From: a virus
Taxonomy: Duplodnaviria; Heunggongvirae; Uroviricota; Caudoviricetes
Direction: 5' to 3' (one strand)
Virus record (IMG/VR): IMGVR_UViG_3300020156_000003
Span: 46,825-110,824 of that record
Length of the DNA: 64,000 bases
How positions within the stretch are numbered: the first letter of the stretch is position 1; every line of letters begins with the position of its first letter. Made by a program: the position numbers and the translations under genes. A model generated the notes under the pieces. That model had not been told where the DNA came from, searched no databases, and worked only from the letters and a program-made list of their open reading frames with translations. Shown piece after piece: positions 1 through 64,000 of the stretch.

Positions 1-1654
1 ACTCCATGCTGTTTTTCCGGATGCTAACTATCTATCCCTTTCCGCTTCGGGAGCCTACACAGTTAATTGGGGAGACGGAGTAGTTGAGAACTTTGCTTCC
101 GGAGCAGTAGCCTCCCACGTCTATGACTTTAACAACGCTGCCCTGAATGGGACTCTTACTTCCAGGGGTTATAAGCAAGCCATTGTGACTGTTACCCCGC
201 AAGCGGGTCAGACATTTACAATGCTGAATCTAGACCAGAGACATCCTACGGTTCATGCAGTTGCGGCTGTCAAATACTCTAGTCAGTGGCTTGATATTGC
301 CATAGCAGGCCCAAGCCTTAACTCACTGACCATTGCTCTCGCTAACCCCAATGTCCGGCCTGCGATGCTGGAACAGGTGAAGCTTTATCAGACGGCGATA
401 ACTAATTTTGGATCGCTGTTCGCTGGATGCCGCGCTCTCGCATCATTGCCAGTCTTTCAAACGGCAGGCGCAACCAGTTTCAGTTCGACGTTCTCAGGAT
501 GCTACTGCTTGAAAGAGCTAACCGAGATAAATGCGTCTTCCTGCACCAATTTCTCCAGCATGTTCAATTCCTGCTATAACCTTGTGAAAGCTCCGGTTAT
601 GGACACCTCCGCTGGAACCAACTTTGCCAATTGCTTCGACACCTGTTACTCGCTTGTTTACGTCCCGAACTACAACCTTGCTTCCGCAACGTCCCTGATG
701 GCGATGTTCAATGCCTGCCGAGCATTGAGGGAGAATCCTGTCTTTATCAATACCGGCAATGTAACCTCGTTTGCACAATTGTTTAACGGGTGCTATAGCT
801 TGAAGAAGTTTAAGTCTTTTGACACTTCTAAAGGCACGGACTTTTCTAGCATGTTCAATGGCTGTGCTTCGCTTGAGGAAGTGGAGTTGTTTGACACCTC
901 TAAAGCTACTAGCCTTGCCAGCACGTTCCGTTCATGTTGGCGTCTTAAGGAAATACCTGCCATTAACACTGGCTTATGCACAAATTTCAGTGCAATGTTC
1001 CAAGATAGTCCCTCGTTCAAGACAATCCCATTGCTCAACACCGCAGCGGGCATCACTTTTACGAGTATGTTCAACGGATGCAGTGCCTTGGCCGAGGTGC
1101 CCCTTCTTAATTTTGGCAACGCGACAGCTATAAACAACATGTTTGCTAACTGTCGCGCGCTGGAAACCGTACCGTTGTTTAACACGGCCAACGTCACCGA
1201 TATATCGGGGATGTTTTCCAACTGTACTTCGTTGAGGGAAGTGCCGTTGTTTAACACAGCCAAAGTCACCACAATGGCTAGTATGTTTAATAACTGCACC
1301 GTGTTGAGGGCTTCGCCCTCCTTCAACACCCCGGTATGCCTGAATTTCAATAGCATGTTCTTTAACTGCTCCAATCTACAATCGGTCGGTGCGATGGATC
1401 TGTCTAAAGTAACTTCCTCGTCAGGCTACACCTCGATGTTTAACGGATGCGAACAGTTGGCTAATATCGACTGCACTGGTATCAAGTTCACCATTAGCGT
1501 TTCTAGCTGTAAGTTGTCGGCAGACAGGCTCAACGAGATTTATACCAATCTCGCTACGGTAACAGGCCAAATCCTTACGGTAACTGGAAACGTCGGAACC
1601 ACTGGCGACAACCCTGCGATTGCTACCGCAAAGGGCTGGACAGTCACCGGCTAA
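1..1654 (+). CDS. Leucine-rich repeat (BspA-type, LRR_5-like) protein, 5'-truncated at the window edge. Probably a tail fibre or receptor-binding protein.
   Basis: Frame 2 stays open from nt 2 with no stop before 185. There are at least 14 tandem repeats of about 23 aa, each fitting the pattern T-S-x-F-x-x-M-F-x-x-C-x-S-L-x-x-V-P-L-F-N-T, which is typical of BspA LRR proteins. The gene sits just upstream of the lysis genes. Confidence 0.65.
   Translation, partial: LHAVFPDANYLSLSASGAYTVNWGDGVVENFASGAVASHVYDFNNAALNGTLTSRGYKQAIVTVTPQAGQTFTMLNLDQRHPTVHAVAAVKYSSQWLDIAIAGPSLNSLTIALANPNVRPAMLEQVKLYQTAITNFGSLFAGCRALASLPVFQTAGATSFSSTFSGCYCLKELTEINASSCTNFSSMFNSCYNLVKAPVMDTSAGTNFANCFDTCYSLVYVPNYNLASATSLMAMFNACRALRENPVFINTGNVTSFAQLFNGCYSLKKFKSFDTSKGTDFSSMFNGCASLEEVELFDTSKATSLASTFRSCWRLKEIPAINTGLCTNFSAMFQDSPSFKTIPLLNTAAGITFTSMFNGCSALAEVPLLNFGNATAINNMFANCRALETVPLFNTANVTDISGMFSNCTSLREVPLFNTAKVTTMASMFNNCTVLRASPSFNTPVCLNFNSMFFNCSNLQSVGAMDLSKVTSSSGYTSMFNGCEQLANIDCTGIKFTISVSSCKLSADRLNEIYTNLATVTGQILTVTGNVGTTGDNPAIATAKGWTVTG
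185..1500 (+). repeat. Tandem nucleotide repeats of about 69 bp (one LRR unit) within the tail-fibre-like gene.
   Basis: Each repeat encodes a unit of the form xTSxFxxMFxxCxSLxxVPLFNT. Confidence 0.6.
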
Positions 1655-1669
1655 ATGAAAGGAGAGAAA

Positions 1670-1894
1670 ATGACGACTGAAACCAAAGACACTAGCGGCT
1701 TTTACAAACTCGACGGCGACTTGTTATACGGCCCCAACTTTGTGTGTTCGCCAACCTTCACCCTGTTGCGCGAGCAGCACGACACCTACACCTACCCGCA
1801 AGACGGCTGGTACTGGTTCGACAGTGAGGCGGCGGCACGCGAGCATTTCAACCTCCAGGTGCGTGATGAGGCGGGCCATCACGCCGCGTCGTAA
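1670..1894 (+). CDS. Hypothetical small protein
   Basis: Open reading frame with an AGGAGA Shine-Dalgarno sequence 6 nt upstream of the ATG at 1670. It starts 13 nt after the stop of the upstream gene. Confidence 0.4.
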   Translation: MTTETKDTSGFYKLDGDLLYGPNFVCSPTFTLLREQHDTYTYPQDGWYWFDSEAAAREHFNLQVRDEAGHHAAS

Positions 1895-1910
1895 AAATGG
1901 CGGCGCGCAT

Positions 1911-1926
1911 AAGTCACAAATGACTT
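1911..1926. promoter_or_regulatory. Operator palindrome
   Basis: AAGTCACAAATGACTT in the intergenic region before the lysis genes. Confidence 0.5.
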
Positions 1927-2022
1927 CCATGTCCGACATTTCTTTGCTAGAATGCCTGGCAAACCTTTGCGAGCGAATGACGAAGGCATCGACATGACAC
2001 TGACAAAATTGAAGGATTTGAA

Positions 2023-2343
2023 ATGCCGACAAACGTCTTCGAGCAGCAAATGGAAGAACTGAAGATCGACATGCGCGAAATGCGCGGGGCCATCACTAAG
2101 ATGGCCGAGGCTCTCACCAAGCTTTCAGTTCTGGAAGAACGCAACCTGGCGGCTAACGTGGCAATCGAGAAGATTGCCGAGCGCCTGGACAAGACCGACG
2201 AGAAGGTCAACCGGGTCGAGCTGGAGCAGGTCAAGTTTGAGGCAACCGTGGGCGGCATCTCCAAGACGATGAAGGCGATGTGGGCAGCCTTCGGCGGCGG
2301 CGTAATCTACCTCGGTAGCCAACTGATCAAGACGTTCGCATGA
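2023..2343 (+). CDS. Coiled-coil protein with a C-terminal transmembrane segment. A lysis-cassette member, holin-like or spanin-like.
   Basis: The hydrophobic C-terminus is GGISKTMKAMWAAFGGGVIYLG. Its stop overlaps the start of the endolysin gene in an ATGA junction. Confidence 0.4.
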   Translation: MPTNVFEQQMEELKIDMREMRGAITKMAEALTKLSVLEERNLAANVAIEKIAERLDKTDEKVNRVELEQVKFEATVGGISKTMKAMWAAFGGGVIYLGSQLIKTFA

Positions 2344-2750
2344 TCTCCCTCGCGCAGTTTTTCATGGGGCGCGACGTGACCTACAAGTCTGCGCTGACGC
2401 CCGCTGTCACAGCCAATGCAACCGACCTGTTGCAGCGTGTGAACTTTCTGCTGGAAGTCTTCTACGCTGCGAACCCGAAAGCGCACGCCCGCGGCGTGAA
2501 CTCGGGCTGGCGGCCGCCGGCGCTGAACGCGAGCGTCAAGGGCGCCGCGCCTCGCTCCAAGCACATGACGGGGCAGGCGATCGATGTCGGTGACGACGAC
2601 GGCGCACTGGACGCTTGGCTCATGACCCCGCTGGGTCAGAAGGCGCTGGTGGAAGCGAAGCTGTGGATGGAGCACCCGTCCGCAACGCCCCGCTGGTGTC
2701 ACCTGCAAAGTGTTCCGCCTGGCTCCGGTCGGCGTGTCTTTTACCCCTAA
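2340..2750 (+). CDS. Endolysin, peptidase M15 family (L-alanyl-D-glutamate peptidase or D-Ala-D-Ala carboxypeptidase-like).
   Basis: Contains the motif SGWRPPALNASVKGAAPRSKHMTGQAIDV. This fits the S-x-H-x-x-G-x-A-x-D zinc-binding signature of M15 phage endolysins. Confidence 0.75.
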   Translation: MISLAQFFMGRDVTYKSALTPAVTANATDLLQRVNFLLEVFYAANPKAHARGVNSGWRPPALNASVKGAAPRSKHMTGQAIDVGDDDGALDAWLMTPLGQKALVEAKLWMEHPSATPRWCHLQSVPPGSGRRVFYP

Positions 2751-2763
2751 GGATAAGTCACGA

Positions 2764-3174
2764 ATGAATAAGCTATCTGCAATCTGGAGTCTGTTTCGCA
2801 AGGGACAGGCGGTCGCCAATCCCGAAGCGTGGAAGGACGCCGGCAATGCCGCCTTTCTGGTCGGGGGCGTCATTCTCGCGCTGGTGCAGTTGGCCGCGTC
2901 GTTCGGCTACACGCTGCCGTTCGACATCACGACCGAGCAGGCTAACAACATTGGTCTTGGCATTGCTACTGTGGTCGGTTTCTTCGTCCACAACGTCAGC
3001 TCCGAACATGCCGGACTCCTGCCTGCCAGGCGAGACGCTGTGTCAGGCGATGCTGCGCCAGGTGCCGCGGCACCCGTGCAGTCTGTCGGCCAGACCCATC
3101 CTGGAATCGACGACGCCACCCGCGAGCGCGCCCGCAAGTTCCTCGAAGCCAACAAGGATCTCTACCTCGGTTAG
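2764..3174 (+). CDS. Membrane protein with two transmembrane segments, a holin or spanin candidate.
   Basis: Hydrophobic helices FLVGGVILALVQLAASFGY and IGLGIATVVGFFV. Lies immediately after the endolysin. Confidence 0.45.
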   Translation: MNKLSAIWSLFRKGQAVANPEAWKDAGNAAFLVGGVILALVQLAASFGYTLPFDITTEQANNIGLGIATVVGFFVHNVSSEHAGLLPARRDAVSGDAAPGAAAPVQSVGQTHPGIDDATRERARKFLEANKDLYLG

Positions 3175-3255
3175 CGCGTATGCACTCGATTATTTCCGCC
3201 GTCTTGACGGCATTTTTGTTGCGGTTCGCTGTACTTACTAAAGAAGGAGTCTCCT

Positions 3256-3522
3256 ATGAGCGTGGCAAATTTCATCCAGGTCGTGCAGGTTACTGCGCAA
3301 TTGCTGCCGGTGGTCATCGACGCCATCAAGGCAGTTGAGGCGGCAATCCCCGGCCAAGGCAAGGGTGAGCAGAAACTTGCGCTGGTGCGCGGGATGCTCG
3401 AAACGGCGTTCGTCACTGTGCAGGACGTGACGGTCAAGTTCGAGCAGGTGTGGCCGGTGATCTCGGCGACGATCTCGAATTTGGTCGCGATCTACAACAA
3501 GATCGGCGCGTTCAAGAAGTAA
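3256..3522 (+). CDS. Small membrane protein, a holin-like candidate.
   Basis: AAGGAG Shine-Dalgarno sequence upstream. Hydrophobic segments present. Followed by a rho-independent terminator. Confidence 0.4.
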   Translation: MSVANFIQVVQVTAQLLPVVIDAIKAVEAAIPGQGKGEQKLALVRGMLETAFVTVQDVTVKFEQVWPVISATISNLVAIYNKIGAFKK

Positions 3523-3540
3523 TTCGCCGCACAGGCGTGG

Positions 3541-3567
3541 AGGCCGCGATTGCGGCCTTTTTCTTCA
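3541..3567 (+). terminator. Rho-independent terminator at the end of the lysis module.
   Basis: Stem AGGCCGC-gatt-GCGGCCT followed by TTTTTCTTC. Confidence 0.7.
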
Positions 3568-3585
3568 ACTTAACATTTTCCTCTC

Positions 3586-4920
3586 ATGGCGAAAGAAGTC
3601 GATCTGAACCAGTTCATCAAGATTTGGAATGACCTGGAGAATTACCCGACTGTGGCCGATGTCGCTGAAGCCTGCGGCATTTCGATCAAGACGGCGCGCA
3701 ACAAGGCCGGCTTTTTGCGCGGCCTGTCCAAGAACGACCCGAATGGTGTGAAGGTTGCGCACCGCAATCCCACGTCGGAAGTACCGCTGTCGGAAGACGC
3801 GGGTCGCTTCATGGCCGATTGGGGGCCGGACGAGTGCGTTGCCGAGCTGCGCCGCATCGCCGAGAAGGATACGGAAATGGTGGTCACGCGGAACTACTTC
3901 CGCAACCACAGCGCGATCTCGGAATCGACCTGGAACCGCTACTTCGGCACCTTCGAGGAATTCAAGCGCCAGGCCGGCATCATGCTCTCGCGCCAGCAGC
4001 ACCAGCTTGAGAAGCAGATCGCCAAGCACGCCTCCGTCGACCATTACCGCAACCTGAACATCGACCGCGCCAACTACGAGACGAAATACGTGCGCGACAA
4101 GGAAGGCCGCTTCAAGACGATGCTGATCTGCTCCGATCTGCACGACATCGAAATCGACCCGTTCTTCCTGCGCGTGCTGATCGATACGGCCGCTCGCGTG
4201 CAGCCGGACATCATCGTCCTGAACGGCGACATTTTCGACTTGCCGGAGTTCGGCAAATACGGCGTCGATCCGCGCGAGTGGGACGTGGTCGGGCGCATCA
4301 AGTTTGCGCATGAGAAGATCCTCAAGCCGCTGCGCGAAACCTGCCCCAACGCCCAGATCGACTTCATCGAAGGCAACCATGAAGCCCGCTTGCTGCGGCA
4401 CCTGGCCGATCAGTCGCCGGCGCTGCGCGCGGTGCTGTCCGACCTGCACGGCTGGACGACCTCGAAAATCCTGGGCCTGGATGAGTTCGAGATCAACTAC
4501 ATCGCCAAGGCGGATCTGGCCGCTTTCACGAAGAAGGACTTCGAGAAGGAGCTGGCCGCCAACTACAAGATTTACTTCGACACCTTCGTATGCCACCACT
4601 TCCCGTATGCACGCGACTGGAAGATGCCTGGCGTGAACGGCCACCATCACCGGCATGTGGTGTGGCCCGCTTTCAACCCGGTCTACGGCGCGTTCGAGTG
4701 GCACCAGCTCGGCTGCGGCCACAAGCGCGCGGCGTCCTACTGCGAAGGGGAAAAGTGGCACATGGGCTTTGACATCGCCCACATCGACACGCATACGCGC
4801 GCCACCGTCCACGACTACGTGACCGTGACCGACTTTGCCGTCGCCGGCGGCAAGTTCTACTACCGCACGCCGGCCGAGGTCGATGCACACGTTGTCAAGC
4901 CGGTCATGCAGCCGGCATAA
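3586..4920 (+). CDS. Calcineurin-like metallophosphoesterase with an N-terminal HTH-like domain.
   Basis: MPP motifs D-x-H (SDLHD), GDxxD (NGDIFD) and GNHE (EGNHEARL). The N-terminal stretch TVADVAEACGISIKTARNKAGF is HTH-like. Confidence 0.75.
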   Translation: MAKEVDLNQFIKIWNDLENYPTVADVAEACGISIKTARNKAGFLRGLSKNDPNGVKVAHRNPTSEVPLSEDAGRFMADWGPDECVAELRRIAEKDTEMVVTRNYFRNHSAISESTWNRYFGTFEEFKRQAGIMLSRQQHQLEKQIAKHASVDHYRNLNIDRANYETKYVRDKEGRFKTMLICSDLHDIEIDPFFLRVLIDTAARVQPDIIVLNGDIFDLPEFGKYGVDPREWDVVGRIKFAHEKILKPLRETCPNAQIDFIEGNHEARLLRHLADQSPALRAVLSDLHGWTTSKILGLDEFEINYIAKADLAAFTKKDFEKELAANYKIYFDTFVCHHFPYARDWKMPGVNGHHHRHVVWPAFNPVYGAFEWHQLGCGHKRAASYCEGEKWHMGFDIAHIDTHTRATVHDYVTVTDFAVAGGKFYYRTPAEVDAHVVKPVMQPA

Positions 4921-4943
4921 AATTTCAACCTTTCATATTGTTT

Positions 4944-4979
4944 GATCAGTCAGCGCTGAGTTATAGTGGTGACTCGATC
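4944..4979. promoter_or_regulatory. Split operator flanking a -10-like element, upstream of phoH.
   Basis: GATCAGTCA-gcgctgagTTATAGTg-GTGACTCGATC. Confidence 0.45.
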
Positions 4980-5003
4980 AACCACCTTTGGAAGCGGATT
5001 CAC

Positions 5004-5789
5004 ATGGCGCGCAAGCAGCACTCCCAAAAACAGTCGTCCCGAGCCGAACGTCGCCAAGCCAAGCGAAACGGCGCCCACCCCGACCAGGAATATTGCCAAA
5101 TTCTCCCGCCTCCCAAGCCCAAGAAAGCCGAACCTTTCGAGCCGAAAACGCCGAACCAGAGAAAATATGCCGCGGCCATGCGCCAGCCTGGCGCGCTGGT
5201 GTTCGGCATGGGGCCTGCCGGCACCGGCAAGACCTATGTCGCGGCCACCGTCGCGGCCGAGGCGCTGATGGACAAGCAGGTCGAGCGCATCATTCTGACG
5301 CGCCCGGCCATCGAGGCGGGCGGTGAGCAGTTGGGCTTTCTGCCTGGCGAAAAGGAAGAAAAGTTCGACCCGTACTTCGACCCGTTCCGCGATGCGCTGA
5401 TCGACCGGCTCGGCGAATCCTTTGTCGAGCTGCTGGTCAAGGATGGCCGTATCAAATGCGAGCCGTTCGCCTACATGCGCGGCAAGACCTTCAAGAACGC
5501 CTTCGTGATCCTGGACGAAGCGCAGAACGCCAGTGCGGAAAAGATGAAGCTGTTCCTGACCCGCATCGGCGAGAACGCGACCGTGGTGGTCAACGGCGAC
5601 GAAACGCAGGTGGACATCAGGGAGCCGAGCGGCTTCATTGATGCCGCCAACCGGCTCATGCACATCACTGCCGTGAAGGTGGTCATGTTCACCAAGAAGG
5701 ACATCGTGCGCTCGGGCATGGTGCAGGAGATCGTGGAAGCCTACGAGCGGCCGGCGCCGGACAAGGTCAATCCGCTGCTGCAACGGTAG
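5004..5789 (+). CDS. phoH: PhoH-like ATPase
   Basis: GPAGTGKTY Walker A motif. Contiguous PhoH signature ILTRPAIEAGGEQLGFLPGEKEEKFDPYFDPFRDAL...NGDETQVDI. Confidence 0.9.
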   Translation: MARKQHSQKQSSRAERRQAKRNGAHPDQEYCQILPPPKPKKAEPFEPKTPNQRKYAAAMRQPGALVFGMGPAGTGKTYVAATVAAEALMDKQVERIILTRPAIEAGGEQLGFLPGEKEEKFDPYFDPFRDALIDRLGESFVELLVKDGRIKCEPFAYMRGKTFKNAFVILDEAQNASAEKMKLFLTRIGENATVVVNGDETQVDIREPSGFIDAANRLMHITAVKVVMFTKKDIVRSGMVQEIVEAYERPAPDKVNPLLQR

Positions 5790-5933
5790 GACAGGCGGGC
5801 AGGCAGGGAAGTGGGGCCGCTGGCTCCGCTTCCACTTGGGGATCGACTTGGGGCCGCCAGTTCACTTCTATAAGTCTTCTCTATATTCAAAGCGTCACGT
5901 AAGAAGTATTTCGGGAAAACAGAGGAACACCCA

Positions 5934-6647
5934 ATGATTGAACACACGCACGGCGCCTTCTTCGGCTCGGCACTCGATTTCCACCAGTGCGAGATCCTGG
6001 CGATCGCAAACATCGACCGGCGGCTCCTGGCGCACGAAACGGCCCTCTACGGCCAGAAATGGTTCGACTACCGACCACTCCACCCGACGCTGGCAACCTA
6101 CCTGTTCGCGCATCACTACAATCGCGCATACGGCGCCTTCATGGGGCAGTATTTTGACCACAAGAAGCGCTTTATGGCTGCCTTCAAGGGCAAGGATGTG
6201 ATGGCCGCGCGCGAGAGGAAATCATTCTGGAAGCTGCGTCAGAAGTGTGACGAACTCGGCGTCCGGTACGATTTTTTCTGCCGCGTCACGATGGAGTGGT
6301 GCGCAATCAACGGCTGGAAGCAGCCGCCCCGGCCGGCACACGCGGCGACCAATGCCGAGCTGCTGGTCTACGTGGCAAACCGCTGGGCGCAGGAATGCCG
6401 CGGGAGGATCCAGTGGGCGCACGACCCGCGCTACACGACGCGCAACTGGTGCGGCGCACCCGACCAGGCCGCATACGAGGCGCACGTCTTGGACGCGATC
6501 AAATCCAAACCGCTGCCGCAGTACGCGCTGCACACTGCTCTATATGTATTTGACGCCCTTCGCATCGAAGCGGCGATCGAAAAGCTGCCGGAGTCGGCAG
6601 TCGACCAGGCGGTCGATTTTGCAGCGAAAGAAGTAAGTAAGCAGTGA
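5934..6647 (+). CDS. Hypothetical protein
   Basis: Long ORF with an AGAGGAA RBS. No domain recognised. Confidence 0.5.
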   Translation: MIEHTHGAFFGSALDFHQCEILAIANIDRRLLAHETALYGQKWFDYRPLHPTLATYLFAHHYNRAYGAFMGQYFDHKKRFMAAFKGKDVMAARERKSFWKLRQKCDELGVRYDFFCRVTMEWCAINGWKQPPRPAHAATNAELLVYVANRWAQECRGRIQWAHDPRYTTRNWCGAPDQAAYEAHVLDAIKSKPLPQYALHTALYVFDALRIEAAIEKLPESAVDQAVDFAAKEVSKQ

Positions 6648-6655
6648 GCTATAAT
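6631..6655 (+). promoter_or_regulatory. Conserved phage promoter repeat, type A, copy 1.
   Basis: AAGTAAGTAAGCAGTGAGCTATAATGG with a TATAAT -10 at about 6650-6655. The repeat is near-identical to the copies at 45281, 20529 and 30674. Confidence 0.6.
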
Positions 6656-6713
6656 GGTTTCGTCAGCGCGACATTTTTGCGCGGAAAACCCCAAGTTTTA
6701 GGAGAAACGAAAC

Positions 6714-7184
6714 ATGACATTCCCCCACGGTGCCCGTATTGATGACCCGATTCGCCGCGAGCAGATCGAGGAAGCCCGCCGCATGGCTGAATCGGAAGGC
6801 ATTGCGCCGCGCCGCACCCTGAGCGTCAAGGCGGGCTACGAGAGCCGCATGGACAACCGCAACGCGCCGCCTGCGCGTAAGCCGGCCGGCAAGACCCAAT
6901 TGAAGGGCCACGAAGCCTTTCTAAAGGCGCTGGAGCTGTCCGGCGCCGATGTGGAAATCGAGAAAACCGACGGCACCATTTACCGCGGCAAGGTTAAGCA
7001 TGCGGACAAGTACACGATCACGATCAATGTCGCCGCCGCCGGCCACTACGAGGAGGATGGGCATGAATTCATGCCACATTACTGCGTGGCGCGTGACCGT
7101 GTCGTTTTCAAGCATGACATCAGCGAATTCTCGGCCCTCACGCCGCGCGTTGAGCGTACGGCTGAAGAAGGGGTGCCGGCATGA
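6714..7184 (+). CDS. Hypothetical protein
   Basis: ORF downstream of type A promoter copy 1, with an AGGAGAAA RBS. Confidence 0.5.
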   Translation: MTFPHGARIDDPIRREQIEEARRMAESEGIAPRRTLSVKAGYESRMDNRNAPPARKPAGKTQLKGHEAFLKALELSGADVEIEKTDGTIYRGKVKHADKYTITINVAAAGHYEEDGHEFMPHYCVARDRVVFKHDISEFSALTPRVERTAEEGVPA

Positions 7185-8638
7185 CCGACGCCACATTGCA
7201 GGCTGCCGAAGACTCGGTTGTCGCAATGATCGGCGACCGGATGACTGCCGGTCTGAGCGCGACCGCTTCGGCGCCTGAAATCACGACCGGCACGGACACC
7301 AAGTTCGAGTTCGACGCCGACTTCCAGACCAAGGTCGCCACCCTTGCAGTGCGCAGCATGGATTTCATGCGCAAGACCGCGCACCTGATGAAGCCGGACT
7401 ACTTCGAGAACGCCGGCGAGGCCGCAATGGTCAACCTGGCCCTGCGTTTCTACAAGCAGTACGGCACGGTGCCCACCGCGGCGGCCGCGGCTCAACTGTT
7501 CAAGGACGACATCAGCGCCAAGATCATCCGCAAGGACATGGTGCCGGTCGCGAAAGAGGCGTTCTACAAGGTATTCGACAAGCACGCCGACCTGTCCGAC
7601 AGCCAGTTCTTCGCTGAGAAGGTCGCGGAGTTCGCCCGCCACCAAGCACTCTCGGCGTCGATCCTGGAGTCGGTGGAGCTGCTGGAGAAGAAGCAGTTCG
7701 ACAAGATCAAGCAGATGGTCAAGGCCGCGTGCGAGGTCGGCCTGAACGAGCATGGCGAGGAGTACGACTACTACGCCAAGATCGACGAGCGTACCGCCGA
7801 GCGGGCCGACCGCATGGCCGGCAAGCTGCCGCCCACCGGCATCACGACCGGCCACAAAATGATCGATGAACTGCTGTATCACCGCGGCTGGGGCCGTAAG
7901 GAGCTTTCGGTGATCCTGGGCGGCGCAAAGGCGGGCAAGACGACCGCGTTGATCAACTTCGCCAAAGCGGCGTCGCTGGTCGGCCACAACGTCTTGTACG
8001 TGACCTGCGAAGTGGCGGCCAAGATCATCTCCGAACGTCTCGATGCCACGATGACGGACACCGAGATCAAGAACCTGATGGCAAAGATGAAGGACGTGCA
8101 GGGCAAGGTTAAAGCCCTCATGCCCCGCGCCGGCTGCCTGAAGATCGCGGAGTTCCCGTCCGGCACGCTGACCCCGACGCAGTTGCGCGCCTTGATTGAG
8201 CGCTATAAGTCGCCAGCGTTGATGCCTGACGGCAGCGTGCGCGACCCGATCCAGTTCGACCTGATCGTGGTGGACTACGCCGACATCATGGCGCCGGACT
8301 TTCGGACGAGCGACAACATCGAGAACTCCAAGCAGATTTACCTGGCCCTGCGCGCCATCGCCCACGACGAGAACGTGGCAATGTTGACAGCGACGCAGAC
8401 CAACCGCGAAGGCTTCAAATCGACGGTGGCGAAGGCCGAGCACGTCGCGGACGACTTCAACAAGGTGCGCACGGTGGACATCATGATTTCCATCAACATC
8501 ACCGACGAGGAGCGCGCCAACGGCGAGGCGCGTCTGTATTTCGCAGCGTCGCGTAACCAGCAAGGCGGCTTCACCATCTTCGTGAAACAGGAGTTGGAGA
8601 AGATGAAATTTATCGCAAGCATTTTGAGGATCGAATAA
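7181..8638 (+). CDS. DnaB-like (SF4) replicative DNA helicase
   Basis: Walker A GGAKAGKTT, Walker B DLIVVDYADIM and the H4 motif ATQTNREG. Confidence 0.85.
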   Translation: MTDATLQAAEDSVVAMIGDRMTAGLSATASAPEITTGTDTKFEFDADFQTKVATLAVRSMDFMRKTAHLMKPDYFENAGEAAMVNLALRFYKQYGTVPTAAAAAQLFKDDISAKIIRKDMVPVAKEAFYKVFDKHADLSDSQFFAEKVAEFARHQALSASILESVELLEKKQFDKIKQMVKAACEVGLNEHGEEYDYYAKIDERTAERADRMAGKLPPTGITTGHKMIDELLYHRGWGRKELSVILGGAKAGKTTALINFAKAASLVGHNVLYVTCEVAAKIISERLDATMTDTEIKNLMAKMKDVQGKVKALMPRAGCLKIAEFPSGTLTPTQLRALIERYKSPALMPDGSVRDPIQFDLIVVDYADIMAPDFRTSDNIENSKQIYLALRAIAHDENVAMLTATQTNREGFKSTVAKAEHVADDFNKVRTVDIMISINITDEERANGEARLYFAASRNQQGGFTIFVKQELEKMKFIASILRIE

Positions 8639-9120
8639 TGGAAAAGGCACCCGACATCATTCTTGGCGTGGGCAATGGCTGCGGCACGCTGTTCGTGCGG
8701 GGCGACTACGACAGCATCAAGGCCGCCCAGGCGATCATCGTCGAGCGCGACGAACTGCGGCGGGAGAATAACCTCCTGGCGCCGAAGGTTGCCAACCTGG
8801 AGGAGCACCTGGCAACCGCGCTGCGCCAGTTGGAGCGCATGACATGCGAGCGCAATGCATGGTTCGAGAGTGCAGGCTTCATGGGGCGCGCCACCGACTT
8901 CTATCGCAGCCTGATTGTGGAAATGGGTAAGGTGATCGGGCCGCTGGCCTATACCAGCGAGGACGGCAGCGTGCAAAGCGAGCCGTTGGCGCTGGCCGTG
9001 CGCGACATCGTGGTGGCGCGCTTTTCGCTGCCGAACAATGTCGCGGAAACGCAGTTGCCGAAACCATCTTTCCTGAAGCGTATCCGGTATGCGCTGCGTA
9101 TTATCTTCACAGGTAAATAA
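8638..9120 (+). CDS. Hypothetical protein
   Basis: ORF with an ATAATGG overlapping start, consistent with translational coupling. Confidence 0.5.
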   Translation: MEKAPDIILGVGNGCGTLFVRGDYDSIKAAQAIIVERDELRRENNLLAPKVANLEEHLATALRQLERMTCERNAWFESAGFMGRATDFYRSLIVEMGKVIGPLAYTSEDGSVQSEPLALAVRDIVVARFSLPNNVAETQLPKPSFLKRIRYALRIIFTGK

Positions 9121-9132
9121 CGGGAGCGGGAC

Positions 9133-9321
9133 ATGAGCACTATCGACAAAGAGGACTGGACGCGGCGCTACGCAAATCGGCTGATCAATCGCGCGGCGTT
9201 TCCGGAGGAGACGGCGCACATGATGGCGGGCGACGCCTACGACGTGGCGATGGAAGAAGCCGATGAGGATATGTCGCCGGAAGATTGGGCTGACGAGGAC
9301 ATCAGCGCGATGGTGAACTGA
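9133..9321 (+). CDS. Small acidic protein
   Basis: ORF with GGGAG RBS. The C-terminal half is rich in Asp and Glu. Confidence 0.4.
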   Translation: MSTIDKEDWTRRYANRLINRAAFPEETAHMMAGDAYDVAMEEADEDMSPEDWADEDISAMVN

Positions 9322-9322
9322 C

Positions 9323-9706
9323 ATGACCGAACAGGAACTCATTCAAAAGCGCACAAAGGAACAGCGCATCGCGGAGCTGCCGCGCTACAAGCTGCTTACA
9401 CAACAGGGCGACTACCAAGATGAAACGTATTTCCTCCAGCAAGAGGACGGCGAGTATGTGGTGCTTGCTGATGTCCTCGCTGCACAGGCTCCGCTGATCG
9501 AGCGCATCGCAGAACTGGAGCGGCAGAACGCGGAGGCATTGGGCCTGTTGAAGCGCCTGAAATTGAACTTGATGCACGCACGACGTTTTGCGCCAGAGAC
9601 GTTAAATACTTACCGTCATGCCTGCACGAATACAGAGGGCGACATTGAAGAGTTTCTTGCAGCCGCTCTCGCAGCGTCCAACGGACAATCCAAGGGAGGG
9701 GTGTGA
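9323..9706 (+). CDS. Hypothetical protein
   Basis: ORF with translational coupling to the upstream gene. Confidence 0.45.
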   Translation: MTEQELIQKRTKEQRIAELPRYKLLTQQGDYQDETYFLQQEDGEYVVLADVLAAQAPLIERIAELERQNAEALGLLKRLKLNLMHARRFAPETLNTYRHACTNTEGDIEEFLAAALAASNGQSKGGV

Positions 9707-9930
9707 TGATGGCCTGTGACATTTGCGGCAAAACTGGCACTCGATTGGCCGACCTTCTGGACGCTTACAAGACGCCAGACATACAGCAAATTTGCCCCGA
9801 CTGCGAAACGATCGTGAACCGCAAGAACAGCAAGTTGTTGACCATGGTGCTGAACATTAAAACCGATCTGCTAAAGCGATTCATCCGCGAGCGCAAGGCC
9901 GCAACCAATCAGGAAGGACAACAGCAATGA
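9703..9930 (+). CDS. Small zinc-ribbon protein
   Basis: CDICGK...CPDCE forms a CxxC...CxxC pair. Confidence 0.45.
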   Translation: MMMACDICGKTGTRLADLLDAYKTPDIQQICPDCETIVNRKNSKLLTMVLNIKTDLLKRFIRERKAATNQEGQQQ

Positions 9931-10712
9931 ACAAGAACAAAACAGTAGTGGTGTCGGTGGAATTGCTCGAATGGGCGCAGCAAAATATTGACTGCATCGA
10001 AGACGAAGCCGAGCGTCAAAAGGTGAGTGCAGAACTTGGCAAGTACATCGCCGCCGCACCAGCAGCGACAGCGCAGCCTGACGAGCGGGAGGATGCCGAA
10101 AGCATCATCAAGGACATTCGGGAACTCACCGACTTGGCAGACAAGATGGGGCGTTCGCGTGGGCAGAACAATTACTGCATGAACCGCACCGCACTGGACA
10201 AGTTCGTTGATCTAAAGATTGCACTTGAGGCTCGGATTCGCGCCGCCCTCACCGCCCCGCAGGATGCGCAGGAGCGGGATGTGATCAAGGAGCTTGCAGA
10301 TCGCTTTGCCGCTATCCCGCATGAAATGTGGCAAGCCATCGAGGTCGCAAACCTGCTTCGGGAGTACATCACCACCGCACAGCCATCGGACAAGCCGGAA
10401 GGCAAGGCCGAGCAGCAGGCGGAGCCGGTAGCATTCACGGCGCAAGACCGCCTTGATCGGCTCAAGCAGTATCCCTACCGTGCTGAAACGATGTGGTCGA
10501 AAGACCTCTGCGATGGTGGAGACATTCCGCTCTACACCCACCCACCCGCGCAGCAGCAACTGACGGACGAGGCGGCGGACAAGGCCCGAAACGCTCTGCT
10601 GTGGTTCTACCGCCGTGCAAAACCGAAGTATGGTCGACTGCCGTTTGCCGAAGAAGCGATAGCCTTGTTGACCAATCGGCCCACCGACAAGGATGCGGGA
10701 GATCGGTCGTGA
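9927..10712 (+). CDS. Hypothetical protein
   Basis: ORF with a coupled start. Confidence 0.5.
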   Translation: MNKNKTVVVSVELLEWAQQNIDCIEDEAERQKVSAELGKYIAAAPAATAQPDEREDAESIIKDIRELTDLADKMGRSRGQNNYCMNRTALDKFVDLKIALEARIRAALTAPQDAQERDVIKELADRFAAIPHEMWQAIEVANLLREYITTAQPSDKPEGKAEQQAEPVAFTAQDRLDRLKQYPYRAETMWSKDLCDGGDIPLYTHPPAQQQLTDEAADKARNALLWFYRRAKPKYGRLPFAEEAIALLTNRPTDKDAGDRS

Positions 10713-11806
10713 GAAAAGGCGGCAACGCTGAATTGCAGGAAGCGATCGAGTCCATCGACATCGAGTCGTGGCTCGATCGCGAGGGCGTTCGCTACAAGCA
10801 CACGCGCGGATCCTCCGGCGCCCAACTGAACGTCAAGGAATGCCCCTGCTGCGGCAATTCCAACTACAAGGTCTATCTGAACGCCGATACCGGACTTGGC
10901 AACTGCTTTCACGGCGACTGCGAAACCAAATTCAACAAGTGGAAGTTCATTTCCGCTTCGCTCGGCGTGCCGACCAGGCAGGTGATCGAGCATATCAAGG
11001 AGGTCGCGCGCGAGCAGGGCTGGCGCCCGCCGCGCAAGAAGGCACTGGCGGTCGATACGGCAAAGGCCGAGCTGGTACTGCCGGAGTCCATTGCCTTGCC
11101 GCATCAGGGCCGCAACCTGCGGTATCTGGACAGCCGTAACATTTCCGGCGACGTGGCGGCATATTTCGAGCTGCGCTTCTCCCACCGCGGCCACTTCGAT
11201 TACATCGACGAGGAGGGCCGGCCGCGCCGTCAGGACTACAGCAACCGGATCATCATCCCGATCTACGACCTGGAGGGCGAGCTGGTGTCCTTTCAGGGGC
11301 GCGACATCACTGGCGAGGCCGACAAGAAATACTTGTTCCCGCCTGGCTTTGCGTCCACTGGCGCACACCTTTACAACGGCTATAACGCCATCGGGGTCGA
11401 GTCGATTGTGATCAACGAAGGCGTCTTCGATGTTGCAGCAACCAAGGTCGCCCTCGACGGCGAAATGACGCTGCGCGACGTGGTGCCGGTCGGCTCTTTC
11501 GGCAAGCACCTGTCGCACGGATCGGATGACAGCCAGCTCGGCAAGCTGATGCACCTGAAGCGGCATGGCTTGAAGACGGTCACGTTCCTGTGGGACGGTG
11601 AGAAAAAGGCGATCCAGGATGCAGTCGCGGCCGCCCAACTGGTCAGGAGCGTCGGTTTGATGGCGCGCGTGGGCCTGCTGCCGCCCGACAAAGATCCGAA
11701 CGAGGCGACGGCAGAGCAGGTGCGCGCGGCTTACTGGAAGGCGACCGTGATCAACAACGTGACGGCCACCAAGCTGTTGATGATTGCAGAACGCGACTAC
11801 GCTTAG
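10709..11806 (+). CDS. DNA primase with a zinc finger and TOPRIM-like domain.
   Basis: GTG start overlaps the upstream stop. Zinc-binding stretch CPCCGNSNYKVYLNADTGLGNCFHGDC. TOPRIM-like IVINEGVFDVAA followed by LWDGEKKA. Lies next to the helicase. Confidence 0.65.
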   Translation: MRKGGNAELQEAIESIDIESWLDREGVRYKHTRGSSGAQLNVKECPCCGNSNYKVYLNADTGLGNCFHGDCETKFNKWKFISASLGVPTRQVIEHIKEVAREQGWRPPRKKALAVDTAKAELVLPESIALPHQGRNLRYLDSRNISGDVAAYFELRFSHRGHFDYIDEEGRPRRQDYSNRIIIPIYDLEGELVSFQGRDITGEADKKYLFPPGFASTGAHLYNGYNAIGVESIVINEGVFDVAATKVALDGEMTLRDVVPVGSFGKHLSHGSDDSQLGKLMHLKRHGLKTVTFLWDGEKKAIQDAVAAAQLVRSVGLMARVGLLPPDKDPNEATAEQVRAAYWKATVINNVTATKLLMIAERDYA

Positions 11807-11821
11807 GAAAGCTGCGCGAAT

Positions 11822-11836
11822 AAGTCACAAGTGACT
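11822..11836. promoter_or_regulatory. Operator-like palindrome of the TAAGTCA/TGACTT family.
   Basis: AAGTCACAAGTGACT, followed about 21 nt later by TATTAT at about 11859-11864. Confidence 0.55.
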
Positions 11837-11909
11837 ACGAAATCCGCAGCGCGAGCGGTATTATCAGCTTATTGAAAGATTGCGCGAAAGCGTGCGCAGG
11901 GAGGCAACA

Positions 11910-12383
11910 GTGATCAAGATTTCGACCAACTATCTGGAGCATAGCGGCGGCACCAAATTCTATGAAGTGGTGAAGCTGTCCGACATGGCGGCCGGCGCGC
12001 ACATGGTCATCAAGCGGTGGGGCAAGATCGCCGAAAAGATGGGCGCTGGACAGACCAAGGTCGAGCGCTACGGCGACGAGAGCGAAGCGGCCGACTCCGT
12101 GAACGAGATTTTGCGCGACAAGCGCAAGGACAAGGGCGCCAAGGGCCGCTACACCGATGCGGTGCTGAATCTGGGCCTGCACGCCTACAACGGCGCGTCT
12201 GCGCAGGACAACGACGTAATGGGGATCGTGCGCGGCCACTATCAGCAGCGCGATGTCCACGAAAGCGCAAATTACTTTTTCGATCTGGAAAAAGCCGCTG
12301 CGCCTGGCGACGAGGTTATTGACGAGCCGGCGCCGGAACCCGCGCGCCCGGTCGAACGCGGCGACACATGGGGGAGTTGGTAA
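11910..12383 (+). CDS. WGR-domain protein
   Basis: KFYEVVKL...VIKRWGKIAEKMGAGQTKVERYGDESEAADSVNEILRDKRKDKGAKGRY fits the WGR pattern FYEI..RWGRIG..GQ...f.....A......K..KGY. GTG start with an AGGGAGG RBS. Confidence 0.55.
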   Translation: MIKISTNYLEHSGGTKFYEVVKLSDMAAGAHMVIKRWGKIAEKMGAGQTKVERYGDESEAADSVNEILRDKRKDKGAKGRYTDAVLNLGLHAYNGASAQDNDVMGIVRGHYQQRDVHESANYFFDLEKAAAPGDEVIDEPAPEPARPVERGDTWGSW

Positions 12384-12619
12384 TGGCGATGCTGCCCGAC
12401 CAAATGCTCCAGGCCGTTGCGCGCGAAGGCGGGGAAGTGGCGATCGACGAGTTGATGAGTCACGTCCATCCGAGCGTGGAGAAGATTGTGCGCGTTTCGC
12501 TGATTCAAACCCTGACGATGCAGATCGCCGCACACCGGAACCACCAGCACGAACTGGAAGAAATCAACAACTTCGCCACACACGAAGTCAACATCGGCCC
12601 GATGTGGGCCACATGGTAA
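12383..12619 (+). CDS. Hypothetical protein
   Basis: TAATG stop-start overlap. GGGGGAG Shine-Dalgarno sequence. Confidence 0.4.
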   Translation: MAMLPDQMLQAVAREGGEVAIDELMSHVHPSVEKIVRVSLIQTLTMQIAAHRNHQHELEEINNFATHEVNIGPMWATW

Positions 12620-12628
12620 GGAGCCATC

Positions 12629-13306
12629 ATGACTGAGGAAATTAAGTTCTACCCGCCATCGGCCTCTGCCGGCGGCGACAACGCCCACTACCTGTCCGGC
12701 TGCGAAACGGTCGGCCGCAGCCCCGCGTATGCGAGCTGCCTGTTCAAGATCAGCGAGCTGAAGGCAGGTCGGCGCCCCGAGATTTACCGCGACTGCCACA
12801 ACGCCATCGAGGCGCGCCAGTGCAGGGCGGTCGATATGCGCGAGGAGGAAGAACTGAAGGGCCAGGCGATCTACTTTTTCCCGCGCCGCCCGCCGCAACT
12901 GCTGACCCTGCCGCTGTCGGTCGCCGGTGATTTTGGCGTGCGTATCTCGAACCTGACGCCGCCGCACATGATCCCGAAAGACCCGAAGCCGACCTCGTCG
13001 CGCTTTAAGCCATCGGTCGAGCGCACTAAGCCACTGACGCCGCCGAAGATGGACGCGCTGGACAAGGAGCTGCTGAACGCAACGTCGAATGGCTTTGCCG
13101 ATGCGATTACGTCAGCCGTGAATGAATTGCCGAAGATGGAAGCGATTACGGAAGTGACGCTGCCGGCAAAAGAACCGGCGAAACCGGCACCCGTAATTGA
13201 ACCGAAGCTCGCGCCGGTAGCGGCCGCACAACCTGTCGCAAGACCGGCAATGCTGCCTGGCGAAACCCCTTTGCAGTATGCCCGCCGCCTCGCGGCATCC
13301 CGATAA
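12629..13306 (+). CDS. Hypothetical protein
   Basis: AAGGAG RBS. Pro-rich and Ala-rich C-terminus. Confidence 0.5.
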   Translation: MTEEIKFYPPSASAGGDNAHYLSGCETVGRSPAYASCLFKISELKAGRRPEIYRDCHNAIEARQCRAVDMREEEELKGQAIYFFPRRPPQLLTLPLSVAGDFGVRISNLTPPHMIPKDPKPTSSRFKPSVERTKPLTPPKMDALDKELLNATSNGFADAITSAVNELPKMEAITEVTLPAKEPAKPAPVIEPKLAPVAAAQPVARPAMLPGETPLQYARRLAASR

Positions 13307-13324
13307 CCCTTAACTGGAGAACAC

Positions 13325-14746
13325 ATGGAACTCATCATGAATAGCGATCAGGTATTGGATCTGATCGATAGCGTCGCAGCCACCAGCGGCAAGAACGACA
13401 AGATTTCGATGCTGAAGGCGGTGTCCGGCAGCAACCTGCTGCGCGCCGTGCTGGAGGCAACTTACAACCCGATCGTCAGCTATGGCATTCGCCAGTTCCC
13501 CGACCGTGCTGTCGACGCTACTGGCGATGCCCACTTTTCGGCGCCGACATGGGGCGTGATCGCGGCGCTGCGCGAACGCCAAGTTACCGGCAACGCCGCA
13601 CAAGCGGCGATTCAGCACGAAATGAACACGCTGTCCGTTAAGTCGGCCGAACTGTTCAAGCGCATCATCCTGAAGGACATGCGCGCTGGCTTCTCCGAAG
13701 AAACCGTCAACAAGGTGTGGGGCGGCCTGCTCCCGGAGTTCCCGTATCAGCGCTGCTGCCTGCCCAAAGACGCCAAGCTCGACACCTGGAATTGGGCCGA
13801 AGGCCACATCAGCCAGCAGAAGGCGGACGGCATGTTCGCCAACGTCAATCACGAAGAAGGCGGCCAGGTCTTCATCTTCAGCCGGCAAGGCTCGATGTTC
13901 CCGATGGAGAAATTCGAGGAGCTGGCAACCGTGGTCAAGTTGTCGCTGGCGGCCGGCACGCAGAATCACGGCGAACTCCTGGTCATGCGCGATGGAGCGA
14001 TCCTGGCGCGCGAGATCGGCAACGGCGTGCTGAATAGCGTGCTGAAGGGCGGCGACTTCGCCGAGAACGAGCGTCCGATCTTCATGGTGTGGGATCAAAT
14101 TCCGCTCGATGCCGTGAAGCCGAAAGGCAAGTATGCGGTGCCATATGTGCAGCGCCTCAAGGGGCTGATCGAGCAGTTGCGTGGTGGCGCCAACATCAAC
14201 GTCGTCCAGTTGATCCCGACCAAGATCGTCAAGAGCCTGACCGAAGCGTATCAACACGCGGCAGAGGTCATGCTGGCCGGCGGCGAAGGCACCATCCTGA
14301 AGAACCGCAACGCGCACTGGAAGGACGGCACCAGCAAGGAGCAAGTCAAACTCAAGCTGGAGTTCACGGTCGATCTGGAAGTGCAGGGCGTTGTCCTCGG
14401 TCGCGACAACACCAAGAACGCCGGCCGCGCCGGCAGCCTGAAGTGCGCGACGTCCGACGGCAAGCTCGAAGTCGATGTGGCGATCAAGGGCGAGAAGATG
14501 CGCGACGCAGTCGATGCCAATCCGGACGACTGGATCGGTCGCATCATGCCGGTGACTGCGAACCTTGTGCTGAAACCGTCGGAGAGCAACGAATTGCATT
14601 CCCTGTTCTTGCCTCGTTTCGCTGAAAGCGAATACCGCACCGACAAGACCGTGGCGGACTCGTTGCAGCGCGTGTTCGACCAGGAGGAGGCGGCCAAATT
14701 GGGCGTCGCCATCAAGGACGGCACTGCACTGAAGGCGGCAGCATGA
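13325..14746 (+). CDS. ATP-dependent DNA ligase
   Basis: Motif I QQKADGMF (KxDG), motif IV NHGELLVM and motif V EGTILKN. Confidence 0.8.
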   Translation: MELIMNSDQVLDLIDSVAATSGKNDKISMLKAVSGSNLLRAVLEATYNPIVSYGIRQFPDRAVDATGDAHFSAPTWGVIAALRERQVTGNAAQAAIQHEMNTLSVKSAELFKRIILKDMRAGFSEETVNKVWGGLLPEFPYQRCCLPKDAKLDTWNWAEGHISQQKADGMFANVNHEEGGQVFIFSRQGSMFPMEKFEELATVVKLSLAAGTQNHGELLVMRDGAILAREIGNGVLNSVLKGGDFAENERPIFMVWDQIPLDAVKPKGKYAVPYVQRLKGLIEQLRGGANINVVQLIPTKIVKSLTEAYQHAAEVMLAGGEGTILKNRNAHWKDGTSKEQVKLKLEFTVDLEVQGVVLGRDNTKNAGRAGSLKCATSDGKLEVDVAIKGEKMRDAVDANPDDWIGRIMPVTANLVLKPSESNELHSLFLPRFAESEYRTDKTVADSLQRVFDQEEAAKLGVAIKDGTALKAAA

Positions 14747-15102
14747 GTGTGATCTGGATCAGTACAAAGGAACGGACGCCCGAAGTCGGCGAGCTGATCG
14801 CGAAGCGCTGGAAGAACGGCGCGGTGTGGGCCGGCAAATACGCCGGCTCCGCAAAGGATTCCAGCTTCGACGAGTGGGTTTCGCTCGAAGCTGCTGAAAC
14901 CTGCCAGGCGATCGGTATCAAGCATGACGGCACGATGGAAGTGATCGGGGCCATTCCTCTGCCGCATGGCATGAAGATTCGTGAAATCGCGCGTAGCTAC
15001 TTCGGTGGCGATCCGGACGATGACATGAGCGAAGCCTACCTGGCGGTGGGCGCAATGGAAGAATTTGTCAACTGGCTCAAGGAGCAGGGGAGGTTGAAAT
15101 GA
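14743..15102 (+). CDS. Hypothetical protein
   Basis: ATGA coupling with the upstream gene. Confidence 0.5.
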   Translation: MSVIWISTKERTPEVGELIAKRWKNGAVWAGKYAGSAKDSSFDEWVSLEAAETCQAIGIKHDGTMEVIGAIPLPHGMKIREIARSYFGGDPDDDMSEAYLAVGAMEEFVNWLKEQGRLK

Positions 15103-15452
15103 AGCATATCGTCCTTGTTGAAATCGACACCGATGACGCCGAGAAGGCAGGCATCATTCGTGACGAGATCGCCGGCGCGGTGGAAGACTTCACCGAAAGC
15201 CACCGTCCCGCCTTCAACGTGTCCGTTGGCGACCTGGAGACGATCGAAACCGATCGCCACGCCGCGCTGGTCGAGCTGGCGAAAGAGCGTCACTGCTCTG
15301 GCAGTAGCGACGAAATCGAGTGCGACAGCAATGCCCGCCTGTCCGAAGGCTGCGACGGTATTTTCGTGCAGGGCTGGCTGTTCGTCCCGAACCGCGTGCT
15401 GCATGAGGCCGGCATCGACAACCCGCACGCGGAGGATGAAGACGGTGACTGA
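15099..15452 (+). CDS. Acidic protein, possibly a DNA mimic.
   Basis: Rich in Asp and Glu throughout. GGGGAGG RBS. Confidence 0.5.
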   Translation: MKHIVLVEIDTDDAEKAGIIRDEIAGAVEDFTESHRPAFNVSVGDLETIETDRHAALVELAKERHCSGSSDEIECDSNARLSEGCDGIFVQGWLFVPNRVLHEAGIDNPHAEDEDGD

Positions 15453-15837
15453 CTTTCCCATCGCAAAGGCACGCTTGGAGCGCAACTTGTCGCATGGCGG
15501 CTTCGATGTGCATGTGATGTCGCGCCGCACGCCGGCAGGCGTCGACATCATCGGCCCGCTGTCACCGCCGACCTACACGCATGTGCCGACCGGCATGTAT
15601 CACCCGCCGGAGCCGGCGTTCACGCTGCAATACGAGTCGGCGCAAGCCATGCTCGATGCACTGTGGGAGGCGGGGATTCGGCCGTCTTCCGGCATGGAGA
15701 AGAAAGACGATGCCAAAGTCGACCTTGCAGTCAAGCTCATGCAAAACCATCTGGCAGACCTGCGTCGCATGGCATTCGGTCAGGAAGTCATCAAGACTGC
15801 TGACCAACCGGCGACCGGCCCCGCAATTCAATTTTGA
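15445..15837 (+). CDS. Hypothetical protein
   Basis: GTG start overlaps the upstream stop. GGAGGA Shine-Dalgarno sequence 8 nt upstream. The N-terminal part of track ORF 15115 is regarded as spurious. Confidence 0.45.
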   Translation: MTDFPIAKARLERNLSHGGFDVHVMSRRTPAGVDIIGPLSPPTYTHVPTGMYHPPEPAFTLQYESAQAMLDALWEAGIRPSSGMEKKDDAKVDLAVKLMQNHLADLRRMAFGQEVIKTADQPATGPAIQF

Positions 15838-15849
15838 AAGGAGTAGTAA

Positions 15850-16167
15850 ATGAATTTCCTGTTTGAGTTGGCAACCCTCGGCGTTGTCGCCTTCGTGCAA
15901 AACATGGCCTTCACATGGGTTTCCCGCAGCCGTAACAGCGGTGATCCGAACTACCACCGTTGGGCGGCACTCTGCTCCAATGGCGTGTGGTTCGTCACCA
16001 ATATCCTGATCACGATGCAGGTGTGGCAGGCCGTCAAGACCGGCAACTGGTGGACGATCGCCGCGGTCGCCGCCGTCTACATCGTCGCCACCACGGAAGG
16101 CTCGGTGCTGATGATGAAGATCCTGCTGAAGAAGGAAACTGGCAAGCGGAAGGTAGGCGCAGCATGA
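15850..16167 (+). CDS. Membrane protein with three transmembrane segments.
   Basis: Hydrophobic helices. AAAGGAG RBS. Confidence 0.5.
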   Translation: MNFLFELATLGVVAFVQNMAFTWVSRSRNSGDPNYHRWAALCSNGVWFVTNILITMQVWQAVKTGNWWTIAAVAAVYIVATTEGSVLMMKILLKKETGKRKVGAA

Positions 16168-16379
16168 CCGAAGCGGAATTCAAGGAGATCAAGGCGACGA
16201 TGCCCTGGATGGAGCGCACCATTGCAACCGGACGCGGCGGCATCATCCAGATCATCGACAACCAAGGGCGTGAAGTGCCGCTGTTCACGATCGTCAGGTT
16301 CCTCATGATGATCACCAACAAGCTGGCGCGACCGATCGCCGAATCCCAATCCACAACTACCGAAGGAGAAGCAACTTGA
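16164..16379 (+). CDS. Hypothetical small protein
   Basis: ATGA coupling with the upstream gene. Confidence 0.4.
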   Translation: MTEAEFKEIKATMPWMERTIATGRGGIIQIIDNQGREVPLFTIVRFLMMITNKLARPIAESQSTTTEGEAT

Positions 16380-17014
16380 AAATCCTCACCACCCTGACCG
16401 GCCCGTCCTGTGCGGGCAAGTCCACCCTGGAAGCCATGCTCGTCGAGCGCGGCTGCCTCAAAGCGGTATCCACGACCACCCGCACGCCGCGCGCCGGCGA
16501 GAAGGAGGGGGTGGACTACTACTTCGTCGACAAGTCCGAGTTCAAGCGGTTGCAAGTGCAGGGCGCCTTCATCGAGAGCGTCCAGTTCGGCGAGCATTAC
16601 TACGGCGTGTCAGTCATGGAGCTGAAGCGGCTGTGGGCCAAGGGCGACCATGTGATCCTGGTGTGCGAGCCGATCGGCGCCAAGCAGATTCGCGCATGGG
16701 CGGCCAATCGTCCGGACGTGTATCTGCGGCAGGTTTTCGTCGACAATCCTACCTCAGTCATCCGTGACCGATTCTTGCGCCGCTTCTACGAAGACATGCG
16801 TGACGCCGCGGCGCTCGGCACGCGCGGCGCGACGGCCAAGGTGTTGGACAGCTACAGCAAGCGACTGACCATCATGCAGACGACCGAGAAGGGCTGGATC
16901 GCCGAAGCCTACGGCACCCCGATCGGCACGCTGTACGACATCATCATCGAGCGCTTCGATGAGTCCAACGCCACGGTCATCGCACACGACATAGCCCACT
17001 GTATCCCCGCCTGA
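16376..17014 (+). CDS. gmk: Guanylate kinase
   Basis: GPSCAGKSTL P-loop. VSTTTRTPRAGEKEGVDYYFV matches the Gmk signature STTTRxPRxGExdGvdYhFv. TTG start. Confidence 0.85.
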   Translation: MKILTTLTGPSCAGKSTLEAMLVERGCLKAVSTTTRTPRAGEKEGVDYYFVDKSEFKRLQVQGAFIESVQFGEHYYGVSVMELKRLWAKGDHVILVCEPIGAKQIRAWAANRPDVYLRQVFVDNPTSVIRDRFLRRFYEDMRDAAALGTRGATAKVLDSYSKRLTIMQTTEKGWIAEAYGTPIGTLYDIIIERFDESNATVIAHDIAHCIPA

Positions 17015-17025
17015 CACTCTGCTAT

Positions 17026-17063
17026 CCTTCAGTGCAGGAGGAAAAACATGCCTGCACTGAAGG
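17026..17063 (+). promoter_or_regulatory. Perfect 13 bp inverted repeat that encloses the Shine-Dalgarno sequence and start codon of the gene at 17048.
   Basis: CCTTCAGTGCAGG-aggaaaaacATG-CCTGCACTGAAGG. Confidence 0.6.
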
Positions 17064-17695
17064 ACATCGGGACGCTCGCCAACCGCATCGGCGTCTCCTG
17101 CCTATCCCAATCCCCGCTCTGGCACCAGGACATCAGCACGATCGTCCCGGCGCAAATCTATGCCTTCGTCACCAAGATGAAGATGAACGGCCGCCTGGAC
17201 GAAGGCGAATCCGCCATCGAGATCGCACTTCGTGAAGTCCATCAGGCCGTCGCCCGCAACGAGATCGCCGTGCCGCCCATGTTGTCCTACTACCGGCCGA
17301 CGCGCATCTACCTGACCGCCGGCGAGCTAAAGAATGGCTTGATCTACCTCGGCGGCGCCCGCGCCACGGCGACGCTGTTTGCGCTGGAGACGGGAATGGA
17401 CGCGCTCGATGTCACACGCTTGACGCACAAGCGTCTCGCGGGATTTCGTCGTGTCCACCCCATGTCGGCACTGGCGGAGGAATGTCTGCGCATCACCCCG
17501 CGCCACCTGAGCTGCCCGTATGTGTTTTGGCGGGAAACCGATGACGGAATGACATTGCCCTTGTTCGGTATGGATGCGGCGATCTTTGACGCGTTCGGGC
17601 TGGTGTGGGCCGAACTGGCGCAGGGCTACGCTGACCTGATCCTGATCGACGAGGACGCGGATCGCGAATCGATCGAGTGCTGGCTAAACCGCTAA
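17048..17695 (+). CDS. Hypothetical protein
   Basis: ORF with its RBS inside the hairpin loop. Confidence 0.55.
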   Translation: MPALKDIGTLANRIGVSCLSQSPLWHQDISTIVPAQIYAFVTKMKMNGRLDEGESAIEIALREVHQAVARNEIAVPPMLSYYRPTRIYLTAGELKNGLIYLGGARATATLFALETGMDALDVTRLTHKRLAGFRRVHPMSALAEECLRITPRHLSCPYVFWRETDDGMTLPLFGMDAAIFDAFGLVWAELAQGYADLILIDEDADRESIECWLNR

Positions 17696-17733
17696 GTCGG
17701 CCCGTTGTGTTTTCGTCACAGTCGAAAATGGTT

Positions 17734-17754
17734 GGGTGGATAAAGGGGTGGATA
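17734..17754. repeat. Direct repeats GGGTGGATA x2, candidate integrase arm-type sites.
   Basis: GGGTGGATAaagGGGTGGATA. The CCACCC/GGGTGG theme recurs at 17919-17957. Confidence 0.4.
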
Positions 17755-17788
17755 TATGCCGTAATGCTTTGATTTCATGATGATTTGG

Positions 17789-17837
17789 GCGGCCTGCAAA
17801 GCCGTCTACGCCGGTTCAATTCCGACCCCCGCCTCCA
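17789..17837 (+). other. attP core: the 3' two-thirds of a tRNA-Cys(GCA) gene (anticodon arm to CCA). The 5' half is absent.
   Basis: Anticodon stem GCGGC/GCCGT with loop CUGCAAA. T-loop GGTTCAATTCC. Acceptor 3' strand CCCCGCC followed by discriminator U and CCA. Only about 49 nt of tRNA are present. Confidence 0.7.
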
Positions 17838-17863
17838 AATTCTTCCTTGTAATTCAAGGACTT

Positions 17864-17890
17864 AAACGCCGCCGCAAGGTGGCGTTTTTC
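17864..17890 (+). terminator. Terminator-like hairpin after the tRNA fragment.
   Basis: AACGCC-gccgcaaggt-GGCGTT followed by TTTTC. Confidence 0.5.
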
Positions 17891-17918
17891 ATTCCAGACC
17901 CGCCTAGACCGGCCAAAA

Positions 17919-17957
17919 CGGGTGGTGATCCACCCGAAAAAAGTGGCAAACCACCCG
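17919..17957. repeat. Palindrome CGGGTGGTGATCCACCCG plus a downstream CCACCCG. These are int-proximal binding-site candidates.
   Basis: Inverted GGGTGG/CCACCC repeats between the attP core and int. Confidence 0.4.
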
Positions 17958-18024
17958 TATAATGTGCGTGTTGGACGTTGACGCGAGTCGGCGACCTTGT
18001 TCGGCAGCATTGCGGGGAATCAAA

Positions 18025-19191
18025 ATGGCAACAAAAAGACAAACGCCAGGCGGCAAGTGGGAATACATCATCAAGCGCTCCAAGCTCCTGGAGAAGCCGA
18101 TCTACCTGACCTTCGATGACGAGGCCGAGGGTGACGCCTACGTCGCCAAGCTCGAAGCGCTCCTAGACCGCGGCGTGGTGCCGCACGAATACCAAAAGCA
18201 AGGCGAGAAGTACGTGCTGCTGGCCGAGCTGATTGCGGACTACTTGGTGCAGGTGCATGTGTCCGATCCGGACAGGAAAATTCTCAACGTGATCTATGCC
18301 CGCATCGGCAAGACCAGTCTGCGGCTCGTCAATTACGCTTGGGTGGAAGGCTGGATCGGCGACATGAAGACGCAGTTGAATTTGAAGCCAGGTACGATTC
18401 GTCACCACGTCGGCGCGCTCGGGCGCTGCTTCGATTGGGCAAGCCGGCGCAACGTCGTGCCGCTGGTGATCAACCCGATCAGGCAACTGCCAAAGAGCTA
18501 CGCGCAGTACAGCGAGCGCGACGCGCAACTGGCGCGCGCCGTCGACGACGACCATGTGCGCCAGGAGGACGAGGAACGTGACAGGCGTCTCGAAGAAGGG
18601 GAGGAGCAGCGGATCCGGCAGATCCTCGACGGCCACAAGCCTGAAGGCCGGCAGCGGGCAATGGCGCTGCGCTATCAGGGCGCCATCGAGCTGCTGTTCG
18701 ACCTGGCGCTGGAGACGGCGATGCGAATGCGGGAAATGTTCACGCTGACCCTGGATCAAGTCGACCTGGCGCGAAAGACGGTCTTTCTCGACAAGACCAA
18801 GAATGGCGACAAGCGGCAGGTGCCGCTGTCGTCGGTGGCGCTGTCGCGCATTCAGCGCTACATGGAGCAGGTGAGGGCCGCAGAGCGCGGCATGGAGGGG
18901 TTCAGCTTCGAGGGCAAGCAGCTCTTTCCTTGGTGGGATGGCTCGCTTGAGCGGGACGAATTGCGGCGCATTACGGCGCTGTTATCGCGCCAGTACGCGC
19001 GTGTTTTTGAGGCGGCCGGCTGTCACGATCTGCGCTTTCACGACTTGCGCCACGAAGCCACCAGTCGCTTCTTCGAGCGCACGCAGTTGCAGGACTTCGA
19101 GATCATGAAGATCACCGGCCACAGTTCCACACGGATGCTGCGGCGCTATTCCAACCTACGCGGCAGCGTGCTGGCCGACAAGCTCTGGTAG
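18025..19191 (+). CDS. int: Tyrosine recombinase (integrase)
   Basis: C-terminal catalytic motifs LRFHDLRHEATSRFFE...ITGHSSTRMLRRYSNL. Lies adjacent to the attP core. Confidence 0.9.
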   Translation: MATKRQTPGGKWEYIIKRSKLLEKPIYLTFDDEAEGDAYVAKLEALLDRGVVPHEYQKQGEKYVLLAELIADYLVQVHVSDPDRKILNVIYARIGKTSLRLVNYAWVEGWIGDMKTQLNLKPGTIRHHVGALGRCFDWASRRNVVPLVINPIRQLPKSYAQYSERDAQLARAVDDDHVRQEDEERDRRLEEGEEQRIRQILDGHKPEGRQRAMALRYQGAIELLFDLALETAMRMREMFTLTLDQVDLARKTVFLDKTKNGDKRQVPLSSVALSRIQRYMEQVRAAERGMEGFSFEGKQLFPWWDGSLERDELRRITALLSRQYARVFEAAGCHDLRFHDLRHEATSRFFERTQLQDFEIMKITGHSSTRMLRRYSNLRGSVLADKLW

Positions 19192-19491
19192 CTCGTAGGC
19201 GGACAAATCGGCGCGCGGGGTCTTTTCCCTGCCGCGCTTCTTGGGCGATACCATAGACGGCACGCGCGCCGCCGTTTGCTGCAATTCTTCCTCCACGCCC
19301 GCTTTCGCCAGGCGCTCGCGCATCTGGCGCCTGGCTTCCGCGCGCAGGTATTCCGTCAAGTCATCCAGCAGAAATACCCAGGCGCGGCCAATGCGCGCAC
19401 CCGGCAATGCGCCGGAGGCGGCCAGCTTCAAAGCGGTCGATTTATCGACCTTCAAGAATTCGGCGCATTCGTCGATGTCCAGCGTTTTCAT
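19156..19491 (-). CDS. xis: Excisionase or AlpA-family HTH protein.
   Basis: LKVDKSTALKLAASGALPGARIGRAWVF matches the excisionase/AlpA HTH family. GGGAG RBS. Convergent 36 bp overlap with int. Confidence 0.7.
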   Translation of the reverse strand: MKTLDIDECAEFLKVDKSTALKLAASGALPGARIGRAWVFLLDDLTEYLRAEARRQMRERLAKAGVEEELQQTAARVPSMVSPKKRGREKTPRADLSAYELPELVGQHAAA

Positions 19492-19554
19492 GTGACTCCC
19501 TGTTCCAGTGACGGAGTGGATCTTATACGTGGTTGGCGCTGAAAGCAAGTCAGC

Positions 19555-19569
19555 AATGACTGATCCGCA
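19555..19569. promoter_or_regulatory. Operator-like palindrome upstream of xis.
   Basis: AAGTCAGCAATGACT. Confidence 0.5.
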
Positions 19570-19698
19570 AGCGCGCGAACGTACCTGCTGAATTGTGGGA
19601 TGACCTAATAGCTAGTTTGTAAGCCACTGTTACAGATAGATAATTTGTCAGTTCGGGAATATATGCCGCAACTGAAAAACGACAGCAAAAGGAAATGT

Positions 19699-19727
19699 TT
19701 GCACGCGGCAAAGGACGCATTTATAAT
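19699..19727 (+). promoter_or_regulatory. Sigma70-like promoter (TTGCAC-17-TATAAT) directly upstream of the LexA box.
   Basis: 17 nt spacer between the hexamers. The TATAAT ends 19 nt before the SOS box. Confidence 0.45.
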
Positions 19728-19746
19728 CGGCTACTGATCCATTCGA

Positions 19747-19766
19747 TACTGTATAAACGTACAGTA
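19747..19766. promoter_or_regulatory. LexA (SOS) box
   Basis: TACTGTATAAACGTACAGTA has the form CTGT-N8-ACAG. This is a near-perfect palindrome matching the gamma/beta-proteobacterial LexA consensus. Confidence 0.7.
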
Positions 19767-19807
19767 ATGTTAGAAAGGATACTGGAAAAATCAATTGATG
19801 TGGGAAA

Positions 19808-19833
19808 ACAAAAACGGCGCCTGGAGGCGCCGT
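19808..19833 (-). terminator. Rho-independent terminator of the repressor gene.
   Basis: On the minus strand, GGCGCC-tcca-GGCGCC followed by GTTTTTGTTTTC. Confidence 0.65.
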
Positions 19834-19854
19834 CGGGAGGGGAAAATGGGTGGA

Positions 19855-20313
19855 TCAAAAGTTCTCGGGCTTCAGGGTGTCAATCACGGCCAAGAGCGCG
19901 GCACGCTCGGTATCGTTGCGCAACCGCGGATTGGGCACCTTCGACTGACGGATGCACTCGATGATCTCCACTTCATTTTGCGTCAGCGTGAGCGACGGCG
20001 TAAAGATGATGTCTTGAAGCGCTTCCCAAGTGTCCGGCTCGTATTCTTGCATGACCAGGCGGTACAGGTGCTTCGGATCGACGCCGAGAGCGCGCGCCAT
20101 CGGCCCAACCTTCGACATCGGCAGTTTGGTCTTGCCCTGCTTGATCATCGTGATGATGTTGGGCTTGTTAAAGCCTGCTTCGCGAGCAATCTCCAATTGA
20201 GATTTGCCGCTAAGATCGATTTGCTGGCTGATGTAGTCAGCCACAGTGATGTTGTTGCTGCGTGATTTTCTCGACTTCACGCTCCGTTCTTCGGTAGTGG
20301 ATTCCATAAGCAT
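19855..20313 (-). CDS. XRE-family HTH repressor, CI-like.
   Basis: HTH QLEIAREAGFNKPNIITMIKQGKTKLP. It is divergent from the early operon and lies next to int/xis. GGGAG RBS. Confidence 0.8.
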   Translation of the reverse strand: MLMESTTEERSVKSRKSRSNNITVADYISQQIDLSGKSQLEIAREAGFNKPNIITMIKQGKTKLPMSKVGPMARALGVDPKHLYRLVMQEYEPDTWEALQDIIFTPSLTLTQNEVEIIECIRQSKVPNPRLRNDTERAALLAVIDTLKPENF

Positions 20314-20331
20314 CTGCTCCCATTTTTGTTG

Positions 20332-20401
20332 GACTTACAGCAAGTCAAAAGTGAATTATTCGTTACGTTGTGATTATAGTCACTTAAAAGTTTTTCGTGA
20401 C
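20332..20401. promoter_or_regulatory. Immunity-region operator cluster carrying the repressor promoter on the minus strand.
   Basis: GACTTAcagcAAGTCAaaaGTGAAT, followed by TATAGTCAC-N13-GTGACTTAT. On the minus strand this reads TAAGTCAC-N13-GTGACTATAAT, the same architecture as the type A promoters. Confidence 0.55.
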
Positions 20402-20528
20402 TTATTCATGTTGATAATGATCAAAGGATTCTACAGCAATCCCCAATGAGGGAACACCGTTTTACCCTATATGTAGTAGGTGGCTCCATTGGATAACCCG
20501 AATCTTTGCCGGGTTGTCGGTCTGCAAT

Positions 20529-20552
20529 AGTAAGTAATAAGTGAGCTATAAT
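20529..20552 (+). promoter_or_regulatory. Type A promoter repeat, copy 2. The early rightward promoter.
   Basis: AGTAAGTAATAAGTGAGCTATAATCG. Confidence 0.6.
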
Positions 20553-20610
20553 CGTTTTGTGCTATCGCAAGCACTTGAATAAAATCAATGTCAAAGGAGT
20601 GTTCCGTCCC

Positions 20611-20814
20611 ATGCAAACCGCCACCGCAGTATCGTCTGCCGCACTGACCCAAGCCATCAGCGCCGACCAGCTCGCCGACCTGATCGAAGAATCCAAGATC
20701 ACTGAAACGCTTGATCTCGGATTCTCGTTCGTTCACAGGGCAACCCACCCCGAACATGGTCGCATCATCCTGGTTAGCACCGCTGGCGAACAACACGCCG
20801 TCCTTACCGTTTAA
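20611..20814 (+). CDS. Small protein, first gene of the rightward operon (Cro position).
   Basis: AAAGGAG RBS. No HTH recognised. Confidence 0.4.
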   Translation: MQTATAVSSAALTQAISADQLADLIEESKITETLDLGFSFVHRATHPEHGRIILVSTAGEQHAVLTV

Positions 20815-20926
20815 CATCCTCCCACGCCCGTCAGTCCTCGGTGAGTTATGTCGCCGATATGATGCGGTAGGAAAGCTAAAAATCCTACTTGCGTCGCCTG
20901 ACGGGCTTTTTTACAATTCACGTATC

Positions 20927-20942
20927 AGTCAACAGTGACTTA
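20927..20942. promoter_or_regulatory. Operator palindrome in the 5'UTR of the cobT-like gene.
   Basis: AGTCAACAGTGACTTAACAAGGGAG-N7-ATG. This is near-identical to the site at 51801. Confidence 0.55.
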
Positions 20943-20952
20943 ACAAGGGAGA

Positions 20953-23031
20953 ATGCAGATGGCAATGACCGACCGAATTTTCATCATGCGTGAGGCAATT
21001 GGGAAGCTCACGCAAATGCTCGCAGGCAAAAGTGTGCAAGTTACGCAACGCGGCATCTCTGCTTACGTGCGTGCTGACGCCAAGGGTCGTCCCATCCTGG
21101 TCAACTTGCCCTATATCCCCGACAACGCCACCGACGAACTGCTGGACGCGATCCAGGGCTTCCTCGACCACGAAGTTGCGCACATTCTCTTTACCGACTT
21201 CAATGCGATGGACGAGGCGCAGCGTCACAACGCCGGCGGGATGCTGAACTTGATCGAAGACAGCCGCATCGAGCGCGCAATGGCCGATCGCTTCCAGGGT
21301 TCTGCTGAAAACATGGCCCGCATGGGCAAATTCTTCCTCGACAAGTACACCACGCCGAAGATGAACGAGGCGATCAAGAAAGGCGACAAGCACACGCTGA
21401 CCGGCGTGCTGATGGTGCCGCTGATTCGCGCAATGGCCGGCCAGCAAGTCTTCGCCGAGTTCATGAAGGACAAGATGGAGCACGTCGAGGAGGAATACAA
21501 CCGCATCAAAGACCTGGCGCCGCAGATTGCTGCCGCCTCCAGCACGAAAGACTGCCTGGAGTTGGCGAAGACGATTACGACGCGCTTGCGCGACGGCGTG
21601 CCGAAGCCCGCACCGAAGGACGAGGAAGAAGATCCGGCCGCAGCACCGATGCCGATCCCGATGCCTGGTGGTGGCAGCGGCAAGCCCGCGAACAAGAGCA
21701 AGGGCGCCGGCAAGAACAAGAGCAAGCCCGCACCGAAGGACGAGGAGGAAGAAAAAGACCCGACCGCCGGTGACGAGGAAGATGAGAAGGATCCGGCCGA
21801 CCCGAGCGAGGAAGAAAAAGACCCCACTGCCAGCGGCGACGAGAGCGAGGAAGAAAAAGACCCGAGCGCCCCCTCCGACGAGGATGAAGACGAGGATGTC
21901 GGCGCACCTGGCGACGAGGATGACGAAGGCGACATGTCTAAGGGCACCGCAAGCGACGGCGATGACGGCGAGGGCGGCGACGCGACTGGTAGTGCGCCTT
22001 CGCCCCCGACTGGCGAAGAAACCGAATTGCCTGAAGGCGGCAGCGCGTCGTGGGATGCCATCGACCGTGAAACGGCGAAGGACTACGACGACCTGGCATC
22101 GAACATCATCACCAACACGACTGCCCACGTCGCCTCGCACGCCGATTACCTCGTCTACTCAAAGGATCAGGACATCATCGAGCCGCTGCGTGTCGGTCGC
22201 GAGTACAAGGACTCGATGCTGACCGCCTTGCAGGACAAGGTCGATCACATGGTCGGCCCGCTCCAGAAAGACCTGGAGCGCGCGATCGCCGCGCGCAGCC
22301 TGTCGCAGTGGAATCCGGGCCACCGTTCGGGCCGCCTGAACGCATCGGCGCTGTCGCGCTTGGCGGTCAACGACGATCGCGTGTTCCGACGCAAGACCGA
22401 AGTCACCAGCAAGGATGTGGCGGTCGAACTGCTGATCGATATGTCCGGCTCGATGGACGGCTCCAAGATTCACACCGCGGCGCAGACTGCGTATGCCTTG
22501 TGCAACGTGCTGGAGCGCATCGGCATCCAATGCGAAGCGGTCTGCTTTACCACCGGCATGGGTAATTGCGGCGACCACGCGGCGATGCAGGCGGAGGAGG
22601 CAAAGATCGGGCGCAAGTATTCGCGCTCCGAGCAGCTTTACATGCCGATCCTCAAGAGCTTCAATGAGCGGCTGTCCACTGACGTGAAGAAGCGTTTCGG
22701 TTGGCTGCCCTACACGCAATCCATGCGTAACAACGTCGACGGCGAGTGCGTCGAGATCGCCGGTATGCGGCTGATGGGCCGCAAGGAGAAGGGCAAGATC
22801 CTGATGGTGCTGTCTGACGGCGCACCGAACTGCTACGGCAATACCAGGACGCTCGGTCCGCATCTGAAGAAGGTGGTGGAGAACCTGACGCGCGCCGGTT
22901 TGAACGTGATCGGCATCGGCATCGAGTCCAACGACGTGGAACGCTTCTATCCGAAGCACATGGTTCTGAACAAGGTCGAGGAGCTGCCGCTTGCTGTGAT
23001 GAAGGAGCTGCGCCAGCTCATCCTGAAGTAA
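20953..23031 (+). CDS. CobT-like von Willebrand factor A (vWA) domain protein with an internal acidic repeat region.
   Basis: MIDAS motif DMSGSMDGS (DxSxS). The C-terminal vWA fold is typical of phage CobT-like proteins. It is paired with the downstream AAA+ gene. Confidence 0.85.
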   Translation: MQMAMTDRIFIMREAIGKLTQMLAGKSVQVTQRGISAYVRADAKGRPILVNLPYIPDNATDELLDAIQGFLDHEVAHILFTDFNAMDEAQRHNAGGMLNLIEDSRIERAMADRFQGSAENMARMGKFFLDKYTTPKMNEAIKKGDKHTLTGVLMVPLIRAMAGQQVFAEFMKDKMEHVEEEYNRIKDLAPQIAAASSTKDCLELAKTITTRLRDGVPKPAPKDEEEDPAAAPMPIPMPGGGSGKPANKSKGAGKNKSKPAPKDEEEEKDPTAGDEEDEKDPADPSEEEKDPTASGDESEEEKDPSAPSDEDEDEDVGAPGDEDDEGDMSKGTASDGDDGEGGDATGSAPSPPTGEETELPEGGSASWDAIDRETAKDYDDLASNIITNTTAHVASHADYLVYSKDQDIIEPLRVGREYKDSMLTALQDKVDHMVGPLQKDLERAIAARSLSQWNPGHRSGRLNASALSRLAVNDDRVFRRKTEVTSKDVAVELLIDMSGSMDGSKIHTAAQTAYALCNVLERIGIQCEAVCFTTGMGNCGDHAAMQAEEAKIGRKYSRSEQLYMPILKSFNERLSTDVKKRFGWLPYTQSMRNNVDGECVEIAGMRLMGRKEKGKILMVLSDGAPNCYGNTRTLGPHLKKVVENLTRAGLNVIGIGIESNDVERFYPKHMVLNKVEELPLAVMKELRQLILK
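21601..22039 (+). repeat. Low-complexity acidic tandem repeats (EEEKDP units) within the cobT-like gene.
   Basis: PAPKDEEEDP / KPAPKDEEEEKDPTAGDEEDEKDPADPSEEEKDPTASGDESEEEKDPSAPSDEDEDED. Confidence 0.7.
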
Positions 23032-23051
23032 CACCGGATCGCGTGCAGGAT

Positions 23052-23067
23052 AAGTCACAACTGACTT
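23052..23067. promoter_or_regulatory. Operator palindrome
   Basis: AAGTCACAACTGACTT, followed about 20 nt later by TATCAT. Confidence 0.55.
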
Positions 23068-23161
23068 GCGTTTCCTGCCCGCTGACCGTATCATTCTTTC
23101 TGTCGCAGTAACAAAAACAGTTTTAGTTCATCGGGCAAATGCCCCTTTGTGGAGGATAGAA

Positions 23162-24364
23162 ATGACCGTTTCCAACGACAAGATCACCTGCAAAATCTGC
23201 GGTGCCAAAGAACACATCATCAAGACCCATCTCCAGAAGGATCATCCGGACTGGACGGTCGAGCGCTACCAGGAGCAGTTTCCCGAAGCGCCGCTGATGT
23301 CGGAGTTCGCCAAAGACCTGCTGAAGAAAAAGCAGGCTGAAAAGGCTGCTGCCGAAGGCGGCACGACGATGGCGATGGCTGGCACTGCCGCTGCCGCAGC
23401 GCCCGCCAATGTGGCGACGCTGATCCCGAAAGGCACCGTCATGAAGAAGGCGCTGCACGAAATCTTCGAGCTTGGCAAGGTGAAGGCCGCCATGAGCGCC
23501 AAGGGCGACCCGATCCCGATCTCCGTGATGTCGGCGCATGAGCATCAGGGCATGGTGCCGCCCGTCTCGGACAACTACGTCTACGAGATCGACGAGCTGA
23601 AGAACGTGATCCTGTCGCTCGAACTGAATATCCCTTGCTTGGTTTGGGGCCACAAGGGCGCGGGCAAGTCTGAGTTGCTTGAGCAGGTGGCCGCGCGCAC
23701 GAACCGCCCGATGATTCGCGTCCAGCACACGGTCAACACCGAAGAAAGCCACATCGTCGGTCAGTGGACGGTCAAGGCCGGCGCCACCGAGTTCGAGCTG
23801 GGGCCGCTGCCGCTGGCGATGCTCAATGGCTGGATCTACTGCGCCGACGAATACGACTTCGGTATGCCGTCTGTCCTGGCGGTCTATCAGGCCGTCCTTG
23901 AAGGTAAGTCACTGGTGATTAAAGAGGCTCCGGCGCACCTGCGCGTCATCAAGCCGCACAAGGACTTCCGTTTCGTCGCCACTGGCAATACCAACGGATC
24001 GGGCGACGAGTCGGGCCTCTATCAAGGCACGCTGATCCAGAACAGTGCCAACTACGACCGCTTCGGCATGGTGATCAACAAGAAGTACATGGATAAGCGC
24101 GCCGAGAGCCAGATTCTCCAGAACCACTGCAAGCTGGTACCGGCCGACGCGGACAAGATGGTCGAGTTCGCCAACCTTGTGCGCCAGTCCTACGACGCGG
24201 CGAAGATTTCCGACACGATCTCGCCGCGCACCCTGATCTACGCCAGCAAGATCGGCGTGATGCGCGGCTCCTTCCGCCAGGGCTTGCAACTGTCGTTCAT
24301 CAACAAGCTGTCCAAGATCGACCGCGAAGTCGCGGACGGCCTCGCACAACGCATCTTCGGGTAA
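23162..24364 (+). CDS. CobS-like / MoxR-family AAA+ ATPase
   Basis: Walker A GHKGAGKSEL. AAA+ core similar to phage CobS. The N-terminus has a Cys/His cluster CKICGAKEHIIKTHLQKDH. Confidence 0.85.
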   Translation: MTVSNDKITCKICGAKEHIIKTHLQKDHPDWTVERYQEQFPEAPLMSEFAKDLLKKKQAEKAAAEGGTTMAMAGTAAAAAPANVATLIPKGTVMKKALHEIFELGKVKAAMSAKGDPIPISVMSAHEHQGMVPPVSDNYVYEIDELKNVILSLELNIPCLVWGHKGAGKSELLEQVAARTNRPMIRVQHTVNTEESHIVGQWTVKAGATEFELGPLPLAMLNGWIYCADEYDFGMPSVLAVYQAVLEGKSLVIKEAPAHLRVIKPHKDFRFVATGNTNGSGDESGLYQGTLIQNSANYDRFGMVINKKYMDKRAESQILQNHCKLVPADADKMVEFANLVRQSYDAAKISDTISPRTLIYASKIGVMRGSFRQGLQLSFINKLSKIDREVADGLAQRIFG

Positions 24365-24369
24365 GGACT

Positions 24370-25116
24370 ATGCAGCCGGCAATCAGCTTTCAAGAGAATG
24401 TCGGCCTCGTCCACTTGCAGGCGAAGAAAGCCTTCAAGTGGGCGTCAGGCGCGAACACAGGGATGACCTACGAGGACTGTTTTCAGGAAGCCTCACTGGC
24501 ATTCGTGCTGGCGGCGCAGGGTTACGACCCTGACGCCGGCGTCAAATTCAGTGCCTACTACACGCAGGTCGCGTTCAGCCAGTTTCACAAGGCGATCGGT
24601 CGCATGACCGGCGTCAAGCGCTTGAGTCCGGACATGCGCGAGGAGATTGAGGCGCGCAAGGCTGAGAACGAGCGCCGCGCCGCGCAGGCATTGCCACCGC
24701 TGCCGGACATTAACTATTCACTGCCGACCGAGAACTTCTCGACGATGTCGGCGATGGGTGAGGAGGGCGGCGATCCCTTCGAGGCGAGCCTGGCATCGGA
24801 GACGCAGTCGCCCGAGGACATTGTCGCGTTCAACCAGCTATGGCAGCAAGCGACAGCAAACCTGTCGCCCTTGGCAAAGCTGATGGTGGAGTGGCTGCGC
24901 GACCCGCCGCCCGAACTGCTGAAAGAGCTGGACTGCCAGATCGCGTATGCGGAAGAAGCGGCGGCGTGCGGTCGACGAGCCTACGGGATGCGTGACGGCA
25001 TCTCCATCAACAACGTATCGAAGTTCATCGGCATGATCGGCGATGTCAGCAAGCGCGAATTGACGCTGGCTGAAGCCGAGCTGATGGAGGTCGTGAAAAG
25101 GATCGAGGGGGCGTGA
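24370..25116 (+). CDS. Sigma-70 family sigma factor-like protein
   Basis: Region 2 match: YEDCFQEASLAFVLAAQGYDPDAGVKFSAYYTQVAFSQFHKAI aligns with the sigma70 region 2 signature DLIQEGNIGLmkAvdkFDp.rGyrFSTYAtwwIrqaI. Confidence 0.55.
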   Translation: MQPAISFQENVGLVHLQAKKAFKWASGANTGMTYEDCFQEASLAFVLAAQGYDPDAGVKFSAYYTQVAFSQFHKAIGRMTGVKRLSPDMREEIEARKAENERRAAQALPPLPDINYSLPTENFSTMSAMGEEGGDPFEASLASETQSPEDIVAFNQLWQQATANLSPLAKLMVEWLRDPPPELLKELDCQIAYAEEAAACGRRAYGMRDGISINNVSKFIGMIGDVSKRELTLAEAELMEVVKRIEGA

Positions 25117-25790
25117 TGACCACAGCAGAGCAGAAGGCGCCAGGATGCTTCGGCGCCGCTTCGGTATTCAGCATGGACAGCGCGGTGTGCCAGGCGTGCG
25201 TCGCGTTCAAGGAGTGCAGCGATGCATCCATCGCCACGCTCCAACAGATCAAGGCAACCATCGACGTGCGCGACCTGCTGGCAAAGCACACGTCGGCGCG
25301 TATGAAGCATGAGGCTCGCCTGGCGCCCAAGCAGACGCCCGCGCCGACCGCCGTCAGCCCGCTGCCGGTGGTGCAGCCCGCGCCTGTCACGCAGCCGGTC
25401 GAGCGCAAGACCACGATGGCGAAGGTCATCTTCGAGGTCAGCGCCGACCAACAGAACGCCATTGCGCGCATAAGCCAGGCGAACAAGAAGGCCGGCGATC
25501 AGGCGACCGTCTTGTGCAAGATGAATCGCATCAATGAAATGCGCTCCATGCTCCCGCAAGGGCAGAACCCCTTCGCTACGACAGGGCCAGGTTTCTTGCG
25601 CGTCGCTTGTGACCACCTGATCAATGGCGGCTTCACGAAAGCGTCGCTGCGCAAATCCCTCATGGAGACGTTCGGCTGGACGGAGGCGACCGCTGCGTCG
25701 CACGTATCCATCGCCGTCGCAATTCTCGGCGGGTTCAAGATTGCCGCGGGCGCCGACGGGAAGATCGTTTTGCATCCTGACTTGGTTTGA
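25113..25790 (+). CDS. Hypothetical protein with an N-terminal Cys cluster.
   Basis: CFG...CQACVAFKEC. Coupled to the sigma-like gene. Confidence 0.5.
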   Translation: MMTTAEQKAPGCFGAASVFSMDSAVCQACVAFKECSDASIATLQQIKATIDVRDLLAKHTSARMKHEARLAPKQTPAPTAVSPLPVVQPAPVTQPVERKTTMAKVIFEVSADQQNAIARISQANKKAGDQATVLCKMNRINEMRSMLPQGQNPFATTGPGFLRVACDHLINGGFTKASLRKSLMETFGWTEATAASHVSIAVAILGGFKIAAGADGKIVLHPDLV

Positions 25791-25825
25791 AACAATCAAC
25801 TATCGACACAACAAGAGAGGCAGCA

Positions 25826-26071
25826 ATGAAAGGTGGCACTTACGCAGAAGCCCTGAAGGCAGGCTTCACCGAGCAGCAAGCGGCTTTCTTCAGCCGCTTG
25901 GGCGGCGAAACGCGCGACGAGGCAGTCGACGAGATCAAGCGCCAGGAAAGACTGGCCGCGCGCGACCGCGCCTTCAAGCGCAAGCAGGCAATCAGCAAGG
26001 CGGTCAATGACGCAAGTTGGCTCATTTTCGGTGCGCTGGTCGTCGCCACTGGCTACATGGTGTTCGCATGA
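25826..26071 (+). CDS. Small C-terminally membrane-anchored protein
   Basis: AGAGAGG RBS. C-terminal hydrophobic helix. Confidence 0.4.
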   Translation: MKGGTYAEALKAGFTEQQAAFFSRLGGETRDEAVDEIKRQERLAARDRAFKRKQAISKAVNDASWLIFGALVVATGYMVFA

Positions 26072-29000
26072 GCATCAACCACGCATTGTCCGTTCGCTCG
26101 GACTTCTCCATCGGACAATCGCTGCTCCAGGTGGATCACATCATCGACGAAGCCAAGAAGCACGGCTACGAGTCGGTGGCACTGGTCGATGATATGTCCA
26201 TCCACAACATGGTCGACTTCTCCAACCGCTGCAAGAAGGCGGGCATCAAGCCCATTATCGGCTGTCGTCTGCGCGTGGTCGATGACCCGACCTACCGCAA
26301 GCCGGCAAAAGCGTCCGGCGAGAAGGAAAAGCCGAACCCGCTCGTCATGATCAAGGCGTATGCCGTTGACGAACGCGGCATCTCCAGCCTGCTCAAGCTC
26401 TTGTCCAAAGCCAACAGCAAGGACTACTTCTATTACCACAGTCGCGTTGGCTGGGCCGACGTGATGGAGTTGAAGGGTGTGACCCTCACCACCGGCGACT
26501 TCTACGGCCTGTTTAGCCACCCGAGCTACGTCGATCGTCTCATGGCACTCAAGGGCTGGCATGGCGACAACCTATATGTGGAACTGACGCCGATCGACAC
26601 GCCGCTGTTCGATACGCTGAATGCCAAAGCGCTGGCCGCCATCGAGAAGTTTGACATTCCGCCTGTCGTGTCCTACCCGTTCATGTACCGCGACAACGCC
26701 GATGCATCGACGCTCGAAGTGCTGAACGCGATCGCCAACCAGATGAAGATGTCCACGCCGTACCGGCCCAAGCAGTTCATCAAGGACTTCGGCTTCAAGC
26801 CGCCGGTGGCGCTGGCGCAGAAGGTGGTGCAGGCGGCCGGTCGCGTTGCCAAATGGAACGGGGTCAAGAACCCCGACGCCTGGAAGCAGGGCGTGCTGAA
26901 CATCGAAAAGCTGGCCGCGGCTTGCGCCTACGAGTTCAAGAAGCAGCCGGTGTCGCTGCCGCAGATGGCAGCGAACGAGTTCGAGGCGCTCGGCAAGAAG
27001 TGCATTGAGGGCTGGAAGCGGCGCTTCAGCCAGCCCGTATTGGGCCACAAGCCGACCACCGCGGAGATTGCGGTCTACCAGGAGCGCCTGAAGTATGAAT
27101 TGGGCGTGCTGAAGAAGATGGGCTTTGCCGGCTACTTCCTGCTGGTCGAGGATCTGGTGATGTGGGCCAAGACCAACGGCATCATCGTCGGCCCCGGCCG
27201 CGGTTCCGTCGGCGGCTCGCTGGTGGCGTACCTGATCGGCATCACCGACGTGGACCCGATCCGGTTCAATCTGCTGTTTGAGCGCTTCATCAACCCCGAG
27301 CGCCTGGACTTGCCCGATGCCGATCTGGACTTCATGTCCACCCGCCGCCACGAAGTCATCCAGTACCTCGCGCAGAAATACGGTGCCGACCGCGTCGCAG
27401 GCATTTCCAACTTCGCCACGCTGGCGTCGGCGTCTGCCCTGCGTGATACCGGCCGCGTGTACGAGCTGGACAATCTGACGCTGTCGGCGACCAAGCTGGT
27501 GCCGAAAGAGCACGGCCAGTCCTTTACGCTGACCGATGCCGCCAAAGCGGTGCCGGAGCTGGAGAAGTTCCGCGACGAGCATGAGGAAGTCTGGAATCAC
27601 GCCCTGAAGCTCGAAGGCGTCATGCGCAGCTTCGGTAAGCACGCTGCCGGCGTGGTCGTGGGCGGTGAGCCGCTGGTCAATCGCGCCGTCATTGAGTCGC
27701 GTGCCAGCGACGAAGAATCCGGCGTGCCGGTGGTCAATTGGGACAAGCGCGTGGTCGAGGATTGGGGCCTGGTCAAGATGGACATTCTGGGCCTGTCCAC
27801 GCTCGACGTGCTGGAGATCGCCCGACAATACATCAAGGCGCGTCATGGCAAGGATGTCAATTACACGCTCTTGCCGCTCGAAGAACCGGACATCATGGAC
27901 GCGTTCGCCCGCGGCGACACCACCGGCGTGTTCCAGTTCGAGTCGCCTGGCATGAAAAAGCTGCTGCGCGATCTCGCCAAGGGCGGCAGGCTGACCTTCG
28001 AGGACATCACCGCGGCGACCGCGCTGTACCGACCTGGCCCGATGGACTCCGGCCTGATGGATGACTTCGTGCAAATCAAGCAGGGCGCCAAGAATCCGGA
28101 ATACGAGCATCCCAACATGGAAGCGGCCCTGAAGGACACCTACAGCGTCATCGTCTATCAGGAGCAGGTCATGCAGCTTGCCGTCGACCTGGCCGGCTTT
28201 ACTCGCGCCGAAGCGGATCATCTGCGCAAAGCGATGGGTAAGAAGGACAAGGACAAGATGGCGGAGATGCGCGACAAGTGGGTCAAGGGCTGCCAGTCGC
28301 ACTCCGGCATGAGTGAGAGCGCCGCCGGTGACCTGTTCGACAAGATCGAAGCCTTCGCCGGCTATGGTTTCAACCGCAGCCACGCCGTCGAGTATTCGGT
28401 CATCTCCTACTGGACGATGTGGGTGCGCGTGCGCTACCCCGCCGAATACTTCGCCGCCTGTCTGTCGATCGTGGACGATGACGAGAAGATGCTCGGCTTG
28501 GTCAACGACGCCAGGGAATGTGGTATCGAAGTGCTGCCGCCCGACATCAACCTGTCCACCGACCGATTCACCATTCCGGACGACAAGCATCTGCTGGCGC
28601 CGTTCTCCAAGGTCAAGGGCATTTCCGAGAACACCGCCCGCCGCATCGTCGAGCTACGCGAGAACAACCGCTCCTGGAAGGTCGGCAAGGTCAAGAAGAA
28701 GCGCGACGGCACGACCGAGGACGTGTGGGTGCTGGATGACACGTCGCCAGTCAAGGGCCGCTTCGACACGGACGAGGAGTTCGTGATGGCGGCGGCGCAG
28801 CCTGGCTCGAAGGTCAACAGCCGCGTGGTCGAGAACCTGCGTCTGGTCGGGGCACTGGCGTCGGTCGAGAAGGGCGCCAAGCCGGCGCGCGACCTGTCGC
28901 GGCGCAAGGATCAGGTGGAACTGCTCCCTGGCCTGATCCTGGACAGCGTGAAGGCGGATCGCACCACCGATGTCACCGAGCCGTTCGTCAAAGCTAAGAT

Positions 29001-29535
29001 CATTCACATCGTCCAGGACTACCGCTCCTGCGATGCGTGCGACCTGGCAGGGCAGCCGCATCCGGCGATCCGGATGAAATCGACCGTCAAGTTCATGGTC
29101 GTCCACGACTGCCCGAACTGGCAGGAGGAGAAGACAAACAAGCTGATCGAGGGCGACTCGGCGGATTACCTGAAAGCTGCGATCAAAGGCGCTGGCCTGT
29201 CGCCCGCTGACGGGTATTACACGACGCTGGTGAAAGCCAAAAAAGACGGGAAGTTCTTGAGCAACGGGCAGATCAATGGCTGCGCGCAGTTCTTGAACCG
29301 CGAGCTGGAAGTGATCAAGCCGGCAGTGATCGTGGCGCTGGGCAGTTCGTCAATCAAGCGCTTCCTGCCTGGTCACAAGGGCGGCACTGCCGAGCTGGTG
29401 GGCAAAGCGATCTATGACGCCAAGCTCGACGCAACCATCGTCTGCGGCATCAATCCGCAGCAGATTTACCACGACGCAGCAAAGGCAGAGATCCTGCAAG
29501 CCGTGTTCGAGAAGGTCGCCGAGATTTTGTCGTAG
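26068..29535 (+). CDS. dnaE: DNA polymerase III alpha (DnaE-type) with a C-terminal UDG-fold (family 4-like) domain.
   Basis: N-terminal PHP domain. Catalytic stretch GPGRGSVGGSLVAYLIGITDVDPIRFNLLFERFINPER...LPDADLDF. The C-terminal roughly 175 aa (about 29000-29532) show UDG-family-4-like topology but with variant motifs, VHDCPNWQE in place of GEAPG and GINPQQI in place of HPSPLN. Confidence 0.9.
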   Translation: MSINHALSVRSDFSIGQSLLQVDHIIDEAKKHGYESVALVDDMSIHNMVDFSNRCKKAGIKPIIGCRLRVVDDPTYRKPAKASGEKEKPNPLVMIKAYAVDERGISSLLKLLSKANSKDYFYYHSRVGWADVMELKGVTLTTGDFYGLFSHPSYVDRLMALKGWHGDNLYVELTPIDTPLFDTLNAKALAAIEKFDIPPVVSYPFMYRDNADASTLEVLNAIANQMKMSTPYRPKQFIKDFGFKPPVALAQKVVQAAGRVAKWNGVKNPDAWKQGVLNIEKLAAACAYEFKKQPVSLPQMAANEFEALGKKCIEGWKRRFSQPVLGHKPTTAEIAVYQERLKYELGVLKKMGFAGYFLLVEDLVMWAKTNGIIVGPGRGSVGGSLVAYLIGITDVDPIRFNLLFERFINPERLDLPDADLDFMSTRRHEVIQYLAQKYGADRVAGISNFATLASASALRDTGRVYELDNLTLSATKLVPKEHGQSFTLTDAAKAVPELEKFRDEHEEVWNHALKLEGVMRSFGKHAAGVVVGGEPLVNRAVIESRASDEESGVPVVNWDKRVVEDWGLVKMDILGLSTLDVLEIARQYIKARHGKDVNYTLLPLEEPDIMDAFARGDTTGVFQFESPGMKKLLRDLAKGGRLTFEDITAATALYRPGPMDSGLMDDFVQIKQGAKNPEYEHPNMEAALKDTYSVIVYQEQVMQLAVDLAGFTRAEADHLRKAMGKKDKDKMAEMRDKWVKGCQSHSGMSESAAGDLFDKIEAFAGYGFNRSHAVEYSVISYWTMWVRVRYPAEYFAACLSIVDDDEKMLGLVNDARECGIEVLPPDINLSTDRFTIPDDKHLLAPFSKVKGISENTARRIVELRENNRSWKVGKVKKKRDGTTEDVWVLDDTSPVKGRFDTDEEFVMAAAQPGSKVNSRVVENLRLVGALASVEKGAKPARDLSRRKDQVELLPGLILDSVKADRTTDVTEPFVKAKIIHIVQDYRSCDACDLAGQPHPAIRMKSTVKFMVVHDCPNWQEEKTNKLIEGDSADYLKAAIKGAGLSPADGYYTTLVKAKKDGKFLSNGQINGCAQFLNRELEVIKPAVIVALGSSSIKRFLPGHKGGTAELVGKAIYDAKLDATIVCGINPQQIYHDAAKAEILQAVFEKVAEILS

Positions 29536-29540
29536 GAATC

Positions 29541-29554
29541 AGTCACGGGTGACT
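29541..29554. promoter_or_regulatory. Operator palindrome
   Basis: AATCAGTCACGGGTGACTAT. Confidence 0.5.
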
Positions 29555-29621
29555 ATGTTATCCGTGCTGCGAAACGTAGTATGAGCATTCAACCGAGAAA
29601 CACTCTTTGAAGGAGAAAAAC

Positions 29622-30641
29622 ATGGCAGCACAAAAGGAAATTCCCGTCGAGGACGCCGAACTGGACGCCCTGATGGCGGAGCTGGAGGAGGCAACCGCGG
29701 ACGTGGTGGAAGTGCCGACCGCTCAAGCGGCAGCAGCGTCCGGCGGTGACGAGCTGGAAGCCCTGGAGCTGGAAGACGTGAGCGACGCGCCGGCGCCCGC
29801 ACCCGAGCAGGTGTCCGCCTCGCTGGACGAGTCGGTCGCTGAACCCGAGCCGCAGTTCATCATTCCTGGCGCAAACAAGGAGAAGGGCGAATCGGTCGAC
29901 GCCGACCTGGCTGCGCTCGAAGCCGAGCTGGCGGAAACCACCGCTACGCCCGAGCCGGTGCCGATGAAGATCAGCAAGCCGGCAGAGGCGACGCGCCGCG
30001 TGGTTGAAGGTCAGCCGACCCTGGCCGAGACTGTCGCGGCGAAGAAAGATCCCGAACCCGCCAGAACAACCCTGACCGGCGCCGCCGCCCTGAAGGCTGC
30101 CGCTGACGCAGTCGCCGCTGAACTGCCCGAGCCGGTGCCGAACCCGATGCCGAAGAAGCAGGCGGCTTCGCTGAACTACTACCTCGACATGGACAAGTTC
30201 CGTGACGAAATCCGCATCTCCAGCACCAACATCGACGACGCCATGATGCAGCAGTCGGGTCTGCGCGCCTTTTACCAGGAGCAGGCGGCCCAGGCTGAAG
30301 CGCAACACGCCCGCCTGAAGCTGCGTGCCGAGATCGTCGAGGCGGCGCTCTACAAGAAGCACCGCAAGGCGCTGCTGGACGCCGGCGAGAAGGCGACGGA
30401 GAAGATGGTCGAGGCGGAAGTGCTGCTTGATCCGGAATACGTCGCCGCCAAGAACCGCGTGATCGAAGCTGAAACCATTGCGGCGACCCGCCGCGCGGCC
30501 GTCGATGCCCTGAAGGATCGCAAGGACATGCTGGTGCAGATCGGCGCCGACCGTCGCGAAGAAGGCAAGGGCGCGCTGCGCGTGCTGGAGAACCAAAGCC
30601 TGCGTGATCGCGCTATGGCGGCTGCGGGTAAGGCCGCCTGA
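29622..30641 (+). CDS. Hypothetical protein with an acidic N-terminal half.
   Basis: GAAGGAGA RBS. Glu/Asp/Ala-rich N-terminus. Confidence 0.5.
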   Translation: MAAQKEIPVEDAELDALMAELEEATADVVEVPTAQAAAASGGDELEALELEDVSDAPAPAPEQVSASLDESVAEPEPQFIIPGANKEKGESVDADLAALEAELAETTATPEPVPMKISKPAEATRRVVEGQPTLAETVAAKKDPEPARTTLTGAAALKAAADAVAAELPEPVPNPMPKKQAASLNYYLDMDKFRDEIRISSTNIDDAMMQQSGLRAFYQEQAAQAEAQHARLKLRAEIVEAALYKKHRKALLDAGEKATEKMVEAEVLLDPEYVAAKNRVIEAETIAATRRAAVDALKDRKDMLVQIGADRREEGKGALRVLENQSLRDRAMAAAGKAA

Positions 30642-30673
30642 TACCCACATTTTGCCTCATGCTAGCAAGCTGA

Positions 30674-30697
30674 GATAAGTCAGCGGTGAGGTATAAT
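30674..30697 (+). promoter_or_regulatory. Type A-like promoter, copy 3.
   Basis: GATAAGTCAGCGGTGAGGTATAATG. Confidence 0.55.
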
Positions 30698-30781
30698 GTA
30701 AGAGCTGAAACGATGTAACGCACCGGAAGGGCGCCAAGTCTAAAAGGCAACTTTTTAACCTGACCTACGAAAGAACGAACT

Positions 30782-31645
30782 ATGGACAAAAACAAACTGA
30801 TGGAACTGATGGCCGCCAAAAAGCAGTCGATGAAAAAGACTGAAAAGACGACCAAGATCGAGCCTGGTGAAAACCGCGTCGTCATCCTCCCCGGCTGGCG
30901 CGCCATCAACAAGGATGGCGAGCTGGACGCCAACGGTGATCCGACATGGTTCCACGACTTCGGCCAGCACTTCATCAAGGATGCTGCCGACCAGATCCAG
31001 GCCGTGTATCTCTGCACTCATGCCACCTTCGAGAAGGAGTGCGCAGTCTGTTCCGCCCTGGCTGCCGCCACCCGCTCGGCCGCTGACGATGCAACGACGG
31101 AAGTCCTGGCGAAAGCCAAAGCCTCCCGTACTGTCCTCGTCAACGCGCTCATGCTGGACAGCAAGGACAACCCGAACACTCCGGTGATCCTGGAGCTGAA
31201 GCGTGGTGTGTTCGAGCAGATCGTGGACATCTGCCTCGAATACGAGGGCGCACCGCTCGACCCGAACGGCGCGATCATCCTCAAGATCAGCCGCGATGGC
31301 AAGGGCTTGAACACCAAGTACACCGCGATGCCGACCGCAAAGAAGGTGAAAGTGCCGTCCTCCGTGCTGGCGAAGGTTCACAACCTGGACGACTACGTCA
31401 AGCAGGAATCCGAAGAACAGCAGCGTCGTGCGATCGGCGCCATCAACAGCGTTGCAGGCGTTCTGCCGGCACCTGGCACTGGCGGCGACCGTCCGGCAAC
31501 TTCTGCCGCGCGTCTTGCCGGCCCGAGCAAGGGCGATGAGTTCGAGGACATTCCTGACTTCGACGCAGCGCCGGCGAAGGCTGCTGCGGCCGATCCGGCT
31601 CTCGATTCCGAGCTGGATGACCTCCTGGGCAACCTGCCGGAATAA
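30782..31645 (+). CDS. Single-stranded DNA-binding protein, T4 gp32-like.
   Basis: VNALMLDSKDNPNTPVILELKRGVFEQI resembles the gp32 stretch [31 protein letters not shown]. Candidate zinc ligands H...C-x8-C-x2-C. Acidic C-terminal tail DEFEDIPDF...DSELDDLL. Confidence 0.55.
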   Translation: MDKNKLMELMAAKKQSMKKTEKTTKIEPGENRVVILPGWRAINKDGELDANGDPTWFHDFGQHFIKDAADQIQAVYLCTHATFEKECAVCSALAAATRSAADDATTEVLAKAKASRTVLVNALMLDSKDNPNTPVILELKRGVFEQIVDICLEYEGAPLDPNGAIILKISRDGKGLNTKYTAMPTAKKVKVPSSVLAKVHNLDDYVKQESEEQQRRAIGAINSVAGVLPAPGTGGDRPATSAARLAGPSKGDEFEDIPDFDAAPAKAAAADPALDSELDDLLGNLPE

Positions 31646-31662
31646 TCCGCCGGCAGTTTGAA

Positions 31663-31691
31663 GGGCCAGCCAGTGCGCTGGCCCTTTTTCC
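31663..31691 (+). terminator. Rho-independent terminator
   Basis: GGGCCAGC-cagtgc-GCTGGCCC followed by TTTTTCCC. Confidence 0.7.
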
Positions 31692-31708
31692 CTCAAGGAG
31701 AAAATTTC

Positions 31709-32617
31709 ATGTCCACGAACAAAGTATTGCTGATCGACGCAAACAGCATCGGATACGCGTCGCAATCGGCAACCAAGCTGTCGGCTGGCGGGATGGAAAC
31801 CCAGGCCGCTTACGGCTTCATCAAGACCATGCGCGAGCTGCGCATCCAATTCCCCAAATTCACCCCGTTCGTCCTTTGGGATGGCCGCGCGGAATGGCGC
31901 TTCAAGCTGTTTCCGGACTACAAGAGCAACCGCAAGGACTCGCCGGAAAAGATCGCGATGAAAGAGTCGTACGCCAAGCAGAAGCCTTACATCGAATCCA
32001 TGCTGCGCCATCTGGGTGTGCGCCAGTTGACCTGCTTCTCCGCTGAAGCGGACGACATGGGCGGTTACTTCGCCGCCAAGCTATCGACCGCGCCTGATGC
32101 CGAGGTCGGTCTGATCACCGGCGACCGCGACTGGATCCAACTGGTGCGCAAAAACGTGTGGTGGAAAGATCCGCGTGACGATGCCCGGTACGTCGACGCC
32201 GCCAACTTCTACAAGAAGACTGGCTGCAAATCCCCGTTCGCCTTTCTGGAGACGAAGATCCTCATGGGAGACAGCTCGGACTGCATCTCCGGCGTCGGCG
32301 GGATCGGTGAAAAGGGGGCGCCAGAGTTCATCGCTGAGTTCGGGAGCGTGCGCAAGTTCTGGCAGCTCTGTGACAGCGGTGCATTCGAGCCTCGCTTGAA
32401 AAAGCACAAGAACCTTGCATCACCCGAGGGCCGCGCACTCTACAAGCGCAACTTCCAACTGATGCAACTCCTGAAGGTCGAGCCGCCGGCGAGGGCAGAC
32501 CTGAAAGTCGACACCGGAAGGTTCGACAAGGAAGCATTCGCCAACGCCTGCGAGGAGCTGGCGTTCGTCTCGATCCTGCGCAACCTGGACGAGTTCACCC
32601 TTCGATTCAAACCCTAA
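31709..32617 (+). CDS. 5'-3' exonuclease / flap endonuclease (FEN)
   Basis: N-terminal PIN-like LLIDANSIGY. H3TH motif GDSSDCISGVGGIGEKGA. Confidence 0.85.
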   Translation: MSTNKVLLIDANSIGYASQSATKLSAGGMETQAAYGFIKTMRELRIQFPKFTPFVLWDGRAEWRFKLFPDYKSNRKDSPEKIAMKESYAKQKPYIESMLRHLGVRQLTCFSAEADDMGGYFAAKLSTAPDAEVGLITGDRDWIQLVRKNVWWKDPRDDARYVDAANFYKKTGCKSPFAFLETKILMGDSSDCISGVGGIGEKGAPEFIAEFGSVRKFWQLCDSGAFEPRLKKHKNLASPEGRALYKRNFQLMQLLKVEPPARADLKVDTGRFDKEAFANACEELAFVSILRNLDEFTLRFKP

Positions 32618-32630
32618 CGGAGTATCCACC

Positions 32631-33638
32631 ATGACATCATCTGCACTGATCGCCGATTTCGACAAAGCCTTCGGCGGCAACGACGACAACGCCACACCGT
32701 CGCAATACGTCAACACCGGCTTTGCGCCGCTGAACTACATCATCTCGGGTCGCCACGACGGCGGCCTGGCCTACGGGCGCATGTATGAGGTCTTCGGCGA
32801 ATCTTCGACGGGCAAGACCGCACTGGCAACCGACTGGATGGCGGAGGCGCAGCGCATGGGCGGCGCCGCGGCCTTCATGGATTGGGAGCGCAGCTTCAAC
32901 GAAGACCTGGCCGTGCATGGCTATGGGTTGAAGGCTGAGAAGCCGATCTGGCTCTACAAGAAGCCGAACACATGGGAAGAAGGCAACACGGTCGCGGCGA
33001 AATACTGTCAGTGGCTTCGCGAGAAAAAGGTCATCAAGGATGACGCGCCGATCCTGATTGTGCTGGACTCGATTGCCTCTGCCATCCCGAACTCGATGGC
33101 AGAGAAGGACTTCTCCGAGTACAGCATGAACGACACCACGGCGCTGGCACGCGTGACCTCGACCACGCTGAAGTCGATGGCGCTGTTTGCCGAGCGCTTC
33201 AACGCCATCTTCGTCTACCTGAATCAGATGCGCCTGAAACCCGGCGTGGTCTACGGCGATCCGCGCACCACTCCTGGCGGCAAGGCGATGGAATTCTACG
33301 CGACGGCACGCCTGGCGCTCGGCCGCGAGAAGATCATGCAGCAGCAGGCGGGCGGCAAGGAATTCGTCGGTCAGAAGATCAATATCCAGTGCGTCAAGTC
33401 GAAGCTGACCAAGCCGTTCAAGGAAACCGCGATGCGCCTGACCTTCGATGAGTCCGGTATCGCCTACTTCGACAAGGAATTCAGCCTGGTCGAAACGCTG
33501 GTGGATCTGAAGAAGATCGCGACGCCGCGCAACGGCTATGTGGAATATGAAGGCACGCAGTATTCCAAGAAGCAGATGGCGGAGAAGATTCGCACTGAAG
33601 GACTTGGCCCGAAGATGGTTGCCATGCTGATGGCCTAA
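32631..33638 (+). CDS. RecA/UvsX-family recombinase
   Basis: Walker A GESSTGKT. Walker B ILIVLDSIASAIP. RecA-fold context. Confidence 0.8.
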   Translation: MTSSALIADFDKAFGGNDDNATPSQYVNTGFAPLNYIISGRHDGGLAYGRMYEVFGESSTGKTALATDWMAEAQRMGGAAAFMDWERSFNEDLAVHGYGLKAEKPIWLYKKPNTWEEGNTVAAKYCQWLREKKVIKDDAPILIVLDSIASAIPNSMAEKDFSEYSMNDTTALARVTSTTLKSMALFAERFNAIFVYLNQMRLKPGVVYGDPRTTPGGKAMEFYATARLALGREKIMQQQAGGKEFVGQKINIQCVKSKLTKPFKETAMRLTFDESGIAYFDKEFSLVETLVDLKKIATPRNGYVEYEGTQYSKKQMAEKIRTEGLGPKMVAMLMA

Positions 33639-33659
33639 AGCCCAACAGGCTTGCGTTTC

Positions 33660-33691
33660 TATAATCAGTCGGGGGCGTTCCCCGACTGATT
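33660..33691. promoter_or_regulatory. TATAAT followed by a perfect 12 bp-arm palindrome.
   Basis: TATAATCAGTCGGGG-gcgtt-CCCCGACTGATTAGGAG-ATG. Confidence 0.55.
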
Positions 33692-33696
33692 AGGAG

Positions 33697-34053
33697 ATGC
33701 AAATGGAAGTGCCGGTCATTGGTTTTATCCCGCCAGTCGAAGGTGTCGAAGGCGAATTCAACACCTTCCGACTTGGCAGCACGTTCGTCAAGCGGCTGAA
33801 GGAGGGCGACGAAGTCTTCCTGATGGACGAGAAGAACAAGGTGGTGTTTGGACGCGCGCAGGTGATGCGCGTGGAAGGCGGGTTGCTCGGTGAACTTTGC
33901 CTGCTGCACGCCGAAAAGAATCATAGAGAATTGAAGCACGACGCAGAGGGCGCGTCGGAACGGTTGTTCAAGTATTTGCAGAAGATTTACGGGCCGCACA
34001 TCGCCACCCCGACGAAGAAGGCATGTGTGATTTATATGCGGAGGTTGGAATGA
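33697..34053 (+). CDS. Hypothetical protein, possibly ASCH/PUA-like.
   Basis: FVKRLKEGDEVFLMDEKNKVVFGRAQV weakly resembles an ASCH domain. Confidence 0.35.
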   Translation: MQMEVPVIGFIPPVEGVEGEFNTFRLGSTFVKRLKEGDEVFLMDEKNKVVFGRAQVMRVEGGLLGELCLLHAEKNHRELKHDAEGASERLFKYLQKIYGPHIATPTKKACVIYMRRLE

Positions 34054-34430
34054 GCAAAGTCTACAAAAACATGGGCCTCGACGACATTATGCCCTTCGGC
34101 AAAAAGCACAAGGGCAAGTCGTTGGAGCAGATTTACAAGGAGGATGTCGGCTACTTGGTGTGGCTGCGTCACACCAGGAAGTCTGAGAACGGCGACACCG
34201 AATGGTTCAGCCGCGAGATGCACATCCTCCTGGACGACGCCATCAAGAAGGATCCGCAGCTTCGTAAGAAGTATGAAGTGTGGAATGTTGCGTCACTGTC
34301 CGATACCGATCCCGTTCGGGCGGCCATTGCCAGTGCAGAGCCGCCGATGGAGCTGAATGAGGTCGGCGCCGTGATCGAGAAGGAGAAAGAGGCGGAGTTC
34401 GCCTACGCTGAAAATTGGGGGAGCTACTGA
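34050..34430 (+). CDS. DUF3820-like protein (PFGKYKG...YLxWL motif).
   Basis: MPFGKKHKGKSLEQIYKEDVGYLVWL. Confidence 0.4.
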   Translation: MSKVYKNMGLDDIMPFGKKHKGKSLEQIYKEDVGYLVWLRHTRKSENGDTEWFSREMHILLDDAIKKDPQLRKKYEVWNVASLSDTDPVRAAIASAEPPMELNEVGAVIEKEKEAEFAYAENWGSY

Positions 34431-34618
34431 TGAACCTGATCGAACGCATCCAAAACGCCGTGATTTGCGACGACGCCGATCCCGCAAAAGAAAGCGAGTG
34501 CATCATTGCCACCTACGAGGAGGGCGACATTGAGGTTAAGCGGGCGCTGGACGACGTGTTCATCAGCCTGACTGGCTGGTCGCTGGCGACGATGATCAAG
34601 GAGCTGAAGAATGGATAA
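34430..34618 (+). CDS. Hypothetical small protein
   Basis: ORF with a coupled start. Confidence 0.35.
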   Translation: MNLIERIQNAVICDDADPAKESECIIATYEEGDIEVKRALDDVFISLTGWSLATMIKELKNG

Positions 34619-34976
34619 ATACCTGGCACTGGAGAAGCGGCTGGCCGAGTTGTTGGGCTACAGGGACATCTTCCGCCTGAAAGTCGATGGCGTCGAGCAC
34701 GGCGGTCTGCATTACAACAAGAGCACCTTCACCGGCGGCGAGAAGGTGCCGCGCTGGACGCGCGACTGGAGCGCCTGCGGCCCGTTGATGGCGGAGCATG
34801 GGCTGGCTACGCAAGTGCAAAACGAACTACACACGGCGCAAGTATCTACGGTTGATGGGCCAATAGTTCTTCGGATTGAACGATTTGCCGACCACCCCGA
34901 CAAGGATACCGCCGTGCGTTACGCCATCGTGCAGGCGGTGATCGCCAAGCTGGAGTCCGAACGTGGTAAGGCGTGA
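34611..34976 (+). CDS. Hypothetical protein
   Basis: ORF. Confidence 0.45.
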   Translation: MDKYLALEKRLAELLGYRDIFRLKVDGVEHGGLHYNKSTFTGGEKVPRWTRDWSACGPLMAEHGLATQVQNELHTAQVSTVDGPIVLRIERFADHPDKDTAVRYAIVQAVIAKLESERGKA

Positions 34977-35331
34977 GAGGCACACCGTCAACGGCAGGTT
35001 TTATGGCGTCTACTACACCCTGGAGGACGGCCGCGAACTCTACCTGGCGCACCGCCGGCAGGATCAGATTTACCGCGACAAGAACGCCTGGTGTATCGAC
35101 GTGCAACTGCTGGATCGCTGCAAGCGCCGCGGCATCAAGGTGATTGGCGTCGTGGCTCGCTTGGGCGGGCAGAAGATGGTCTGGCTGACGCTCCTGGACG
35201 ACTTCTTCGATTCGCCGCAGAGCTTCAAGGTGTTCGCCACTAGCAGTCAGCGTGGATTGCCGCTGTCGCAGTTCCGCATCGATCCACTTAAGCGCGCGGA
35301 GACAATTGCTAAGTCTGTGAAGATTCGTTGA
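34963..35331 (+). CDS. Hypothetical protein
   Basis: ORF. The start codon is uncertain. Confidence 0.4.
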   Translation: MVRRERHTVNGRFYGVYYTLEDGRELYLAHRRQDQIYRDKNAWCIDVQLLDRCKRRGIKVIGVVARLGGQKMVWLTLLDDFFDSPQSFKVFATSSQRGLPLSQFRIDPLKRAETIAKSVKIR

Positions 35332-35404
35332 TTTCCTCGCGCAAATCACTCACTCCTGACTAAATTGTCTATAATGATGCTTTAGACAAGCAAGTGAGGT
35401 CGCG

Positions 35405-35800
35405 ATGATTCTATCAACTGCGGCGCTGTGCTTGGCATTGAATGTCTACCATGAGGCAAGAGGGGAACCCACCGCAGGACAGTATGCAATTGCCCATGTA
35501 ACGATGAATCGTGCCAACAACGACAAGCGCCAGGTATGCAAAGTGGTGTTGCAGCCACGTCAGTTTAGCTGGACGGCGGAGAAGGTGCTGGACAGGCGTT
35601 TGCTGGACGCGGGCAAGCCCACTGAGGCGCAAGCGTGGGAGACGGCAAAGATGGTCGCAAACACGGTCTTGGCAGGCAAGATGCCGGACTTTACCTGGGG
35701 CGCAACGCACTTCCACAGCAAGACAGTGCGTCCCAAATGGAAATACAGGATGGTGCTGACGAAAGCCATCGGCGGGCACTATTTTTATCGCGCAGTATAA
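35405..35800 (+). CDS. Cell-wall hydrolase, SleB/Hydrolase_2 family.
   Basis: NVYHEARGEP...AIAHVTMNRANN fits the SleB-family signature EARGE...AVA.VI.NR. Confidence 0.65.
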   Translation: MILSTAALCLALNVYHEARGEPTAGQYAIAHVTMNRANNDKRQVCKVVLQPRQFSWTAEKVLDRRLLDAGKPTEAQAWETAKMVANTVLAGKMPDFTWGATHFHSKTVRPKWKYRMVLTKAIGGHYFYRAV

Positions 35801-35816
35801 TCAGTCATAAATGACT
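35796..35816. promoter_or_regulatory. TATAAT plus operator palindrome plus Shine-Dalgarno sequence.
   Basis: TATAATCAGTCATAAATGACTTAGGAGG-N5-ATG. Confidence 0.55.
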
Positions 35817-35828
35817 TAGGAGGATAGC

Positions 35829-36893
35829 ATGGAGAAGCCCTTTGGCTTGATCAGTGATAGCCATCACCACAACTGGTCTGCCTTTTCGACAACCCTGGCG
35901 ACCGGCGTCAACAGCCGGCTTCAGGAGATCCTGGACGAGACGACGCGCTGCGCCGTCGAGGTCAAGAAGGCGGGTGGCGACACGATGTATCACGGTGGCG
36001 ACCTGTTCCACGTTCGCGGGAGCATCGCGCCGTCGGTCTTGGTGCCGACCCTGGACTGCTACCGTCACATCATCGACGACCTTGGCATTCGCGTGGTCAT
36101 CAACGCCGGCAACCATGACCTCGAAGGCAAGGAGGCGTCGCGCGTGTCGTCGGCAATCACCGCGCTCGAAGGCATCGGCTGCTACGTGGTCAACAAGCCG
36201 AACTACGGCTCCTTCGACCGCATGGTCGTAATCCCCTGGATCCCCAACATCGAGGACTTGAAGAAGGCGATCGAGCACATCGATCCGATCGACCGCAAGG
36301 ACTGCGACCTGCTGCTGCACGCGCCGATCGACGGCGTGATTCCTGGCCTGCCCGACCACGGTCTGACCGACGCGTACCTGGCCGGTCTGGGCTACCGCCG
36401 CGTGTTCGCCGGTCACTACCACCATCACAAGGACTTCGGCAACGGCGTCTACAGCATCGGCAACCTGACCCCGCAGACCTGGAGCGACATCGGAACGAAG
36501 GCGGGCTTTTTGATCTGCACGCCGACCGAAGTCAGGTGGCACAAGTCGCACGCACCCGGCTTCGTGGAAATCGACGGCGCGACTGATCCGGACGAAATCC
36601 CGCTGATCGTCGATGGCAACTATGCGCGCGTGAAGATCAACAGCGCCAAAGCGGCTGACGTGGAAGCGATGCGTCAATTCCTGATGGATAGCGGCGCCAA
36701 GGGCGTGACCGTGTTGCAAATCAAGGATCCGACTGCCGCGGTGTCGATGCGCGTCGGTGGCGCGCTGCTCAAGGCCGGCGCCACCCTGGAGCAGTCGATC
36801 AACGACTTCATCAAGGCGAAGGGTTTCGCCCGCGAGCCTGACCTGGCGAAAGTGTGCCAGGAGATTCTGACCAACGTGAGGGCTGTCGTATGA
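35829..36893 (+). CDS. sbcD: SbcD/Mre11-like nuclease
   Basis: Metallophosphoesterase motifs DSHH, GGDLFH, GNHD and GHYHH. Paired with the SbcC-like gene. Confidence 0.8.
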   Translation: MEKPFGLISDSHHHNWSAFSTTLATGVNSRLQEILDETTRCAVEVKKAGGDTMYHGGDLFHVRGSIAPSVLVPTLDCYRHIIDDLGIRVVINAGNHDLEGKEASRVSSAITALEGIGCYVVNKPNYGSFDRMVVIPWIPNIEDLKKAIEHIDPIDRKDCDLLLHAPIDGVIPGLPDHGLTDAYLAGLGYRRVFAGHYHHHKDFGNGVYSIGNLTPQTWSDIGTKAGFLICTPTEVRWHKSHAPGFVEIDGATDPDEIPLIVDGNYARVKINSAKAADVEAMRQFLMDSGAKGVTVLQIKDPTAAVSMRVGGALLKAGATLEQSINDFIKAKGFAREPDLAKVCQEILTNVRAVV

Positions 36894-37153
36894 CTTGGGC
36901 ATTGATCGCGCAAAGCGCCATTGACGGGCCGTGCGGCGGGATTCTCGCCGCTTCTGCCGACATCGAGACTCACATCATCGCCGAAGACAGCACGATGGGC
37001 CTGTTCATCTTTCCGGATAGCTGGATCGACCCTGGCTTCTACCTGTGGGAAGGCACGATGGAGGCGGCCCTGACCGGCGAGGGCGGCAAGCATACTGTGG
37101 TCGCACCCGAGGACGTGCAGCGCTGGATTGACCGCAGCGGGGAGGAAGCATGA
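36890..37153 (+). CDS. Hypothetical protein
   Basis: ATGA coupling with the upstream gene. Confidence 0.4.
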   Translation: MTWALIAQSAIDGPCGGILAASADIETHIIAEDSTMGLFIFPDSWIDPGFYLWEGTMEAALTGEGGKHTVVAPEDVQRWIDRSGEEA

Positions 37154-37590
37154 GCGACTTCATCGTCAAGGCGATCGTCGACCAGCTTGCCGACGCCGGC
37201 TGCCCGTTGACCGCGCAACAGGTCAACGCGCTTGTTGATGTGCGCAAGAAGTCGATGGCAAAGGCACGCGAGGAGATCAAGAACGCCGTGCGGGCGTCGC
37301 TTCTCAAGGACGGCATCGATACCTCTGACATCAAGCGAGCGGCGCGTGAAATGACTCAGGATACGGTCAATAACACGCTTAAGGAGCGCAACATCGAGCA
37401 GATGGTGGACGCACAAATCCAGAAAGCAATCGCTGCCGCTTTCTCGCCGGCGACAGACATCAAACTCATGGTGAAAAGCGCCATCGAGCGTGAGGCGGCG
37501 AAGGTAGCGCACGAATACATCAAGACCAACATGAAGGTGGATGTTTCGATCAACGAAACGGGCCACTACGTACAAGGGGGAACCTTCTAA
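37150..37590 (+). CDS. Hypothetical protein
   Basis: ORF with a coupled start. Confidence 0.45.
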   Translation: MSDFIVKAIVDQLADAGCPLTAQQVNALVDVRKKSMAKAREEIKNAVRASLLKDGIDTSDIKRAAREMTQDTVNNTLKERNIEQMVDAQIQKAIAAAFSPATDIKLMVKSAIEREAAKVAHEYIKTNMKVDVSINETGHYVQGGTF

Positions 37591-39533
37591 TGGACATCAC
37601 CAACCTTTCCATCCGTAATTTCCTGACCATCGGCGCGGCCGAGCTGGAGCTGGACAGCCGCGGGCTGCTTCTGATCCAGGGCGAAAACGCCGACGACACG
37701 TCCGCGTCCTCCAACGGCGCCGGCAAGTCATCCATCGTTGACTCGATCTGCTGGTGCCTGTACGGGACGACGGCGCGCGACGTGACCGGCGACGACGTGG
37801 TCAACGCGATCGCCAAGAAGGACTGCATGGTGCAGGTTCTCCTGGACGACAACGGCACCGTCTACAAGATCACCCGCTACCGCAAGGACAAAGTCCACAA
37901 AAACCAGTTGTTCGTGGAGCAACAGGACGGCGCCAACTGGCTCGACCTTTCCAAAGGCACTGACAAGGAAACGCAGGAGGTCGTGCGCAAGATCATGGGT
38001 TGCAGCCTGGACGTATTCATCGGCGCGATCTACGCGGGGCAGGAGAAGATGCCCGACCTGCCTGGCATGACCGACAAGCAACTCAAGCTCTTGATCGAGG
38101 AGGCGGCCGGCGTCGAAGAACTCGCCGACGCCTACACCGAAGCATCGCGCCTGTCCCTGATCGCCGAAAAGGACTTCAGTGCGGCGGCGGCCGCGGTCAA
38201 GACGACGCAGCAGCGCCTCGCCGGCATCGAAGCTGAACTGGCCGACGCCGAAGTGCAGCACAAGCTGTTCGAGGACGGCCGCAAGGATCGCGCTCGGGCG
38301 GAGCTGGCGAAGGTCAAGCCGCTGGAGGAGGGAATTGCGCAGTGCAAGGCGGAGATTGCCACCTATGACGTGACCAGCATGTCGGCGCGTAAAGCTGCCA
38401 TCGAAACCGATCTCGGCGCTCATCAGACGCAGGTGGACGAGCTAAACAGCCTGATCACAGAAGAACGCAAGCTGGCAACCCGCGTCGCCTCGCTGCGCAC
38501 GACCGCGGAAACCGAGAAGAAGCGCCTGGACGCGCAGATCGCGGCCCTGGCTGACATTGATAGCCAGGTCGGCAAGCCCTGCGGCGAGTGTGGCAAGGCT
38601 TACTGTGAACACGACCTGGAAGACGCCAAGAAGACCCGCCAGGCGTCGATCGCTGCCGCCAAAGCGAACCTGCAAACCAACGTCGCCGCACTCCGCGAGG
38701 CGATCGACGCGCAGAAGAAGGCGGCAACCGACATTGACACGTTCAAGTCCGGCATGACCGACGTATCGGCGGTTTCGACGGAACTCAAGCAAATCGAAAC
38801 CAAGCTCGCCGAAGTCGCCGCCCTGTCCCGCAAGGTGCAGAGCTACGAGGCAGGCATCGAAGCGGTCAAGGTGGCAGCCAAAGCGAAGCTGACCGAAACG
38901 AACCCCTGGACGAAGGCGGTCGAGTCAAAGCGCGAAGACCGCCAGCGCACCGAGAACGCCATCGGGCAAGCTGAGATCGAGCTGAAGGCGCTGGAAGAAA
39001 AAGCTGAACTCTACGGGAACGCAAAGAAGGTGTTCGGGCCTGCGGGCGTCCGCGCACATATTCTCGATACGGTGACGCCATTTCTGAACGAGAAGACCAC
39101 CGACTATCTGGGCGCACTGGCGGACGGGAATATTCACGCGCAATGGTCGACGCTGGCACCAACGGCGAAGGGCGACCTGAAGGAGAAGTTCAACATCGAT
39201 GTGACCAACGACAAGGGCGGCAAGTCATTCAAGGCGCTGTCCGGCGGTGAAAAGCGCAAGGTGCGCATCGCCTCCAACATGGCCCTGCAAGACATGGTTG
39301 CCTCGCGCGCGGAGAAGCCCATCAACCTGTGGATCGGTGACGAAATCGATCACGCGCTGGACGAGCCGGGGCTGGAGCGCCTGATGACCGTCCTCGACCG
39401 TAAGGCGAAGGAGCGCGGCACGGTGATCGTGATCAGCCACAACTCGCTTTCTGATTGGATCGACAACGTCATCCACATCAAGAAGTCGGGCGGCATCTCC
39501 ACCGTGTCGGGCGCAACCCATCGTGGCTTCTGA
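37590..39533 (+). CDS. sbcC: SbcC/Rad50-like ATPase
   Basis: Walker A SSNGAGKSS. Long coiled coil. ABC signature LSGGEKRKV. Walker B LWIGDEIDHALD. Confidence 0.85.
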   Translation: MDITNLSIRNFLTIGAAELELDSRGLLLIQGENADDTSASSNGAGKSSIVDSICWCLYGTTARDVTGDDVVNAIAKKDCMVQVLLDDNGTVYKITRYRKDKVHKNQLFVEQQDGANWLDLSKGTDKETQEVVRKIMGCSLDVFIGAIYAGQEKMPDLPGMTDKQLKLLIEEAAGVEELADAYTEASRLSLIAEKDFSAAAAAVKTTQQRLAGIEAELADAEVQHKLFEDGRKDRARAELAKVKPLEEGIAQCKAEIATYDVTSMSARKAAIETDLGAHQTQVDELNSLITEERKLATRVASLRTTAETEKKRLDAQIAALADIDSQVGKPCGECGKAYCEHDLEDAKKTRQASIAAAKANLQTNVAALREAIDAQKKAATDIDTFKSGMTDVSAVSTELKQIETKLAEVAALSRKVQSYEAGIEAVKVAAKAKLTETNPWTKAVESKREDRQRTENAIGQAEIELKALEEKAELYGNAKKVFGPAGVRAHILDTVTPFLNEKTTDYLGALADGNIHAQWSTLAPTAKGDLKEKFNIDVTNDKGGKSFKALSGGEKRKVRIASNMALQDMVASRAEKPINLWIGDEIDHALDEPGLERLMTVLDRKAKERGTVIVISHNSLSDWIDNVIHIKKSGGISTVSGATHRGF

Positions 39534-39573
39534 CGAGAAGGATTGGCCGAGCAGGGAGGATTGGGCGGAGGTC

Positions 39574-40299
39574 ATGAAGACAATCATCACGTCCAACCCT
39601 TCCGGCCCCCGTTCTTTCTTCGAGGAGCAATTCCTGACCAACCCCTGCGCCGAGATTCCGCTGACGACTATCCGACCGCGCGGCACGACAAGCATCCTGT
39701 CGGGCGCGTCGTCAGGCGTACATCTCGACGGCACCAAGCCTTACCTGCGCGACATCAAGATTCGCGGCCAGGAGATCACCGGCATCTGGCTCGATGAACT
39801 TGCAGAGATTGAGGATTATGAGGATTTTGATATGGCAAAAGACAACCCGATCCACCCCGAAGTGCATGAGGCGCTGACCAAGCTCGCCGAGCGCATGACG
39901 GCATGGTTTGTGGAGCAAAAAATCAATGGCTCTTATGACGACACGAAACTGAGCCTGCTGGCGCCTAGCATGTTGACCGTGAATACGCCAGGTAAAGGCT
40001 ACAAGAAGCACAACCACATCGGCGGCGAGGAGTTCTATCCGCAGAGTGTGTACGTCGGCAAGACCAATCGGCTGATCTTCGTATTCAAGCCGGTTGACGC
40101 GCAGCCTTACAGTGAAATGGAGATGACCGAGAACGAGGCGCAGACGCAACTCGACAAGTTTCGCAGCGTCGCCAACATGGCCGCTGGCGGCAACTTCCTC
40201 GGTGAGCTGAAGGCGATCCGAGAGCTGGAGAGTAAGGCGCGCGAGCAAGAGGCGATGAAGGACAAGTTCAACGAATACGCGGAGTTCGGATCATGGTGA
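39574..40299 (+). CDS. Hypothetical protein with an RNR-like NPCAEIPL motif.
   Basis: GGAGG RBS. FEEQFLTNPCAEIPLTT resembles the NPCGEI active-site loop of class II RNR. Confidence 0.45.
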   Translation: MKTIITSNPSGPRSFFEEQFLTNPCAEIPLTTIRPRGTTSILSGASSGVHLDGTKPYLRDIKIRGQEITGIWLDELAEIEDYEDFDMAKDNPIHPEVHEALTKLAERMTAWFVEQKINGSYDDTKLSLLAPSMLTVNTPGKGYKKHNHIGGEEFYPQSVYVGKTNRLIFVFKPVDAQPYSEMEMTENEAQTQLDKFRSVANMAAGGNFLGELKAIRELESKAREQEAMKDKFNEYAEFGSW

Positions 40300-40574
40300 C
40301 GGTCATGACGGCACCGACGATTGCCAATCCGTTGGACCTTGCCCACGTCGAAAGTGTGATCGATAGCATCTCCAATGCCGTCAATCACAATTCGATTGAG
40401 CTGCACGCTGCCGTTACCAAATTGGGGACGGAAATTGCTGACAACCCTACAGGCGGCCAGCGCACGGAAAAGCGCCTGTTGGAATTGGAGCTGACGGTCA
40501 AGGCAATAAAGGAGCAGGTTGATGGACTGAAGAAGCAACTGGCCGACAGACCTCAGACGGAGGCGACATGGTAG
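40293..40574 (+). CDS. Hypothetical protein
   Basis: ORF. Confidence 0.4.
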   Translation: MVTVMTAPTIANPLDLAHVESVIDSISNAVNHNSIELHAAVTKLGTEIADNPTGGQRTEKRLLELELTVKAIKEQVDGLKKQLADRPQTEATW

Positions 40575-41131
40575 ACCTGACACTACGCGGCGACTTCACC
40601 TGCTTGGAACGCGCGCGCATCTACGCCACCGCGGCACACGCGGCTGTCCAGCAAAAGCGCAAATACACCAACGAGCCTTACATCGTCCACCCGACCGAGG
40701 TCGCCGAGATTGTCATGGCGGTGCCGCACACGACTGAAATGGTGATGGCGGCTTTCCTACATGACGTGGTCGAGGACACTGGCGTGACCATCAAGGACAT
40801 CGTCCTGGAGTTCGGGCCGACTGTGGCGCTCTACGTCGATGGACTGACCAACGTCGCCAAGCCGGCCGACGGCAACCGCGCCAAGCGCTTCCAGATGAAC
40901 CTCGACCATCTGGCGATCCAATGCGCGGAAGTGCAGACGATCAAGGTCGCCGACCTCATTTCCAACACATCCACCATCGTCGCGTATGACCCGAAGTTTG
41001 CCAAGGTCTACCTGGAGGAGAAGCGTCAAGTCTTGCTGGCGCTGACTCAGGCAGACCCCACGCTGTTGAAGCGGGCATGGAACATCCTCAACGAATCACT
41101 GGCAACCCTCAACCAACTGGAGAAAGCATGA
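40568..41131 (+). CDS. HD-domain (p)ppGpp hydrolase-like protein (RelA/SpoT-homolog hydrolase domain, SAH/Mesh1-like).
   Basis: NEPYIVHPTEVAEIV...AAFLHDVVEDTGVTIKDIVLEFGPTVALYVDGLT aligns with the SpoT/Mesh1 HD signature EPYIxHPLxVA...AALLHDVVEDT...I...FG..VA.LV.GvT. Confidence 0.7.
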   Translation: MVDLTLRGDFTCLERARIYATAAHAAVQQKRKYTNEPYIVHPTEVAEIVMAVPHTTEMVMAAFLHDVVEDTGVTIKDIVLEFGPTVALYVDGLTNVAKPADGNRAKRFQMNLDHLAIQCAEVQTIKVADLISNTSTIVAYDPKFAKVYLEEKRQVLLALTQADPTLLKRAWNILNESLATLNQLEKA

Positions 41132-41748
41132 GCAGCAAAGTAAAAGTCGTCGGCCTCGATCCGAGTCTGAGCAATTTCGGTATCGCCTTCGCAACGCTTG
41201 ACCTCGACACCATGAAGTTCACGGTGGACGACTTGACGGTCGCGCAGACCGAACCCGAGAAAGACAAGAAAGTCCGCAAGCAGGTGCGCAAGAACAGCGA
41301 AGACCTGGAGCGCGCCCGCCTGCTGCACCGTGCGGCAATGGAAGCGGTGCAGGGCGAGGGCGTGCTGATGGCCTTTGTCGAAGTGCCGGTGGGCAGCCAG
41401 TCGGCGCGCGCGATGGCGTCCTATGGGGTCTGCCTGGGCGTGCTGGCGGCGGTCGCTGAAACTCTGCCGATCATTCAGGTCACGCCGACCGAAGTCAAGC
41501 TTGCCGGCTGCGGCATCAAGACCGCGACCAAGGATGAAATGATCGAAGCGATGGTGGCGAAGTATCCCGGCGCACCGTGGCCCATGAAGACGGTCAAGGG
41601 CGTGTCCACCCCGATTTCTTCCAAGTGCGAGCACCTGGCTGACGCGGTGGCCGCCATCGAGGCTGGCATTGCGTCCGACGAATTCCGGCAGACCATTGCC
41701 GTCTTCAAATCTAGCCCGATCTTCAAGCGCTTTGCCGCTGCGACCTAG
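41128..41748 (+). CDS. RuvC-like Holliday junction resolvase
   Basis: N-terminal VVGLDPSLSNFGIAFA. C-terminal CEHLADAVAAIEAG resembles the catalytic RuvC DAADAxAIA motif. Confidence 0.7.
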   Translation: MSSKVKVVGLDPSLSNFGIAFATLDLDTMKFTVDDLTVAQTEPEKDKKVRKQVRKNSEDLERARLLHRAAMEAVQGEGVLMAFVEVPVGSQSARAMASYGVCLGVLAAVAETLPIIQVTPTEVKLAGCGIKTATKDEMIEAMVAKYPGAPWPMKTVKGVSTPISSKCEHLADAVAAIEAGIASDEFRQTIAVFKSSPIFKRFAAAT

Positions 41749-41768
41749 CCGGCGTATGCCTGAATAGT

Positions 41769-41807
41769 TCAGTCAGTCGTGACTATAATAAGTTCACGAC
41801 TGACTGA
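41769..41807. promoter_or_regulatory. 14 bp-arm palindrome with a TATAAT in its centre.
   Basis: TCAGTCAGTCGTGA-cTATAATaagt-TCACGACTGACTGA. Confidence 0.55.
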
Positions 41808-41822
41808 GTTTCGGAGGGCAAA

Positions 41823-42278
41823 ATGGCAGTATATGAGCCGCACTGGCTCACCGGGGAGTTTCCAGAGGTAGGTTACGAGCGACACGTCGATACTGGCCCA
41901 CGCCTGGACAACTCTTGCGTTGGCGCAAAGGTGAACTTGCCCGAGCGCGTCGAGGCGGGCCTGCGGGCACAGCTCCACCAGCGCGGCATGGAAGCGCTGG
42001 CATTGGAGATCAAGAAAGCGACGCCGGCCTGCGTCGAGTGCGAGGCGGTTACGGTTGAGGCGAGTCGCGAGCACAGCGTCATGAACTTCGACGAAGTTGT
42101 GATCCTGCGCGCCAAATGCAGGCATGGACGCTGCAATAAGCGCGAGACATTCAAGGTGAAAGGTGAGCCGCTTCTGCCGGCCGCGAGCGAGTGGCGATCT
42201 GCCCCGCAGCCTAAACCCGATCCCCAACCCATTGAACGCAAGCCCGACGTGCCGGCGACGGCAACGGACGCTTGGTAG
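41823..42278 (+). CDS. Cys-rich hypothetical protein
   Basis: GGAGGG RBS. Several CxxC motifs. Confidence 0.45.
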   Translation: MAVYEPHWLTGEFPEVGYERHVDTGPRLDNSCVGAKVNLPERVEAGLRAQLHQRGMEALALEIKKATPACVECEAVTVEASREHSVMNFDEVVILRAKCRHGRCNKRETFKVKGEPLLPAASEWRSAPQPKPDPQPIERKPDVPATATDAW

Positions 42279-42287
42279 GAGAAACAC

Positions 42288-42593
42288 ATGGCAAGTTTGC
42301 TTTCTGACATCCTCACGCCTGGCTGGTCGACATCCACGCCTGGCGACATGAAGAACCCATCGGGTCTGAAGCAGTTCGGGCAGGCGAGCGCCGCCGCGGC
42401 AGCCGCAGCAGCGTCCAGCGCCAGCGCGATGGCGTCCCTGAGCGCGGCAATCGCCGATGTCGGGCCGCATACGATCAAGGTTGACAGCAACGGCACGATC
42501 ACCGGCTTTGGCCTGCATTTCAACAGCGCGTCTGCCCCGAAGCAAGCCGATCCCGACGCCGACAAGCCGAAGACTTCGGAAGACGCCTGGTAA
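42288..42593 (+). CDS. Hypothetical protein
   Basis: ORF with a poly-Ala stretch. Confidence 0.4.
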   Translation: MASLLSDILTPGWSTSTPGDMKNPSGLKQFGQASAAAAAAAASSASAMASLSAAIADVGPHTIKVDSNGTITGFGLHFNSASAPKQADPDADKPKTSEDAW

Positions 42594-42607
42594 TTTTCAA
42601 CCCTTAT

Positions 42608-42635
42608 AGTAAGTCATAAGTGACTCACCTATAAT
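42608..42635 (+). promoter_or_regulatory. Hybrid promoter and operator.
   Basis: AGTAAGTCATAAGTGACTCACCTATAAT. This site has the type A layout but carries a full AAGTCA-TGACT palindrome. Confidence 0.55.
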
Positions 42636-42671
42636 TCCACCCCCACCAACGAAAGATACAAAGGAAGAAGC

Positions 42672-45158
42672 ATGAGTAGTTATGCAACACCCGCCCGCAC
42701 CTACGCCAAGGGCATTGGCGACGCGGTCGCGGATCGCACCATCAACCGCAAGATCACCCGTCCGGTGCCGGCATATAAGAAGCCGATGGTGATCCCGCGC
42801 CGCGACGACATGGCGCTCGACGCCGAAGTGGCGGCATGGGCGAAGTCGAACAACCTTGCCATCGACGGCTATGACGTGACCTCTGGCGACGGCGAGTTCG
42901 TCGAGATCCTGTTGAACGTGGTCGGCGAGATCGATGTGGAGAAGTGGGAAGACGTAGCTTATCGCGTCGCCCTTGGCAGCTCCCTGCTGCACCCCCAGGC
43001 GAAAGACTTCTCCGCCGCCGACGTGCCGGCTACTTCCGAGCTGGCTGCGCTGGCAAACCGCCGCGCCCGCGAATTCGAGTCCATGCACCACCATCTGCGC
43101 CAGGCGTCCATTCTGATGTCCGGCCGCCACCTGCAACATGGTGACGAGACACAGCCGACCCGCAACATGGAAGTCTTCACGAACTGCTCCACCGCGGCGA
43201 TGAACGCGCTGAACTTCTACCTGCTCCTCAATGGCTCGGGTGTCGGTCGCAGCTACGACGACGCCATGATGCTGGTGGACTTTGCAGACCTGCCGATCAT
43301 CGTGCCGGTCATCGACTTCACCCATAAGGACGTGCAGACCGGCGAGATCGTCGGCGTGATGGATCGCCGCAGCGCCGAACACCTGTATGCCAACCGCACC
43401 ATCCACTACTTTGAAGTGCCGGACTCCCGCGAAGGATGGGCAAAGGCCAAAGAGAAGATGGAAGTCATGGCGTTCAAGAAGAAGCACCGCAAGGACGTGC
43501 TGATTTTGGACTTCACCAAGGTGCGTCCGCGCGGCAGCCCGATCGGTGGAATGCAGAACCGTCCGGCGTCCGGCCCTGGCCCGCTGATCTCGGCAATCCG
43601 CTGCATCGCCCAACTGCGTGACGCCGGCATGGCACCGTGGCGCAGCACCATGTATGCCGACCACTACAGCGCCGAGTGCGTGCTGGTTGGTGGCGCCCGC
43701 CGTGCTGCACGCATGGCAACAAAGACCTGGCGCGACGAAACCGTCCTCGACTTCATTCAACTCAAGCGCGGCGGGTTCCTGTGGTCGTCCAATAACAGCG
43801 TGACGGTGGATCAGGAGTTCTGGGATTACGTGCGCGGCGTGCGCCAGCCGGTGACGGAATACGAGCGCAAGATGTGCAAGCACGCCCATGCCGTGTTTGA
43901 CGCCTTGTGCGAAGCCGCCTACCACGACGGCACCGGCGAGCCTGGCATCATCACGGTGGACAAGTTGACCTGGAATGAAGAAGGCACCGACGTTCTGATG
44001 GACGGCAACTTCGCCGAGTCGGCCCGCTACAAGCTCGACGCCGACACGCTGGAGCTGACTGCCGCCCTGGCCCGCGCCTGGAAGAACTGCGCCTACAAGG
44101 TCATCACCAACCCCTGCGGCGAGATTGTGCTGTCGGCCCTTGGCGGCTACTGCGTGATCGCGGACGTGGTGCCGTTCCACGCCGGCCCGCCGGCGCCTTA
44201 CCGGAAAGAAAATCTGACGGTGTCGTGGGATGACGACGCTGAAGATGCCTTCCGCACCGCCACGCGCGCGCTGATTCGCACCAACCTGATGGACAGCCTC
44301 TACAGCAAGGAGGTCAAGCGCACTAACCGCATCGGCGTGGGCATCACGGGCCTGCACGAATACGCCTGGGCGCGCTTTGGCTACGGCTTCCGGGACATCA
44401 TCGACGAGGACAAGTCCAAGGACTTCTGGCTGACGCTCTCGCGCTTCAAGCGTGCAGTGCAGGATGAGGCGGCAAGCTACTCTGCGGAATTGGGCGTCGT
44501 GGCGCCGCACACCGACACAACTATCAAGCCGGCCGGCACCACGTCCAAGCTGTTCGGGCTGACCGAAGGCGCACACCTGGCGTCCATGCGCGAATACCTG
44601 CGTTGGGTGCAGTTCCGCAATGACGACCCGCTGATCGAGGAATACCGCGCGAAAGGCTATCCGGTCAAGAAGCTCCAGACCTACAGCGGAACGACCATTG
44701 TGGGCTTCCCGACCAAGCCGACCATCTGCACGCTTGGCATGGGCGACAAGCTGGTGACGGCGGCCGAAGCCACTCCCGAGGAGCAATACCAGTATCTCCG
44801 CCTGCTGGAGAAATACTGGATCACCGGCGTGGCCGAAGACGGCGTGACGCCGCTGCGTGAGACGGGCAATCAGGTGTCCTACACCTTGAAATACCTGCCC
44901 GCATCGGTGAGCTTCGAGGAGTTCAAGCGCACGCTGCTGGAAGGGCAAAGCACGATCCGTTGCTGCTCTGTTATGCCGCAGGGCGACACGTCGGCATACG
45001 AGTATCAGCCCGAGCAGCCGGTCACGAAGGCGGAGTTCGAGCTGATCGCCGCTGCCATCCAGGCGGACGTGAAGGAAGACATCGGCTTCGAGCATGTGGA
45101 CTGCTCGACTGGCGCCTGCCCGACCTCGTTCAACGAGAACGAGGCCGCCACCGCGTAA
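42672..45158 (+). CDS. Ribonucleotide reductase, probably class II (NrdJ-like).
   Basis: Active-site loop VITNPCGEIVLSALGGYC. C-terminal Cys pair CCSVMPQGD. No NrdB-like gene is nearby. Confidence 0.8.
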   Translation: MSSYATPARTYAKGIGDAVADRTINRKITRPVPAYKKPMVIPRRDDMALDAEVAAWAKSNNLAIDGYDVTSGDGEFVEILLNVVGEIDVEKWEDVAYRVALGSSLLHPQAKDFSAADVPATSELAALANRRAREFESMHHHLRQASILMSGRHLQHGDETQPTRNMEVFTNCSTAAMNALNFYLLLNGSGVGRSYDDAMMLVDFADLPIIVPVIDFTHKDVQTGEIVGVMDRRSAEHLYANRTIHYFEVPDSREGWAKAKEKMEVMAFKKKHRKDVLILDFTKVRPRGSPIGGMQNRPASGPGPLISAIRCIAQLRDAGMAPWRSTMYADHYSAECVLVGGARRAARMATKTWRDETVLDFIQLKRGGFLWSSNNSVTVDQEFWDYVRGVRQPVTEYERKMCKHAHAVFDALCEAAYHDGTGEPGIITVDKLTWNEEGTDVLMDGNFAESARYKLDADTLELTAALARAWKNCAYKVITNPCGEIVLSALGGYCVIADVVPFHAGPPAPYRKENLTVSWDDDAEDAFRTATRALIRTNLMDSLYSKEVKRTNRIGVGITGLHEYAWARFGYGFRDIIDEDKSKDFWLTLSRFKRAVQDEAASYSAELGVVAPHTDTTIKPAGTTSKLFGLTEGAHLASMREYLRWVQFRNDDPLIEEYRAKGYPVKKLQTYSGTTIVGFPTKPTICTLGMGDKLVTAAEATPEEQYQYLRLLEKYWITGVAEDGVTPLRETGNQVSYTLKYLPASVSFEEFKRTLLEGQSTIRCCSVMPQGDTSAYEYQPEQPVTKAEFELIAAAIQADVKEDIGFEHVDCSTGACPTSFNENEAATA

Positions 45159-45164
45159 GAGAGG

Positions 45165-45186
45165 GGAGGGGCGCAAGCCCCTCCTT
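45165..45186 (+). terminator. GC-rich hairpin terminator with a GNRA loop.
   Basis: GGAGGGGC-gcaa-GCCCCTCC followed by TTGTGG. Confidence 0.5.
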
Positions 45187-45280
45187 GTGGAGAGCCGACA
45201 TGATTGAATGGCCGGAGTTGAAGTTGCCGCCGATTAACTTGTGGAACGCACCGCGGACGAATCCGCCTCCTGCGCCTCAA

Positions 45281-45305
45281 AAGTAAGTAAGCGGTGAGCT
45301 ATAAT
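45281..45305 (+). promoter_or_regulatory. Type A promoter repeat, copy 4.
   Basis: AAGTAAGTAAGCGGTGAGCTATAATCATTTTGTCAGCGGG. This matches copy 1 at 38 of 40 positions. Confidence 0.6.
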
Positions 45306-45346
45306 CATTTTGTCAGCGGGTAACACCGCATGGATTGGAGAAGCAA

Positions 45347-45694
45347 ATGGGTCAAGTTTTGGAATTCAAGCCGCGCAAGGTAGAGGACAAGCGTCCCACA
45401 GCCGACGTTCGCCCGATGCCACAGCCGCTAAGGAGCAAGCTGCGTAGCGCAGAGGACATGCGTCCGCGCGGCGAGGGCGAAGCCAAAGCGATGGCGACCG
45501 TGGCGCAGTTCATCGACCTCAAGGCGATGGGTGTCGAGGAGATGATCAAGCAGTCCGCCGTCATGCAGGTCGTCTCCACCCTGGCGTTCTACGCCAGGCA
45601 GGGCTACGACGGCGGCGAGAAAGCCCGTCGCGCACTGGTCGCCATGCGCGAAATCATGGGCGCTGAGGCATCGGAAGCTGCACCGGCGGTTTAA
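45347..45694 (+). CDS. Hypothetical protein
   Basis: GGAGAAG RBS. Confidence 0.45.
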   Translation: MGQVLEFKPRKVEDKRPTADVRPMPQPLRSKLRSAEDMRPRGEGEAKAMATVAQFIDLKAMGVEEMIKQSAVMQVVSTLAFYARQGYDGGEKARRALVAMREIMGAEASEAAPAV

Positions 45695-45758
45695 CCAGGA
45701 CGCCCGTTGCGCCTGCTTCGGGCTTGTATTGTTTCATCACACGTAGAAAGGGAAACAC

Positions 45759-46289
45759 ATGAAGAAAAGCCTTCTTGCACTGGCGATTGTTGGTGCGCTC
45801 ATGGCGGGTTGCAGCGATAGCAGCAGCGACATCGCACGCACGCCGCAATACGCCGCGCCGGCTGTACCGCAGCCGCAAGTGGCGGCACCCGCGGCCGCAG
45901 CGCCCGTGGTCGTGCAGCAGTCCTCCGGCGGCAGCAGCACTGGCGACCTGCTGACCGGCGCTGCATTGGGCTACATGGCGGGAAACCTGCTCAACGGTGG
46001 CGGTTCGCGACAGCAAGCTGCACCGGAGACGCGCGTCATCGAGCGCCGCACTGTGGTCAACAACTATATCGAGCGCCCCTCGCCTGCAAAGGCAACCCCG
46101 CCGGCCGCATCGACCCCGACGCCTGCCGCGCCCGCAAAGCCAAGCTACGCCGCAGCGTACGCACAAGCTAAACCAACACCTGCGCCGGCACCATCCAAGC
46201 CGAGCTATGCGTCGAGCTACAGCGCCAGCCGCAGCACGTCGTCCTTCAGCAGTCCGTCGCGTTCGTCGTTCTCGTCCGGCCGCCGCTGA
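45759..46289 (+). CDS. Lipoprotein with low-complexity Pro/Ala/Ser composition.
   Basis: Signal peptide with lipobox LMAGC. AAAGGGAAA RBS. Confidence 0.6.
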   Translation: MKKSLLALAIVGALMAGCSDSSSDIARTPQYAAPAVPQPQVAAPAAAAPVVVQQSSGGSSTGDLLTGAALGYMAGNLLNGGGSRQQAAPETRVIERRTVVNNYIERPSPAKATPPAASTPTPAAPAKPSYAAAYAQAKPTPAPAPSKPSYASSYSASRSTSSFSSPSRSSFSSGRR

Positions 46290-46290
46290 T

Positions 46291-46428
46291 ATGACGATTC
46301 TTTTCAATGGCAGCACCGTGTTCTGGATTGCGCTGATCTGTTTGGCGGTCGGCGGAATCCTCGGTGCGGCTGCCGGCATCGAAGTCAATCAAAAAGCCAA
46401 CAACCTCCTGAAGAAAAAGAAGACATGA
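46291..46428 (+). CDS. Small transmembrane protein
   Basis: TGATATG coupling with the upstream gene. One hydrophobic helix. Confidence 0.35.
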   Translation: MTILFNGSTVFWIALICLAVGGILGAAAGIEVNQKANNLLKKKKT

Positions 46429-47261
46429 CCTTTCCTGTAAAAGTGATCGAGGACAGCATCGCCAGCAATGGCAAGCGCCTCACCACGCTGCAACTGAGCT
46501 ACCCGCGTTTCATCCACGCCGAGTTCATGACGCACCGTGTTTTCAGCCGCAACGCCTCGTCGTCCCGCGCCATTCCGGTCGCCAAGATGATCGAGCAGGT
46601 GCGCAACAACCCCGCCATGCCGATCCATTGGGGCAAGAACCAGCCTGGCATGCAGGCGAACGAGCAACTGACCGGCGACGAACTGCGCCAGGCGAAAGAG
46701 GCATGGATGACGGCCGCGCAACTTGCGGCAACCCAGGCATCCATCCTCAACAGCATTGGCGCCCATAAACAGGTTGCCAACCGCATCCTGGAGCCGTTCC
46801 AGTTCATCCATGTGATCGTGACGGCGTCCGAGTGGGACAACTTCTTCAGCCTGCGTGCGCATCCCGACGCGCAGCCGGAGATCCAGGCGCTCGCCGTCGA
46901 AATGCGTCGCCAGATGCTCATGTCGTGTCCTGTCAAGCGCGCGTGTGACCGGCAGAACGCTTACGGCTGGCACCTGCCGTATGTGACCCGCGACGAGCGT
47001 GTTGCCTACAACGACACGCCCGAATTCCTGGCGAAGCTGTCGGCAGCCCGTTGCGCTCGGGTGTCCTACCTGAACCACGACGGCACCACGCCTTCGATAG
47101 AGAAGGACTTGGAGCTGTATGACCGCCTGGTCGGGATGCGTCCGCTGCACGCTTCGCCGATCGAGCATCAGGCTTACCCGCTGCCGAAGGCGGATCAGCG
47201 CAGCAACAACTTCGTCGGCTGGCGGCAGTATCGCGAGCTGGTCGAGCATTCCTTCAACTAA
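46425..47261 (+). CDS. thyX: Flavin-dependent thymidylate synthase
   Basis: ThyX motif RHR...S...SxR, seen as MTHRVFSRNASSSRAIP. Confidence 0.85.
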   Translation: MTFPVKVIEDSIASNGKRLTTLQLSYPRFIHAEFMTHRVFSRNASSSRAIPVAKMIEQVRNNPAMPIHWGKNQPGMQANEQLTGDELRQAKEAWMTAAQLAATQASILNSIGAHKQVANRILEPFQFIHVIVTASEWDNFFSLRAHPDAQPEIQALAVEMRRQMLMSCPVKRACDRQNAYGWHLPYVTRDERVAYNDTPEFLAKLSAARCARVSYLNHDGTTPSIEKDLELYDRLVGMRPLHASPIEHQAYPLPKADQRSNNFVGWRQYRELVEHSFN

Positions 47262-47275
47262 CCGGAGATCCAGAC

Positions 47276-47599
47276 ATGAAATACATCCTCGCAATCCTGT
47301 TCGGCAAAGACTACGTCAACAAGGCTATCGTCCCGTTCGTCGGCGGCAAGAAGACGGTCAACACCGCGCTGATCCACTTCAACAAGGCGCTGGCTGACCT
47401 CGAAGCGGTTGAGAAGGCCGAAGCCGCTGAAGCCGAGCGCAAGAAGCAGGAAATCGCCGAAGCGCAAGCGGCCCTGGCCGCGTCGACCGCCGAAGCCACC
47501 CGCGCCCGCAACGTCGCCGGCCGCATTCGCAGCCTGCTTGGCGAAGACCTCGACGATGCGCCCGTCAATCTGCGCGTGGCCCAGTTCGACGCTCGCTGA
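47276..47599 (+). CDS. Hypothetical coiled-coil protein
   Basis: ORF with an Ala/Glu-rich helix. Confidence 0.45.
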   Translation: MKYILAILFGKDYVNKAIVPFVGGKKTVNTALIHFNKALADLEAVEKAEAAEAERKKQEIAEAQAALAASTAEATRARNVAGRIRSLLGEDLDDAPVNLRVAQFDAR

Positions 47600-47606
47600 T
47601 TCGCCT

Positions 47607-47639
47607 AAGTCACTGGTGATGCAATCTCGCATCACCAGC
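47607..47639 (+). promoter_or_regulatory. A TAAGTCAC half-site plus a 10 bp hairpin.
   Basis: CTGGTGATGC-aatctc-GCATCACCAG, with no U-tract after the stem. Confidence 0.4.
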
Positions 47640-47668
47640 CGCCCAACACCTACAACCTGGAGAAACAC

Positions 47669-48304
47669 ATGGATTCCAAGACCTACATTGCCAACGCCAT
47701 TCGCACCGAGAGCGTGCCGGAGAAGCTGACCGTTCATGAAACGGCCTTCCACGCGCTCCTGGAGATGGCGACGGCAACCGCGCTGATCGCCGATCAGTTC
47801 AAGCGTCGCCTCTACTACGGCAAGCCGATGGACAAGCAAAAGCTGCTCGCCAACATCAGTCTCGTCTACCACATGGCCGGCTACCTCGGCGCCGGCATCG
47901 AAGGGGGCGTGGACTTCGACAGCCGCATTTCCGACGAGGTAATGGCGAAGACGCGCGCTGACATGCCGGAAGAAATCCGCAACATGAATCTGGACAACCT
48001 GAACATTCGCCTGCTGCACGCGGCCCTCGGCGTGTTCACCGAAGCCGGCGAGGCGCTGGAAGCGCTGCGCACGCAGTATGAAACCGGCGCGCTGGACGTG
48101 GTCAATGTCGGTGAAGAACTGGCCGGCGACGTGTCCTGGTATCAGGCGATCGGCATCGATGCCGCGGGCCTCGATCTCGACAATGAGCGCGCGAAGAATA
48201 TCGCCAAGTTGAAGCTGCGCTATCCCAACAAGTTCGACGCAGAGGCGGCGGTCAACCGTGACGTGGCGGCCGAGCGGGCAGTCCTCGAAGGCCAGGTCGC
48301 GTAA
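47669..48304 (+). CDS. MazG-like nucleotide pyrophosphohydrolase
   Basis: All-alpha protein with EE.GE-type acidic motifs. C-terminal KLKLRYPNKF resembles the MazG KLxRRHPHVF motif. Confidence 0.5.
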   Translation: MDSKTYIANAIRTESVPEKLTVHETAFHALLEMATATALIADQFKRRLYYGKPMDKQKLLANISLVYHMAGYLGAGIEGGVDFDSRISDEVMAKTRADMPEEIRNMNLDNLNIRLLHAALGVFTEAGEALEALRTQYETGALDVVNVGEELAGDVSWYQAIGIDAAGLDLDNERAKNIAKLKLRYPNKFDAEAAVNRDVAAERAVLEGQVA

Positions 48305-48933
48305 TGATCAGCTTGACCGGCGCACACCGCACCGGCAAGACCTCGCTGGCGAAGGCGTATGCCGAGAAGCACGGCATTACCTTCGTCGCGACAACGGCCT
48401 CCGCGGTATTCAAGCGGCTGGGCCTGGATCCCGCCAAGACCTACGACTTCGGCACGCGCCTGATGGTGCAGTCCGAGATCCTGAAGGAATTTGACGTGAT
48501 TTGGGGCCAGCACAGTCTGGAGCAGGCCATCACCGACCGCTGTCCGATCGACCTGCTTGGTTACACGATGGCAGAGGCGGTCGGGACTGCCGTCAAAAAG
48601 AAGGAGATCGACCGCTTCGAGCGGTATGTGCAGGAGTGCTTCGATGTCCTCAACAAGCGCTTCTCCGTGATTGTGCTGGTGCAGCCTGGCATCCCGATCG
48701 TCAAGGAGAAGGGCAAGGCGGCGTTGAACAAAGCCTACATCGAGCACCTGAACAGCACGATGTTTGGCTTGATGATGGACGAGCGTACCCGCGTGGCGCA
48801 TTACTACATCCGTCGCAACATGACGGACATGGATGATCGCCTCTCGGCGCTCGAAAACGCGGTCGGCAAGGTGGACTACGCATTCAAGCAGGACGCGCTG
48901 GCGTATCGCGCCAGTGGTGGCGTGTTTCACTAG
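48304..48933 (+). CDS. P-loop NTPase, a nucleotide or nucleoside kinase-like protein.
   Basis: Walker A GAHRTGKTS. Resembles AAA_28 / dNMP-kinase-like proteins. Confidence 0.5.
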   Translation: MISLTGAHRTGKTSLAKAYAEKHGITFVATTASAVFKRLGLDPAKTYDFGTRLMVQSEILKEFDVIWGQHSLEQAITDRCPIDLLGYTMAEAVGTAVKKKEIDRFERYVQECFDVLNKRFSVIVLVQPGIPIVKEKGKAALNKAYIEHLNSTMFGLMMDERTRVAHYYIRRNMTDMDDRLSALENAVGKVDYAFKQDALAYRASGGVFH

Positions 48934-48940
48934 GATGGGC

Positions 48941-48976
48941 GTCAGGCTAAGTCATCACTGACTTGTAAGTCCTGAC
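48941..48976. promoter_or_regulatory. Nested palindromes
   Basis: GTCAGG-cta-AAGTCATCACTGACTT-gtaagt-CCTGAC. Followed by TAATAT and then GTGACTTAT. Confidence 0.55.
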
Positions 48977-49038
48977 GAACATCAGTAATATGTGACTTAT
49001 CGACATGCGCACGGTTGCGCACATTTAGGGAGAGCCAA

Positions 49039-49620
49039 ATGGCAAACACACGCCTGACACAGACCATCCGTAAGGAAATTCTGGATGCCGCCATGAAGAA
49101 TGCATACCTGGCGGACGAAAAGCAAATCGACGACAAGATGCGCGACCTGTCCGAGCGCATCTACTACGCGCTCGTTACGCCGGAGCAAGAGAAGGCAATG
49201 AACAAGTTGCCGCATGGCTTTTTCAACCTGTCGTCGGCCAAGAGCGCGCGTCTCCGCGAGACGAGCAACGGCAGCTATCGCTACATTCAATTGAAGTTCG
49301 CGAAGGAGCGTCGCCTTCCGGCCTTTTGCTCCGGATACAACGACATCGACCTGACCGACCGCGCCCTGTATGACGCCTACATCGAGATCGAACGGCAGGA
49401 AAAGGCGCTGGGTGAAAAGCGGCAAAAGCTGGAGACGGAAATCAGCGCCGTCCTCAGTTCGGCCAATACGGTGCAGAAGCTCCTGGATGTGTGGCCCGAG
49501 GCAAAACCCTTCATTCCGGCATACGTCTTCGCCCCGAAGGCGGCATTGCCGGCGATCGTGACCGGCAAGCTCAACGAATTGCTGAAGCAGGCACGTCCTG
49601 AACTCGCCGCTGCCGCCTGA
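49039..49620 (+). CDS. Hypothetical protein
   Basis: AGGGAGAG RBS. Confidence 0.5.
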   Translation: MANTRLTQTIRKEILDAAMKNAYLADEKQIDDKMRDLSERIYYALVTPEQEKAMNKLPHGFFNLSSAKSARLRETSNGSYRYIQLKFAKERRLPAFCSGYNDIDLTDRALYDAYIEIERQEKALGEKRQKLETEISAVLSSANTVQKLLDVWPEAKPFIPAYVFAPKAALPAIVTGKLNELLKQARPELAAAA

Positions 49621-49624
49621 CGCC

Positions 49625-49819
49625 ATGACTGACCATCAAATAATCGCGCTTGCCCTCTGGGGCACGGCGGGCGCCACGGTCGTCTTCCTGGTCTTGCAGG
49701 CGCTCGGCCAATTGTTCGGCTTCAAGAACATCGTCGGCATGATCCTGGCGGCGCTGATCATGCGCGTCGCGCCGTTCGCACTGGTCGGCTACACGATTTG
49801 GGCGTTCTGGCCGAAATGA
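49625..49819 (+). CDS. Small protein with two transmembrane segments.
   Basis: Hydrophobic ORF. Confidence 0.4.
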   Translation: MTDHQIIALALWGTAGATVVFLVLQALGQLFGFKNIVGMILAALIMRVAPFALVGYTIWAFWPK

Positions 49820-50235
49820 GCGCAGAGCCGAACTTCCCGACGCTGCGCGAGGAACTGGATCGTAAGGCGTTTCAGACTCTCGACTGGCTGTTCACTTCGC
49901 TGGACAACGGGAAGTTGACGGCGGCGCAGTTCTCGACGGGCCTGGATGCGCTGTTCATGGCGACTTCGGGCCTGGTCGACGACGAGATCGCCACGCTGGT
50001 CACCGGCGCTGCCAGCATGGCAAAGCAGGGCGTGTTCAAGCGCGTATTTGTGCGCGGCGCGAATGTGATCGTGCTGACCCGCGTGGCTAGCGCTTCATCC
50101 TTTCTGATCATCGGCTACCACGGCGGCGAGCAGAGGACTGAGCGCATCGAGGAGTGCGATTCGTCGAAAGAGGCGGCGCAACTGTTTGAGCGGCGCGTTC
50201 AGCAGTTGTTGGACAAGGGATTTTCGGAGCTATGA
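49816..50235 (+). CDS. Hypothetical protein
   Basis: ATGA coupling with the upstream gene. Confidence 0.45.
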   Translation: MSAEPNFPTLREELDRKAFQTLDWLFTSLDNGKLTAAQFSTGLDALFMATSGLVDDEIATLVTGAASMAKQGVFKRVFVRGANVIVLTRVASASSFLIIGYHGGEQRTERIEECDSSKEAAQLFERRVQQLLDKGFSEL

Positions 50236-50657
50236 AGGCAAGCACATCACTGGCGGCCTACCACTCGATCAGCATGACAGAGCTGGAGGAGCGCGTGCTG
50301 GAGGTTATCGAGGCGTCCGGTATGGACGGCTGCATCTCGGACGAAGTCCAGGCGTGCTATCCGAAGCTGTCCTATTCGTCGGTGACGGCGCGGTTTTCGT
50401 CGCTGGAGAAGAAGGGGCTGATCTACCGCAATGGCGACACCCGACCGGGCGTGTCGGGGCGCCAGCAGCAGGTCATGCGCCTTGGTAAGTACAAGGGCAT
50501 GGTGCCGGTCGTGAGGCCGCCCAAGCCTGTCAAGGTCAAGCGGTCGGGCTTCCTCAACGGGCTGATGTACGCGGCCAGGCTCATGCTGGCGGCGCCCGAC
50601 CTGGAGGAAGCCAAGCGGCAGATGAAGAAGGAAATTTTGAAAGCAGCTAAACGATAG
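50232..50657 (+). CDS. Winged-helix DNA-binding protein candidate
   Basis: ELEERVLEVIEASGMDGCISDEVQ...FSSLEKKGLIYRNGDTRPG resembles the MarR/ArsR winged-helix fold. Confidence 0.45.
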   Translation: MKASTSLAAYHSISMTELEERVLEVIEASGMDGCISDEVQACYPKLSYSSVTARFSSLEKKGLIYRNGDTRPGVSGRQQQVMRLGKYKGMVPVVRPPKPVKVKRSGFLNGLMYAARLMLAAPDLEEAKRQMKKEILKAAKR

Positions 50658-50665
50658 GAGAAAGC

Positions 50666-50902
50666 ATGGCAAGAGTAGCAGTGGGCGACACCGTGCGCCT
50701 GAACGATCACGGTTTGCGGCAGGTCTTCGGGCGCTGCCTCGGGTTGGCGCACATGAAGACGCTGGAGATGAAAATTACCAGCGTTGACCGGGAGTCCATG
50801 ACCGAGCCGGAAAAGACGTATGTGGTCTGCGTGGACAATCCGGAGATCGACGCCTACATGATCGACGACCAGTGTTTTGACGTAGTCAAGAAAGGAGCCT
50901 GA
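50666..50902 (+). CDS. Hypothetical protein
   Basis: ORF with an AGGAGAAAG RBS. Confidence 0.4.
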   Translation: MARVAVGDTVRLNDHGLRQVFGRCLGLAHMKTLEMKITSVDRESMTEPEKTYVVCVDNPEIDAYMIDDQCFDVVKKGA

Positions 50903-50903
50903 C

Positions 50904-51245
50904 ATGGCTAGACTGCATATCCCGCCGCTCGGCGCCAAGCTGACGCTGGCGCAAGACTGGACGTTCGACCTGTTCGGCGAATACCGCAATGACGGTTTGT
51001 TCCGCGCGCTCAAGATTGCGAAACCGACCGACCCGAGCGGCTTCTACGCCGACCATCTGAGCAAGCCAGTGACGCTGCCGGTCGGCAGCGAGCTGATCGT
51101 GCGCCGCTACTACATCCGGCAGGGCAACGCCGCCTTCGACAGCGTGACGTTCAGCGTCAAGGTCGGCAAGAAGTCCACCCGTTTCTGGGCCAAGCTCGGC
51201 GACGTGAACCGCATCCAATTGGTCGAGGAGGGCGTCAATGGCTAA
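50904..51245 (+). CDS. Hypothetical protein
   Basis: ORF. Confidence 0.4.
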   Translation: MARLHIPPLGAKLTLAQDWTFDLFGEYRNDGLFRALKIAKPTDPSGFYADHLSKPVTLPVGSELIVRRYYIRQGNAAFDSVTFSVKVGKKSTRFWAKLGDVNRIQLVEEGVNG

Positions 51246-51549
51246 GACTGTCGGCGATTTCAAGATTCCGTTCGATGCGGACGGCAACCAGCTTCACTAC
51301 GAGGGCTACGGCAAGGTGGATTGGCGCCCCAACGATCCGTTCCAGGACACGCTGACCTTTGAAGGCTTTAGCCGCGGGCGCAGCGCTGCCTACCTGCGCT
51401 TTAAACGCAGCGATGGCGCCGATGTCGTGGTCTTCCTGAAGGACTTCGCGGAGATGGTGCCGCACATGGTTCACGGCAAAGTCACCGGCACGTTCCGTCA
51501 CATCAAGCGCGGCACGAACTTTGGCACCACGATGATGGCGGGCCTCTGA
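51238..51549 (+). CDS. Hypothetical protein
   Basis: ORF. Confidence 0.4.
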   Translation: MAKTVGDFKIPFDADGNQLHYEGYGKVDWRPNDPFQDTLTFEGFSRGRSAAYLRFKRSDGADVVVFLKDFAEMVPHMVHGKVTGTFRHIKRGTNFGTTMMAGL

Positions 51550-51776
51550 TGCAGAGCCGTCGCCACAGCCTTGAGGAGACGATCGTGTCCACCTGTGTGG
51601 GCCTGGCTGTTTCCACGCTGCTGAACTACGCCGTCGTGCCGTTCATCCTGAAGACCGACGTGTCCATCGGCGAGAACGTGGCCCTGACCGCCATCTTCAC
51701 GGTGGCGTCGATCCTGCGCGGTTACTGCATTCGTCGGCACTACAACGGCAAGTTGAAGAAGTCCTTGTCGAAATAG
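51549..51776 (+). CDS. Small transmembrane protein
   Basis: Hydrophobic ORF. Confidence 0.35.
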   Translation: MQSRRHSLEETIVSTCVGLAVSTLLNYAVVPFILKTDVSIGENVALTAIFTVASILRGYCIRRHYNGKLKKSLSK

Positions 51777-51789
51777 GTTTCTTTTGCGC

Positions 51790-51817
51790 TATAATTCAGT
51801 AAGTCAACAGTGACTTA
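51790..51817. promoter_or_regulatory. TATAAT plus operator palindrome plus Shine-Dalgarno sequence.
   Basis: TATAATTCAGTAAGTCAACAGTGACTTAACAAAGGGAG-N8-ATG. The 27 nt block is near-identical to the one at 20927. Confidence 0.6.
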
Positions 51818-51833
51818 ACAAAGGGAGCAACAT

Positions 51834-52028
51834 ATGATCTTTCGCCTGCTTTTCGCGTTCGTCGTGATTTCGGCTGCAACCGCCGGCTTCATGCACCTGG
51901 CGCTTTTCACCAATTACTTCAAGAACGGCGCACGTCTCCAGCGCATCGCCAAGACCAGCCTGGTGCTGGCCGTCGGCGGGCTGCTGGCGATCGTGACGCT
52001 GTTCTTTCTCGTTCTCGCAACGTCTTAA
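51834..52028 (+). CDS. Small protein with two transmembrane segments.
   Basis: Hydrophobic ORF. Confidence 0.4.
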   Translation: MIFRLLFAFVVISAATAGFMHLALFTNYFKNGARLQRIAKTSLVLAVGGLLAIVTLFFLVLATS

Positions 52029-52056
52029 CCTCCAACCACAAGAAAGGAAACACCAC

Positions 52057-52848
52057 ATGAAGAAACTCCTCGCACTCCTGGCCCTTGCGGCGACCACTCT
52101 GCTGACCGGCTGTGGCGGCACCATTGAACAAGGCAACGCCGGCCTGGTCTTTGACTGGCAGAAGAAATTCTCCGGCACCGAAGTTGCTGGCTTCTACTGG
52201 AAGCCGTTCTCCCGCGTGGACGAATACACGCTCAAGGAAATCAACGTGCCGATCAACGACCTGCGGCCCAAAGCCAAAGACAACCTGTCGATGGCCGACC
52301 TGGATGTGGACGTGATGTATCGCGTGACCAGCCCCGACGCACTGGCCCGCCTGGCCCTCAAGCGCACCGGACAGTCGACCAAGTTCGACGGCGCCGACTA
52401 CTTCGCACCGGCGTTCCACTACGTCCGAAGCACCGCGGAATCTCGCATTGCCGACGCCGTGTCGGAATTTGACAGCCTGAAGATCCACCAGAACCGCGAT
52501 GAATTGGCGAAGGCGATCAAGGAAAAGCTCCAGGCGTCGCTTGATGCCGAAGACAAGGGCGACTTCCAGATTACCCGCGTCATCGTCCGTCGCGCCGTCA
52601 CCGACCAGTCCGTCGAAGATTCGATCCGCAAGGTCGTGAACAAGCAGAAGGAGAAGGAAGCTGCTGACCTCGAAGAAGGCATCCAGCAGGCATTGGCCCG
52701 CGCTAACGAGCGCAAGACCGCCGGCCTGTCTCCGTCCGTACTGCAAGAGAAGTATCTGGACGCGATGAAGGCGTGCGCCTCGAACCAGCATTGCACCATG
52801 ATCATCGACGGCACGTCCAGCCAGAAGATGCTCAACCTCGGCAAGTAA
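52057..52848 (+). CDS. Lipoprotein with an SPFH/band-7-like domain.
   Basis: Lipobox LLTGC. SPFH-like core with a coiled-coil tail. Confidence 0.5.
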   Translation: MKKLLALLALAATTLLTGCGGTIEQGNAGLVFDWQKKFSGTEVAGFYWKPFSRVDEYTLKEINVPINDLRPKAKDNLSMADLDVDVMYRVTSPDALARLALKRTGQSTKFDGADYFAPAFHYVRSTAESRIADAVSEFDSLKIHQNRDELAKAIKEKLQASLDAEDKGDFQITRVIVRRAVTDQSVEDSIRKVVNKQKEKEAADLEEGIQQALARANERKTAGLSPSVLQEKYLDAMKACASNQHCTMIIDGTSSQKMLNLGK

Positions 52849-52860
52849 AGTCTTGACCAC

Positions 52861-52888
52861 ATGCATCAGTCATCGTTGACTGATGCAT
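52861..52888. promoter_or_regulatory. Perfect 28 bp palindrome with an operator core.
   Basis: ATGCATCAGTCA-tcgt-TGACTGATGCAT. Confidence 0.6.
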
Positions 52889-52939
52889 GGAGTGAATGCT
52901 TTGCAACCTGGCGCAGTAACCACAACTTAGGGAGAAAAC

Positions 52940-53464
52940 ATGGCAACAAAGAAGCAACCGCAGCTCGGCAATACCGTTCGCTGCGTCGTGACCGGCCTCA
53001 CCGGCATCGCCTACCAAACAACTGAACTCGCGACCGGCACCATCCAGTATTCGGTGCAGCCGAAGTTGGCCGGCAAAGAGCCGATCGCCGGCGCAATCCC
53101 CGACGCCATCAGCATCGACGTGCAGCTCCTCGAATACATCGACGACGGCATTGCCGAGCGCGTGATTCAACCTGAAGTCACACCGATCAAGCTTGGCGCA
53201 GAAGTTGAGGATGTCGCCACGGGCATTGTTGGCATGACCACCTCCAAGGTGACGTTCGTCAACGGCTGCGTCTACTTCAATGTGCAGCCGAAGCAGACGA
53301 AGAAGCAAAAGGAAGAAGGTGTGATCCCCGACATTCAATTCATCTCCTCGAACCGCCTCAAGCAAATCGGCGCCGGCTTTTCCAAGCATGTCGAAAAGAA
53401 CCTGGACACGCCGCCCGAGAAGCGCACCGGCGGCCCGATGACCCGCGCTCGCCGCGCAATCTGA
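52940..53464 (+). CDS. Hypothetical protein
   Basis: AGGGAGAAAA RBS. Confidence 0.45.
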   Translation: MATKKQPQLGNTVRCVVTGLTGIAYQTTELATGTIQYSVQPKLAGKEPIAGAIPDAISIDVQLLEYIDDGIAERVIQPEVTPIKLGAEVEDVATGIVGMTTSKVTFVNGCVYFNVQPKQTKKQKEEGVIPDIQFISSNRLKQIGAGFSKHVEKNLDTPPEKRTGGPMTRARRAI

Positions 53465-53499
53465 ACCAATCCAACCACCCACCCACTCAGGAGAAAACC

Positions 53500-53799
53500 A
53501 TGAAAGTGACCATGTACCAAGCCAATGACAACTCGCTGCACAAGTCGCAGAAGGAGCGCGACGCGCGTAACGCCGAGCTGCGCCTGGCGCCGCTGGCCGA
53601 AGCCTTCGTCAATAACCTGCCCCTCGATCAGATCAGCAAGATCGAAGGCCATCCGGCAATCGCGCTCGAAGACCTGCCGACCTTCATCGTGAAGAACGCC
53701 GACGCCCTGCGCAAGACGCTCAATGAGGCGCTGATCGTGCGCCGCAAGAAGGCGGCGAAGAAGCAGGCTGCGACACCGGCGCTCGCCCCGTCCGCATAG
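53500..53799 (+). CDS. Hypothetical protein
   Basis: AGGAGAAAA RBS. Confidence 0.45.
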   Translation: MKVTMYQANDNSLHKSQKERDARNAELRLAPLAEAFVNNLPLDQISKIEGHPAIALEDLPTFIVKNADALRKTLNEALIVRRKKAAKKQAATPALAPSA

Positions 53800-53824
53800 A
53801 CCCGCCTGCGCTGAGTCTTTACCA

Positions 53825-53854
53825 TGTGCATAAGTCGTCACTGACTTATGCACA
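53825..53854. promoter_or_regulatory. Near-perfect 30 bp palindrome with an operator core.
   Basis: TGTGCATAAGTCG-tcac-TGACTTATGCACA. Confidence 0.6.
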
Positions 53855-53890
53855 GAGTAAGGGTTTAGCCAATAACTAAAGGAGCAATCA

Positions 53891-54451
53891 ATGCCAATCA
53901 TTCTCGGCGCTGATACCGAAACCACCGGACTGGAGCAGTCCGACGGCCATCGGATCATCGAAATCGCGCTGCTCGCCTACGACTTCGACACGCGCAAGTG
54001 CGTGGATCGCTACGTGCAGCGGATCGACCCTGAGCGCGCCATCGCGGCAGCGGCGCAAGAAGTGCATGGCATTTCCTACACCGAGCTGGTCGGGATGCCG
54101 AAGTGGGAAGCGGTCGCGCCGGAAGTCCACAAGCGCATGAGTGCCGCGCACGTCATGGTGGCGCACAACATGGGCTTTGACGGCCCGTTCATCGGCGCTG
54201 AACTGCTGCGCGTGGGCCTCAAGCTGCCCAACGTGACGCCATTCTGCACGATGGAGAACGGGCGGTTCGCGACATTCGACGGGAAGTTCCCGAAGCTCCA
54301 AGAGCTTTGCTTCGCGTTCGGTGTCCCGTATGACCCTGCCAAAGCGCACGCTGCTGATTACGACGTTGAAGTGACTATGGAGTGCTTCTTCAGAGGAATC
54401 GACCGCGGTTTCTACGTCTTGCCGGAACTGGAACTCGCGAAGGCAGCGTGA
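53891..54451 (+). CDS. DnaQ-like 3'-5' exonuclease, DEDDh family.
   Basis: Exo I motif LGADTETTGL. Exo II HNMGFDGPF. Exo III HAADYD. Confidence 0.8.
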   Translation: MPIILGADTETTGLEQSDGHRIIEIALLAYDFDTRKCVDRYVQRIDPERAIAAAAQEVHGISYTELVGMPKWEAVAPEVHKRMSAAHVMVAHNMGFDGPFIGAELLRVGLKLPNVTPFCTMENGRFATFDGKFPKLQELCFAFGVPYDPAKAHAADYDVEVTMECFFRGIDRGFYVLPELELAKAA

Positions 54452-54912
54452 TGAAACATTCGTATCACGGTCACGGCAGCTCCAGCGATCCGACTTATAG
54501 CAAGTATCAGGCGATGAAGCAGCGCTGCCTGAATCCGAAGCATAAGTCGTATCCGGACTACGGCGGGCGCGGCGTCAAGGTCTGTGACCGCTGGCTCGAA
54601 TCCTTCGACAACTTCCTTGCTGATATGGGTGAGGCGCCGGAGGGTATGACCATCGAGCGCAACAACTCGAACGGCAACTATGAACCTAGCAACTGCAAGT
54701 GGGCCACCAAGCAGGAGCAGGGACGAAACACAAGGCGATGCCTGAGTGTCGTGGTTGACGGCGTCGCGTATCGGAGTTTGCGTGCCGCTGCGGAAGCATT
54801 CGGACTGCCATATTCGACTGTGAAGATGCGGACATCCCAATACGGGTGGACGGTTGAGGAGGCGCTGAAAACGCCTATTGATGTTTCCAAAAGAAAGGTG
54901 GGTGCCGCATGA
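54451..54912 (+). CDS. HNH homing endonuclease-like protein
   Basis: IERNNSNGNYEPSNCKWATKQEQGRN resembles the HNH_3 family. C-terminal DNA-binding module VVDGVAYRSLRAAAEAFGL. Confidence 0.5.
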   Translation: MKHSYHGHGSSSDPTYSKYQAMKQRCLNPKHKSYPDYGGRGVKVCDRWLESFDNFLADMGEAPEGMTIERNNSNGNYEPSNCKWATKQEQGRNTRRCLSVVVDGVAYRSLRAAAEAFGLPYSTVKMRTSQYGWTVEEALKTPIDVSKRKVGAA

Positions 54913-55109
54913 CGCTGACGGACGAAGAAATCCGCGCGGAGTTTGAAGCGGTTTGCAAAGCGAGCCAAACCGTCAAATTCCCACTCGGAGTGATGACCAT
55001 TAACGGACGGTTTCATCACTACATGGATCCCGACACTGACAACGCATGGCTTGGCTTTCGGGCGGGATTTAAGCGCTGCTTGAAGAAGATGGAGAAGCCA
55101 TGTGCGTGA
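54909..55109 (+). CDS. Hypothetical small protein
   Basis: ORF. Confidence 0.35.
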   Translation: MTLTDEEIRAEFEAVCKASQTVKFPLGVMTINGRFHHYMDPDTDNAWLGFRAGFKRCLKKMEKPCA

Positions 55110-55483
55110 CCTGCGACTACTGCGGCAAGCCAGCGGAGCAGGTTACGGGCAAGGCGATCTACCCGCACCGGCCCGACCTGTTCCACAAGACGTTCTACCG
55201 CTGCGTGCCTTGCAGGGCATATGTCGGCTGCCACCCTGGCACGACTCGTCCGCTCGGGCGCCTGGCGAACGCTCAATTGCGCGCGGCAAAGTCGGCAGCC
55301 CATGCGGCTTTCGACCCGATCTGGAAGGGCGGCCACAAAAAGCGCGGTTCGGCGTATGCGTGGCTGGCTGACCAGCTCGGCATCCCGCAGGAGAAGTGCC
55401 ACATTGGCATGTTCGATGTGGGTATGTGCGAGCGGGTAATCCACGCTTGCAGCAATTTTGACCCTACAAAGGAGAAGGCATGA
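55100..55483 (+). CDS. Zinc-finger protein, DUF3268-like.
   Basis: CDYCGKPA...YPHRPDL...FYRCVPCRAYVGCH...CHIGMFDVGMCERVIHAC. Confidence 0.5.
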   Translation: MCVTCDYCGKPAEQVTGKAIYPHRPDLFHKTFYRCVPCRAYVGCHPGTTRPLGRLANAQLRAAKSAAHAAFDPIWKGGHKKRGSAYAWLADQLGIPQEKCHIGMFDVGMCERVIHACSNFDPTKEKA

Positions 55484-55716
55484 CACTGGTTACTCAATGG
55501 TTCGGCATGGACACCCCGCCGGAAAACCCTGGCGTGTATGAAGTGACGCCGATGGACGGCCTCGTGCTCCAGTGGTGGGCGAAGTGGGACGGCAAGGAAT
55601 GGAAGATGGTCGATCACACCATCAAGAGCGCCGCACGCAACACGACGCGCAGCATGTCCTGCTACAACAAGGACGAAACGAACCGCTGGCGTGGTCTTGC
55701 GGAGAAGCCGCAATGA
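55480..55716 (+). CDS. Hypothetical protein
   Basis: ORF. Confidence 0.4.
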   Translation: MTLVTQWFGMDTPPENPGVYEVTPMDGLVLQWWAKWDGKEWKMVDHTIKSAARNTTRSMSCYNKDETNRWRGLAEKPQ

Positions 55717-55928
55717 CGGCTGACGCTCGCATCATTTTCCTCGCCGGATGCCTGCTGATGGGCGTGACAGCCTACGCCGCCGCGTGGGGATTGCTTCACG
55801 ATCCCCTCGCCAACATGCTGAACCGCCTCTTTGGCGTCGGCTACTCGGACGCGTGTTTCTACTCGACCAGCCTTCTGCTGTTCTTGACCGGCGCGGGCAT
55901 CGCGCTCGGCGCCTGGAGATGGCTGTGA
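55713..55928 (+). CDS. Small transmembrane protein
   Basis: ATGA coupling with the upstream gene. Two hydrophobic helices. Confidence 0.35.
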   Translation: MTADARIIFLAGCLLMGVTAYAAAWGLLHDPLANMLNRLFGVGYSDACFYSTSLLLFLTGAGIALGAWRWL

Positions 55929-56107
55929 TTCGCGGCGTGAAATACAAGGATACGACCGCCGGCAAGGGCAGTGCGCTTGCCGCAGCGATCGAGGAATCTC
56001 CCGAGTCGGCCAAGAAGGTCTACGAGGAGACGACGGCCCGCTTTGACGCGCTGTACGCAGGCGCTAAAGAGGATCGGATTTGGTTCATTCAAAGGAGCAA
56101 GCAATGA
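55919..56107 (+). CDS. Hypothetical small protein
   Basis: ORF. The start codon is uncertain. Confidence 0.3.
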   Translation: MAVIRGVKYKDTTAGKGSALAAAIEESPESAKKVYEETTARFDALYAGAKEDRIWFIQRSKQ

Positions 56108-56535
56108 CAAAGGTTTCCTCGCAAAGTTCGACCGCGAAATTCTCCATGATGCCGCGCTACCTGCGACAGACGAAGGCGTTCGAGTGGTGCAAAAAGGCGT
56201 TCGGAGACGCTGTCGTTGTCAACAAGCCCGAGCGTGGCGCGCGAATGCTTGAGGAGGCACTGGAGCTGGCCCAAGCGACCGGCGTGACTGAGGAGATGGC
56301 GGCCAAGCTGGTCAAGCATGTCTTCTCGCGTCCGGTAGGCGTCGTCGCACAAGAGGCGGGGCAGTTGCAGTTGACCTTGCTGATCCTGTGCGAGCAGTTC
56401 GGATTTCAGGCTGATTGGGAGGAGGCGACGGAGTTGGCTCGCGTTATCGCCAAAACTGACGCCGACCCGAAACATTTTGCTGCGCGCCTGAATGCTAAAG
56501 CGGACGCCGGCGTGGCGATTTACAGCGAAGTTTAA
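56104..56535 (+). CDS. Hypothetical protein
   Basis: AAAGGAGCAAGCA RBS. Confidence 0.45.
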   Translation: MTKVSSQSSTAKFSMMPRYLRQTKAFEWCKKAFGDAVVVNKPERGARMLEEALELAQATGVTEEMAAKLVKHVFSRPVGVVAQEAGQLQLTLLILCEQFGFQADWEEATELARVIAKTDADPKHFAARLNAKADAGVAIYSEV

Positions 56536-56551
56536 CGACAAGGAGCAAGCA

Positions 56552-56749
56552 ATGAGCAAGACACCGGAGCAAATCATGTTGACGATGGTGCGTGGCGAGA
56601 TCGCCGCCCTGCCGGAAGATCAGCAGGCAAAGATCAAAGTGGCGCGCGCCGAGTTCGAGGAAGTGCTGCGCAAGCACGAAAACCTGGAAGCAGGTATCGG
56701 CTACATGGCGTTCGCGCTGTTCGGCGCAGAGCAGGCGGCCGCAGCATGA
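56552..56749 (+). CDS. Hypothetical small protein
   Basis: The translation-initiation region AAGGAGCAAGCAATGA is identical to the one upstream of the gene at 56104. Confidence 0.4.
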   Translation: MSKTPEQIMLTMVRGEIAALPEDQQAKIKVARAEFEEVLRKHENLEAGIGYMAFALFGAEQAAAA

Positions 56750-57003
56750 CGACCATCCATAACCTGAACGACAGGGCTACGGTCACGCTGACCGCGGAAG
56801 GTGCCGCAGCGGCCAATGCGCACTACGACAAGGTGTTCGCCAATCTGCCGGCAAGGGCGCAGAGCGTGAAACCGCACTACCACGAAGGCGCAACGCTCTC
56901 GACCGAACTGTGGCACTTGATGCAGGTCTTCGGCAAAAGCCTGCTCGTCGGTGGGCCGAACCTGTTCAAGGACAACCGCGTGGCGATCAAGCCCGTCCAG
57001 TAA
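56746..57003 (+). CDS. Hypothetical protein
   Basis: ORF. Confidence 0.4.
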   Translation: MTTIHNLNDRATVTLTAEGAAAANAHYDKVFANLPARAQSVKPHYHEGATLSTELWHLMQVFGKSLLVGGPNLFKDNRVAIKPVQ

Positions 57004-57213
57004 CGAATGTTTAGTCAGCCGCGTTAAACCTGCCGCGGTCGCCGCAAGGCGTAATACCTCCGCGCAATGCTCGGCGCGGGAAATTGTAGGACGGGCAGAA
57101 CGGCAGTTGGAAGCGTCATTGCGAGTGACGCAGACCGATTCCAACGGTCAGGCTATGTGCAAGGAGGGTCGCGCGCCAACGCGCCCTCGCCTGACTCACC
57201 TTGAGATCATTTG

Positions 57214-57233
57214 TCTGTCGCGACGATGCGACG
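57214..57233. promoter_or_regulatory. Repeated 5'UTR motif TGTCGCGACGATGCGAC, copy 1.
   Basis: CTGTCGCGACGATGCGACG lies about 20 nt upstream of AAAGGAG-ATG. Confidence 0.45.
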
Positions 57234-57254
57234 AAACCAGTAAAGGAGAAACAC

Positions 57255-57461
57255 ATGCAAGTACAAGCAATGGTCGCCACGCCGTCCTTACCGGCCTCCC
57301 TGATTACCGATCCGAACTTCATCTACACGCCGGCCAACAAGACCGATGTGACCCGCACCTTCCGCCGTCACGGCTGGACGGAGCCGGATCGCGCCAAGCA
57401 GCGCGAGATGAAGCGCCTTTTGAACCAGTCGGAAGACGACCTGGAGCTGATGGCGGCATGA
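57255..57461 (+). CDS. Hypothetical protein
   Basis: AAAGGAGAAA RBS. Confidence 0.4.
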   Translation: MQVQAMVATPSLPASLITDPNFIYTPANKTDVTRTFRRHGWTEPDRAKQREMKRLLNQSEDDLELMAA

Positions 57462-57591
57462 TCGACGCGGTCTGCACGGTCGTCCTGTTTTTCGTGATCC
57501 TCATGTGGTTGTTTTAGCGCGCCCGTGAGGATCATTCATCGCTGACGTATCCGATACGGCAGCAGGTCTGGTAAGCAAAAGGAGCAAGGAA

Positions 57592-58038
57592 GTGCCAAGA
57601 GTTGCGTATATGAACCGTGCCGGCGAGGTCATCGATCAGGCGACCTACCGAGCGCACTTAGCGGAGCCGTCCTACGTCATCGTGCGCGAGTACGACAACG
57701 GACAGACGCAGGCCCGCCTGAAATGGGTCGGACGCATCGTCGATCCGCATCAGACCTTTCCGGAGTTCTACAAGCTGTTCGTCCTGGAGATCAAGAACTA
57801 CACGGCCGACGGCCAACTGGTTCCCGATCCCGCCGAAGGGCAGACGTTCTACCCGAATGAGGATGCGGGCATCAAAGCATACGAGACGTTCCTGACCAAG
57901 TGGACGAAGTCGGGCGTGGACGAGTTTGGCGACTTCATCGAAGCGGACAACGCGTTGATTCCGCCACCGCCGCCCGATCCGAACAAACCGGCGAGCGAAC
58001 CTGATGCGCCTGAACTGGGAGGAGTTGGAGCATGGTAA
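57592..58038 (+). CDS. Hypothetical protein
   Basis: GTG start with an AAAGGAG RBS. Confidence 0.45.
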   Translation: MPRVAYMNRAGEVIDQATYRAHLAEPSYVIVREYDNGQTQARLKWVGRIVDPHQTFPEFYKLFVLEIKNYTADGQLVPDPAEGQTFYPNEDAGIKAYETFLTKWTKSGVDEFGDFIEADNALIPPPPPDPNKPASEPDAPELGGVGAW

Positions 58039-58337
58039 AGAAAGTCAAAGATAGCGAAATTCTGAAGGAGGCCCGCCGGCTGATCGTTGACGGTCAATGG
58101 CGCTGGATATGCGGCGCGATTACCTACTGTGGCTTGGGCACCAAGCGCCAGCGCTGGCTATTAACGGCCTGGATTAACCAAATGCTCGGTCTGCACGCCT
58201 ACTACGACGAATGGCTGCGAGAGAACCATCGAGGCGCATGGGAAACTCTGCGACTCCATAACAACTGCTTTCGCGAAGGTCGCCTCGCCTGGCTCGACTG
58301 GATGATCGCCGAGTGTGAGAAGGCGGAGGCAGCATGA
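58032..58337 (+). CDS. Hypothetical protein
   Basis: ORF. Confidence 0.4.
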   Translation: MVKKVKDSEILKEARRLIVDGQWRWICGAITYCGLGTKRQRWLLTAWINQMLGLHAYYDEWLRENHRGAWETLRLHNNCFREGRLAWLDWMIAECEKAEAA

Positions 58338-58555
58338 GCAGACCGCGCCGCTTCTCGTCCTGCGACCGCATCAACGCCATCGTCAAGGGATTACTCAAGC
58401 AAGGCTGGTGTTCCCTGAAGGTCAAGGGGCATCCGCGCATCAAAAGCCCCGACGGCAAGATCACCATCACGGTGCCAATCTCGCCGTCCGATCATCGTGT
58501 GGCGCTGAACTGGATCAGCCAGTTGCGCCGTTCTGGAGTGGAGGTTTCGGCATGA
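58334..58555 (+). CDS. Hypothetical protein
   Basis: ORF. Confidence 0.4.
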   Translation: MSRPRRFSSCDRINAIVKGLLKQGWCSLKVKGHPRIKSPDGKITITVPISPSDHRVALNWISQLRRSGVEVSA

Positions 58556-58818
58556 AGAAGTTGTTTTTCGTTCTCGCGCTACTGCCGGCGCTTGGTGCGG
58601 CGCAGTCCAACACGGTGCAGGTGAGTGACAGCAATACTGTCTTCCTGCGTCCGGTGTGCAAGTTTGGCTTGCAGTTTCTCGTAGCGGTCAAGGATCACCG
58701 AAACGCGAACTCGGCAAGCTCCGGCGTGGAGCTGATCCAGGTTTTCGAGCGGTCGACCCAACATAGCACGCCTACCACGTCGACGCCTCAACCCATGCCC
58801 TGTAAGGATAGCCAATGA
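58552..58818 (+). CDS. Small secreted protein
   Basis: Signal peptide MKKLFFVLALLPALGAAQS. Confidence 0.4.
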   Translation: MKKLFFVLALLPALGAAQSNTVQVSDSNTVFLRPVCKFGLQFLVAVKDHRNANSASSGVELIQVFERSTQHSTPTTSTPQPMPCKDSQ

Positions 58819-59036
58819 AACTGCAAATCAAGGATAGCGGCGCCTGGCGCAACGTGATCAGCTTCACGGATGAGCAACAACAGGCAGTGGAAGCAGCCGG
58901 CATTGAACTGATGAAGGCGATCGATAGCCCGAAAGTCTCCATGCGCATCGTGCGTGACGATCCTTCGCAGACGGTCGAGGCGATTCTGATGAAAGAAAAG
59001 CTGTGGCGTTGGCGAGCGCCAGGGTGGCAACGCTGA
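58815..59036 (+). CDS. Hypothetical protein
   Basis: ORF. Confidence 0.4.
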   Translation: MKLQIKDSGAWRNVISFTDEQQQAVEAAGIELMKAIDSPKVSMRIVRDDPSQTVEAILMKEKLWRWRAPGWQR

Positions 59037-59044
59037 TGCATGAC

Positions 59045-59070
59045 AAGGCGCCTTCGGGCGCCATTTCTTT
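59045..59070 (+). terminator. Rho-independent terminator
   Basis: GGCGCC-ttcg-GGCGCC followed by ATTTCTTTT. Confidence 0.65.
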
Positions 59071-59405
59071 TGCCCTGGCGCTGCCACGGCAGTCCGCGGA
59101 TACGTTCATCTTTCCTGCCACACGCCGACCTGACGGTGGTATTCGCGCACGCGCGCATCGCGTGTTATATCAGCGTCCGACATGGCTGAACCGCTCCTGT
59201 ATTCCAACTGGCTTTGCCACGGTAAGCGCTTTGCCCGCCTGGCCTCGACCTCTAAAGTTCAACCATCGCAGCAATGCAACAGCGCAGCGAAAGCGCAGCA
59301 AGGATGAGTGAAACGAGCCAAGCAAATTGCTGGTCACGCCAAATACCGAACTGCAAAATTCAGTCGTCGCAATATCGCGATGCAATCTAACCGAAGGAGC
59401 AGAAC

Positions 59406-60368
59406 ATGGCACGTAAATCTTCCCGCAACTCCGCCGACGCACAGTTCAACATGACCGCCGCAGTCGACGTTTCGGCGGCCCCGGTCGAATCCACCGACAC
59501 CATCCTGTCCGGTCTACTCGATCAACTGGATGAGGTCGAAGCCGGCGCACCCGCGCTCACCGGCGACGCGGCCGAAATCATCGAAGCCGCAGAAGCCGCC
59601 GACGAACTGATCGAGCAGGTCAGCGCGGAATCGGCCGATACGGTCGCCTCGATGAACGCTGAAGCCGCCGACGAACCGCTCGACGCCGTCGATTCGCTGC
59701 TGGACGAAGTCGCCGGCGATGCCGCCCGCATCGAAGCCAAGCAAGAACTCTATGCCGAGCAGGGCGCAGACGCAGCGGCCGCCGCCGGTGACGCACCCGC
59801 GACCGACCCGGCCGAACTGACCGACAGCAAGAAGAAAGGCAAGAAGAAGACGACTGCGCCGAAGGAGCCGAAAGCCCCGAAGGAGCCGCGCGCCACCAGC
59901 GTCACGCACAAGCCTGGCGATCTGTTGAAGCACAAGCTCGGCACGGCAGCGGCAGAAGTCCTGGTGTTCGACCTGAACGACGCCGCGCTCGACGCCGACG
60001 GCCTCGCTGCCAAGCAGCAAGCGTTCGTGGATCGCATGAACGACCCCGACTCGATCGCCGACAAGGTCAAGGATAAGATCCAAATGTTCTTGGTGTGGAT
60101 GACCAAGGGCGGCGAGCTGAATGAAGTCCTGAAGCGCGCCATCACGGTGCTGCATGAGAAAGGCGAGCTGACCTCCGGCGACAAGGGCAACCTCCAGTTG
60201 AACCTGCTGGCGAAGCCGTACTCGCTCGGCACCGCGCGCAGCCAGGCGAACCAGATGTTCATGGCGTTGCCCGAACTTGGCATCACCATCAAGGAGAAGG
60301 GGCGCATGATCCCGAACCCGGACAGCGCGCTGCTCCCGATGGCGAAGACCAAGCTCGGCCTGGTGTAA
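59406..60368 (+). CDS. Hypothetical protein with an acidic Ala/Glu/Asp-rich N-terminal half and a Lys-rich linker.
   Basis: GAAGGAG RBS. Composition resembles the protein encoded at 29622. Confidence 0.5.
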   Translation: MARKSSRNSADAQFNMTAAVDVSAAPVESTDTILSGLLDQLDEVEAGAPALTGDAAEIIEAAEAADELIEQVSAESADTVASMNAEAADEPLDAVDSLLDEVAGDAARIEAKQELYAEQGADAAAAAGDAPATDPAELTDSKKKGKKKTTAPKEPKAPKEPRATSVTHKPGDLLKHKLGTAAAEVLVFDLNDAALDADGLAAKQQAFVDRMNDPDSIADKVKDKIQMFLVWMTKGGELNEVLKRAITVLHEKGELTSGDKGNLQLNLLAKPYSLGTARSQANQMFMALPELGITIKEKGRMIPNPDSALLPMAKTKLGLV

Positions 60369-60374
60369 TCGGCA

Positions 60375-60398
60375 GGGCGGGAGGTTTGCCCTCCCGCC
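60375..60398 (+). terminator. GC-rich hairpin (weak terminator).
   Basis: GGGCGGGAGG-tttg-CCCTCCCGCC. Confidence 0.45.
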
Positions 60399-60400
60399 TC

Positions 60401-60416
60401 AATCACAACTGACTTA
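60401..60416. promoter_or_regulatory. Degenerate operator site fused to a Shine-Dalgarno sequence.
   Basis: AATCACAACTGACTTAGGAG-N6-ATG. Confidence 0.45.
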
Positions 60417-60426
60417 GGAGCACGAC

Positions 60427-60777
60427 ATGCAGGACAAATTGCGCGCGATTCCGGATGATGCCTTGATTGAACTGAAGCAGCGGGTGGACGAGGAGTTCAA
60501 GCGTCGCCGCCCGAACTTACTGCGGGTGGGCAGGCAAGCCACCTTCGAGAGCAGCAAGACAGGCGAGACGGTGCGTATTCTGATCACCGGCAAGGGGCCG
60601 AAGAACTACCTCGGCACGCGCTGCGACGAGTACGGCAACCCGATCGGTGGCAGGGGCGCTCAATGGCGCGTCCACCCTGATTTTCTGACGCCGGTACTCC
60701 CGAAGAAGGCGCCGCCGCCCAAGCAGCTCGGCGTCGGTAATGACCGTCCCGCCGCAGCGCCAGTTGCGTCCTGGTAG
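60427..60777 (+). CDS. Hypothetical protein
   Basis: ORF. Confidence 0.45.
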   Translation: MQDKLRAIPDDALIELKQRVDEEFKRRRPNLLRVGRQATFESSKTGETVRILITGKGPKNYLGTRCDEYGNPIGGRGAQWRVHPDFLTPVLPKKAPPPKQLGVGNDRPAAAPVASW

Positions 60778-60819
60778 TCATAGATGAAGCATAAGGCGCG
60801 ATAAGCGCCTTTCTATGAC
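60777..60819 (+). terminator. Compound hairpin terminator
   Basis: Outer stem GTCATAGA...TCTATGAC encloses the inner hairpin AAGGCGC-gataa-GCGCCTT. Confidence 0.55.
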
Positions 60820-60925
60820 GCATTGATATAGCCTAGGAGGAATAAGCGCCCGATATAACGTCCAGGTTATACCGTCGCACTCGACCAAACGGGCGCAGAT
60901 AGGACGCGGGAATCCGACCGCTAAA

Positions 60926-60957
60926 ACGCGCTACGGGCAACCGGATTGCCCGCGCTG
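60926..60957 (-). terminator. Terminator of the minus-strand moron.
   Basis: On the minus strand, GCGCGGGCAA-tccgg-TTGCCCG(ta)GCGC followed by TTTTAG. Confidence 0.5.
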
Positions 60958-61004
60958 ATACCGAACCATACGCGGGCAATTCCAACGCTCAAAACGCGAG
61001 CATT

Positions 61005-61583
61005 TTATGCATCAGGAACGAAATACTGCTGGAGGACATTGCGCAGTCGCGCCTCCACCTTCGGATCAGCTTTGCATTTCGCTGTCAGATCAGGCGCGAA
61101 CGCCTTAATCCCATTGAGGAAGGCCATTAGTGTGTCCTCGATGTGTGCGGCAACGTGCGTGGCGCTCTGCGCCTGCACGAAAGCTAGAAGCTGCTGCGCG
61201 CCGGGGCCAGACTTGTCGCCGGAGTAATAGACGATTTGCTTGGCGTTACCTTGACCTGACAGTCGCGATTGTGCCGTGAAGGTGTGCAGGACACCGCACC
61301 TGGCGCCCCACATATCTGTCTCGGAAAACGTCAGCGAAGGATCCTGCGGCAGCAAGTATTTCTTCACCCAGGATTTGAACGTCACGTTGTCCGCCTCGAC
61401 CTTCGTCGGCGGCGCGTCGAGCAAGCCCAAGGCATCGATGGTGGAGTAGATGATGATCATCAACTGTCCGTACAGATGATTGGACAGCATCAGGTTCGTC
61501 GCCTCGATCGTGTTGATGGCATAGCCGTTGATCAAGTCCTCCACGGACTGAGCGGCGGGAGCGGTGTTTTGATTCGTTGTCAT
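61005..61583 (-). CDS. Orphan minus-strand gene (a moron) of unknown function.
   Basis: The only sizeable minus-strand CDS in a 40 kb + strand block. It has its own TTGCGC-16-TACAAT promoter, a UUCG hairpin in its 5'UTR, an AGGAAC RBS and a terminator. Confidence 0.55.
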   Translation of the reverse strand: MTTNQNTAPAAQSVEDLINGYAINTIEATNLMLSNHLYGQLMIIIYSTIDALGLLDAPPTKVEADNVTFKSWVKKYLLPQDPSLTFSETDMWGARCGVLHTFTAQSRLSGQGNAKQIVYYSGDKSGPGAQQLLAFVQAQSATHVAAHIEDTLMAFLNGIKAFAPDLTAKCKADPKVEARLRNVLQQYFVPDA

Positions 61584-61609
61584 GTAGTTATGTTCCTATG
61601 TTGGTTGGA

Positions 61610-61625
61610 CGCGTCCGAAGACGCG
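61610..61625 (-). promoter_or_regulatory. UUCG-tetraloop hairpin in the 5'UTR of the moron.
   Basis: Minus-strand RNA CGCGUC-UUCG-GACGCG. Confidence 0.45.
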
Positions 61626-61697
61626 ATGGATGAAATTGTAGCCGCCTGACGGGGCTGCGCAATTTATTTTTGGAAACGTTTCTCGCGCAAACAGGAT

Positions 61698-61713
61698 AAG
61701 TCATCGGTGACTT
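61698..61713. promoter_or_regulatory. Operator palindrome
   Basis: AAGTCATCGGTGACTT, followed by TGACTATCC and then CTGACTGATAAT. Confidence 0.55.
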
Positions 61714-61744
61714 GACTATCCTTCACCGCTGACTGATAATTCCC

Positions 61745-61763
61745 TTGTCGCGACGTGCGACAC
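61745..61763. promoter_or_regulatory. Repeated 5'UTR motif, copy 2.
   Basis: TTGTCGCGACGTGCGACAC lies about 20 nt upstream of AGGGAG-ATG. Confidence 0.45.
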
Positions 61764-61782
61764 ATCAATGAAGGGAGCCAAC

Positions 61783-61989
61783 ATGGCAACAGAAGAAAAC
61801 AATGCGCGCTTGCAGGCGCAGGTGACGGTTACGAACGACGCCGGCGTAAGCGTGCTTGTCACGGAAAAGGACAAGCGCGTCGGTCTTGTCACCTTCGGCG
61901 AAACCTGCACAACCATCGTGCTGGAGAAAGCCTATACAAACTGGTCGCGCCAAGTCGTGCGCCTGGCCCGCACCACCGCCGGAGTCTGA
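61783..61989 (+). CDS. Hypothetical protein
   Basis: AGGGAG RBS. Confidence 0.4.
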   Translation: MATEENNARLQAQVTVTNDAGVSVLVTEKDKRVGLVTFGETCTTIVLEKAYTNWSRQVVRLARTTAGV

Positions 61990-61991
61990 TC

Positions 61992-62225
61992 ATGGCGACA
62001 CTCGAAACTGTACGCGTCCAACTGACGCCGCAGGACGCCGTCAAGGTCATGAAGGGTCACGACGACCGCGGCGAACCGTGGGGTCTGAACTGCACCAGGA
62101 TCGACGGCACCTACGCCAACATGACGCTCAACGTGGACGGCTCGGACACGGAGGTTGAGATTTGTATGCGCGCCAACGGCACCTGGACGGCCTCCACCCG
62201 CCTCGTTCTCGGCGAGAAGAAATGA
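61992..62225 (+). CDS. Hypothetical protein
   Basis: ORF with a coupled start. Confidence 0.4.
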   Translation: MATLETVRVQLTPQDAVKVMKGHDDRGEPWGLNCTRIDGTYANMTLNVDGSDTEVEICMRANGTWTASTRLVLGEKK

Positions 62226-62746
62226 GGCGGGCTATCGCTATCGCCGCCCTTGTCGCGGCTAACGCCCACGCGGCCGACTGCGATGCGCAGATGCAGACGA
62301 TCTTCGCCGATCTCGAAACTGCCGCTTCGCGCATCGTCGAGCGGCAGGGCAAGGCAATGCGTCCTGCGCTGCTCGAAGCGGCTCAACTGACGCCGTTCAT
62401 TGCGCGCGTCGGCTGGATCAGCGGCACCTTCCGAATGCAGTACAGCGTGAGCTTGTGTGATCAGCCTTTTGAATTGCGGCAGGGCACGATTGCGCATGAG
62501 TTCGGACACCTTTTGCAGTTCGCGCTGCAATCGAAAGCCGACGAGCTGCGGTTGGCGCGCTACGGCGTCTGGTTGCGGTCGCAGGCCGAGCACGAACACG
62601 CGGCGAACTATTACGGCGCACAGGTGCTGCGCGAGGCGAACGTCGATTCGGCGCCGTACCTTGCGCGCCTGGATGCCGCTTGTGCTGCCGGCAGCAATTA
62701 TGAGTGCCGAGCCGCTGAGAGTTGGCGGATTGGCTTGACGTGGTGA
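62222..62746 (+). CDS. Secreted small protein with an HExxH zincin motif.
   Basis: Signal peptide AIAIAALVAANAHA/AD. Zincin motif TIAHEFGHLLQF. Confidence 0.5.
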   Translation: MRRAIAIAALVAANAHAADCDAQMQTIFADLETAASRIVERQGKAMRPALLEAAQLTPFIARVGWISGTFRMQYSVSLCDQPFELRQGTIAHEFGHLLQFALQSKADELRLARYGVWLRSQAEHEHAANYYGAQVLREANVDSAPYLARLDAACAAGSNYECRAAESWRIGLTW

Positions 62747-62764
62747 CAGAACAGCAAAGGAGGA

Positions 62765-63226
62765 GTGATGGGTTCCATTCATGAACGATTGAAGCGCCGG
62801 CAGCAGGCAATCCGCCTGCTCGACCAGCAAGGGCCGACCGCCGTCGGCGACCGCAACCGTCAGTTTGCCGCCAAACTGCGCAAGCTCGGCACGGCCGACC
62901 GCCTGGTCAAGCTCCACGACGACCTCAAGCGTGCGCGCGGCATGTCGGACATGGCACGCCACGATGAAATGTATCGGCTGGCGAAAGAGGCGAAGGATCT
63001 CGGACTCAAGGGCCGGTATGGTCTGCTGTGCAACCGCACGCAATGTCTGTCGGATGGTGCCACTTGGTATAACCGCGGCAGCTACGCCTTCTACTGCGAG
63101 GACTGTGCGCACATGCTCAATGACTGCAACAGTCGCGACGCCGAACGACTGCTCGGGGCAGGCGAGAAGCTGTGCATTGAAGTGGCGTCGGCCGAAGAAG
63201 CAGCCAAGCTGCATGTGACGCCATGA
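62765..63226 (+). CDS. Hypothetical Cys-rich protein
   Basis: AAAGGAGGAG RBS. Confidence 0.45.
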   Translation: MMGSIHERLKRRQQAIRLLDQQGPTAVGDRNRQFAAKLRKLGTADRLVKLHDDLKRARGMSDMARHDEMYRLAKEAKDLGLKGRYGLLCNRTQCLSDGATWYNRGSYAFYCEDCAHMLNDCNSRDAERLLGAGEKLCIEVASAEEAAKLHVTP

Positions 63227-63591
63227 TCATCAATCTCAGCGACATGCGCGGCAAGACGCTGGCAGAACTCGGCGTCAAGCCTGGCTGGTTCTGCCAACAC
63301 TCCGGCTGCTCGATCTGGGTGGAGGTCTTGGAGGTATGGGACAACATGCTGTTGGTCGTGGCACGTCGTCCCGCCGACCAGACCGATCTGGTGACGCACC
63401 ATCCTAGCCGCTACAGCGGCATCTGGACATTGTCCGATGAGCTGCCGAACGGTTATTGGATCCGCGGCGTGGGCCTGAACCGCAGGAAGAATTTCTACGA
63501 CAAGTTCCATCCGGAACTGACGCGGATCATTCCATCCCGCCAGCGGATTGTCATGCGCGATTACCGCTCGCGGGAATCAAGGAGTGCCTGA
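63223..63591 (+). CDS. Hypothetical protein
   Basis: ATGA coupling with the upstream gene. Confidence 0.4.
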   Translation: MIINLSDMRGKTLAELGVKPGWFCQHSGCSIWVEVLEVWDNMLLVVARRPADQTDLVTHHPSRYSGIWTLSDELPNGYWIRGVGLNRRKNFYDKFHPELTRIIPSRQRIVMRDYRSRESRSA

Positions 63592-63761
63592 TGGGCTACG
63601 GACAATGGAATGGCAAGCGGCACACGCCGATCACGCCCTACGTTGGATCCTGGGCGTGGCAGGAAGAACAGCGGCGCAAGGGGCTGCTGCAACCATCCGG
63701 CCACACGCCGCAATCAGCTTGCGATGATGTGTCTGTCGAAACAAAGAAGGGAGCGCCATGA
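63591..63761 (+). CDS. Hypothetical small protein
   Basis: ORF with an overlapping start. Confidence 0.3.
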   Translation: MGYGQWNGKRHTPITPYVGSWAWQEEQRRKGLLQPSGHTPQSACDDVSVETKKGAP

Positions 63762-63997
63762 ACATCAACCGGAATACACCCAAGTCGGAGATTCGTCGGC
63801 AGCTTGAAGCTGAAACCGACCTTCGTTTTGGATGCGGGATCGATTTCCACGCTACGCGTCTGTCGGATCGCGGCCCGCTGCTGGAGGCAGCGAAAAAGAA
63901 AGGCTACCGTCATGTCGATGACGGCATGAGCCTGGCCTACCACTTCTATCAATACCTGGAGAAGGGCGCCAATGCCGACAATCCTGAAGCTGACTGA
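63758..63997 (+). CDS. Hypothetical protein
   Basis: ORF. Confidence 0.4.
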   Translation: MNINRNTPKSEIRRQLEAETDLRFGCGIDFHATRLSDRGPLLEAAKKKGYRHVDDGMSLAYHFYQYLEKGANADNPEAD

Positions 63998-64000
63998 TCC

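Follow-up and report, generated by a model that had tools for sequence, protein, structure and literature searches.

A PaSpo-like candidate alarmone hydrolase and ordinary dNTP-supply genes in the replication module of a temperate phage

Phage-encoded small alarmone hydrolases (SAHs) are a known and already tested kind of protein. PaSpo of Salmonella phage SSU5, a member of the SAH class of the RSH superfamily, and the PVP-SE1 SAH neutralise five of the five toxic small alarmone synthetases (toxSAS) tested (Jimmy et al. 2020, PMC7229694), and PaSpo strips tRNA of the modification that FaRel2 adds (PMC11245113). The activity demonstrated for phage SAHs is this neutralisation of toxSAS, not a collapse of the housekeeping stringent response (PMC7229694, PMC11245113). 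Cyanophage MazG neither binds nor hydrolyses (p)ppGpp (Rihtman et al. 2019, PMC6850273); cleavage of ppGpp is reported for a single phage MazG-like enzyme, Atd1 of Pectobacterium phage PcCB7V (Km ~50 uM; Ho et al. 2022 preprint, bioRxiv 10.1101/2022.06.09.495361), which came from a screen that drew on ORFs at most four genes away from nucleotidyltransferase genes. As for guanylate kinase (Gmk), inhibition by (p)ppGpp is found in Firmicutes and some other phyla, not in Proteobacteria (PMC6783271).

We analyzed a 64-kb stretch of DNA (the window) from a temperate phage of ~111 kb (110,838 bp). The original prediction had joined six of its genes, for an HD hydrolase, a MazG-like protein, Gmk, NrdJ, ThyX and a P-loop kinase, into a single strategy for collapsing the stringent response and pushing GTP and dNTP supply. 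Profile matches confirmed all six ORFs at the following coordinates and in the predicted enzyme classes, which are real and not chance assignments.

16376..17014, plus strand: phage-type Gmk with enlarged LID and C-terminal region (212 aa; PF00625, 6.6e-22)
17962-19191: integrase
40293..40574, plus strand: small ORF (orf93) of 93 aa, directly 5' of the SAH gene and overlapping its start (35%-identical counterpart in the relative L072)
40568..41131, plus strand: candidate SAH with a single RelA/SpoT-type HD hydrolase domain and no synthetase domain (187 aa; HD_4, TIGR00691 and PDB matches)
41128..41748, plus strand: RuvC-like Holliday-junction resolvase, translationally coupled to SAH (phrog_159, 3.4e-46; start taken from the source-contig gene call)
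42672..45158, plus strand: class II ribonucleotide reductase of the RTPR (monomeric NrdJ) type (TIGR02505, RNR-II_ins_dom, RNR barrel)
46425..47261, plus strand: flavin-dependent thymidylate synthase ThyX, phage-type THR...S variant (PF02511, 3.8e-14; phrog_85, 4.4e-87)
47669..48304, plus strand: tandem MazG-like (all-alpha) nucleoside-triphosphate pyrophosphatase (211 aa, fused tandem)
48304..48933, plus strand: P-loop nucleoside/nucleotide kinase of the AAA_28 family (209 aa; AAA_28, 2.7e-6; phrog_2107 'thymidylate kinase', 2.4e-7)
49015..49620, plus strand: Nmad5 (nucleotide-modification-associated domain 5) gene, immediately after the kinase (PF18757, 7.4e-25)

The explanation that we judge probable, taken as a whole, is that the window corresponds to the arm for replication and nucleotide metabolism in a temperate siphophage or phage-plasmid of the SSU5 / RHEph10 / pAMS5a / ANB28 supergroup, and that the genes in question are two functionally separate things, namely an ordinary dNTP-supply set and an independently acquired PaSpo-like SAH. 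It is built on assignment to families, on catalytic residues that are intact, and on gene order and patterns of conservation, and it is substrates and physiological roles that we infer. The DnaE-type polymerase was 45% identical to that of RHEph10-type Rhizobium phages, 42% to that of ANB28 and 36% to that of SSU5. The closest relatives were found in Burkholderiales, with core proteins of relatives, one of them a Massilia contig, at 65-73% identity; four of these (L070, L072, L073 and L074) were compared over ~20 kb of each contig. Signs of a temperate lifestyle were the integrase in the window, integrases at the ends of relatives, and RepC and ParAB in pAMS5a. Hosts of the relatives comprise Burkholderiales, Alphaproteobacteria and Gammaproteobacteria, and the likely hosts of this phage are Proteobacteria.

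The HD ORF, predicted to be a small stand-alone alarmone-hydrolase candidate, bore out that reading. It contains HPTEVAEI and FLHDVVEDT and scored above the curated threshold of Pfam HD_4 (PF13328; E = 1.2e-14, 54.8 bits, cut-off 27.2), with further matches to the hydrolase part of TIGR00691 spoT_relA (8e-24, model positions 2-126) and to phrog_990 (3e-36). Among PDB chains of Rel, SpoT, Mesh1 and SAH, the best matches reached ~1e-16, which was the level of the long Rel/SpoT hydrolase domains, while those to Mesh1 were weaker (1e-8 to 1e-10). No second Pfam domain (synthetase, TGS or ACT) was detected besides HD_4 in the 187 aa. In an alignment with SSU5 PaSpo and three other homologues, residues H24, R31, K32, Y38, H41, H65, D66, E69, D70, D129 and N133 were invariant, so that the hydrolase motif, with our own mapping onto Rel numbering, is complete: Mn-binding H41, H65-D66 and D129, the ED diad E69-D70, R31-K32 and N133. 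These residues also aligned with Rel and SpoT structures. Identity to SSU5 PaSpo was 46% over the full length and 53% over the tblastn core, and it is this pairwise identity that relates the protein to the PaSpo subfamily. The two have in common a single HD_4 domain, identical hydrolase motif residues and phages of the same DnaE-polymerase supergroup; SSU5 PaSpo differs in having a C-terminal insertion and extension and in lying ~36 kb downstream of DnaE, compared with 11 kb in the window. Together, these comparisons identify the ORF, at the level of sequence, as a genuine stand-alone alarmone-hydrolase candidate of the PaSpo-like phage family.

The SAH gene belongs to an operon for replication/recombination and lies in it between SbcC and RuvC, where its start overlaps the orf93 stop and its stop codon TGA overlaps the RuvC ATG (ATGA). 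The RuvC-like gene was 66-70% identical in close relatives. That L072 has the orf93 counterpart but no SAH shows SAH alone to have been inserted between orf93 and RuvC. No SAH was present in pAMS5a or, at either of the slots examined within ~20 kb per contig, in L070, L072 and L073, that is, in three of the four closest relatives, all three of which do carry the MazG-like gene and the kinase. In L074, SAH occupies the other slot, after the kinase gene. The best IMG/VR homologues of SAH were ~60% identical and had no neighbour genes in common with the window. This gene-order evidence indicates that SAH is sporadic across the relatives, varies in slot and was apparently acquired independently.

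The second supposed alarmone-degrading gene, at 47669-48304, is indeed MazG-like (phrog_229, 7.8e-28; ExxE...EExGD), while the premise attached to it, that cyanophage MazG degrades (p)ppGpp, is contradicted by direct work on that enzyme (PMC6850273). Its N-terminal half is degenerate, having lost ExxE and kept RTES, and its C-terminal half, bearing ExxE and EExGD, would be the catalytic one. In the metal-binding ExxE...EExxD motif, E125, E128, E149, E150 and D154 were invariant in 30 homologues; the acidic motif aligned with EEiGD of the MazG-related protein 2yxh and with E. coli MazG, and the protein has the four-helix all-alpha fold. Pfam supported the expected families for the HD ORF (HD_4) and for Gmk (Guanylate_kin) and gave no match for the MazG-like ORF at E<=0.01, hence none to MazG PF03819, a model to which a few members of this protein family have a precomputed match. 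With cyanophage MazGs the catalytic domain shares 36-39% identity. Cyanophage MazG of the S-PM2 type and other phage phrog_229 pyrophosphatases share its ExxE...EExGD motif and all-alpha NTP-pyrophosphatase fold, whereas the fusion into a tandem, with an N-terminal repeat lacking ExxE, and the position below Pfam MazG detection set the window protein apart from cyanophage MazG.

Atd1 is likewise phage-encoded and belongs to the same broad all-alpha NTP-pyrophosphatase superfamily. It most probably corresponds to QQG33500.1 (86 aa), an assignment made from the position of this ORF two annotated genes from a nucleotidyltransferase gene, and neither BLASTP nor profile comparison detected similarity between this presumed Atd1 and the window protein. 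The PcCB7V homologue of the window protein (QQG33552.1, 47% identical) is a different gene. In sequence, therefore, the window protein resembles the (p)ppGpp-negative cyanophage MazG and not the (p)ppGpp-positive presumed Atd1.

The original prediction had called Gmk bona fide. The guanylate-kinase residues are intact, but the term overstates the case because the match to Guanylate_kin PF00625 (78.5 vs 25.2 bits) is limited to residues 7-118 and the score against NCBIfam TIGR03263 (101 bits) misses the equivalog cut-off of 160.45. Like cellular Gmk (yeast 1GKY, E. coli 2AN9), the protein has the P-loop, the GMP site (yeast S34, R38, R41, Y50, E69 and Y78, all kept in the alignment to 1GKY) and three LID arginines, the equivalence of the LID residues to those of yeast being our own reading; unlike cellular Gmk, it is enlarged and divergent from the LID to the C-terminus. 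Within its family of 28 members, the P-loop, S32, T34, T35, R36, R39, Y48, E67, Y76, R132, R136 and R163 were invariant. This is a phage/prophage family, found mostly on 102-113 kb contigs, and the slot next to ligase is identical in ANB28, L077 and L078; among the matches listed, none came from the contigs of L070, L072 and L073. The proposed link through (p)ppGpp inhibition of Gmk is not supported here, since the relatives' hosts are Proteobacteria, where Gmk is not inhibited (PMC6783271).

The assignments of class II reductase and ThyX proved sound. NrdJ scored above the cut-offs of PF21995 and PF02867 and contains TNPCGEI (the NPCGE active-site motif); it matched TIGR02505 at 7e-63, though under the equivalog cut-off. 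It is 61% identical in protein and 76% in nucleotide sequence to its counterpart in the Methylobacterium phage-plasmid pAMS5a, the latter figure applying to 117-kb phage-plasmids of Methylobacterium and Shinella. In all four closest relatives the same slot holds class Ia NrdAB, which NrdJ replaces in the window. ThyX exceeded the PF02511 threshold (53.3 vs 24.8 bits), with a TIGR02170 score under the cut-off. Its RHRx7-8S motif reads THRx7S, a variant common to all phage relatives compared, and PcCB7V ThyX belongs to the same common phage type. Across close relatives its identity is 54-69%, and the gene is invariably 5' of the MazG-like/kinase pair, which is translationally coupled through a TAATG overlap. 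The order ThyX, MazG-like, kinase is kept in four of four close relatives at 51-69% identity, which marks the three genes, by sequence conservation, as a module of the lineage.

For the kinase, predicted to be dNMP-kinase-like, the P-loop NMP-kinase-like fold stood, and no thymidylate/dNMP-kinase family model supported the narrower reading; thymidylate-kinase models in Pfam and NCBIfam gave no match. The AAA_28 match is marginal (28.2 vs 27 bits). The GxxRxGK (Walker A), D78-R79-x-P81 and G137-K138 motifs were invariant in the family alignment. Foldseek matched the AF2 model (pLDDT 92.7) to thymidylate kinases as well as to deoxyadenosine kinase and the NadR ribosylnicotinamide-kinase domain; most of the query-normalised TM-scores fell at 0.55-0.64. 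The modeled structure thus predicts a P-loop NMP-kinase-like fold class. With thymidylate and deoxynucleoside kinases and the NadR domain matching about equally, reading the protein as a dTMP kinase is a guess from gene context.

The T4-type dNTP gene set consists of a ribonucleotide reductase, thymidylate synthase, the dCTPase/dUTPase gp56 and the dNMP kinase gp1. As in that set, a reductase and a thymidylate synthase are combined in the window with an NTP pyrophosphatase and nucleotide kinases, all in a replication module. The window differs in having NrdJ rather than NrdAB and ThyX rather than ThyA; its pyrophosphatase is a MazG-type tandem, and an AAA_28 kinase and Gmk take the place of gp1. 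We propose that RTPR-type NrdJ, the ThyX/MazG-like/kinase module and phage-type Gmk make up the dNTP-supply set. The module would serve (d)NTP clean-up or conversion to (d)NMPs, dTMP synthesis and dTMP re-phosphorylation, and Gmk would convert (d)GMP to (d)GDP.

Could these genes nevertheless act together? In the toolkit reading, SAH and the MazG-like protein would each break down (p)ppGpp, with the phage Gmk bypassing an inhibited host Gmk, so that the stringent response collapses and GTP/dNTP supply is pushed. The SAH is real and intact, the three genes share one genome and one strand, phages can be restricted by the stringent response and do counteract it (PMC13483052), and, since Atd1 is reported to hydrolyse ppGpp, the window MazG-like protein might have a (p)ppGpp role as well. 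We nonetheless regard a joint toolkit as unlikely: the nearest characterised MazGs are the cyanophage enzymes, inactive on (p)ppGpp, similarity to the presumed Atd1 ORF is lacking, and Proteobacterial Gmk is not (p)ppGpp-inhibited. Moreover, the six genes are spread over 32 kb of a co-directional replication module, with unrelated genes for replication and recombination in among them; distances of 7 to 31 kb separate the SAH, MazG-like and Gmk genes, and replication genes occupy these gaps. Their conservation also differs gene by gene, with ThyX, MazG-like and kinase kept as a module, Gmk in its own fixed slot, NrdJ as a replacement and SAH sporadic. Because the genes are scattered and were acquired separately, they do not amount to a coordinated anti-stringent-response toolkit. 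A different joint role, a DNA-base-modification pathway of ThyX, MazG-like protein, kinase and Nmad5, would have the MazG-like protein exclude a canonical dNTP (cf. MazZ and the dCTPase/dUTPase of modified-DNA phages) and the kinase act on a modified nucleotide. The slot after the kinase is variable, however, holding Nmad5 in the window and SAH in L074, and Nmad5 is missing from it in each of the four close relatives, all of them retaining ThyX, the MazG-like gene and the kinase; the window ORFs scanned contained no domain of PurZ, DpdA, a hydroxymethylase or a glycosyltransferase, and ThyX is of the common type also present in PcCB7V. This pathway therefore seems quite improbable.

There remained the question of what SAH itself acts on, and for whom. 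It might serve the element, as a type IV antitoxin to a toxSAS encoded elsewhere on the 111-kb element or by tuning alarmones in lysogeny or plasmid carriage. PbcSpo-family SAHs act as antitoxins in FaRel toxSAS operons, the lineage is temperate (integrases; RepC and ParAB of pAMS5a), and with 64 kb of the ~111-kb genome covered, the rest could encode a cognate toxSAS or another RSH protein; yet the window ORFs scanned (64 kb) yielded no RelA_SpoT synthetase domain, and SAH is embedded by overlapping start and stop in the SbcC-RuvC operon rather than forming a bicistronic TA-like pair, which leaves service to the element with a slim chance. Slimmer still is the prospect that alarmones are not the main substrate and that the protein is, for example, an NADPH phosphatase of the metazoan Mesh1 type or a promiscuous orphan SAH. 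Mesh1 and other SAHs do have the same fold and residues, and metabolic promiscuity is reported for an orphan bacterial SAH (PMC9765508), but the closest tested homologue, SSU5 PaSpo, acts on toxSAS products, and the matches to Rel/SpoT are stronger than those to Mesh1.

Our preferred reading is thus that the window holds a known kind of phage counter-defence gene together with ordinary dNTP-supply genes; a unified toolkit is not supported. The window SAH adds one member to the phage SAHs. Its Mn-dependent HD site would take the 3'-pyrophosphate off (p)ppGpp, (p)ppApp or 3'-pyrophosphorylated tRNA, and this action would shield the infection from toxSAS-type abortive infection (CapRel, FaRel, PhRel) and perhaps also from growth arrest brought on by alarmones.

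The window has a G+C content of ~60% and almost all of its genes on the + strand; profile scans show it to be the arm of a large tailed-phage genome devoted to replication and nucleotide metabolism.

Gene order in the window. Assignments are from PHROGs, Pfam and NCBIfam scans; positions are starts unless a range is stated.
3586-4920, metallophosphoesterase; its N-terminus has a sub-threshold match to PF18780 (homing-endonuclease-associated repeat; E 0.0011, 19.7 bits vs. a 26-bit cut-off)
4938, PhoH
7181, DnaB helicase
10493, primase
11880-12383, small WGR-domain protein adjoining primase; a WGR protein is annotated in plasmid pAMS5a too
13325, ATP-dependent ligase
16376, guanylate kinase (Gmk)
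17962-19191, tyrosine integrase (PF00589)
20953, CobT-like VWA protein, 692 aa
23066, CobS/MoxR-like AAA ATPase, 432 aa; the CobT-CobS pair spans 20953-24364
24370, sigma factor
26017, DnaE-type polymerase
30782, SSB
31658, 5'-3' exonuclease
32631, RecA/UvsX
35829, SbcD
37590, SbcC
39523-40299, small ORF
40293, small ORF of 93 aa (orf93)
40568, + strand, HD protein, candidate small alarmone hydrolase (SAH)
41128, RuvC
42672-45158, NrdJ
46425, ThyX
47669-48304, MazG-like protein
48304, P-loop kinase
49015-49620, Nmad5 (PF18757, E 7e-25)
52057, Band_7
53891, DnaQ-like exonuclease

Every ORF that the original prediction had joined into a unified anti-stringent-response toolkit was found in its predicted place, but the integrated reading is only partly supported: gene order shows these genes to be spread across 32 kb, with unrelated genes for replication and recombination in between, and the SAH was inserted separately. 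The best-supported reading is instead that a counter-defence gene of a known type, the SAH, was inserted independently into a module for dNTP supply and replication that is ordinary and typical of the lineage.

To place the phage, we compared it with phage and plasmid collections, neither of which held a near-identical record; megablast queries of 9 kb (phages) and 20 kb (plasmids) returned only short ThyX and NrdJ matches and no close DNA relative. The DnaE-type polymerase is 45% identical to that of Rhizobium phages (RHEph10/RHph_Y2_11 type), 42% to that of Stenotrophomonas phage ANB28, 41% to that of Pseudomonas phage nickie and 36% to that of Salmonella phage SSU5, which places the phage in a supergroup of 100-120 kb siphophages that includes many phage-plasmids. 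At the nucleotide level, NrdJ is 76% identical to 117-kb plasmids of Methylobacterium sp. AMS5 (pAMS5a) and Shinella zoogloeoides, and pAMS5a carries RepC and ParA/ParB alongside capsid, terminase and tail genes. The closest relatives found, whose core proteins are 65-73% identical, were L070, a 112,962-bp contig of a Massilia sp. TN1-12 assembly, and three metagenome contigs, L072, L073 and L074. The MazG-like, kinase and Gmk proteins each have a 100% identical counterpart on the source contig (110,838 bp), which is probably the whole genome. Given the Massilia relative, together with Gmk homologues in Undibacterium and MazG-like homologues in Herbaspirillum and Ralstonia, a member of the Burkholderiales (Betaproteobacteria) is the most likely host. 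The tyrosine integrase (1.8e-20) lies within the replication arm, with Gmk on one side and CobT on the other. An integrase also follows Gmk in the Undibacterium relative L078, where shared gene content stops; in L077, a soil-metagenome contig, the break falls in the same place, and IS elements mark it. Since an integrase is present in both the window and L078, the lineage appears temperate, with some members that are not plasmids. The CobT-like/CobS pair lies directly 5' of the sigma factor and DnaE, an arrangement kept in pAMS5a and ANB28. At the left end (1-2000), G+C falls to 0.49 vs. ~0.60 elsewhere and high-GC3 ORFs are few; this stretch may be a regulatory region, an origin or a module boundary. 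Scanning the window for tRNAs and Rfam families detected no RNA genes, and in the 39-50 kb stretch predicted promoters and terminators were no more numerous than in shuffled controls.

We then examined the HD protein, which matched Pfam HD_4 above threshold, TIGR00691 (spoT_relA) over the hydrolase part and, in a PDB sequence search, the solved structures of SpoT, Rel, RelSeq, Mesh1 and bacterial SAHs. In an alignment of the window SAH with PaSpo (the SAH of phage SSU5), the L074 SAH and two IMG/VR homologues, H24, R31, K32, Y38, H41, H65-D66, E69-D70, D129 and N133 were invariant; we read these as the residues that, in Rel hydrolase domains, bind metal, make up the ED diad or contact the base. 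The protein is only 187 aa long and has no further domain, and its predicted identity as a stand-alone alarmone hydrolase is thus well supported by sequence. Homologues were found by tblastn in 269 phage records. PaSpo is 53% identical to the window SAH over the core and 46% over the full length; both PaSpo and the SAH of PVP-SE1 neutralized all five toxic small alarmone synthetases (toxSAS) tested (PMC7229694), and PaSpo is routinely co-expressed for CapRel purification (PMC9712102). Phage SAHs are a class of gene known and characterized before.

The position of the SAH was less constant than its sequence. The backbone common to pAMS5a and the window comprises PhoH, DnaB, primase, ligase, CobT, CobS, DnaE, SSB, exonuclease, RecA, SbcD, SbcC, RuvC, NrdJ, ThyX and DnaQ, and pAMS5a has no SAH, Gmk, MazG-like gene or kinase. 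No SAH was present in the SbcC-to-RuvC interval of L070, L072 or L073. Because the orf93 homologue directly adjoins RuvC in the SAH-free interval of L072, the 564-bp SAH gene alone was inserted in the window, where it shares bases with the orf93 stop at its 5' end and with the RuvC start at its 3' end (ATGA). In L074, an HD_4 gene 44% identical to the window SAH sits 3' of the kinase, the slot taken by Nmad5 in the window, and the SAH is found 36-39 kb 3' of DnaE in SSU5 and the Rhizobium phages, vs. 11 kb 3' of it in the window. A conserved SAH operon was also considered and rejected, since none of 63 IMG/VR loci, including those of the best homologues (~60% identical), shared a neighbor gene with the window SAH. 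Together, these results show that the SAH is mobile cargo and no part of a fixed gene set, shifting slot within an otherwise syntenic backbone, as is often the case for counter-defence cargo.

A second exchange concerns the ribonucleotide reductase. Between RuvC and ThyX, all four closest relatives encode class Ia NrdA and NrdB, whereas the window encodes an RTPR-type NrdJ most similar to that of alphaproteobacterial phage-plasmids; the RNR class has been swapped in place. The ORF at 39523-40299, which follows SbcC, is 42-47% identical in the relatives, where it is 219-222 aa long, and carries at aa ~38-75 a window-specific in-frame insert, TNPCAEIPLTTIRPRGTTSILSGASSGVHLDGTKPYLRD. This insert fuses two motifs of the window NrdJ (aa 476-490 and 616-652; 46% identity, E 6e-7), omitting the ~125 residues that separate them in NrdJ, and may be a recombination scar tied to the RNR swap.

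Gmk aligns over its N-terminal two-thirds to the yeast and E. coli enzymes, with the P-loop and the GMP-site residues (yeast S34, R38, R41, Y50, E69 and Y78) conserved, and scores under the NCBIfam equivalog cut-off. Across 28 full-length homologues (38-65% identical), R132, R136 and R163 are invariant as well, and we interpret them as LID arginines flanking an enlarged LID. The slot just 3' of ligase is the same in ANB28, L077 and L078; none of the best 120 of 212 Gmk matches came from the three closest 112-kb contigs. The original prediction had tied this enzyme to the alarmone through inhibition of Gmk in many bacteria. According to PMC6783271, which draws on Liu et al. (2015), the Gmk of several phyla, Proteobacteria excepted, is inhibited by (p)ppGpp; on that account, a bypass of inhibited host Gmk is unlikely for the inferred host range.

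The MazG-like protein had no match in Pfam or NCBIfam but matched phrog_229, "MazG-like pyrophosphatase" (7.8e-28). An alignment of 30 homologues showed invariant E14 (RTES), E125-x2-E128, E149-E150-x-G-D154, W157-Y158, K180 and R184. Searched against the PDB, the family profile gave weak matches (E ~0.01) to MazG proteins across the EExGD region, and the single sequence gave nothing useful; the AlphaFold model (pLDDT 94) returned no significant Foldseek match. Both halves match QQG33552.1, a 120-aa single-domain protein of Pectobacterium phage PcCB7V (33% for the N-terminal and 47% for the C-terminal half), and the N-terminal repeat keeps RTES but has lost the ExxE glutamates. The protein is a fused internal tandem duplication, reminiscent of the two-domain E. 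coli MazG, and should form a pseudo-dimer in which only one active site is left. Homologues of its C-terminal domain occur in 607 phage records, among them cyanophage MazGs that are 36-39% identical. It had been proposed that this family degrades (p)ppGpp in cyanophages; that premise is contradicted. The window protein has the fold and motifs of MazG, and its closest relative among assayed enzymes, the cyanophage MazG, speaks against (p)ppGpp as the substrate. We also considered orthology to Atd1, a MazG-like pyrophosphatase of PcCB7V that reportedly cleaves ppGpp with a Km of ~50 uM and came from a screen of ORFs lying no more than four genes away from a nucleotidyltransferase gene (bioRxiv 10.1101/2022.06.09.495361). 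From the scope of that screen, we infer that Atd1 is QQG33500.1 (86 aa, two genes from the nucleotidyltransferase). Neither the window protein nor its family profile showed similarity to QQG33500.1, and the PcCB7V homologue is another gene; orthology was rejected, subject to this identification of Atd1.

The 209-aa P-loop kinase is strongly conserved within the lineage: 298 homologues were found, the best 120 of which are 49-78% identical, many on 103-114 kb contigs. Invariant motifs are GxxRxGK, D78-R79-x-P81-x-D83, Q127-P-G-I and G137-K138. Against the PDB, the single sequence gave nothing useful and the family profile only P-loop matches. Foldseek matches of its model (pLDDT 92.7) were of similar quality for deoxyadenosine kinases, thymidylate kinases and the ribosylnicotinamide-kinase domain of NadR (query-normalized TM-scores mostly 0.55-0.64, E ~1e-4), which gives it a nucleoside/nucleotide kinase fold without fixing specificity. 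The kinase ATG overlaps the MazG-like stop (TAATG), and all four close relatives keep the order ThyX, small ORF, MazG-like, (small ORF), kinase, with identities of 51-69%; ThyX itself is the common phage variant with the THR...S motif, also found in the relatives and in PcCB7V. From gene context, these genes may act as a module for dTTP and the dNTP pool: the pyrophosphatase would yield (d)NMP, ThyX would make dTMP and the kinase would rephosphorylate. It is quite improbable that the conserved, translationally coupled pair of tandem MazG-like protein and AAA_28 kinase is instead an uncharacterized two-enzyme system beyond plain dNTP housekeeping, forming with the mobile SAH a nucleotide-based counter-defence hotspot; in one version of this, the pyrophosphatase would act on a signaling or alarmone nucleotide and the kinase would be of a ribosylnicotinamide type or use an unusual nucleotide.

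Directly after the kinase, the window encodes Nmad5, which is not in the post-kinase slot of the close relatives; in Dhillonvirus, it is nmad5 that Tmn, a defence system, senses (PMC11846954). The window ORFs that were scanned gave no PurZ, DpdA or Que-type domain, and both a Z-genome (MazZ with PurZ and DatZ) and 7-deazaguanine modification were rejected, as their defining genes were not found among these ORFs.

That a phage carries HD, MazG and Gmk genes together gives no warrant for an integrated anti-stringent-response pathway. None of the content is categorically new, and the tandem MazG-kinase pair and the slot-hopping of the SAH are of modest interest. Toxic alarmone synthetases serve as effectors of anti-phage defence, and it is established that phage SAHs neutralize them. 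To these SAHs the window adds a divergent one, from a little-sampled lineage of phage-plasmids and temperate phages whose hosts are most likely Burkholderiales. The shifts of slot of the SAH are of use in cataloguing anti-defence genes and leave the overall picture unchanged.

Follow-up and report, generated by a model that had tools for sequence, protein, structure and literature searches.

A LexA box behind the repressor gene of an SSU5-related phage suggests a plausible LexA-gated antisense promoter

DNA damage leads to prophage induction by two textbook routes, self-cleavage of the phage repressor and the production of anti-repressor proteins under LexA control. The locus described here, in which a LexA (SOS) box lies between a CI-like repressor gene and the recombination genes of a temperate phage, raises the question of which promoter such a box would control and what would follow from its release. 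The window that we analysed, by which we mean the whole stretch of 64 kb, is part of a 110,838-bp metagenome contig (ENA ERZ27257314, k141_474806). The phage is tailed and temperate, has a genome of about 110 kb and is kin to the SSU5-type phage-plasmids. Its genes include tail genes and those for PhoH, a DnaB-type helicase, a primase, an ATP-dependent ligase, RecA, SbcC, CobT/CobS and a polymerase of the DNA polymerase III alpha type, and nearly all of them are carried on the + strand. In the lysogeny module, int, which encodes a tyrosine integrase of 388 aa (18025..19191, + strand), converges with xis and cI, both of which are located on the - strand. The 111-aa product of xis (19156..19491, ATG at 19491) belongs to the excisionase family (HTH_17, TIGR01764). 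A spacer of 363 nt separates xis from the cI-like repressor gene (19855..20307), the product of which combines an XRE/434-Cro-like helix-turn-helix (HTH) with an all-helical C-terminal part. On its other side, cI is followed by a divergent control region of 300 nt that contains degenerate operator copies between 20342 and 20547 and leads to the early genes. The first of these encodes a 67-aa protein of no known family (20611..20814, + strand) and is followed by cobT and cobS.

The box, TACTGTATAAACGTACAGTA, occupies positions 19747..19766, in non-coding DNA between the cI terminator and xis, which is exactly where an earlier note on this DNA had placed a near-consensus LexA box, and it is the sole CTGT-N8-ACAG of the window. 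When compared to the consensus TACTGTATATATATACAGTA, which is that of E. coli while the host of this phage is inferred from its relatives, 17 of 20 positions match and all mismatches fall into the central spacer. The extended palindromic flanks described in the note are there as well, with all 12 flank positions of TACTGT-N8-ACAGTA being perfect. The bare core CTGT-N8-ACAG is not significant alone, given an expectation of 0.77 sites per window and its presence in 60 of 100 shuffled sequences. For the extended palindrome, the expectation drops to about 0.0013 sites per 64 kb, and an exact match occurred in none of 1000 Markov-1 simulations. Likewise, in a scan with a weighted consensus, TACTGTATAAACGTACAGTA was the only site of the window that scored above 23 out of 32. 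No additional LexA box turned up in another 17.6 kb of this phage (L060, L061), leaving one copy in the 81 kb that we scanned. The identical 20-mer is present in 31 unrelated viral contigs with GC contents of 34-67%, which is far above chance for a sequence of this length, and there it often lies beside a second LexA box, forming tandem boxes. In eight of the 31 contigs (GC 62-67%), the 20-mer sits on the -10 element of the imuA promoter; the identity of imuA was checked on one of them (L033; ImuA NF033429, 226 bits). imuA is a classic LexA-regulated gene of the SOS response. The occurrence of the 20-mer at imuA promoters and in tandem arrays therefore indicates that this sequence serves as an SOS box in nature. 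The CTGT-N8-ACAG motif is used by LexA of most beta- and gamma-proteobacteria (PMC3323433, PMC6595937), and non-canonical LexA motifs occur in some Betaproteobacteria (PMC4951493). Relatives of the phage sit in genomes of Massilia, Ramlibacter, Methyloversatilis, Rubrivivax and Noviherbaspirillum, from which we infer that its host group is the Burkholderiales. As judged from its letters, TACTGTATAAACGTACAGTA lacks none of the sequence features by which a high-affinity LexA operator of the CTGT-N8-ACAG class is recognised.

Palindromes are common among phage operators, and in the relative L003 a comparable location is occupied by another palindrome, AAGTGTATAAAAATACACTT, which led us to consider whether the site is the operator of another phage or host regulator that merely looks like a LexA box. 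We regard this as extremely improbable, given that the palindrome is a single copy in 81 kb of phage DNA, that the exact 20-mer is used at SOS promoters elsewhere and that the phage's own operator is a different and abundant motif. That operator is the palindrome AAGTCA-N4-TGACTT, the core of which, AGTCA-N4-TGACT, has 13 exact copies in the 64-kb window when about 0.03 would be expected. When up to three mismatches are allowed, there are 57 matches, compared to 14.8 +/- 3.3 in shuffled sequences. With few exceptions, the copies lie between genes and touch or overlap the TATAAT box of a + strand gene. One of them, AAGTCAGCAATGACTG, lies at 19547..19562, about 55 nt upstream of the xis ATG, and degenerate copies are found in the cI/early region at 20342-20357, 20388-20403 and 20532-20547, the last of which abuts a TATAAT at 20547-20552. 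The operator is kept at syntenic places in relatives, including the copy upstream of xis. Overall, this pattern looks like that of a master repressor with dispersed operators, similar to phage P1.

Two promoter-like elements face each other across the LexA box, a stronger one on the + strand, P(+), and a weaker one on the - strand, P(-). P(+) (19699..19727) consists of TTGCAC at 19699-19704, a spacer of 17 nt and TATAAT at 19722-19727. Its -10 is perfect, its -35 matches only 3 or 4 of 6 consensus positions, and a scan tool reported the element as TTTGCA-18-TATAAT with 10/12 matches. P(+) is located 128 nt past the stop codon of cI and is oriented so that it would read first into the 3' end of this gene and then towards the early genes; it thus lies downstream of, and convergent with, its would-be target gene and is co-directional with the 67-aa ORF, cobT, cobS and the other early genes, all of which are on the + strand. 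The predicted start at ~19734 places the box at ~+13 to +32, with its centre at ~+22. The earlier note had described the box as lying 19 nt downstream of a TTGCAC-17-TATAAT promoter and also as overlapping it: spacing and coordinates agree with our analysis, and the overlap does not exist, as it is instead the -10 of the weaker - strand element that the box abuts. This element, P(-) (TTGATT-16-TAACAT, 19767..19794), matches the consensus at 8/12 positions, follows directly after the cI terminator and is directed towards xis; here the box covers ~-6 to +14 and thus the start site. The rho-independent cI terminator, detected by a terminator scan on the - strand (19803..19834; hairpin 19834-19813, T-run to ~19803), is 46 nt away from the box, and the distance from the box to the xis ATG at 19491 is 255 nt, in agreement with the note, which had put the box just past the repressor terminator and about 250 nt upstream of the xis start. 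On the + strand, the hairpin of the cI terminator lacks a U-tract and would therefore not be expected to stop transcripts from P(+). The terminator scan found no + strand terminator from 19734 to the early genes, and a transcript from P(+) would consequently run antisense through cI towards them. There is no AGTCA-N4-TGACT operator within 150 nt of P(+). A strong promoter-like element that lacks the phage operator fits a response to LexA rather than to the phage repressor. At the same time, the box is centred farther downstream than most LexA operators, so that repression of P(+) could be leaky.

The earlier note had called the CI-like protein short, at 152 aa, and had recognised no S24 domain in it. 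The length is correct when counted from the first ATG at 20313, whereas public gene calls start at the second Met and give 150 aa; the protein belongs to a family of conserved proteins of ~140-155 aa. Pfam searches returned weak matches to HTH_3 and HTH_19 and none to Peptidase_S24, in line with the note. The AlphaFold model (mean pLDDT 81) is all-helical, and residues ~20-100 superpose on the DNA-binding domains of 434 Cro, 434 repressor and P22 c2 at 1.4-2.2 A. A full-length fold search yielded matches in the HTH domain only; whole-length matches to Stl and DdrO (TM ~0.4, rmsd 14 A) were discarded as not meaningful. By Pfam and by the AlphaFold model, the protein has no C-terminal, LexA/UmuD-like S24 domain of the kind found in repressors that undergo RecA-stimulated self-cleavage, which supports the view that it cannot be a self-cleaving repressor of the lambda type.

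For non-cleavable repressors, LexA-controlled anti-repressors are the usual solution (PMC3121763, PMC4713147), and we asked whether the box might control a small unrecognised protein of this kind, acting as Tum, AntC or GfoA do. Candidate reading frames can be found: an ATG follows the box at 0 nt on the + strand and at 26 nt on the - strand, opening ORFs of 65 aa (19767-19964, +) and 56 aa (19720-19550, -), respectively, and a third ORF of 139 aa (19847-20265, +) runs antisense to cI. The latter is preceded by a good ribosome-binding site, the Shine-Dalgarno-like GGGAGGGG 5 nt before its ATG, and is open in a sister lineage of three relatives (L100, L136 and L137) that is discussed below. None of the tests that we applied speaks for a gene. 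The 56- and 65-aa ORFs have no homologues among billions of proteins, and their codon usage is that of non-coding DNA, with a GC3 of 0.39-0.44 as compared to 0.63-0.81 for the genes checked around the module and log-likelihoods of -0.64 and -0.91 per codon as compared to +0.15 to +0.56 for neighbouring genes. The 139-aa ORF was rejected as a gene, since its score is no different from that of any other gene's antisense frame. Several relatives carry it in interrupted form, and in the sister lineage, where it is open, its identity of 0.47-0.54 contrasts with 0.72-0.81 for the sense protein, meaning that it diverges much faster. Public gene calls place no gene beside the box or antisense to cI. 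We therefore consider a small anti-repressor under LexA control very unlikely: by homology, codon statistics and public gene calls, no anti-repressor gene was found directly downstream of the LexA-boxed promoter. We also looked for a structured or discrete RNA. Rfam gave no match on 19400-20700, and the predicted fold of 19734-19860 (z = -4.7) mostly reflects the palindromic DNA of box and terminator. Thus, with neither a + strand terminator nor an Rfam match, a discrete terminated small RNA similar to oop was not found. In the spacer from 19550 to 19854, only the box itself matches other sequences compared, and its flanks match nothing. By every test applied at the sequence level, the spacer around the box is non-coding.

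To place the box in an evolutionary context, we collected CI homologues from viral, genome and metagenome collections, which gave 97 loci and 548 kb of DNA. The gene order gk, orf215, int, (xis), cI, orf67, cobT, cobS is conserved in the relatives. A LexA box downstream of cI is absent from L001-L028 and from 67 of the 70 loci L066-L135, and thus from about 95 relatives overall; a first set of 25 relatives, drawn from viral and genome collections, contained no such box in any member. This includes the closer relatives (CI at most 71% identical; L027 and L028 are the closest by protein search), none of which has a box or a conserved antisense promoter downstream of cI. Its absence at this place in ~95 relatives indicates that the box is lineage-specific and not a feature of the family. 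Conservation at the orthologous position was accordingly not found, and the boxes that do occur, in L100, L136, L137, L071 and the enterobacterial relatives, are analogous rather than orthologous. Throughout the 548 kb, two sites score at least 28 out of 32 when ~0 would be expected.

A parallel comes from the sister lineage L100, L136 and L137, in which the CI proteins share 72-81% identity and one member, a 113-kb contig, shows the same synteny. Each has a LexA box (CCTGTATATCCATACAGTG, CCTGTGAATACATACAGTG or ACTGTGCATTCATACAGTG) downstream of the cI terminator and, 16 nt from it, a promoter TTGTYT-17-TACAAT on the antisense strand that is aimed at cI. This promoter matches at 8/12 positions only and falls below the threshold of a stricter scan. 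Box and promoter are conserved while the adjacent spacer varies. The gene that comes next in L137 is convergent with cI, which leaves antisense cI as the only possible transcript of this promoter, and nowhere in the lineage does the cI-sense strand carry a gene downstream of the box. At the level of sequence, L100, L136 and L137 display the same architecture as our window, built from unrelated sequence. These observations also bear on the note's proposal that LexA represses an antisense or anti-repressor transcript running into cI: the antisense part finds some support in a near-consensus promoter aimed at the 3' end of cI and in an arrangement that the sister lineage keeps, and for the anti-repressor part no ORF was found. 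In another relative, L071, a strong box lies in the cI/early divergent region, behind TTGTTA-18-TATACT.

Given that the box is lineage-specific and was seen at this place in one phage, it may also bind LexA yet do little, or be a relic, either left over from a lost cargo gene or a recent neutral site. The cI-xis spacer of 363 nt is longer than in relatives with xis, in which it measures ~110-220 nt, and the stretch between cI and xis or int varies among the relatives, with unrelated insertions in L001, L002 and L003. An ATG after the box on each strand that opens no credible ORF, together with flanks that match nothing else, would likewise be in line with this reading. In our view, such a relic is unlikely. 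A perfect 12-base palindrome is very improbable by chance and would decay if it were neutral, good promoter elements flank the box, and the same architecture is conserved in the sister lineage. We favour as the best reading of the sequence that the palindrome is a genuine operator for host LexA, probably acquired specifically in this phage lineage.

If LexA binds the box, it may control excision instead of the repressor. According to this explanation, P(-) would give rise to an SOS-induced transcript with a long leader of ~270 nt that reaches xis. The box occupies a classical operator position on P(-), from ~-6 to +14, and the order of terminator, promoter and LexA box is that of the LexA-controlled operons of Gifsy phages (PMC3121763). 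Integron integrases are likewise controlled by LexA (PMC3108266). More distant relatives of our phage provide a further parallel. Phages of Klebsiella (pJN2-26 type) and E. coli (Cyrano, PhiR41_1) have genomes of 108-110 kb, a CI that is 40% identical and the synteny polymerase-cobS-cobT-orf-cI-int in common with this phage. They carry a LexA box 26-27 nt before the int ATG, behind a promoter TTGATC-17-TAATAT the geometry of which P(-) resembles, and this box is kept between the Klebsiella and E. coli groups though the region is only ~72% identical. SOS control of recombination genes in near-identical geometry thus recurs in the family. In these phages, int and cI are convergent and share 6 nt at the 3' end of cI, so that SOS-induced transcription of int would run against cI as well. 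In the Rhizobium phage RHEph10, the genes are arranged in another order and an informative alphaproteobacterial GTTC-N7-GTTC site is missing. A literature search found no paper on LexA in SSU5-type elements. Several observations reduce the probability that the box serves xis, and we rate this main alternative as unlikely, if slightly less so than a relic. The match of P(-) is weak (8/12), and xis has its own operator ~55 nt upstream, which is kept in relatives that lack the LexA box and at which bound repressor would block a transcript arriving from further upstream. Moreover, Xis alone cannot induce the phage, and the parallel architecture of the sister lineage, with no gene downstream on the cI-sense strand, cannot serve xis.

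Weighing these explanations, we propose, at a confidence that falls slightly below an even chance, that LexA gates an SOS-inducible promoter, P(+), from which transcription enters cI in antisense orientation and continues in the direction of the early genes. In the lysogen, LexA on the box would block P(+) and probably also P(-). Upon DNA damage, RecA-stimulated self-cleavage of LexA would free the box and P(+) would be expected to fire. The resulting transcript, which appears to have no coding potential, would pass the cI terminator and cross the whole of cI in antisense orientation towards the early operon. Convergent transcription and antisense pairing may then lower repressor synthesis, and as the repressor falls, the dispersed AAGTCA-N4-TGACTT operators would be vacated, releasing xis and the early genes. 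Read-through from P(+) into the early operon may add to induction. It is P(-), not P(+), that has the more classical operator geometry, which counts against this reading. Control of antisense cI transcription and of xis could both hold, as both promoters would be covered by a single LexA dimer on the box. A precedent exists in phage lambda, where the promoter of the antisense RNA oop has a LexA site (PMC5869508). Counting against our reading, oop contributes only slightly to the SOS induction of lambda (PMC2327240). More tentatively still, we suggest as a possible generalisation that in SSU5-related phages of ~110 kb, a LexA-gated promoter behind the gene of a non-cleavable repressor that governs dozens of dispersed operators, reading antisense through cI into the early operon with no anti-repressor protein, would have evolved on at least two occasions, once in this phage and once in the L100/L136/L137 lineage.

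LexA boxes in prophage regulatory regions are already well known, and the case described here is, on the strength of its DNA, a plausible LexA-gated antisense promoter. It is therefore instructive to compare it with systems in which host LexA acts on a phage. Similar to our locus, 186 p95-tum, N15 antC and the dinI-gfoA/gftA modules of Gifsy-1/2/3 combine a non-cleavable repressor with a host LexA box on a phage promoter, and in the Gifsy phages the box also follows a terminator (PMC3121763). In those phages the promoter drives a small anti-repressor, whereas here there is no credible ORF on either strand and the stronger promoter is directed antisense into cI. Since no gene lies downstream, our locus differs from anti-repressor modules in the very trait that defines them. 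P1 is likewise a large temperate phage with a non-cleavable repressor, many scattered operators and a LexA site beside the repressor gene (PMC4713147). In P1, LexA controls Coi, a C1-binding protein, for which there is no counterpart at our locus (PMC4713147); in addition, the operator of our phage is a palindrome and its repressor, with a 434-Cro-like HTH, belongs to an unrelated family. Lambda oop resembles our locus in that a LexA site lies on a phage promoter (pO) of an antisense RNA against a lysogeny regulator (PMC5869508, PMC2327240). oop is a short, terminated RNA against cII with little SOS role in a phage that is induced via CI cleavage, whereas here the target would be the maintenance repressor; the present case thus departs from oop because no discrete terminated RNA is found and because of this target. 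GIL01 and CTXphi (PMC4551915) share with our phage that host LexA acts directly on phage regulatory DNA. There, LexA represses lytic promoters together with gp7 or RstR, whereas in our phage the lytic promoters carry the phage operator and the box lies behind the repressor gene. Lastly, integron integrases (PMC3108266) and the int genes of the SSU5-type phages of Klebsiella and E. coli have a LexA box inside a recombination module with a promoter geometry like that of P(-). In the latter phages the box lies 26-27 nt before the recombinase start, whereas here xis is 255 nt away and has an operator of its own.

If the proposed reading is true, LexA gating of a promoter antisense to the repressor gene would add a third route of SOS induction to the two textbook ones, one that operates at the level of RNA, and transcriptional interference or antisense RNA would bring about induction with no anti-repressor protein. 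It would also offer a first entry point into the induction of SSU5-related phages and phage-plasmids, which have been little studied and some of which bear antibiotic-resistance genes in Klebsiella and E. coli. Within the family, the position of LexA boxes relative to the shared repressor-integrase module differs: they lie behind cI, in the divergent region between cI and the early genes, or at the int promoter. These phages thus form a natural series in which the gain and relocation of SOS wiring can be studied.

In three enterobacterial phage-plasmid-type relatives of 108-110 kb, which have the synteny polymerase-cobS-cobT-orf-cI-int in common with the window phage, a strong LexA box lies 26-27 nt 5' of the integrase start codon, behind TTGATC-17-TAATAT (7465-7484 in L062, Klebsiella phage pJN2-26, and 3117-3136 in both L063 and L064, Escherichia phages Cyrano and PhiR41_1). 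This int-promoter box has been retained although the sequence is ~72% identical between L062 and L063/L064, and there is a 6-nt overlap between int and the 3' end of the repressor gene. A literature search returned nothing on a LexA box at int of such enterobacterial relatives. In another family member, L071, a strong LexA box (TACTGTTTATCCATACAGTG, 319-338) was located in the divergent region between cI and the homologue of the early 67-aa ORF, where it sits behind TTGTTA-18-TATACT, a promoter-like element directed towards cI. The site in L071 thereby adds a third position that a LexA box takes up in the vicinity of this repressor gene.

The 20-mer of the window also occurs, identical, in two unrelated viral contigs of ~60% GC (L035, ~2025-2315, and L050, 12677-12928), in each case immediately 5' of a short conserved ORF (83-96 aa) with the pattern M..KPPLT.ERL..I......ELLWEI.RLRA..., and we regard the products of these ORFs as candidates for small phage proteins under LexA control.

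In relatives, the region separating cI from xis/int is a hot spot at which unrelated sequences have been inserted. Insertions downstream of cI were observed in L001 (6480-8700), L002 (from 6520) and L003 (6490-8100). The L001 insertion holds AT-rich genes. In L003 an Arc/ribbon-helix-helix-like gene is present, as is a perfect palindrome of another sequence, AAGTGTATAAAAATACACTT (at 6533), which adjoins TTGACA. In the window, the segment with the LexA box and the terminator of cI is enclosed by a 10-bp inverted repeat, TGATCCATTC at 19735-19744 and GGGTGGATCA at 19847-19856 (two G-T pairs), and the predicted RNA fold of this segment (z = -4.7) is closed by the same repeat. The repeat could be due to chance or could be a remnant of the insertion of the segment.

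Scanning of the window further revealed a palindrome, AAGTCA-N4-TGACTT, copies of which are scattered across the entire phage. The exact core AGTCA-N4-TGACT was found 13 times, when compared to ~0.03 expected (starts at 1912, 11823, 19548, 20927, 23053, 29541, 35803, 41771, 42612, 48950, 51802, 52868 and 61699), and matches with up to three mismatches numbered 57 versus 14.8 +/- 3.3 in shuffles, degenerate copies being present, for example, at 4947, 20342, 20388, 20532, 30677 and 53832. Nearly all copies are intergenic and either adjoin the TATAAT box of a + strand gene or overlap it, and relatives keep copies at syntenic places. A master repressor, for which the 150-aa CI-like protein is a tentative candidate, probably uses the palindrome as its operator, and the putative regulon can be likened to the dispersed regulon of P1 C1.

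The phage also encodes a RecA-family recombinase (32631-33638, + strand; PF00154, 137.7 bits; UvsX-like in PHROG), which, once expressed, could in principle exert feedback on the cleavage of LexA.

Upstream of int, a stretch at ~17786-17848 resembles the 3' two-thirds of a tRNA, with an anticodon-arm-like CTGCAAA (which would correspond to Cys-GCA), a T-loop GGTTCAATTCC and an acceptor 3' end ...CCGCCTCCA, and is followed by a terminator at 17866-17892. ARAGORN did not find a full tRNA at this position and Rfam returned only a weak match to the tRNA clan (19.7 bits). The stretch probably represents the core of attP, with a tRNA gene as the target of integration.

Finally, a relative with a 68% identical CI (L018) is present in the isolate assembly of Massilia sp. 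TN1-12, on contig NZ_JBJCIU010000006.1, the 112,962 bp of which match the extent of a whole phage genome in this family. L018 is possibly a complete prophage, perhaps one that is extrachromosomal or was assembled separately, and its cultured Massilia host could be used experimentally.

What the first reader, a model, noticed from the sequence alone, without database searches (positions are those of the whole stretch)
24370..25790. Phage-encoded sigma-70-family protein immediately downstream of the CobT/CobS pair, followed by a Cys-rich partner
The ORF at 24370-25116 has a convincing sigma region 2, DCFQEASLAFVLAAQGYDPDAGVKFSAYYTQVAFSQFHKAI. A possible region-4-like C-terminus is also present.

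The coupled downstream ORF (25113-25790) begins with a Cys cluster, CFG...CQACVAFKEC. Speculatively, it could be an anti-sigma or partner protein.

A phage sigma factor would explain non-canonical promoter elements elsewhere in the genome. Examples are the palindrome followed about 20 nt later by TATTAT or TATCAT at 11822 and 23052.
Basis: partly seen in the sequence, partly recalled or inferred. Interest (0 to 1): 0.65.

Follow-up and report, generated by a model that had tools for sequence, protein, structure and literature searches.

The report
Divergent phage sigma-like factor in replication operon
A temperate ~110-kb phage encodes a real but divergent sigma-70-type protein inside its DNA-replication operon; the cysteine-rich neighbour is a metal-binding winged-helix protein rather than an anti-sigma factor, and the palindromic "promoter elements" track a separate XRE-type regulator, so this is a new member of a known kind of phage gene.

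Summary

The family is large (about 1,500 clusters). In every context sampled it sits in a CobT-CobS-sigma-B-PolIII-alpha cassette of ~110-kb siphophages of Alpha-, Beta- and Gammaproteobacteria. GenBank already annotates the Rhizobium phage members as sigma factors.

ORF B (25113-25790) has an invariant C-x13-C-x2-C-x5-C site and a confident winged-helix domain. It is not an anti-sigma fold, and it persists next to the polymerase in Nickievirus, which has no sigma gene.

The palindrome promoters are real: AGTCA-N4-TGACT occurs 13 times, and seven copies lie exactly 22 nt upstream of TAnnAT. Across four genomes the palindrome follows an XRE-type HTH protein (19855-20313), not the sigma.

Verdict: a new member of a known kind, of moderate interest. 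Its target promoters are still unknown.

The parts
24370..25116 (+). Sigma-like protein A (248 aa). It has a sigma domain 2 (aa ~8-80), a subfamily-specific helix (87-105), an acidic linker (106-147) and a family-specific five-helix C-terminal domain (148-247) that ends in a helix-turn-helix.
25113..25790 (+). Protein B (224/225 aa). It has an N-terminal Cys4 site (C12, C26, C29, C35 = C-x13-C-x2-C-x5-C), a Pro-rich linker, and a C-terminal helical plus winged-helix domain.
23053..23094 (+). Promoter that drives CobS, sigma, B and downstream genes. It comprises the palindrome AGTCACAACTGACT (23053-23066), TCCT (23073-23076) and the -10-like TATCAT (23089-23094).
   Evidence: No plus-strand terminator is predicted between CobT and the end of PolIII-alpha. 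The orthologous intergenic region in L015 has the same palindrome-N22-TAAGAT arrangement.
20953..23031 (+). CobT-like VWA protein, the first gene of the conserved cassette.
   Evidence: Pfam CobT_C scores 1.9e-39. Synteny is conserved in L002, L004, L011, L012, L014 and L015.
23162..24364 (+). CobS-like AAA+ (MoxR-type) ATPase with an N-terminal Ros/MucR-like zinc finger. It lies directly upstream of the sigma gene.
   Evidence: Pfam AAA_5 scores 2e-17, CbbQ_C scores 3e-6, and ROS_MUCR scores 25.2 bits against a cutoff of 25.4. It matches phrog_249 at 4e-93.
26068..29535 (+). DNA polymerase III alpha with a fused C-terminal UDG-like domain, the last conserved gene of the cassette.
   Evidence: Pfam DNA_pol3_alpha scores 3e-81. 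PHP, finger, HHH_6 and UDG domains also match.
19855..20313 (-). XRE-type HTH protein (152 aa), the best candidate for the factor that binds the AGTCA-N4-TGACT palindromes.
   Evidence: It matches phrog_8 'transcriptional regulator' at 4e-8. HTH_19 and HTH_3 are sub-threshold. Homologs occur in RHEph10 (gp041, 38.5% identity, 2e-24) and L015 (48%), but none in the complete Nickievirus or BUCTxx99 genomes. That distribution matches the palindrome's.
11823..11864 (+).
1912..1953 (+). Class-i promoter (palindrome-N22-TAGAAT).
29541..29582 (+). Class-i promoter (palindrome-N22-TAGTAT), downstream of PolIII-alpha.
48950..48991 (+). Class-i promoter (palindrome-N22-TAATAT).
61699..61740 (+). Class-i promoter (palindrome-N22-GATAAT).
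19520..19561 (-). Class-i promoter on the minus strand (palindrome-N22-TAAGAT), upstream of the HTH_17 excisionase-like gene (19156-19491).
20927..20940 (.). Palindrome copy between a TACAAT -10-like hexamer and the CobT ribosome-binding site, in an operator-type position. Similar copies start at 35803 and 51802.

Best explanation
ORF 24370-25116 encodes a divergent sigma-70-family protein.

Shown:
- It has a well-conserved sigma domain 2. The core-binding D-x-x-Q-E motif of region 2.2 and the K-F-S-(A/T)-Y motif of region 2.3 are kept. The W433/W434 pair of sigma-70 is not.
- It is co-transcribed with CobS, protein B and PolIII-alpha from a palindrome-type promoter at 23053.

Inferred:
- It binds host core RNA polymerase through domain 2.
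- It directs the polymerase to a subset of phage promoters, most likely middle or late ones, which this window does not reveal.
- Its C-terminal five-helix domain, which ends in a helix-turn-helix, takes the place of sigma-4.

The downstream protein B is a Cys4 metal-binding (Zn or Fe-S) winged-helix protein. It is a core gene of the replication cassette, not a dedicated anti-sigma factor.

The AGTCA-N4-TGACT palindromes are operators of a dimeric XRE-type regulator (19855-20313). In seven promoters the palindrome is centred at -41.5, the geometry used by lambda CI at PRM and by class II activators. In other promoters it overlaps or follows a consensus TATAAT.
For: Sigma domain 2:
- Pfam Sigma70_r2 matches, as do 26 of 26 and 39 of 39 family members.
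- TIGR02937 matches 38 of 39 members.
- phrog_351 'sigma factor' matches at 4.6e-14.
- The family profile hits solved SigA chains at 3e-10, with an alignment running to the 'LSP' start of region 4.

Conservation: the family has 1,515 cluster representatives, and both the N- and C-terminal domains are conserved.

Cassette synteny holds in every context sampled.

Operon structure.

Protein B. B occurs without the sigma in Nickievirus.

Palindrome statistics and geometry.

A protein site rather than a hairpin: the two arms vary independently in RHEph10.

The palindrome tracks the XRE homolog and not the sigma.
Against: - No region 4 is detectable by any sequence method. The window protein is below the TIGR02937 cutoff, at 28 bits against 42.9.
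- The tryptophan pair used by sigma-70 for melting is absent (sequence; alignment).
- No promoter class could be assigned to the sigma. The late genes lie outside the window, and word-enrichment scans found no second motif.
- The gene always lies in a replication cassette, which could point to a role other than late-gene switching.
- The XRE assignment rests on a phyletic pattern of four genomes plus partial loci, and on sub-threshold HTH matches.
- L002 has the palindrome, but no XRE homolog appears in the 12 kb sampled.
- The asymmetric TCCk element at about -28 is unexplained.
Confidence: 0.6

Rival explanations
1. Two-component promoter recognition. Sigma-like A supplies core binding and -10 reading. 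The Cys4 winged-helix protein B is its obligatory partner, either supplying or modulating upstream DNA contact, or acting as a metal- or redox-sensing co-factor docked on A's C-terminal domain. This would resemble T4 gp55/gp33, B. subtilis SigO-RsoA, or WhiB bound to sigma-4.
For: - A lacks a recognisable sigma-4.
- A and B are adjacent and translationally coupled in every sigma-bearing genome sampled, from Alpha- to Gammaproteobacteria phages.
- B has a DNA-binding fold. Its C-x2-C-x5-C spacing matches that of the sigma-4-binding WhiB-like proteins (PMC6282962).
- Class-i promoters have an unexplained asymmetric TCCk element 12 nt upstream of the -10.
Against: - B is retained, next to PolIII-alpha, in Nickievirus, which has no sigma homolog anywhere in its 112 kb.
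- The whole cassette is syntenic, and B is packed as tightly against PolIII-alpha as against A, so adjacency carries little information.
- B lacks the Wbl G[V/I]WGG motif.
- No complex prediction could be run.
Confidence: 0.15
2. A is a sigma whose task is tied to replication rather than to late-gene expression. It might transcribe across or near the phage origin to prime or activate replication, as with transcriptional activation of ori-lambda or R-loop priming at T4 origins. That would explain why the gene is locked into the CobT-CobS-B-PolIII-alpha cassette.
For: All contexts sampled, down to about 21-25% identity, place the gene between CobS and B/PolIII-alpha. It is expressed from a middle-type promoter together with replication genes.
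Against: Gene order in these phages is highly conserved overall, so position may be inherited rather than functional. Nickievirus replicates with the same cassette minus the sigma. No origin was identified.
Confidence: 0.1
3. A is not an initiation factor. It is a sigma-2-domain decoy or modulator that occupies the sigma-binding site on host core polymerase, shutting off or biasing host transcription without recognising promoters itself.
For: The region 2.2 core-binding motif is conserved, while region 4 is undetectable and the W433/W434 melting pair is missing.
Against: - The K-F-S-T-Y region 2.3 motif, including the Y430 equivalent, is nearly invariant.
- The C-terminal domain is conserved across about 1,500 clusters and ends in an HTH in register with sigma-4. 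That conservation would be unnecessary for a decoy.
Confidence: 0.1
4. B is an anti-sigma factor for A, and the palindrome-plus-TATTAT elements are A-dependent promoters.
For: The genes are adjacent, B is Cys-rich, and the class-i promoters lack a -35 hexamer.
Against: - B has a winged-helix fold and no HxxxCxxC motif, and it occurs without A.
- The palindrome is symmetric and occupies several positions relative to -10 elements.
- The palindrome is absent from sigma-bearing BUCTxx99 and from the sampled 12.7-kb L004 locus, and follows the XRE homolog instead.
Confidence: 0.05

Closest known systems
Sigma-like genes annotated in Rhizobium phages (RHEph10 gp045, RHph_Y2_11, RHph_N1_10, RHph_X66, V1VFA-S, B1VFA) and the unannotated homologs in Stenotrophomonas phages BUCTxx99 and ANB28
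   Same: They belong to the same protein family (A1 profile 1.8e-14 and 8e-9; phrog_3741 and phrog_351). They sit in the same CobT-CobS-sigma-B-PolIII-alpha cassette in ~110-120-kb siphophages.
   Different: Identity is only about 24%. The window's subfamily has an extra helix at aa ~87-115. None has been studied experimentally: the 'sigma factor' label in GenBank rests on region 2 similarity alone, and PHROGs lists the family (phrog_3741) as unknown function.
Group 3/4 alternative sigma-70-family factors (FliA/WhiG, SigB/F/G, ECF) and phage sigmas such as SPO1 gp28 and gp34
   Same: The size (200-250 aa) and the two-domain layout with a linker are alike. Sigma domain 2 superimposes at 1.8-1.9 A. 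The best curated model is the TIGR02937 superfamily. A role in phage temporal switching is inferred.
   Different: Region 4 cannot be recognised by Pfam, NCBIfam subfamily models, PDB sequence search or hhalign. The C-terminal domain carries a conserved inserted helix (PPxxLxxE...) between the 'LSP' helix and the terminal HTH.
T4 late system (gp55 sigma-2-like factor, gp33 co-activator, gp45 clamp)
   Same: Both involve a phage-encoded truncated or divergent sigma without a canonical sigma-4, and both are genetically linked to replication functions. The comparison is from my own knowledge.
WhiB-like (Wbl) [4Fe-4S] proteins that bind sigma-A region 4
   Same: B has four invariant cysteines whose last three are spaced C-x2-C-x5-C, as in WhiB1 C37/C40/C46 (PMC6282962). 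It is encoded next to a sigma gene.
   Different: B lacks the G[V/I]WGG motif. At 225 aa with a winged-helix domain it is larger than the 81-139 aa of Wbl proteins. Its host is proteobacterial, whereas Wbl proteins are exclusive to Actinobacteria and their phages. The same cysteine spacing also occurs in unrelated Fe-S DNA enzymes (own knowledge).
Lambda CI at OR2/PRM and class II (CRP/FNR-type) activation; genome-wide repressor sites ('stoperators') of mycobacteriophage L5
   Same: The 14-bp (5-4-5) palindrome is centred at -41.5 in seven promoters that lack a -35 hexamer. The candidate binder is an XRE-type HTH protein divergently placed beside the lysogeny module. There are many copies in short intergenic gaps across the genome: 16 in this window and 40 in RHEph10.
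   Different: Binding has not been shown. The same site also lies downstream of -10 elements and in front of ribosome-binding sites. L5 stoperators are asymmetric. The comparison systems are from my own knowledge.

Membership tests
Sigma-70 family (for A) | Region 2 (core binding 2.1/2.2 and -10 recognition/melting 2.3/2.4), Pfam Sigma70_r2 | tested here: met
Sigma-70 family (for A) | Region 4 helix-turn-helix (-35 recognition), Pfam Sigma70_r4 or r4_2 | tested here: inconclusive
   0 of 26 and 0 of 39 members match at E<=1. The C-terminal profile finds no sigma chain in PDB. AF2 predicts a helical domain ending in two helices of HTH type.
Sigma-70 family (for A) | Score above the curated cutoff of the superfamily model TIGR02937 | tested here: not met
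   The window protein scores 28 bits against a cutoff of 42.9, although 38 of 39 relatives match at E<=0.01.
Sigma-70 family (for A) | Aromatic melting residues of region 2.3 (Y430, W433, W434 in E. coli numbering; own knowledge) | tested here: inconclusive
   The Y430 equivalent (Y63) is invariant. W433/W434 align with Q66/V67. Many alternative sigmas also lack the tryptophan pair.
Sigma-70 family (for A) | Binds core RNA polymerase and confers promoter-specific initiation | not testable with these tools
   This needs biochemistry or genetics.
Anti-sigma factors (zinc-binding ZAS / anti-sigma domain) (for B) | Anti-sigma domain helical bundle with an H-x3-C-x2-C zinc motif | tested here: not met
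   B has D22-x3-C26-x2-C29 with no His. The confident part of the model is a winged helix. No Pfam anti-sigma family matches.
Anti-sigma factors (for B) | Occurs together with its cognate sigma | tested here: not met
   The complete Nickievirus phiK7B1 genome has B (1e-29) but no sigma homolog (best 12 bits).
WhiB-like (Wbl) proteins (for B) | Four invariant Cys with C-x2-C-x5-C | tested here: met
   C12, C26, C29 and C35 are invariant in all homologs, including RHEph10, BUCTxx99 and Nickievirus. The motif is as described in PMC6282962.
WhiB-like (Wbl) proteins (for B) | G[V/I]WGG motif after the last Cys; 81-139 aa; actinobacterial | tested here: not met
   B has no such motif in its sequence or alignment. 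It is 225 aa with an extra winged-helix domain. Relatives occur in Proteobacteria phages.
Winged-helix DNA-binding proteins (for B, C-terminal domain) | Three-helix bundle plus beta-hairpin wing | tested here: met
XRE/CI-type regulator with palindromic operators (for 19855-20313 and the palindrome) | HTH_3-type DNA-binding domain | tested here: inconclusive
   HTH_19 scores 20.5 bits and HTH_3 19.7 bits, both below cutoff. phrog_8 'transcriptional regulator' matches at 4e-8.
XRE/CI-type regulator with palindromic operators | Regulator and operator co-occur | tested here: met
   The window, RHEph10 and L015 have both. The complete BUCTxx99 and Nickievirus genomes have neither. L002 is unresolved because only part of it was sampled.
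XRE/CI-type regulator with palindromic operators | The protein binds the site | not testable with these tools
   This needs EMSA, ChIP or footprinting.

The most novel reading that the evidence does not exclude
The sigma-like protein has replaced sigma-4 with a family-specific domain and reads a non-canonical promoter class: TCCk at about -28, 12 nt upstream of TAnnAT. The invariant Cys4 winged-helix protein B acts as a metal- or redox-dependent co-factor docked on that domain. The pair would be a proteobacterial-phage counterpart of WhiB:sigma-4 or T4 gp55/gp33, built into the replication cassette so that this transcription is tied to DNA replication. Nickievirus would be a lineage that lost the sigma half.
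Probability: 0.1. Interest if true: 0.75.

Novelty: new member of a known kind. Interest (0 to 1): 0.4.

Why it matters
Phage-encoded sigma factors are a classic way of reprogramming host RNA polymerase, but few have been studied outside Bacillus and T4-like phages.

This family is large, at about 1,500 clusters at 50% identity. It is found in ~110-kb siphophages of three proteobacterial classes and always sits in the same replication cassette. It has no recognisable sigma-4, and PHROGs lists it as unknown function.

Showing what it recognises would add a new specificity class, and possibly a new C-terminal DNA- or partner-binding module, to the sigma-70 family. It would also improve annotation of many phage and prophage genomes.

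A by-product of this analysis is directly testable. A 14-bp palindrome regulon, with 16 sites here and 40 in RHEph10, appears to belong to an XRE-type regulator. Its exact -41.5 geometry offers a ready entry point into the temporal or lysogenic control of these phages.

Tried and rejected
- Close DNA relatives among cultured phages: megablast found none.
All were negative or insignificant. A weak 'Win' (9def_A) hit at E 0.02-0.15 was not pursued.
- B as an anti-sigma factor: rejected on fold, motif and phyletic grounds.
- B as the palindrome binder: its recognition helix (TAASH...) is nearly identical in L004, which lacks the palindrome, and differs in RHEph10, which has it. BUCTxx99 and Nickievirus have B but no palindromes.
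- Sigma as the palindrome reader: rejected because of the site's symmetry, its variable position, and the sigma-bearing but palindrome-free BUCTxx99.
- Palindrome as an RNA or DNA hairpin: in RHEph10 the two arms vary independently (3 GG, 7 AA, 9 mixed), with no covariation.
- Palindrome copy inside CobS (23907): a coding coincidence conserved as GKSLVIKE.
- Search for a second, sigma-specific motif by whole-genome word enrichment in the window, RHEph10 and Nickievirus: only codon-bias words and palindrome words emerged. TCCK-N12-TAnnAT is not enriched in the other genomes.
- Comparison by eye of terminase-upstream regions in RHEph10, BUCTxx99 and Nickievirus: no shared late-promoter motif.
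- Defence-system models (PADLOC): nothing meaningful.
- AFDB50 fold search: not available. BFVD returned only two uncharacterised homologs of B.
- Literature searches: no experimental work on this family or on Nickievirus or RHEph10 transcription.
- The late-gene region of this phage lies outside the window. It could not be reached, because contig look-ups are limited to proteins encoded in the window or returned by the homolog searches.
Full report
**1. What is there**

The window is part of a temperate siphophage of about 110 kb. It contains:
- a replication and nucleotide-metabolism module: DnaB-like helicase 7181-8638, primase 10493-11806, ligase 13325-14746, PolIII-alpha 26068-29535, gp32-like SSB, 5'-3' exonuclease, RecA, SbcCD 35829-39533 and RNR 42672-45158;
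- an integrase (17962-19191);
- an HTH_17 excisionase-like gene (19156-19491, minus strand);
- an XRE-type HTH gene (19855-20313, minus strand).

The identical sigma protein lies on a 110,838-bp metagenomic contig. Relatives occur on contigs of 97-115 kb and in Undibacterium, Massilia and Herbaspirillum assemblies. This points to a Burkholderiales host. No cultured phage is close at the DNA level.

**2. The observation**

The ORFs, the quoted peptide, the Cys cluster and the two promoter examples are all present as described.
- The sigma ORF starts 5 nt after the CobS stop codon, behind an AAGGA ribosome-binding site.
- The ATG of ORF B shares one base with the sigma stop codon (GGGGCGTGATGACC).
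- No plus-strand terminator is predicted between CobT and the end of PolIII-alpha.

The sigma gene therefore has no promoter of its own. It is transcribed from the promoter at 23053, probably with read-through from the CobT promoter region.

**3. Is protein A a sigma factor?**

Region 2 is solid.
- Pfam Sigma70_r2 is just over threshold for the window protein (25 bits against 24). All 26 close and all 39 divergent relatives match it, best 1e-13.
- The family profile finds solved cyanobacterial SigA chains at 3.3e-10. That alignment runs from region 2.1 to the 'LSP' that opens region 4.
D36, Q39 and E40 fall on D403, Q406 and E407. K59-F60-S61-A62-Y63 falls on K426-Y430.
- NCBIfam's superfamily model TIGR02937 matches 38 of 39 relatives. 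The window protein scores below its cutoff, and no curated subfamily fits.

Region 4 is not demonstrable.
- No member matches Sigma70_r4 or r4_2.
- The C-terminal profile (aa 143-248) finds no sigma chain in PDB.
- The predicted C-terminal domain has five helices (148-162, 167-177, 181-199, 213-223, 228-247).
- Relative to sigma-4, it carries a conserved inserted helix (PPxxLxxE...) between the 'LSPLA' helix and the terminal pair.

I therefore file A under the sigma-70 family on its domain 2 only. I treat the C-terminal domain as a family-specific module that probably stands in for sigma-4.

**4. How widespread, and in what context?**

An exhaustive profile search finds 1,515 cluster representatives at E<=1e-3 and 350 at E<=1e-10. 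Most are 200-225 aa, and both domains match. The window's subfamily has an extra helix at about aa 87-115. All 39 sampled members also match phrog_3741, which PHROGs lists as 'unknown function'.

Cultured carriers are Rhizobium phages (RHEph10 gp045 and others), already annotated 'RNA polymerase sigma factor', and Stenotrophomonas phages BUCTxx99 and ANB28, annotated 'hypothetical'.

In every context I could read, the order is CobT, CobS, sigma, B, PolIII-alpha. These contexts were L002, L004, RHEph10, BUCTxx99, L014 and L015, reaching down to about 21-25% identity.

The related Nickievirus phages (Pseudomonas) have CobT-like, CobS, B and PolIII-alpha with no gene in between. A profile scan of the complete phiK7B1 genome finds no sigma homolog at all (best 12 bits).

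**5. Protein B**

- B matches phrog_3616 (unknown function) at 6e-51.
- Across homologs as distant as RHEph10 gp046, the BUCTxx99 'recombinase' and the Nickievirus protein, four cysteines are invariant with exact spacing C-x13-C-x2-C-x5-C.
- B is not a ZAS-type anti-sigma factor, since it has no H-x3-C-x2-C motif and no anti-sigma domain fold. It is not tied to the sigma, as Nickievirus shows.
- Its last three cysteines are spaced as in WhiB-like [4Fe-4S] proteins, which bind sigma region 4. However, it lacks their universal G[V/I]WGG motif, is twice their size, and occurs outside Actinobacteria (PMC6282962).
- Gene packing does not single out the sigma as B's partner. B is as tightly joined to PolIII-alpha as to the sigma gene: a 3-nt gap in Nickievirus, overlaps in L002 and L014, and a 2-nt gap in BUCTxx99.

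My best reading is that B is a metal-binding DNA-binding accessory protein of the replication cassette. A role as sigma partner remains possible, and I put it at about 15%.

**6. The 'non-canonical promoters'**

- AGTCA-N4-TGACT is by far the most over-represented palindrome in the window: 13 perfect copies against 0.03 expected from composition, and 27 matches at up to 3 mismatches against 1.7 in shuffles. All 13 perfect copies are intergenic.
- In seven copies a TAnnAT hexamer lies exactly 22 nt downstream, always co-directional with the next gene. These start at 1912, 11823, 23053, 29541, 48950 and 61699 on the plus strand, and at 19561 on the minus strand. About 0.14 would be expected at any one spacing.
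- That spacing centres the palindrome at -41.5. These promoters have no -35 hexamer.
- Other copies directly abut or follow a consensus TATAAT (35803, 41771, 42612 and 51802, plus degenerate copies near 20530, 30678 and 45300).
- Others lie just before a ribosome-binding site (20927, 35803, 51802, 60401).

Symmetry and variable placement are what a dimeric regulator's operator looks like, not a sigma's -35 element. A 22-nt spacer is also outside the sigma-70-family range (own knowledge).

**7. Who reads the palindrome?**

The motif is conserved in very distant relatives.
- L015 has AAGTCATAAATGACTT-N22-TAAGAT in the orthologous CobT-CobS spacer.
- L014 has AAGTCAGAATTGACTT in the same spacer.
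- RHEph10 has 17 copies within one mismatch, and 40 under the degenerate consensus A(G/A)T(C/A)A-N4-T(G/T)A(C/T)T. Some lie in front of late genes.
- In RHEph10 the G/A choice in the two arms is independent (3 GG, 7 AA, 9 mixed). This argues for a protein site rather than a hairpin.

The complete Nickievirus genome has no copies and no dominant palindrome of any kind.

I asked which window proteins have homologs in RHEph10 but not in Nickievirus. The answer was five proteins: the sigma (24% identity), two enzymes (ASCH, HD), part of a phosphoesterase, and the XRE-type HTH protein at 19855-20313 (38.5% identity, 2e-24). In both the window and RHEph10 the XRE-type gene lies just upstream of CobT. 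The XRE homolog is also present in L015 at 48% identity.

The decisive comparison is the complete BUCTxx99 genome. It has the sigma and B, but no XRE homolog and no palindromes. The palindrome therefore tracks the XRE-type protein, not A or B.

This is a phyletic inference from four genomes plus partial loci. L002 has the motif, but the 12 kb sampled contain no XRE homolog. The HTH assignment itself is sub-threshold in Pfam.

The -41.5 geometry is that of lambda CI at PRM and of class II activators (own knowledge). The genome-wide scatter in short intergenic gaps recalls mycobacteriophage 'stoperators'. I cannot tell here whether the protein activates, represses or does both.

**8. What remains unexplained**

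- The seven class-i promoters, together with the L002 and L015 orthologs, share an asymmetric TCC(G/T) at spacer positions 7-10 (7 of 9). That is about -28, or 12 nt upstream of the -10 hexamer. They also share a GGATA just 5' of the palindrome.
- A symmetric operator does not account for this. It could be the upstream element read by whichever holoenzyme uses these promoters, and that holoenzyme could contain protein A.
- I found no cross-genome support for that idea. TCCK-N12-TAnnAT is not enriched in RHEph10, BUCTxx99 or Nickievirus.
- The late and structural genes of this phage lie outside the window and could not be retrieved. No sigma-specific late promoter could be sought directly, and word-enrichment scans and comparison of terminase-upstream regions gave nothing.

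**9. Verdict**

- The sigma call is right for region 2, unproven for region 4, and not new. Family members are already labelled as sigma factors in GenBank, although none has been studied and PHROGs lists the family as unknown.
- The 'anti-sigma partner' idea is not supported.
- The 'sigma-specific palindromic promoter' idea is contradicted by the four-genome comparison.
- This is a new member of a known kind, of moderate interest.
- Its more unusual aspects are three: a conserved non-sigma-4 C-terminal domain, strict residence in a CobST/PolIII replication cassette next to an invariant Cys4 winged-helix protein, and an unexplained -28 promoter element. These leave about a 10% chance of something more novel.

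Noticed in passing
window 19855-20313 (-), plus 13 perfect palindromes starting at 1912, 11823, 19548, 20927, 23053, 29541, 35803, 41771, 42612, 48950, 51802, 52868 and 61699: A genome-wide regulon of AGTCA-N4-TGACT sites. Its presence across genomes follows an XRE-type HTH protein encoded beside the integrase module. There are 40 related sites in Rhizobium phage RHEph10 and none in BUCTxx99 or Nickievirus.
   Followed up: yes
window 1932-1935, 11843-11846, 23073-23076, 29561-29564, 48970-48973; L015 near 3755: An asymmetric TCC(G/T) element sits 12 nt upstream of the -10 hexamer in 7 of 9 palindrome-N22-TAnnAT promoters, and GGATA lies 5' of the palindrome. No regulator identified here explains either.
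   Followed up: partly
window ~23180-23320 (N-terminus of CobS, 23162-24364): The CobS-like AAA+ ATPase carries an N-terminal Ros/MucR-like C2H2 zinc finger (CKICGAKEHIIKTHLQKDH). Pfam ROS_MUCR scores 25.2 bits against a cutoff of 25.4. The finger is also present in the Nickievirus CobS.
   Followed up: no
window ~29113-29470 (C-terminus of PolIII-alpha, 26068-29535): A uracil-DNA-glycosylase-superfamily domain is fused to the C-terminus of the phage PolIII-alpha. The fusion is conserved in L004 and RHEph10. In L002 it is split into two genes with a small ORF between them.
   Followed up: no
window ~17813-17837: A sequence like the 3' end of a tRNA (GGTTCAATTCCGACCCCCGCCTCCA) lies upstream of the integrase gene and is probably the attP core for integration into a host tRNA gene. 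ARAGORN finds no complete tRNA in the window.
   Followed up: partly
window 1-1654: This is the 3' part of a low-GC gene (49% against about 60% elsewhere). It is built of repeated leucine-rich-repeat-like units (F.sMF..C.sL...p.f.T). It is probably a receptor-binding or tail-fibre protein acquired horizontally.
   Followed up: no
window 25826-26071: A small 81-aa ORF with a C-terminal hydrophobic helix is wedged between B and PolIII-alpha, overlapping both. Small ORFs occupy the same position in RHEph10 (gp047) and L015.
   Followed up: no
window 23907-23920; L015 4535; L002 4412: A palindrome-like AGTCACTGGTGATT lies inside CobS and is conserved in distant relatives because it encodes GKSLVIKE. 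It is a coding coincidence that inflates motif counts.
   Followed up: yes
L009 31870-32814 (Nickievirus phiK7B1_098); window 59406-60368: A second Nickievirus protein has a C-terminus that matches the B-family winged helix (5.5e-10). Its window homolog is 59406-60368 (34% identity), so the B-type winged helix may occur in a second phage protein.
   Followed up: partly
L016-L018 (RHEph10): 473, 2750, 13523, 112700: In the RHEph10 late region the palindrome is extended asymmetrically (GTCA(A/G)TCAATATTGA(T/C)TTACCATTG). It is often followed by a terminator-like hairpin before the next gene, an arrangement reminiscent of stoperators.
   Followed up: partly
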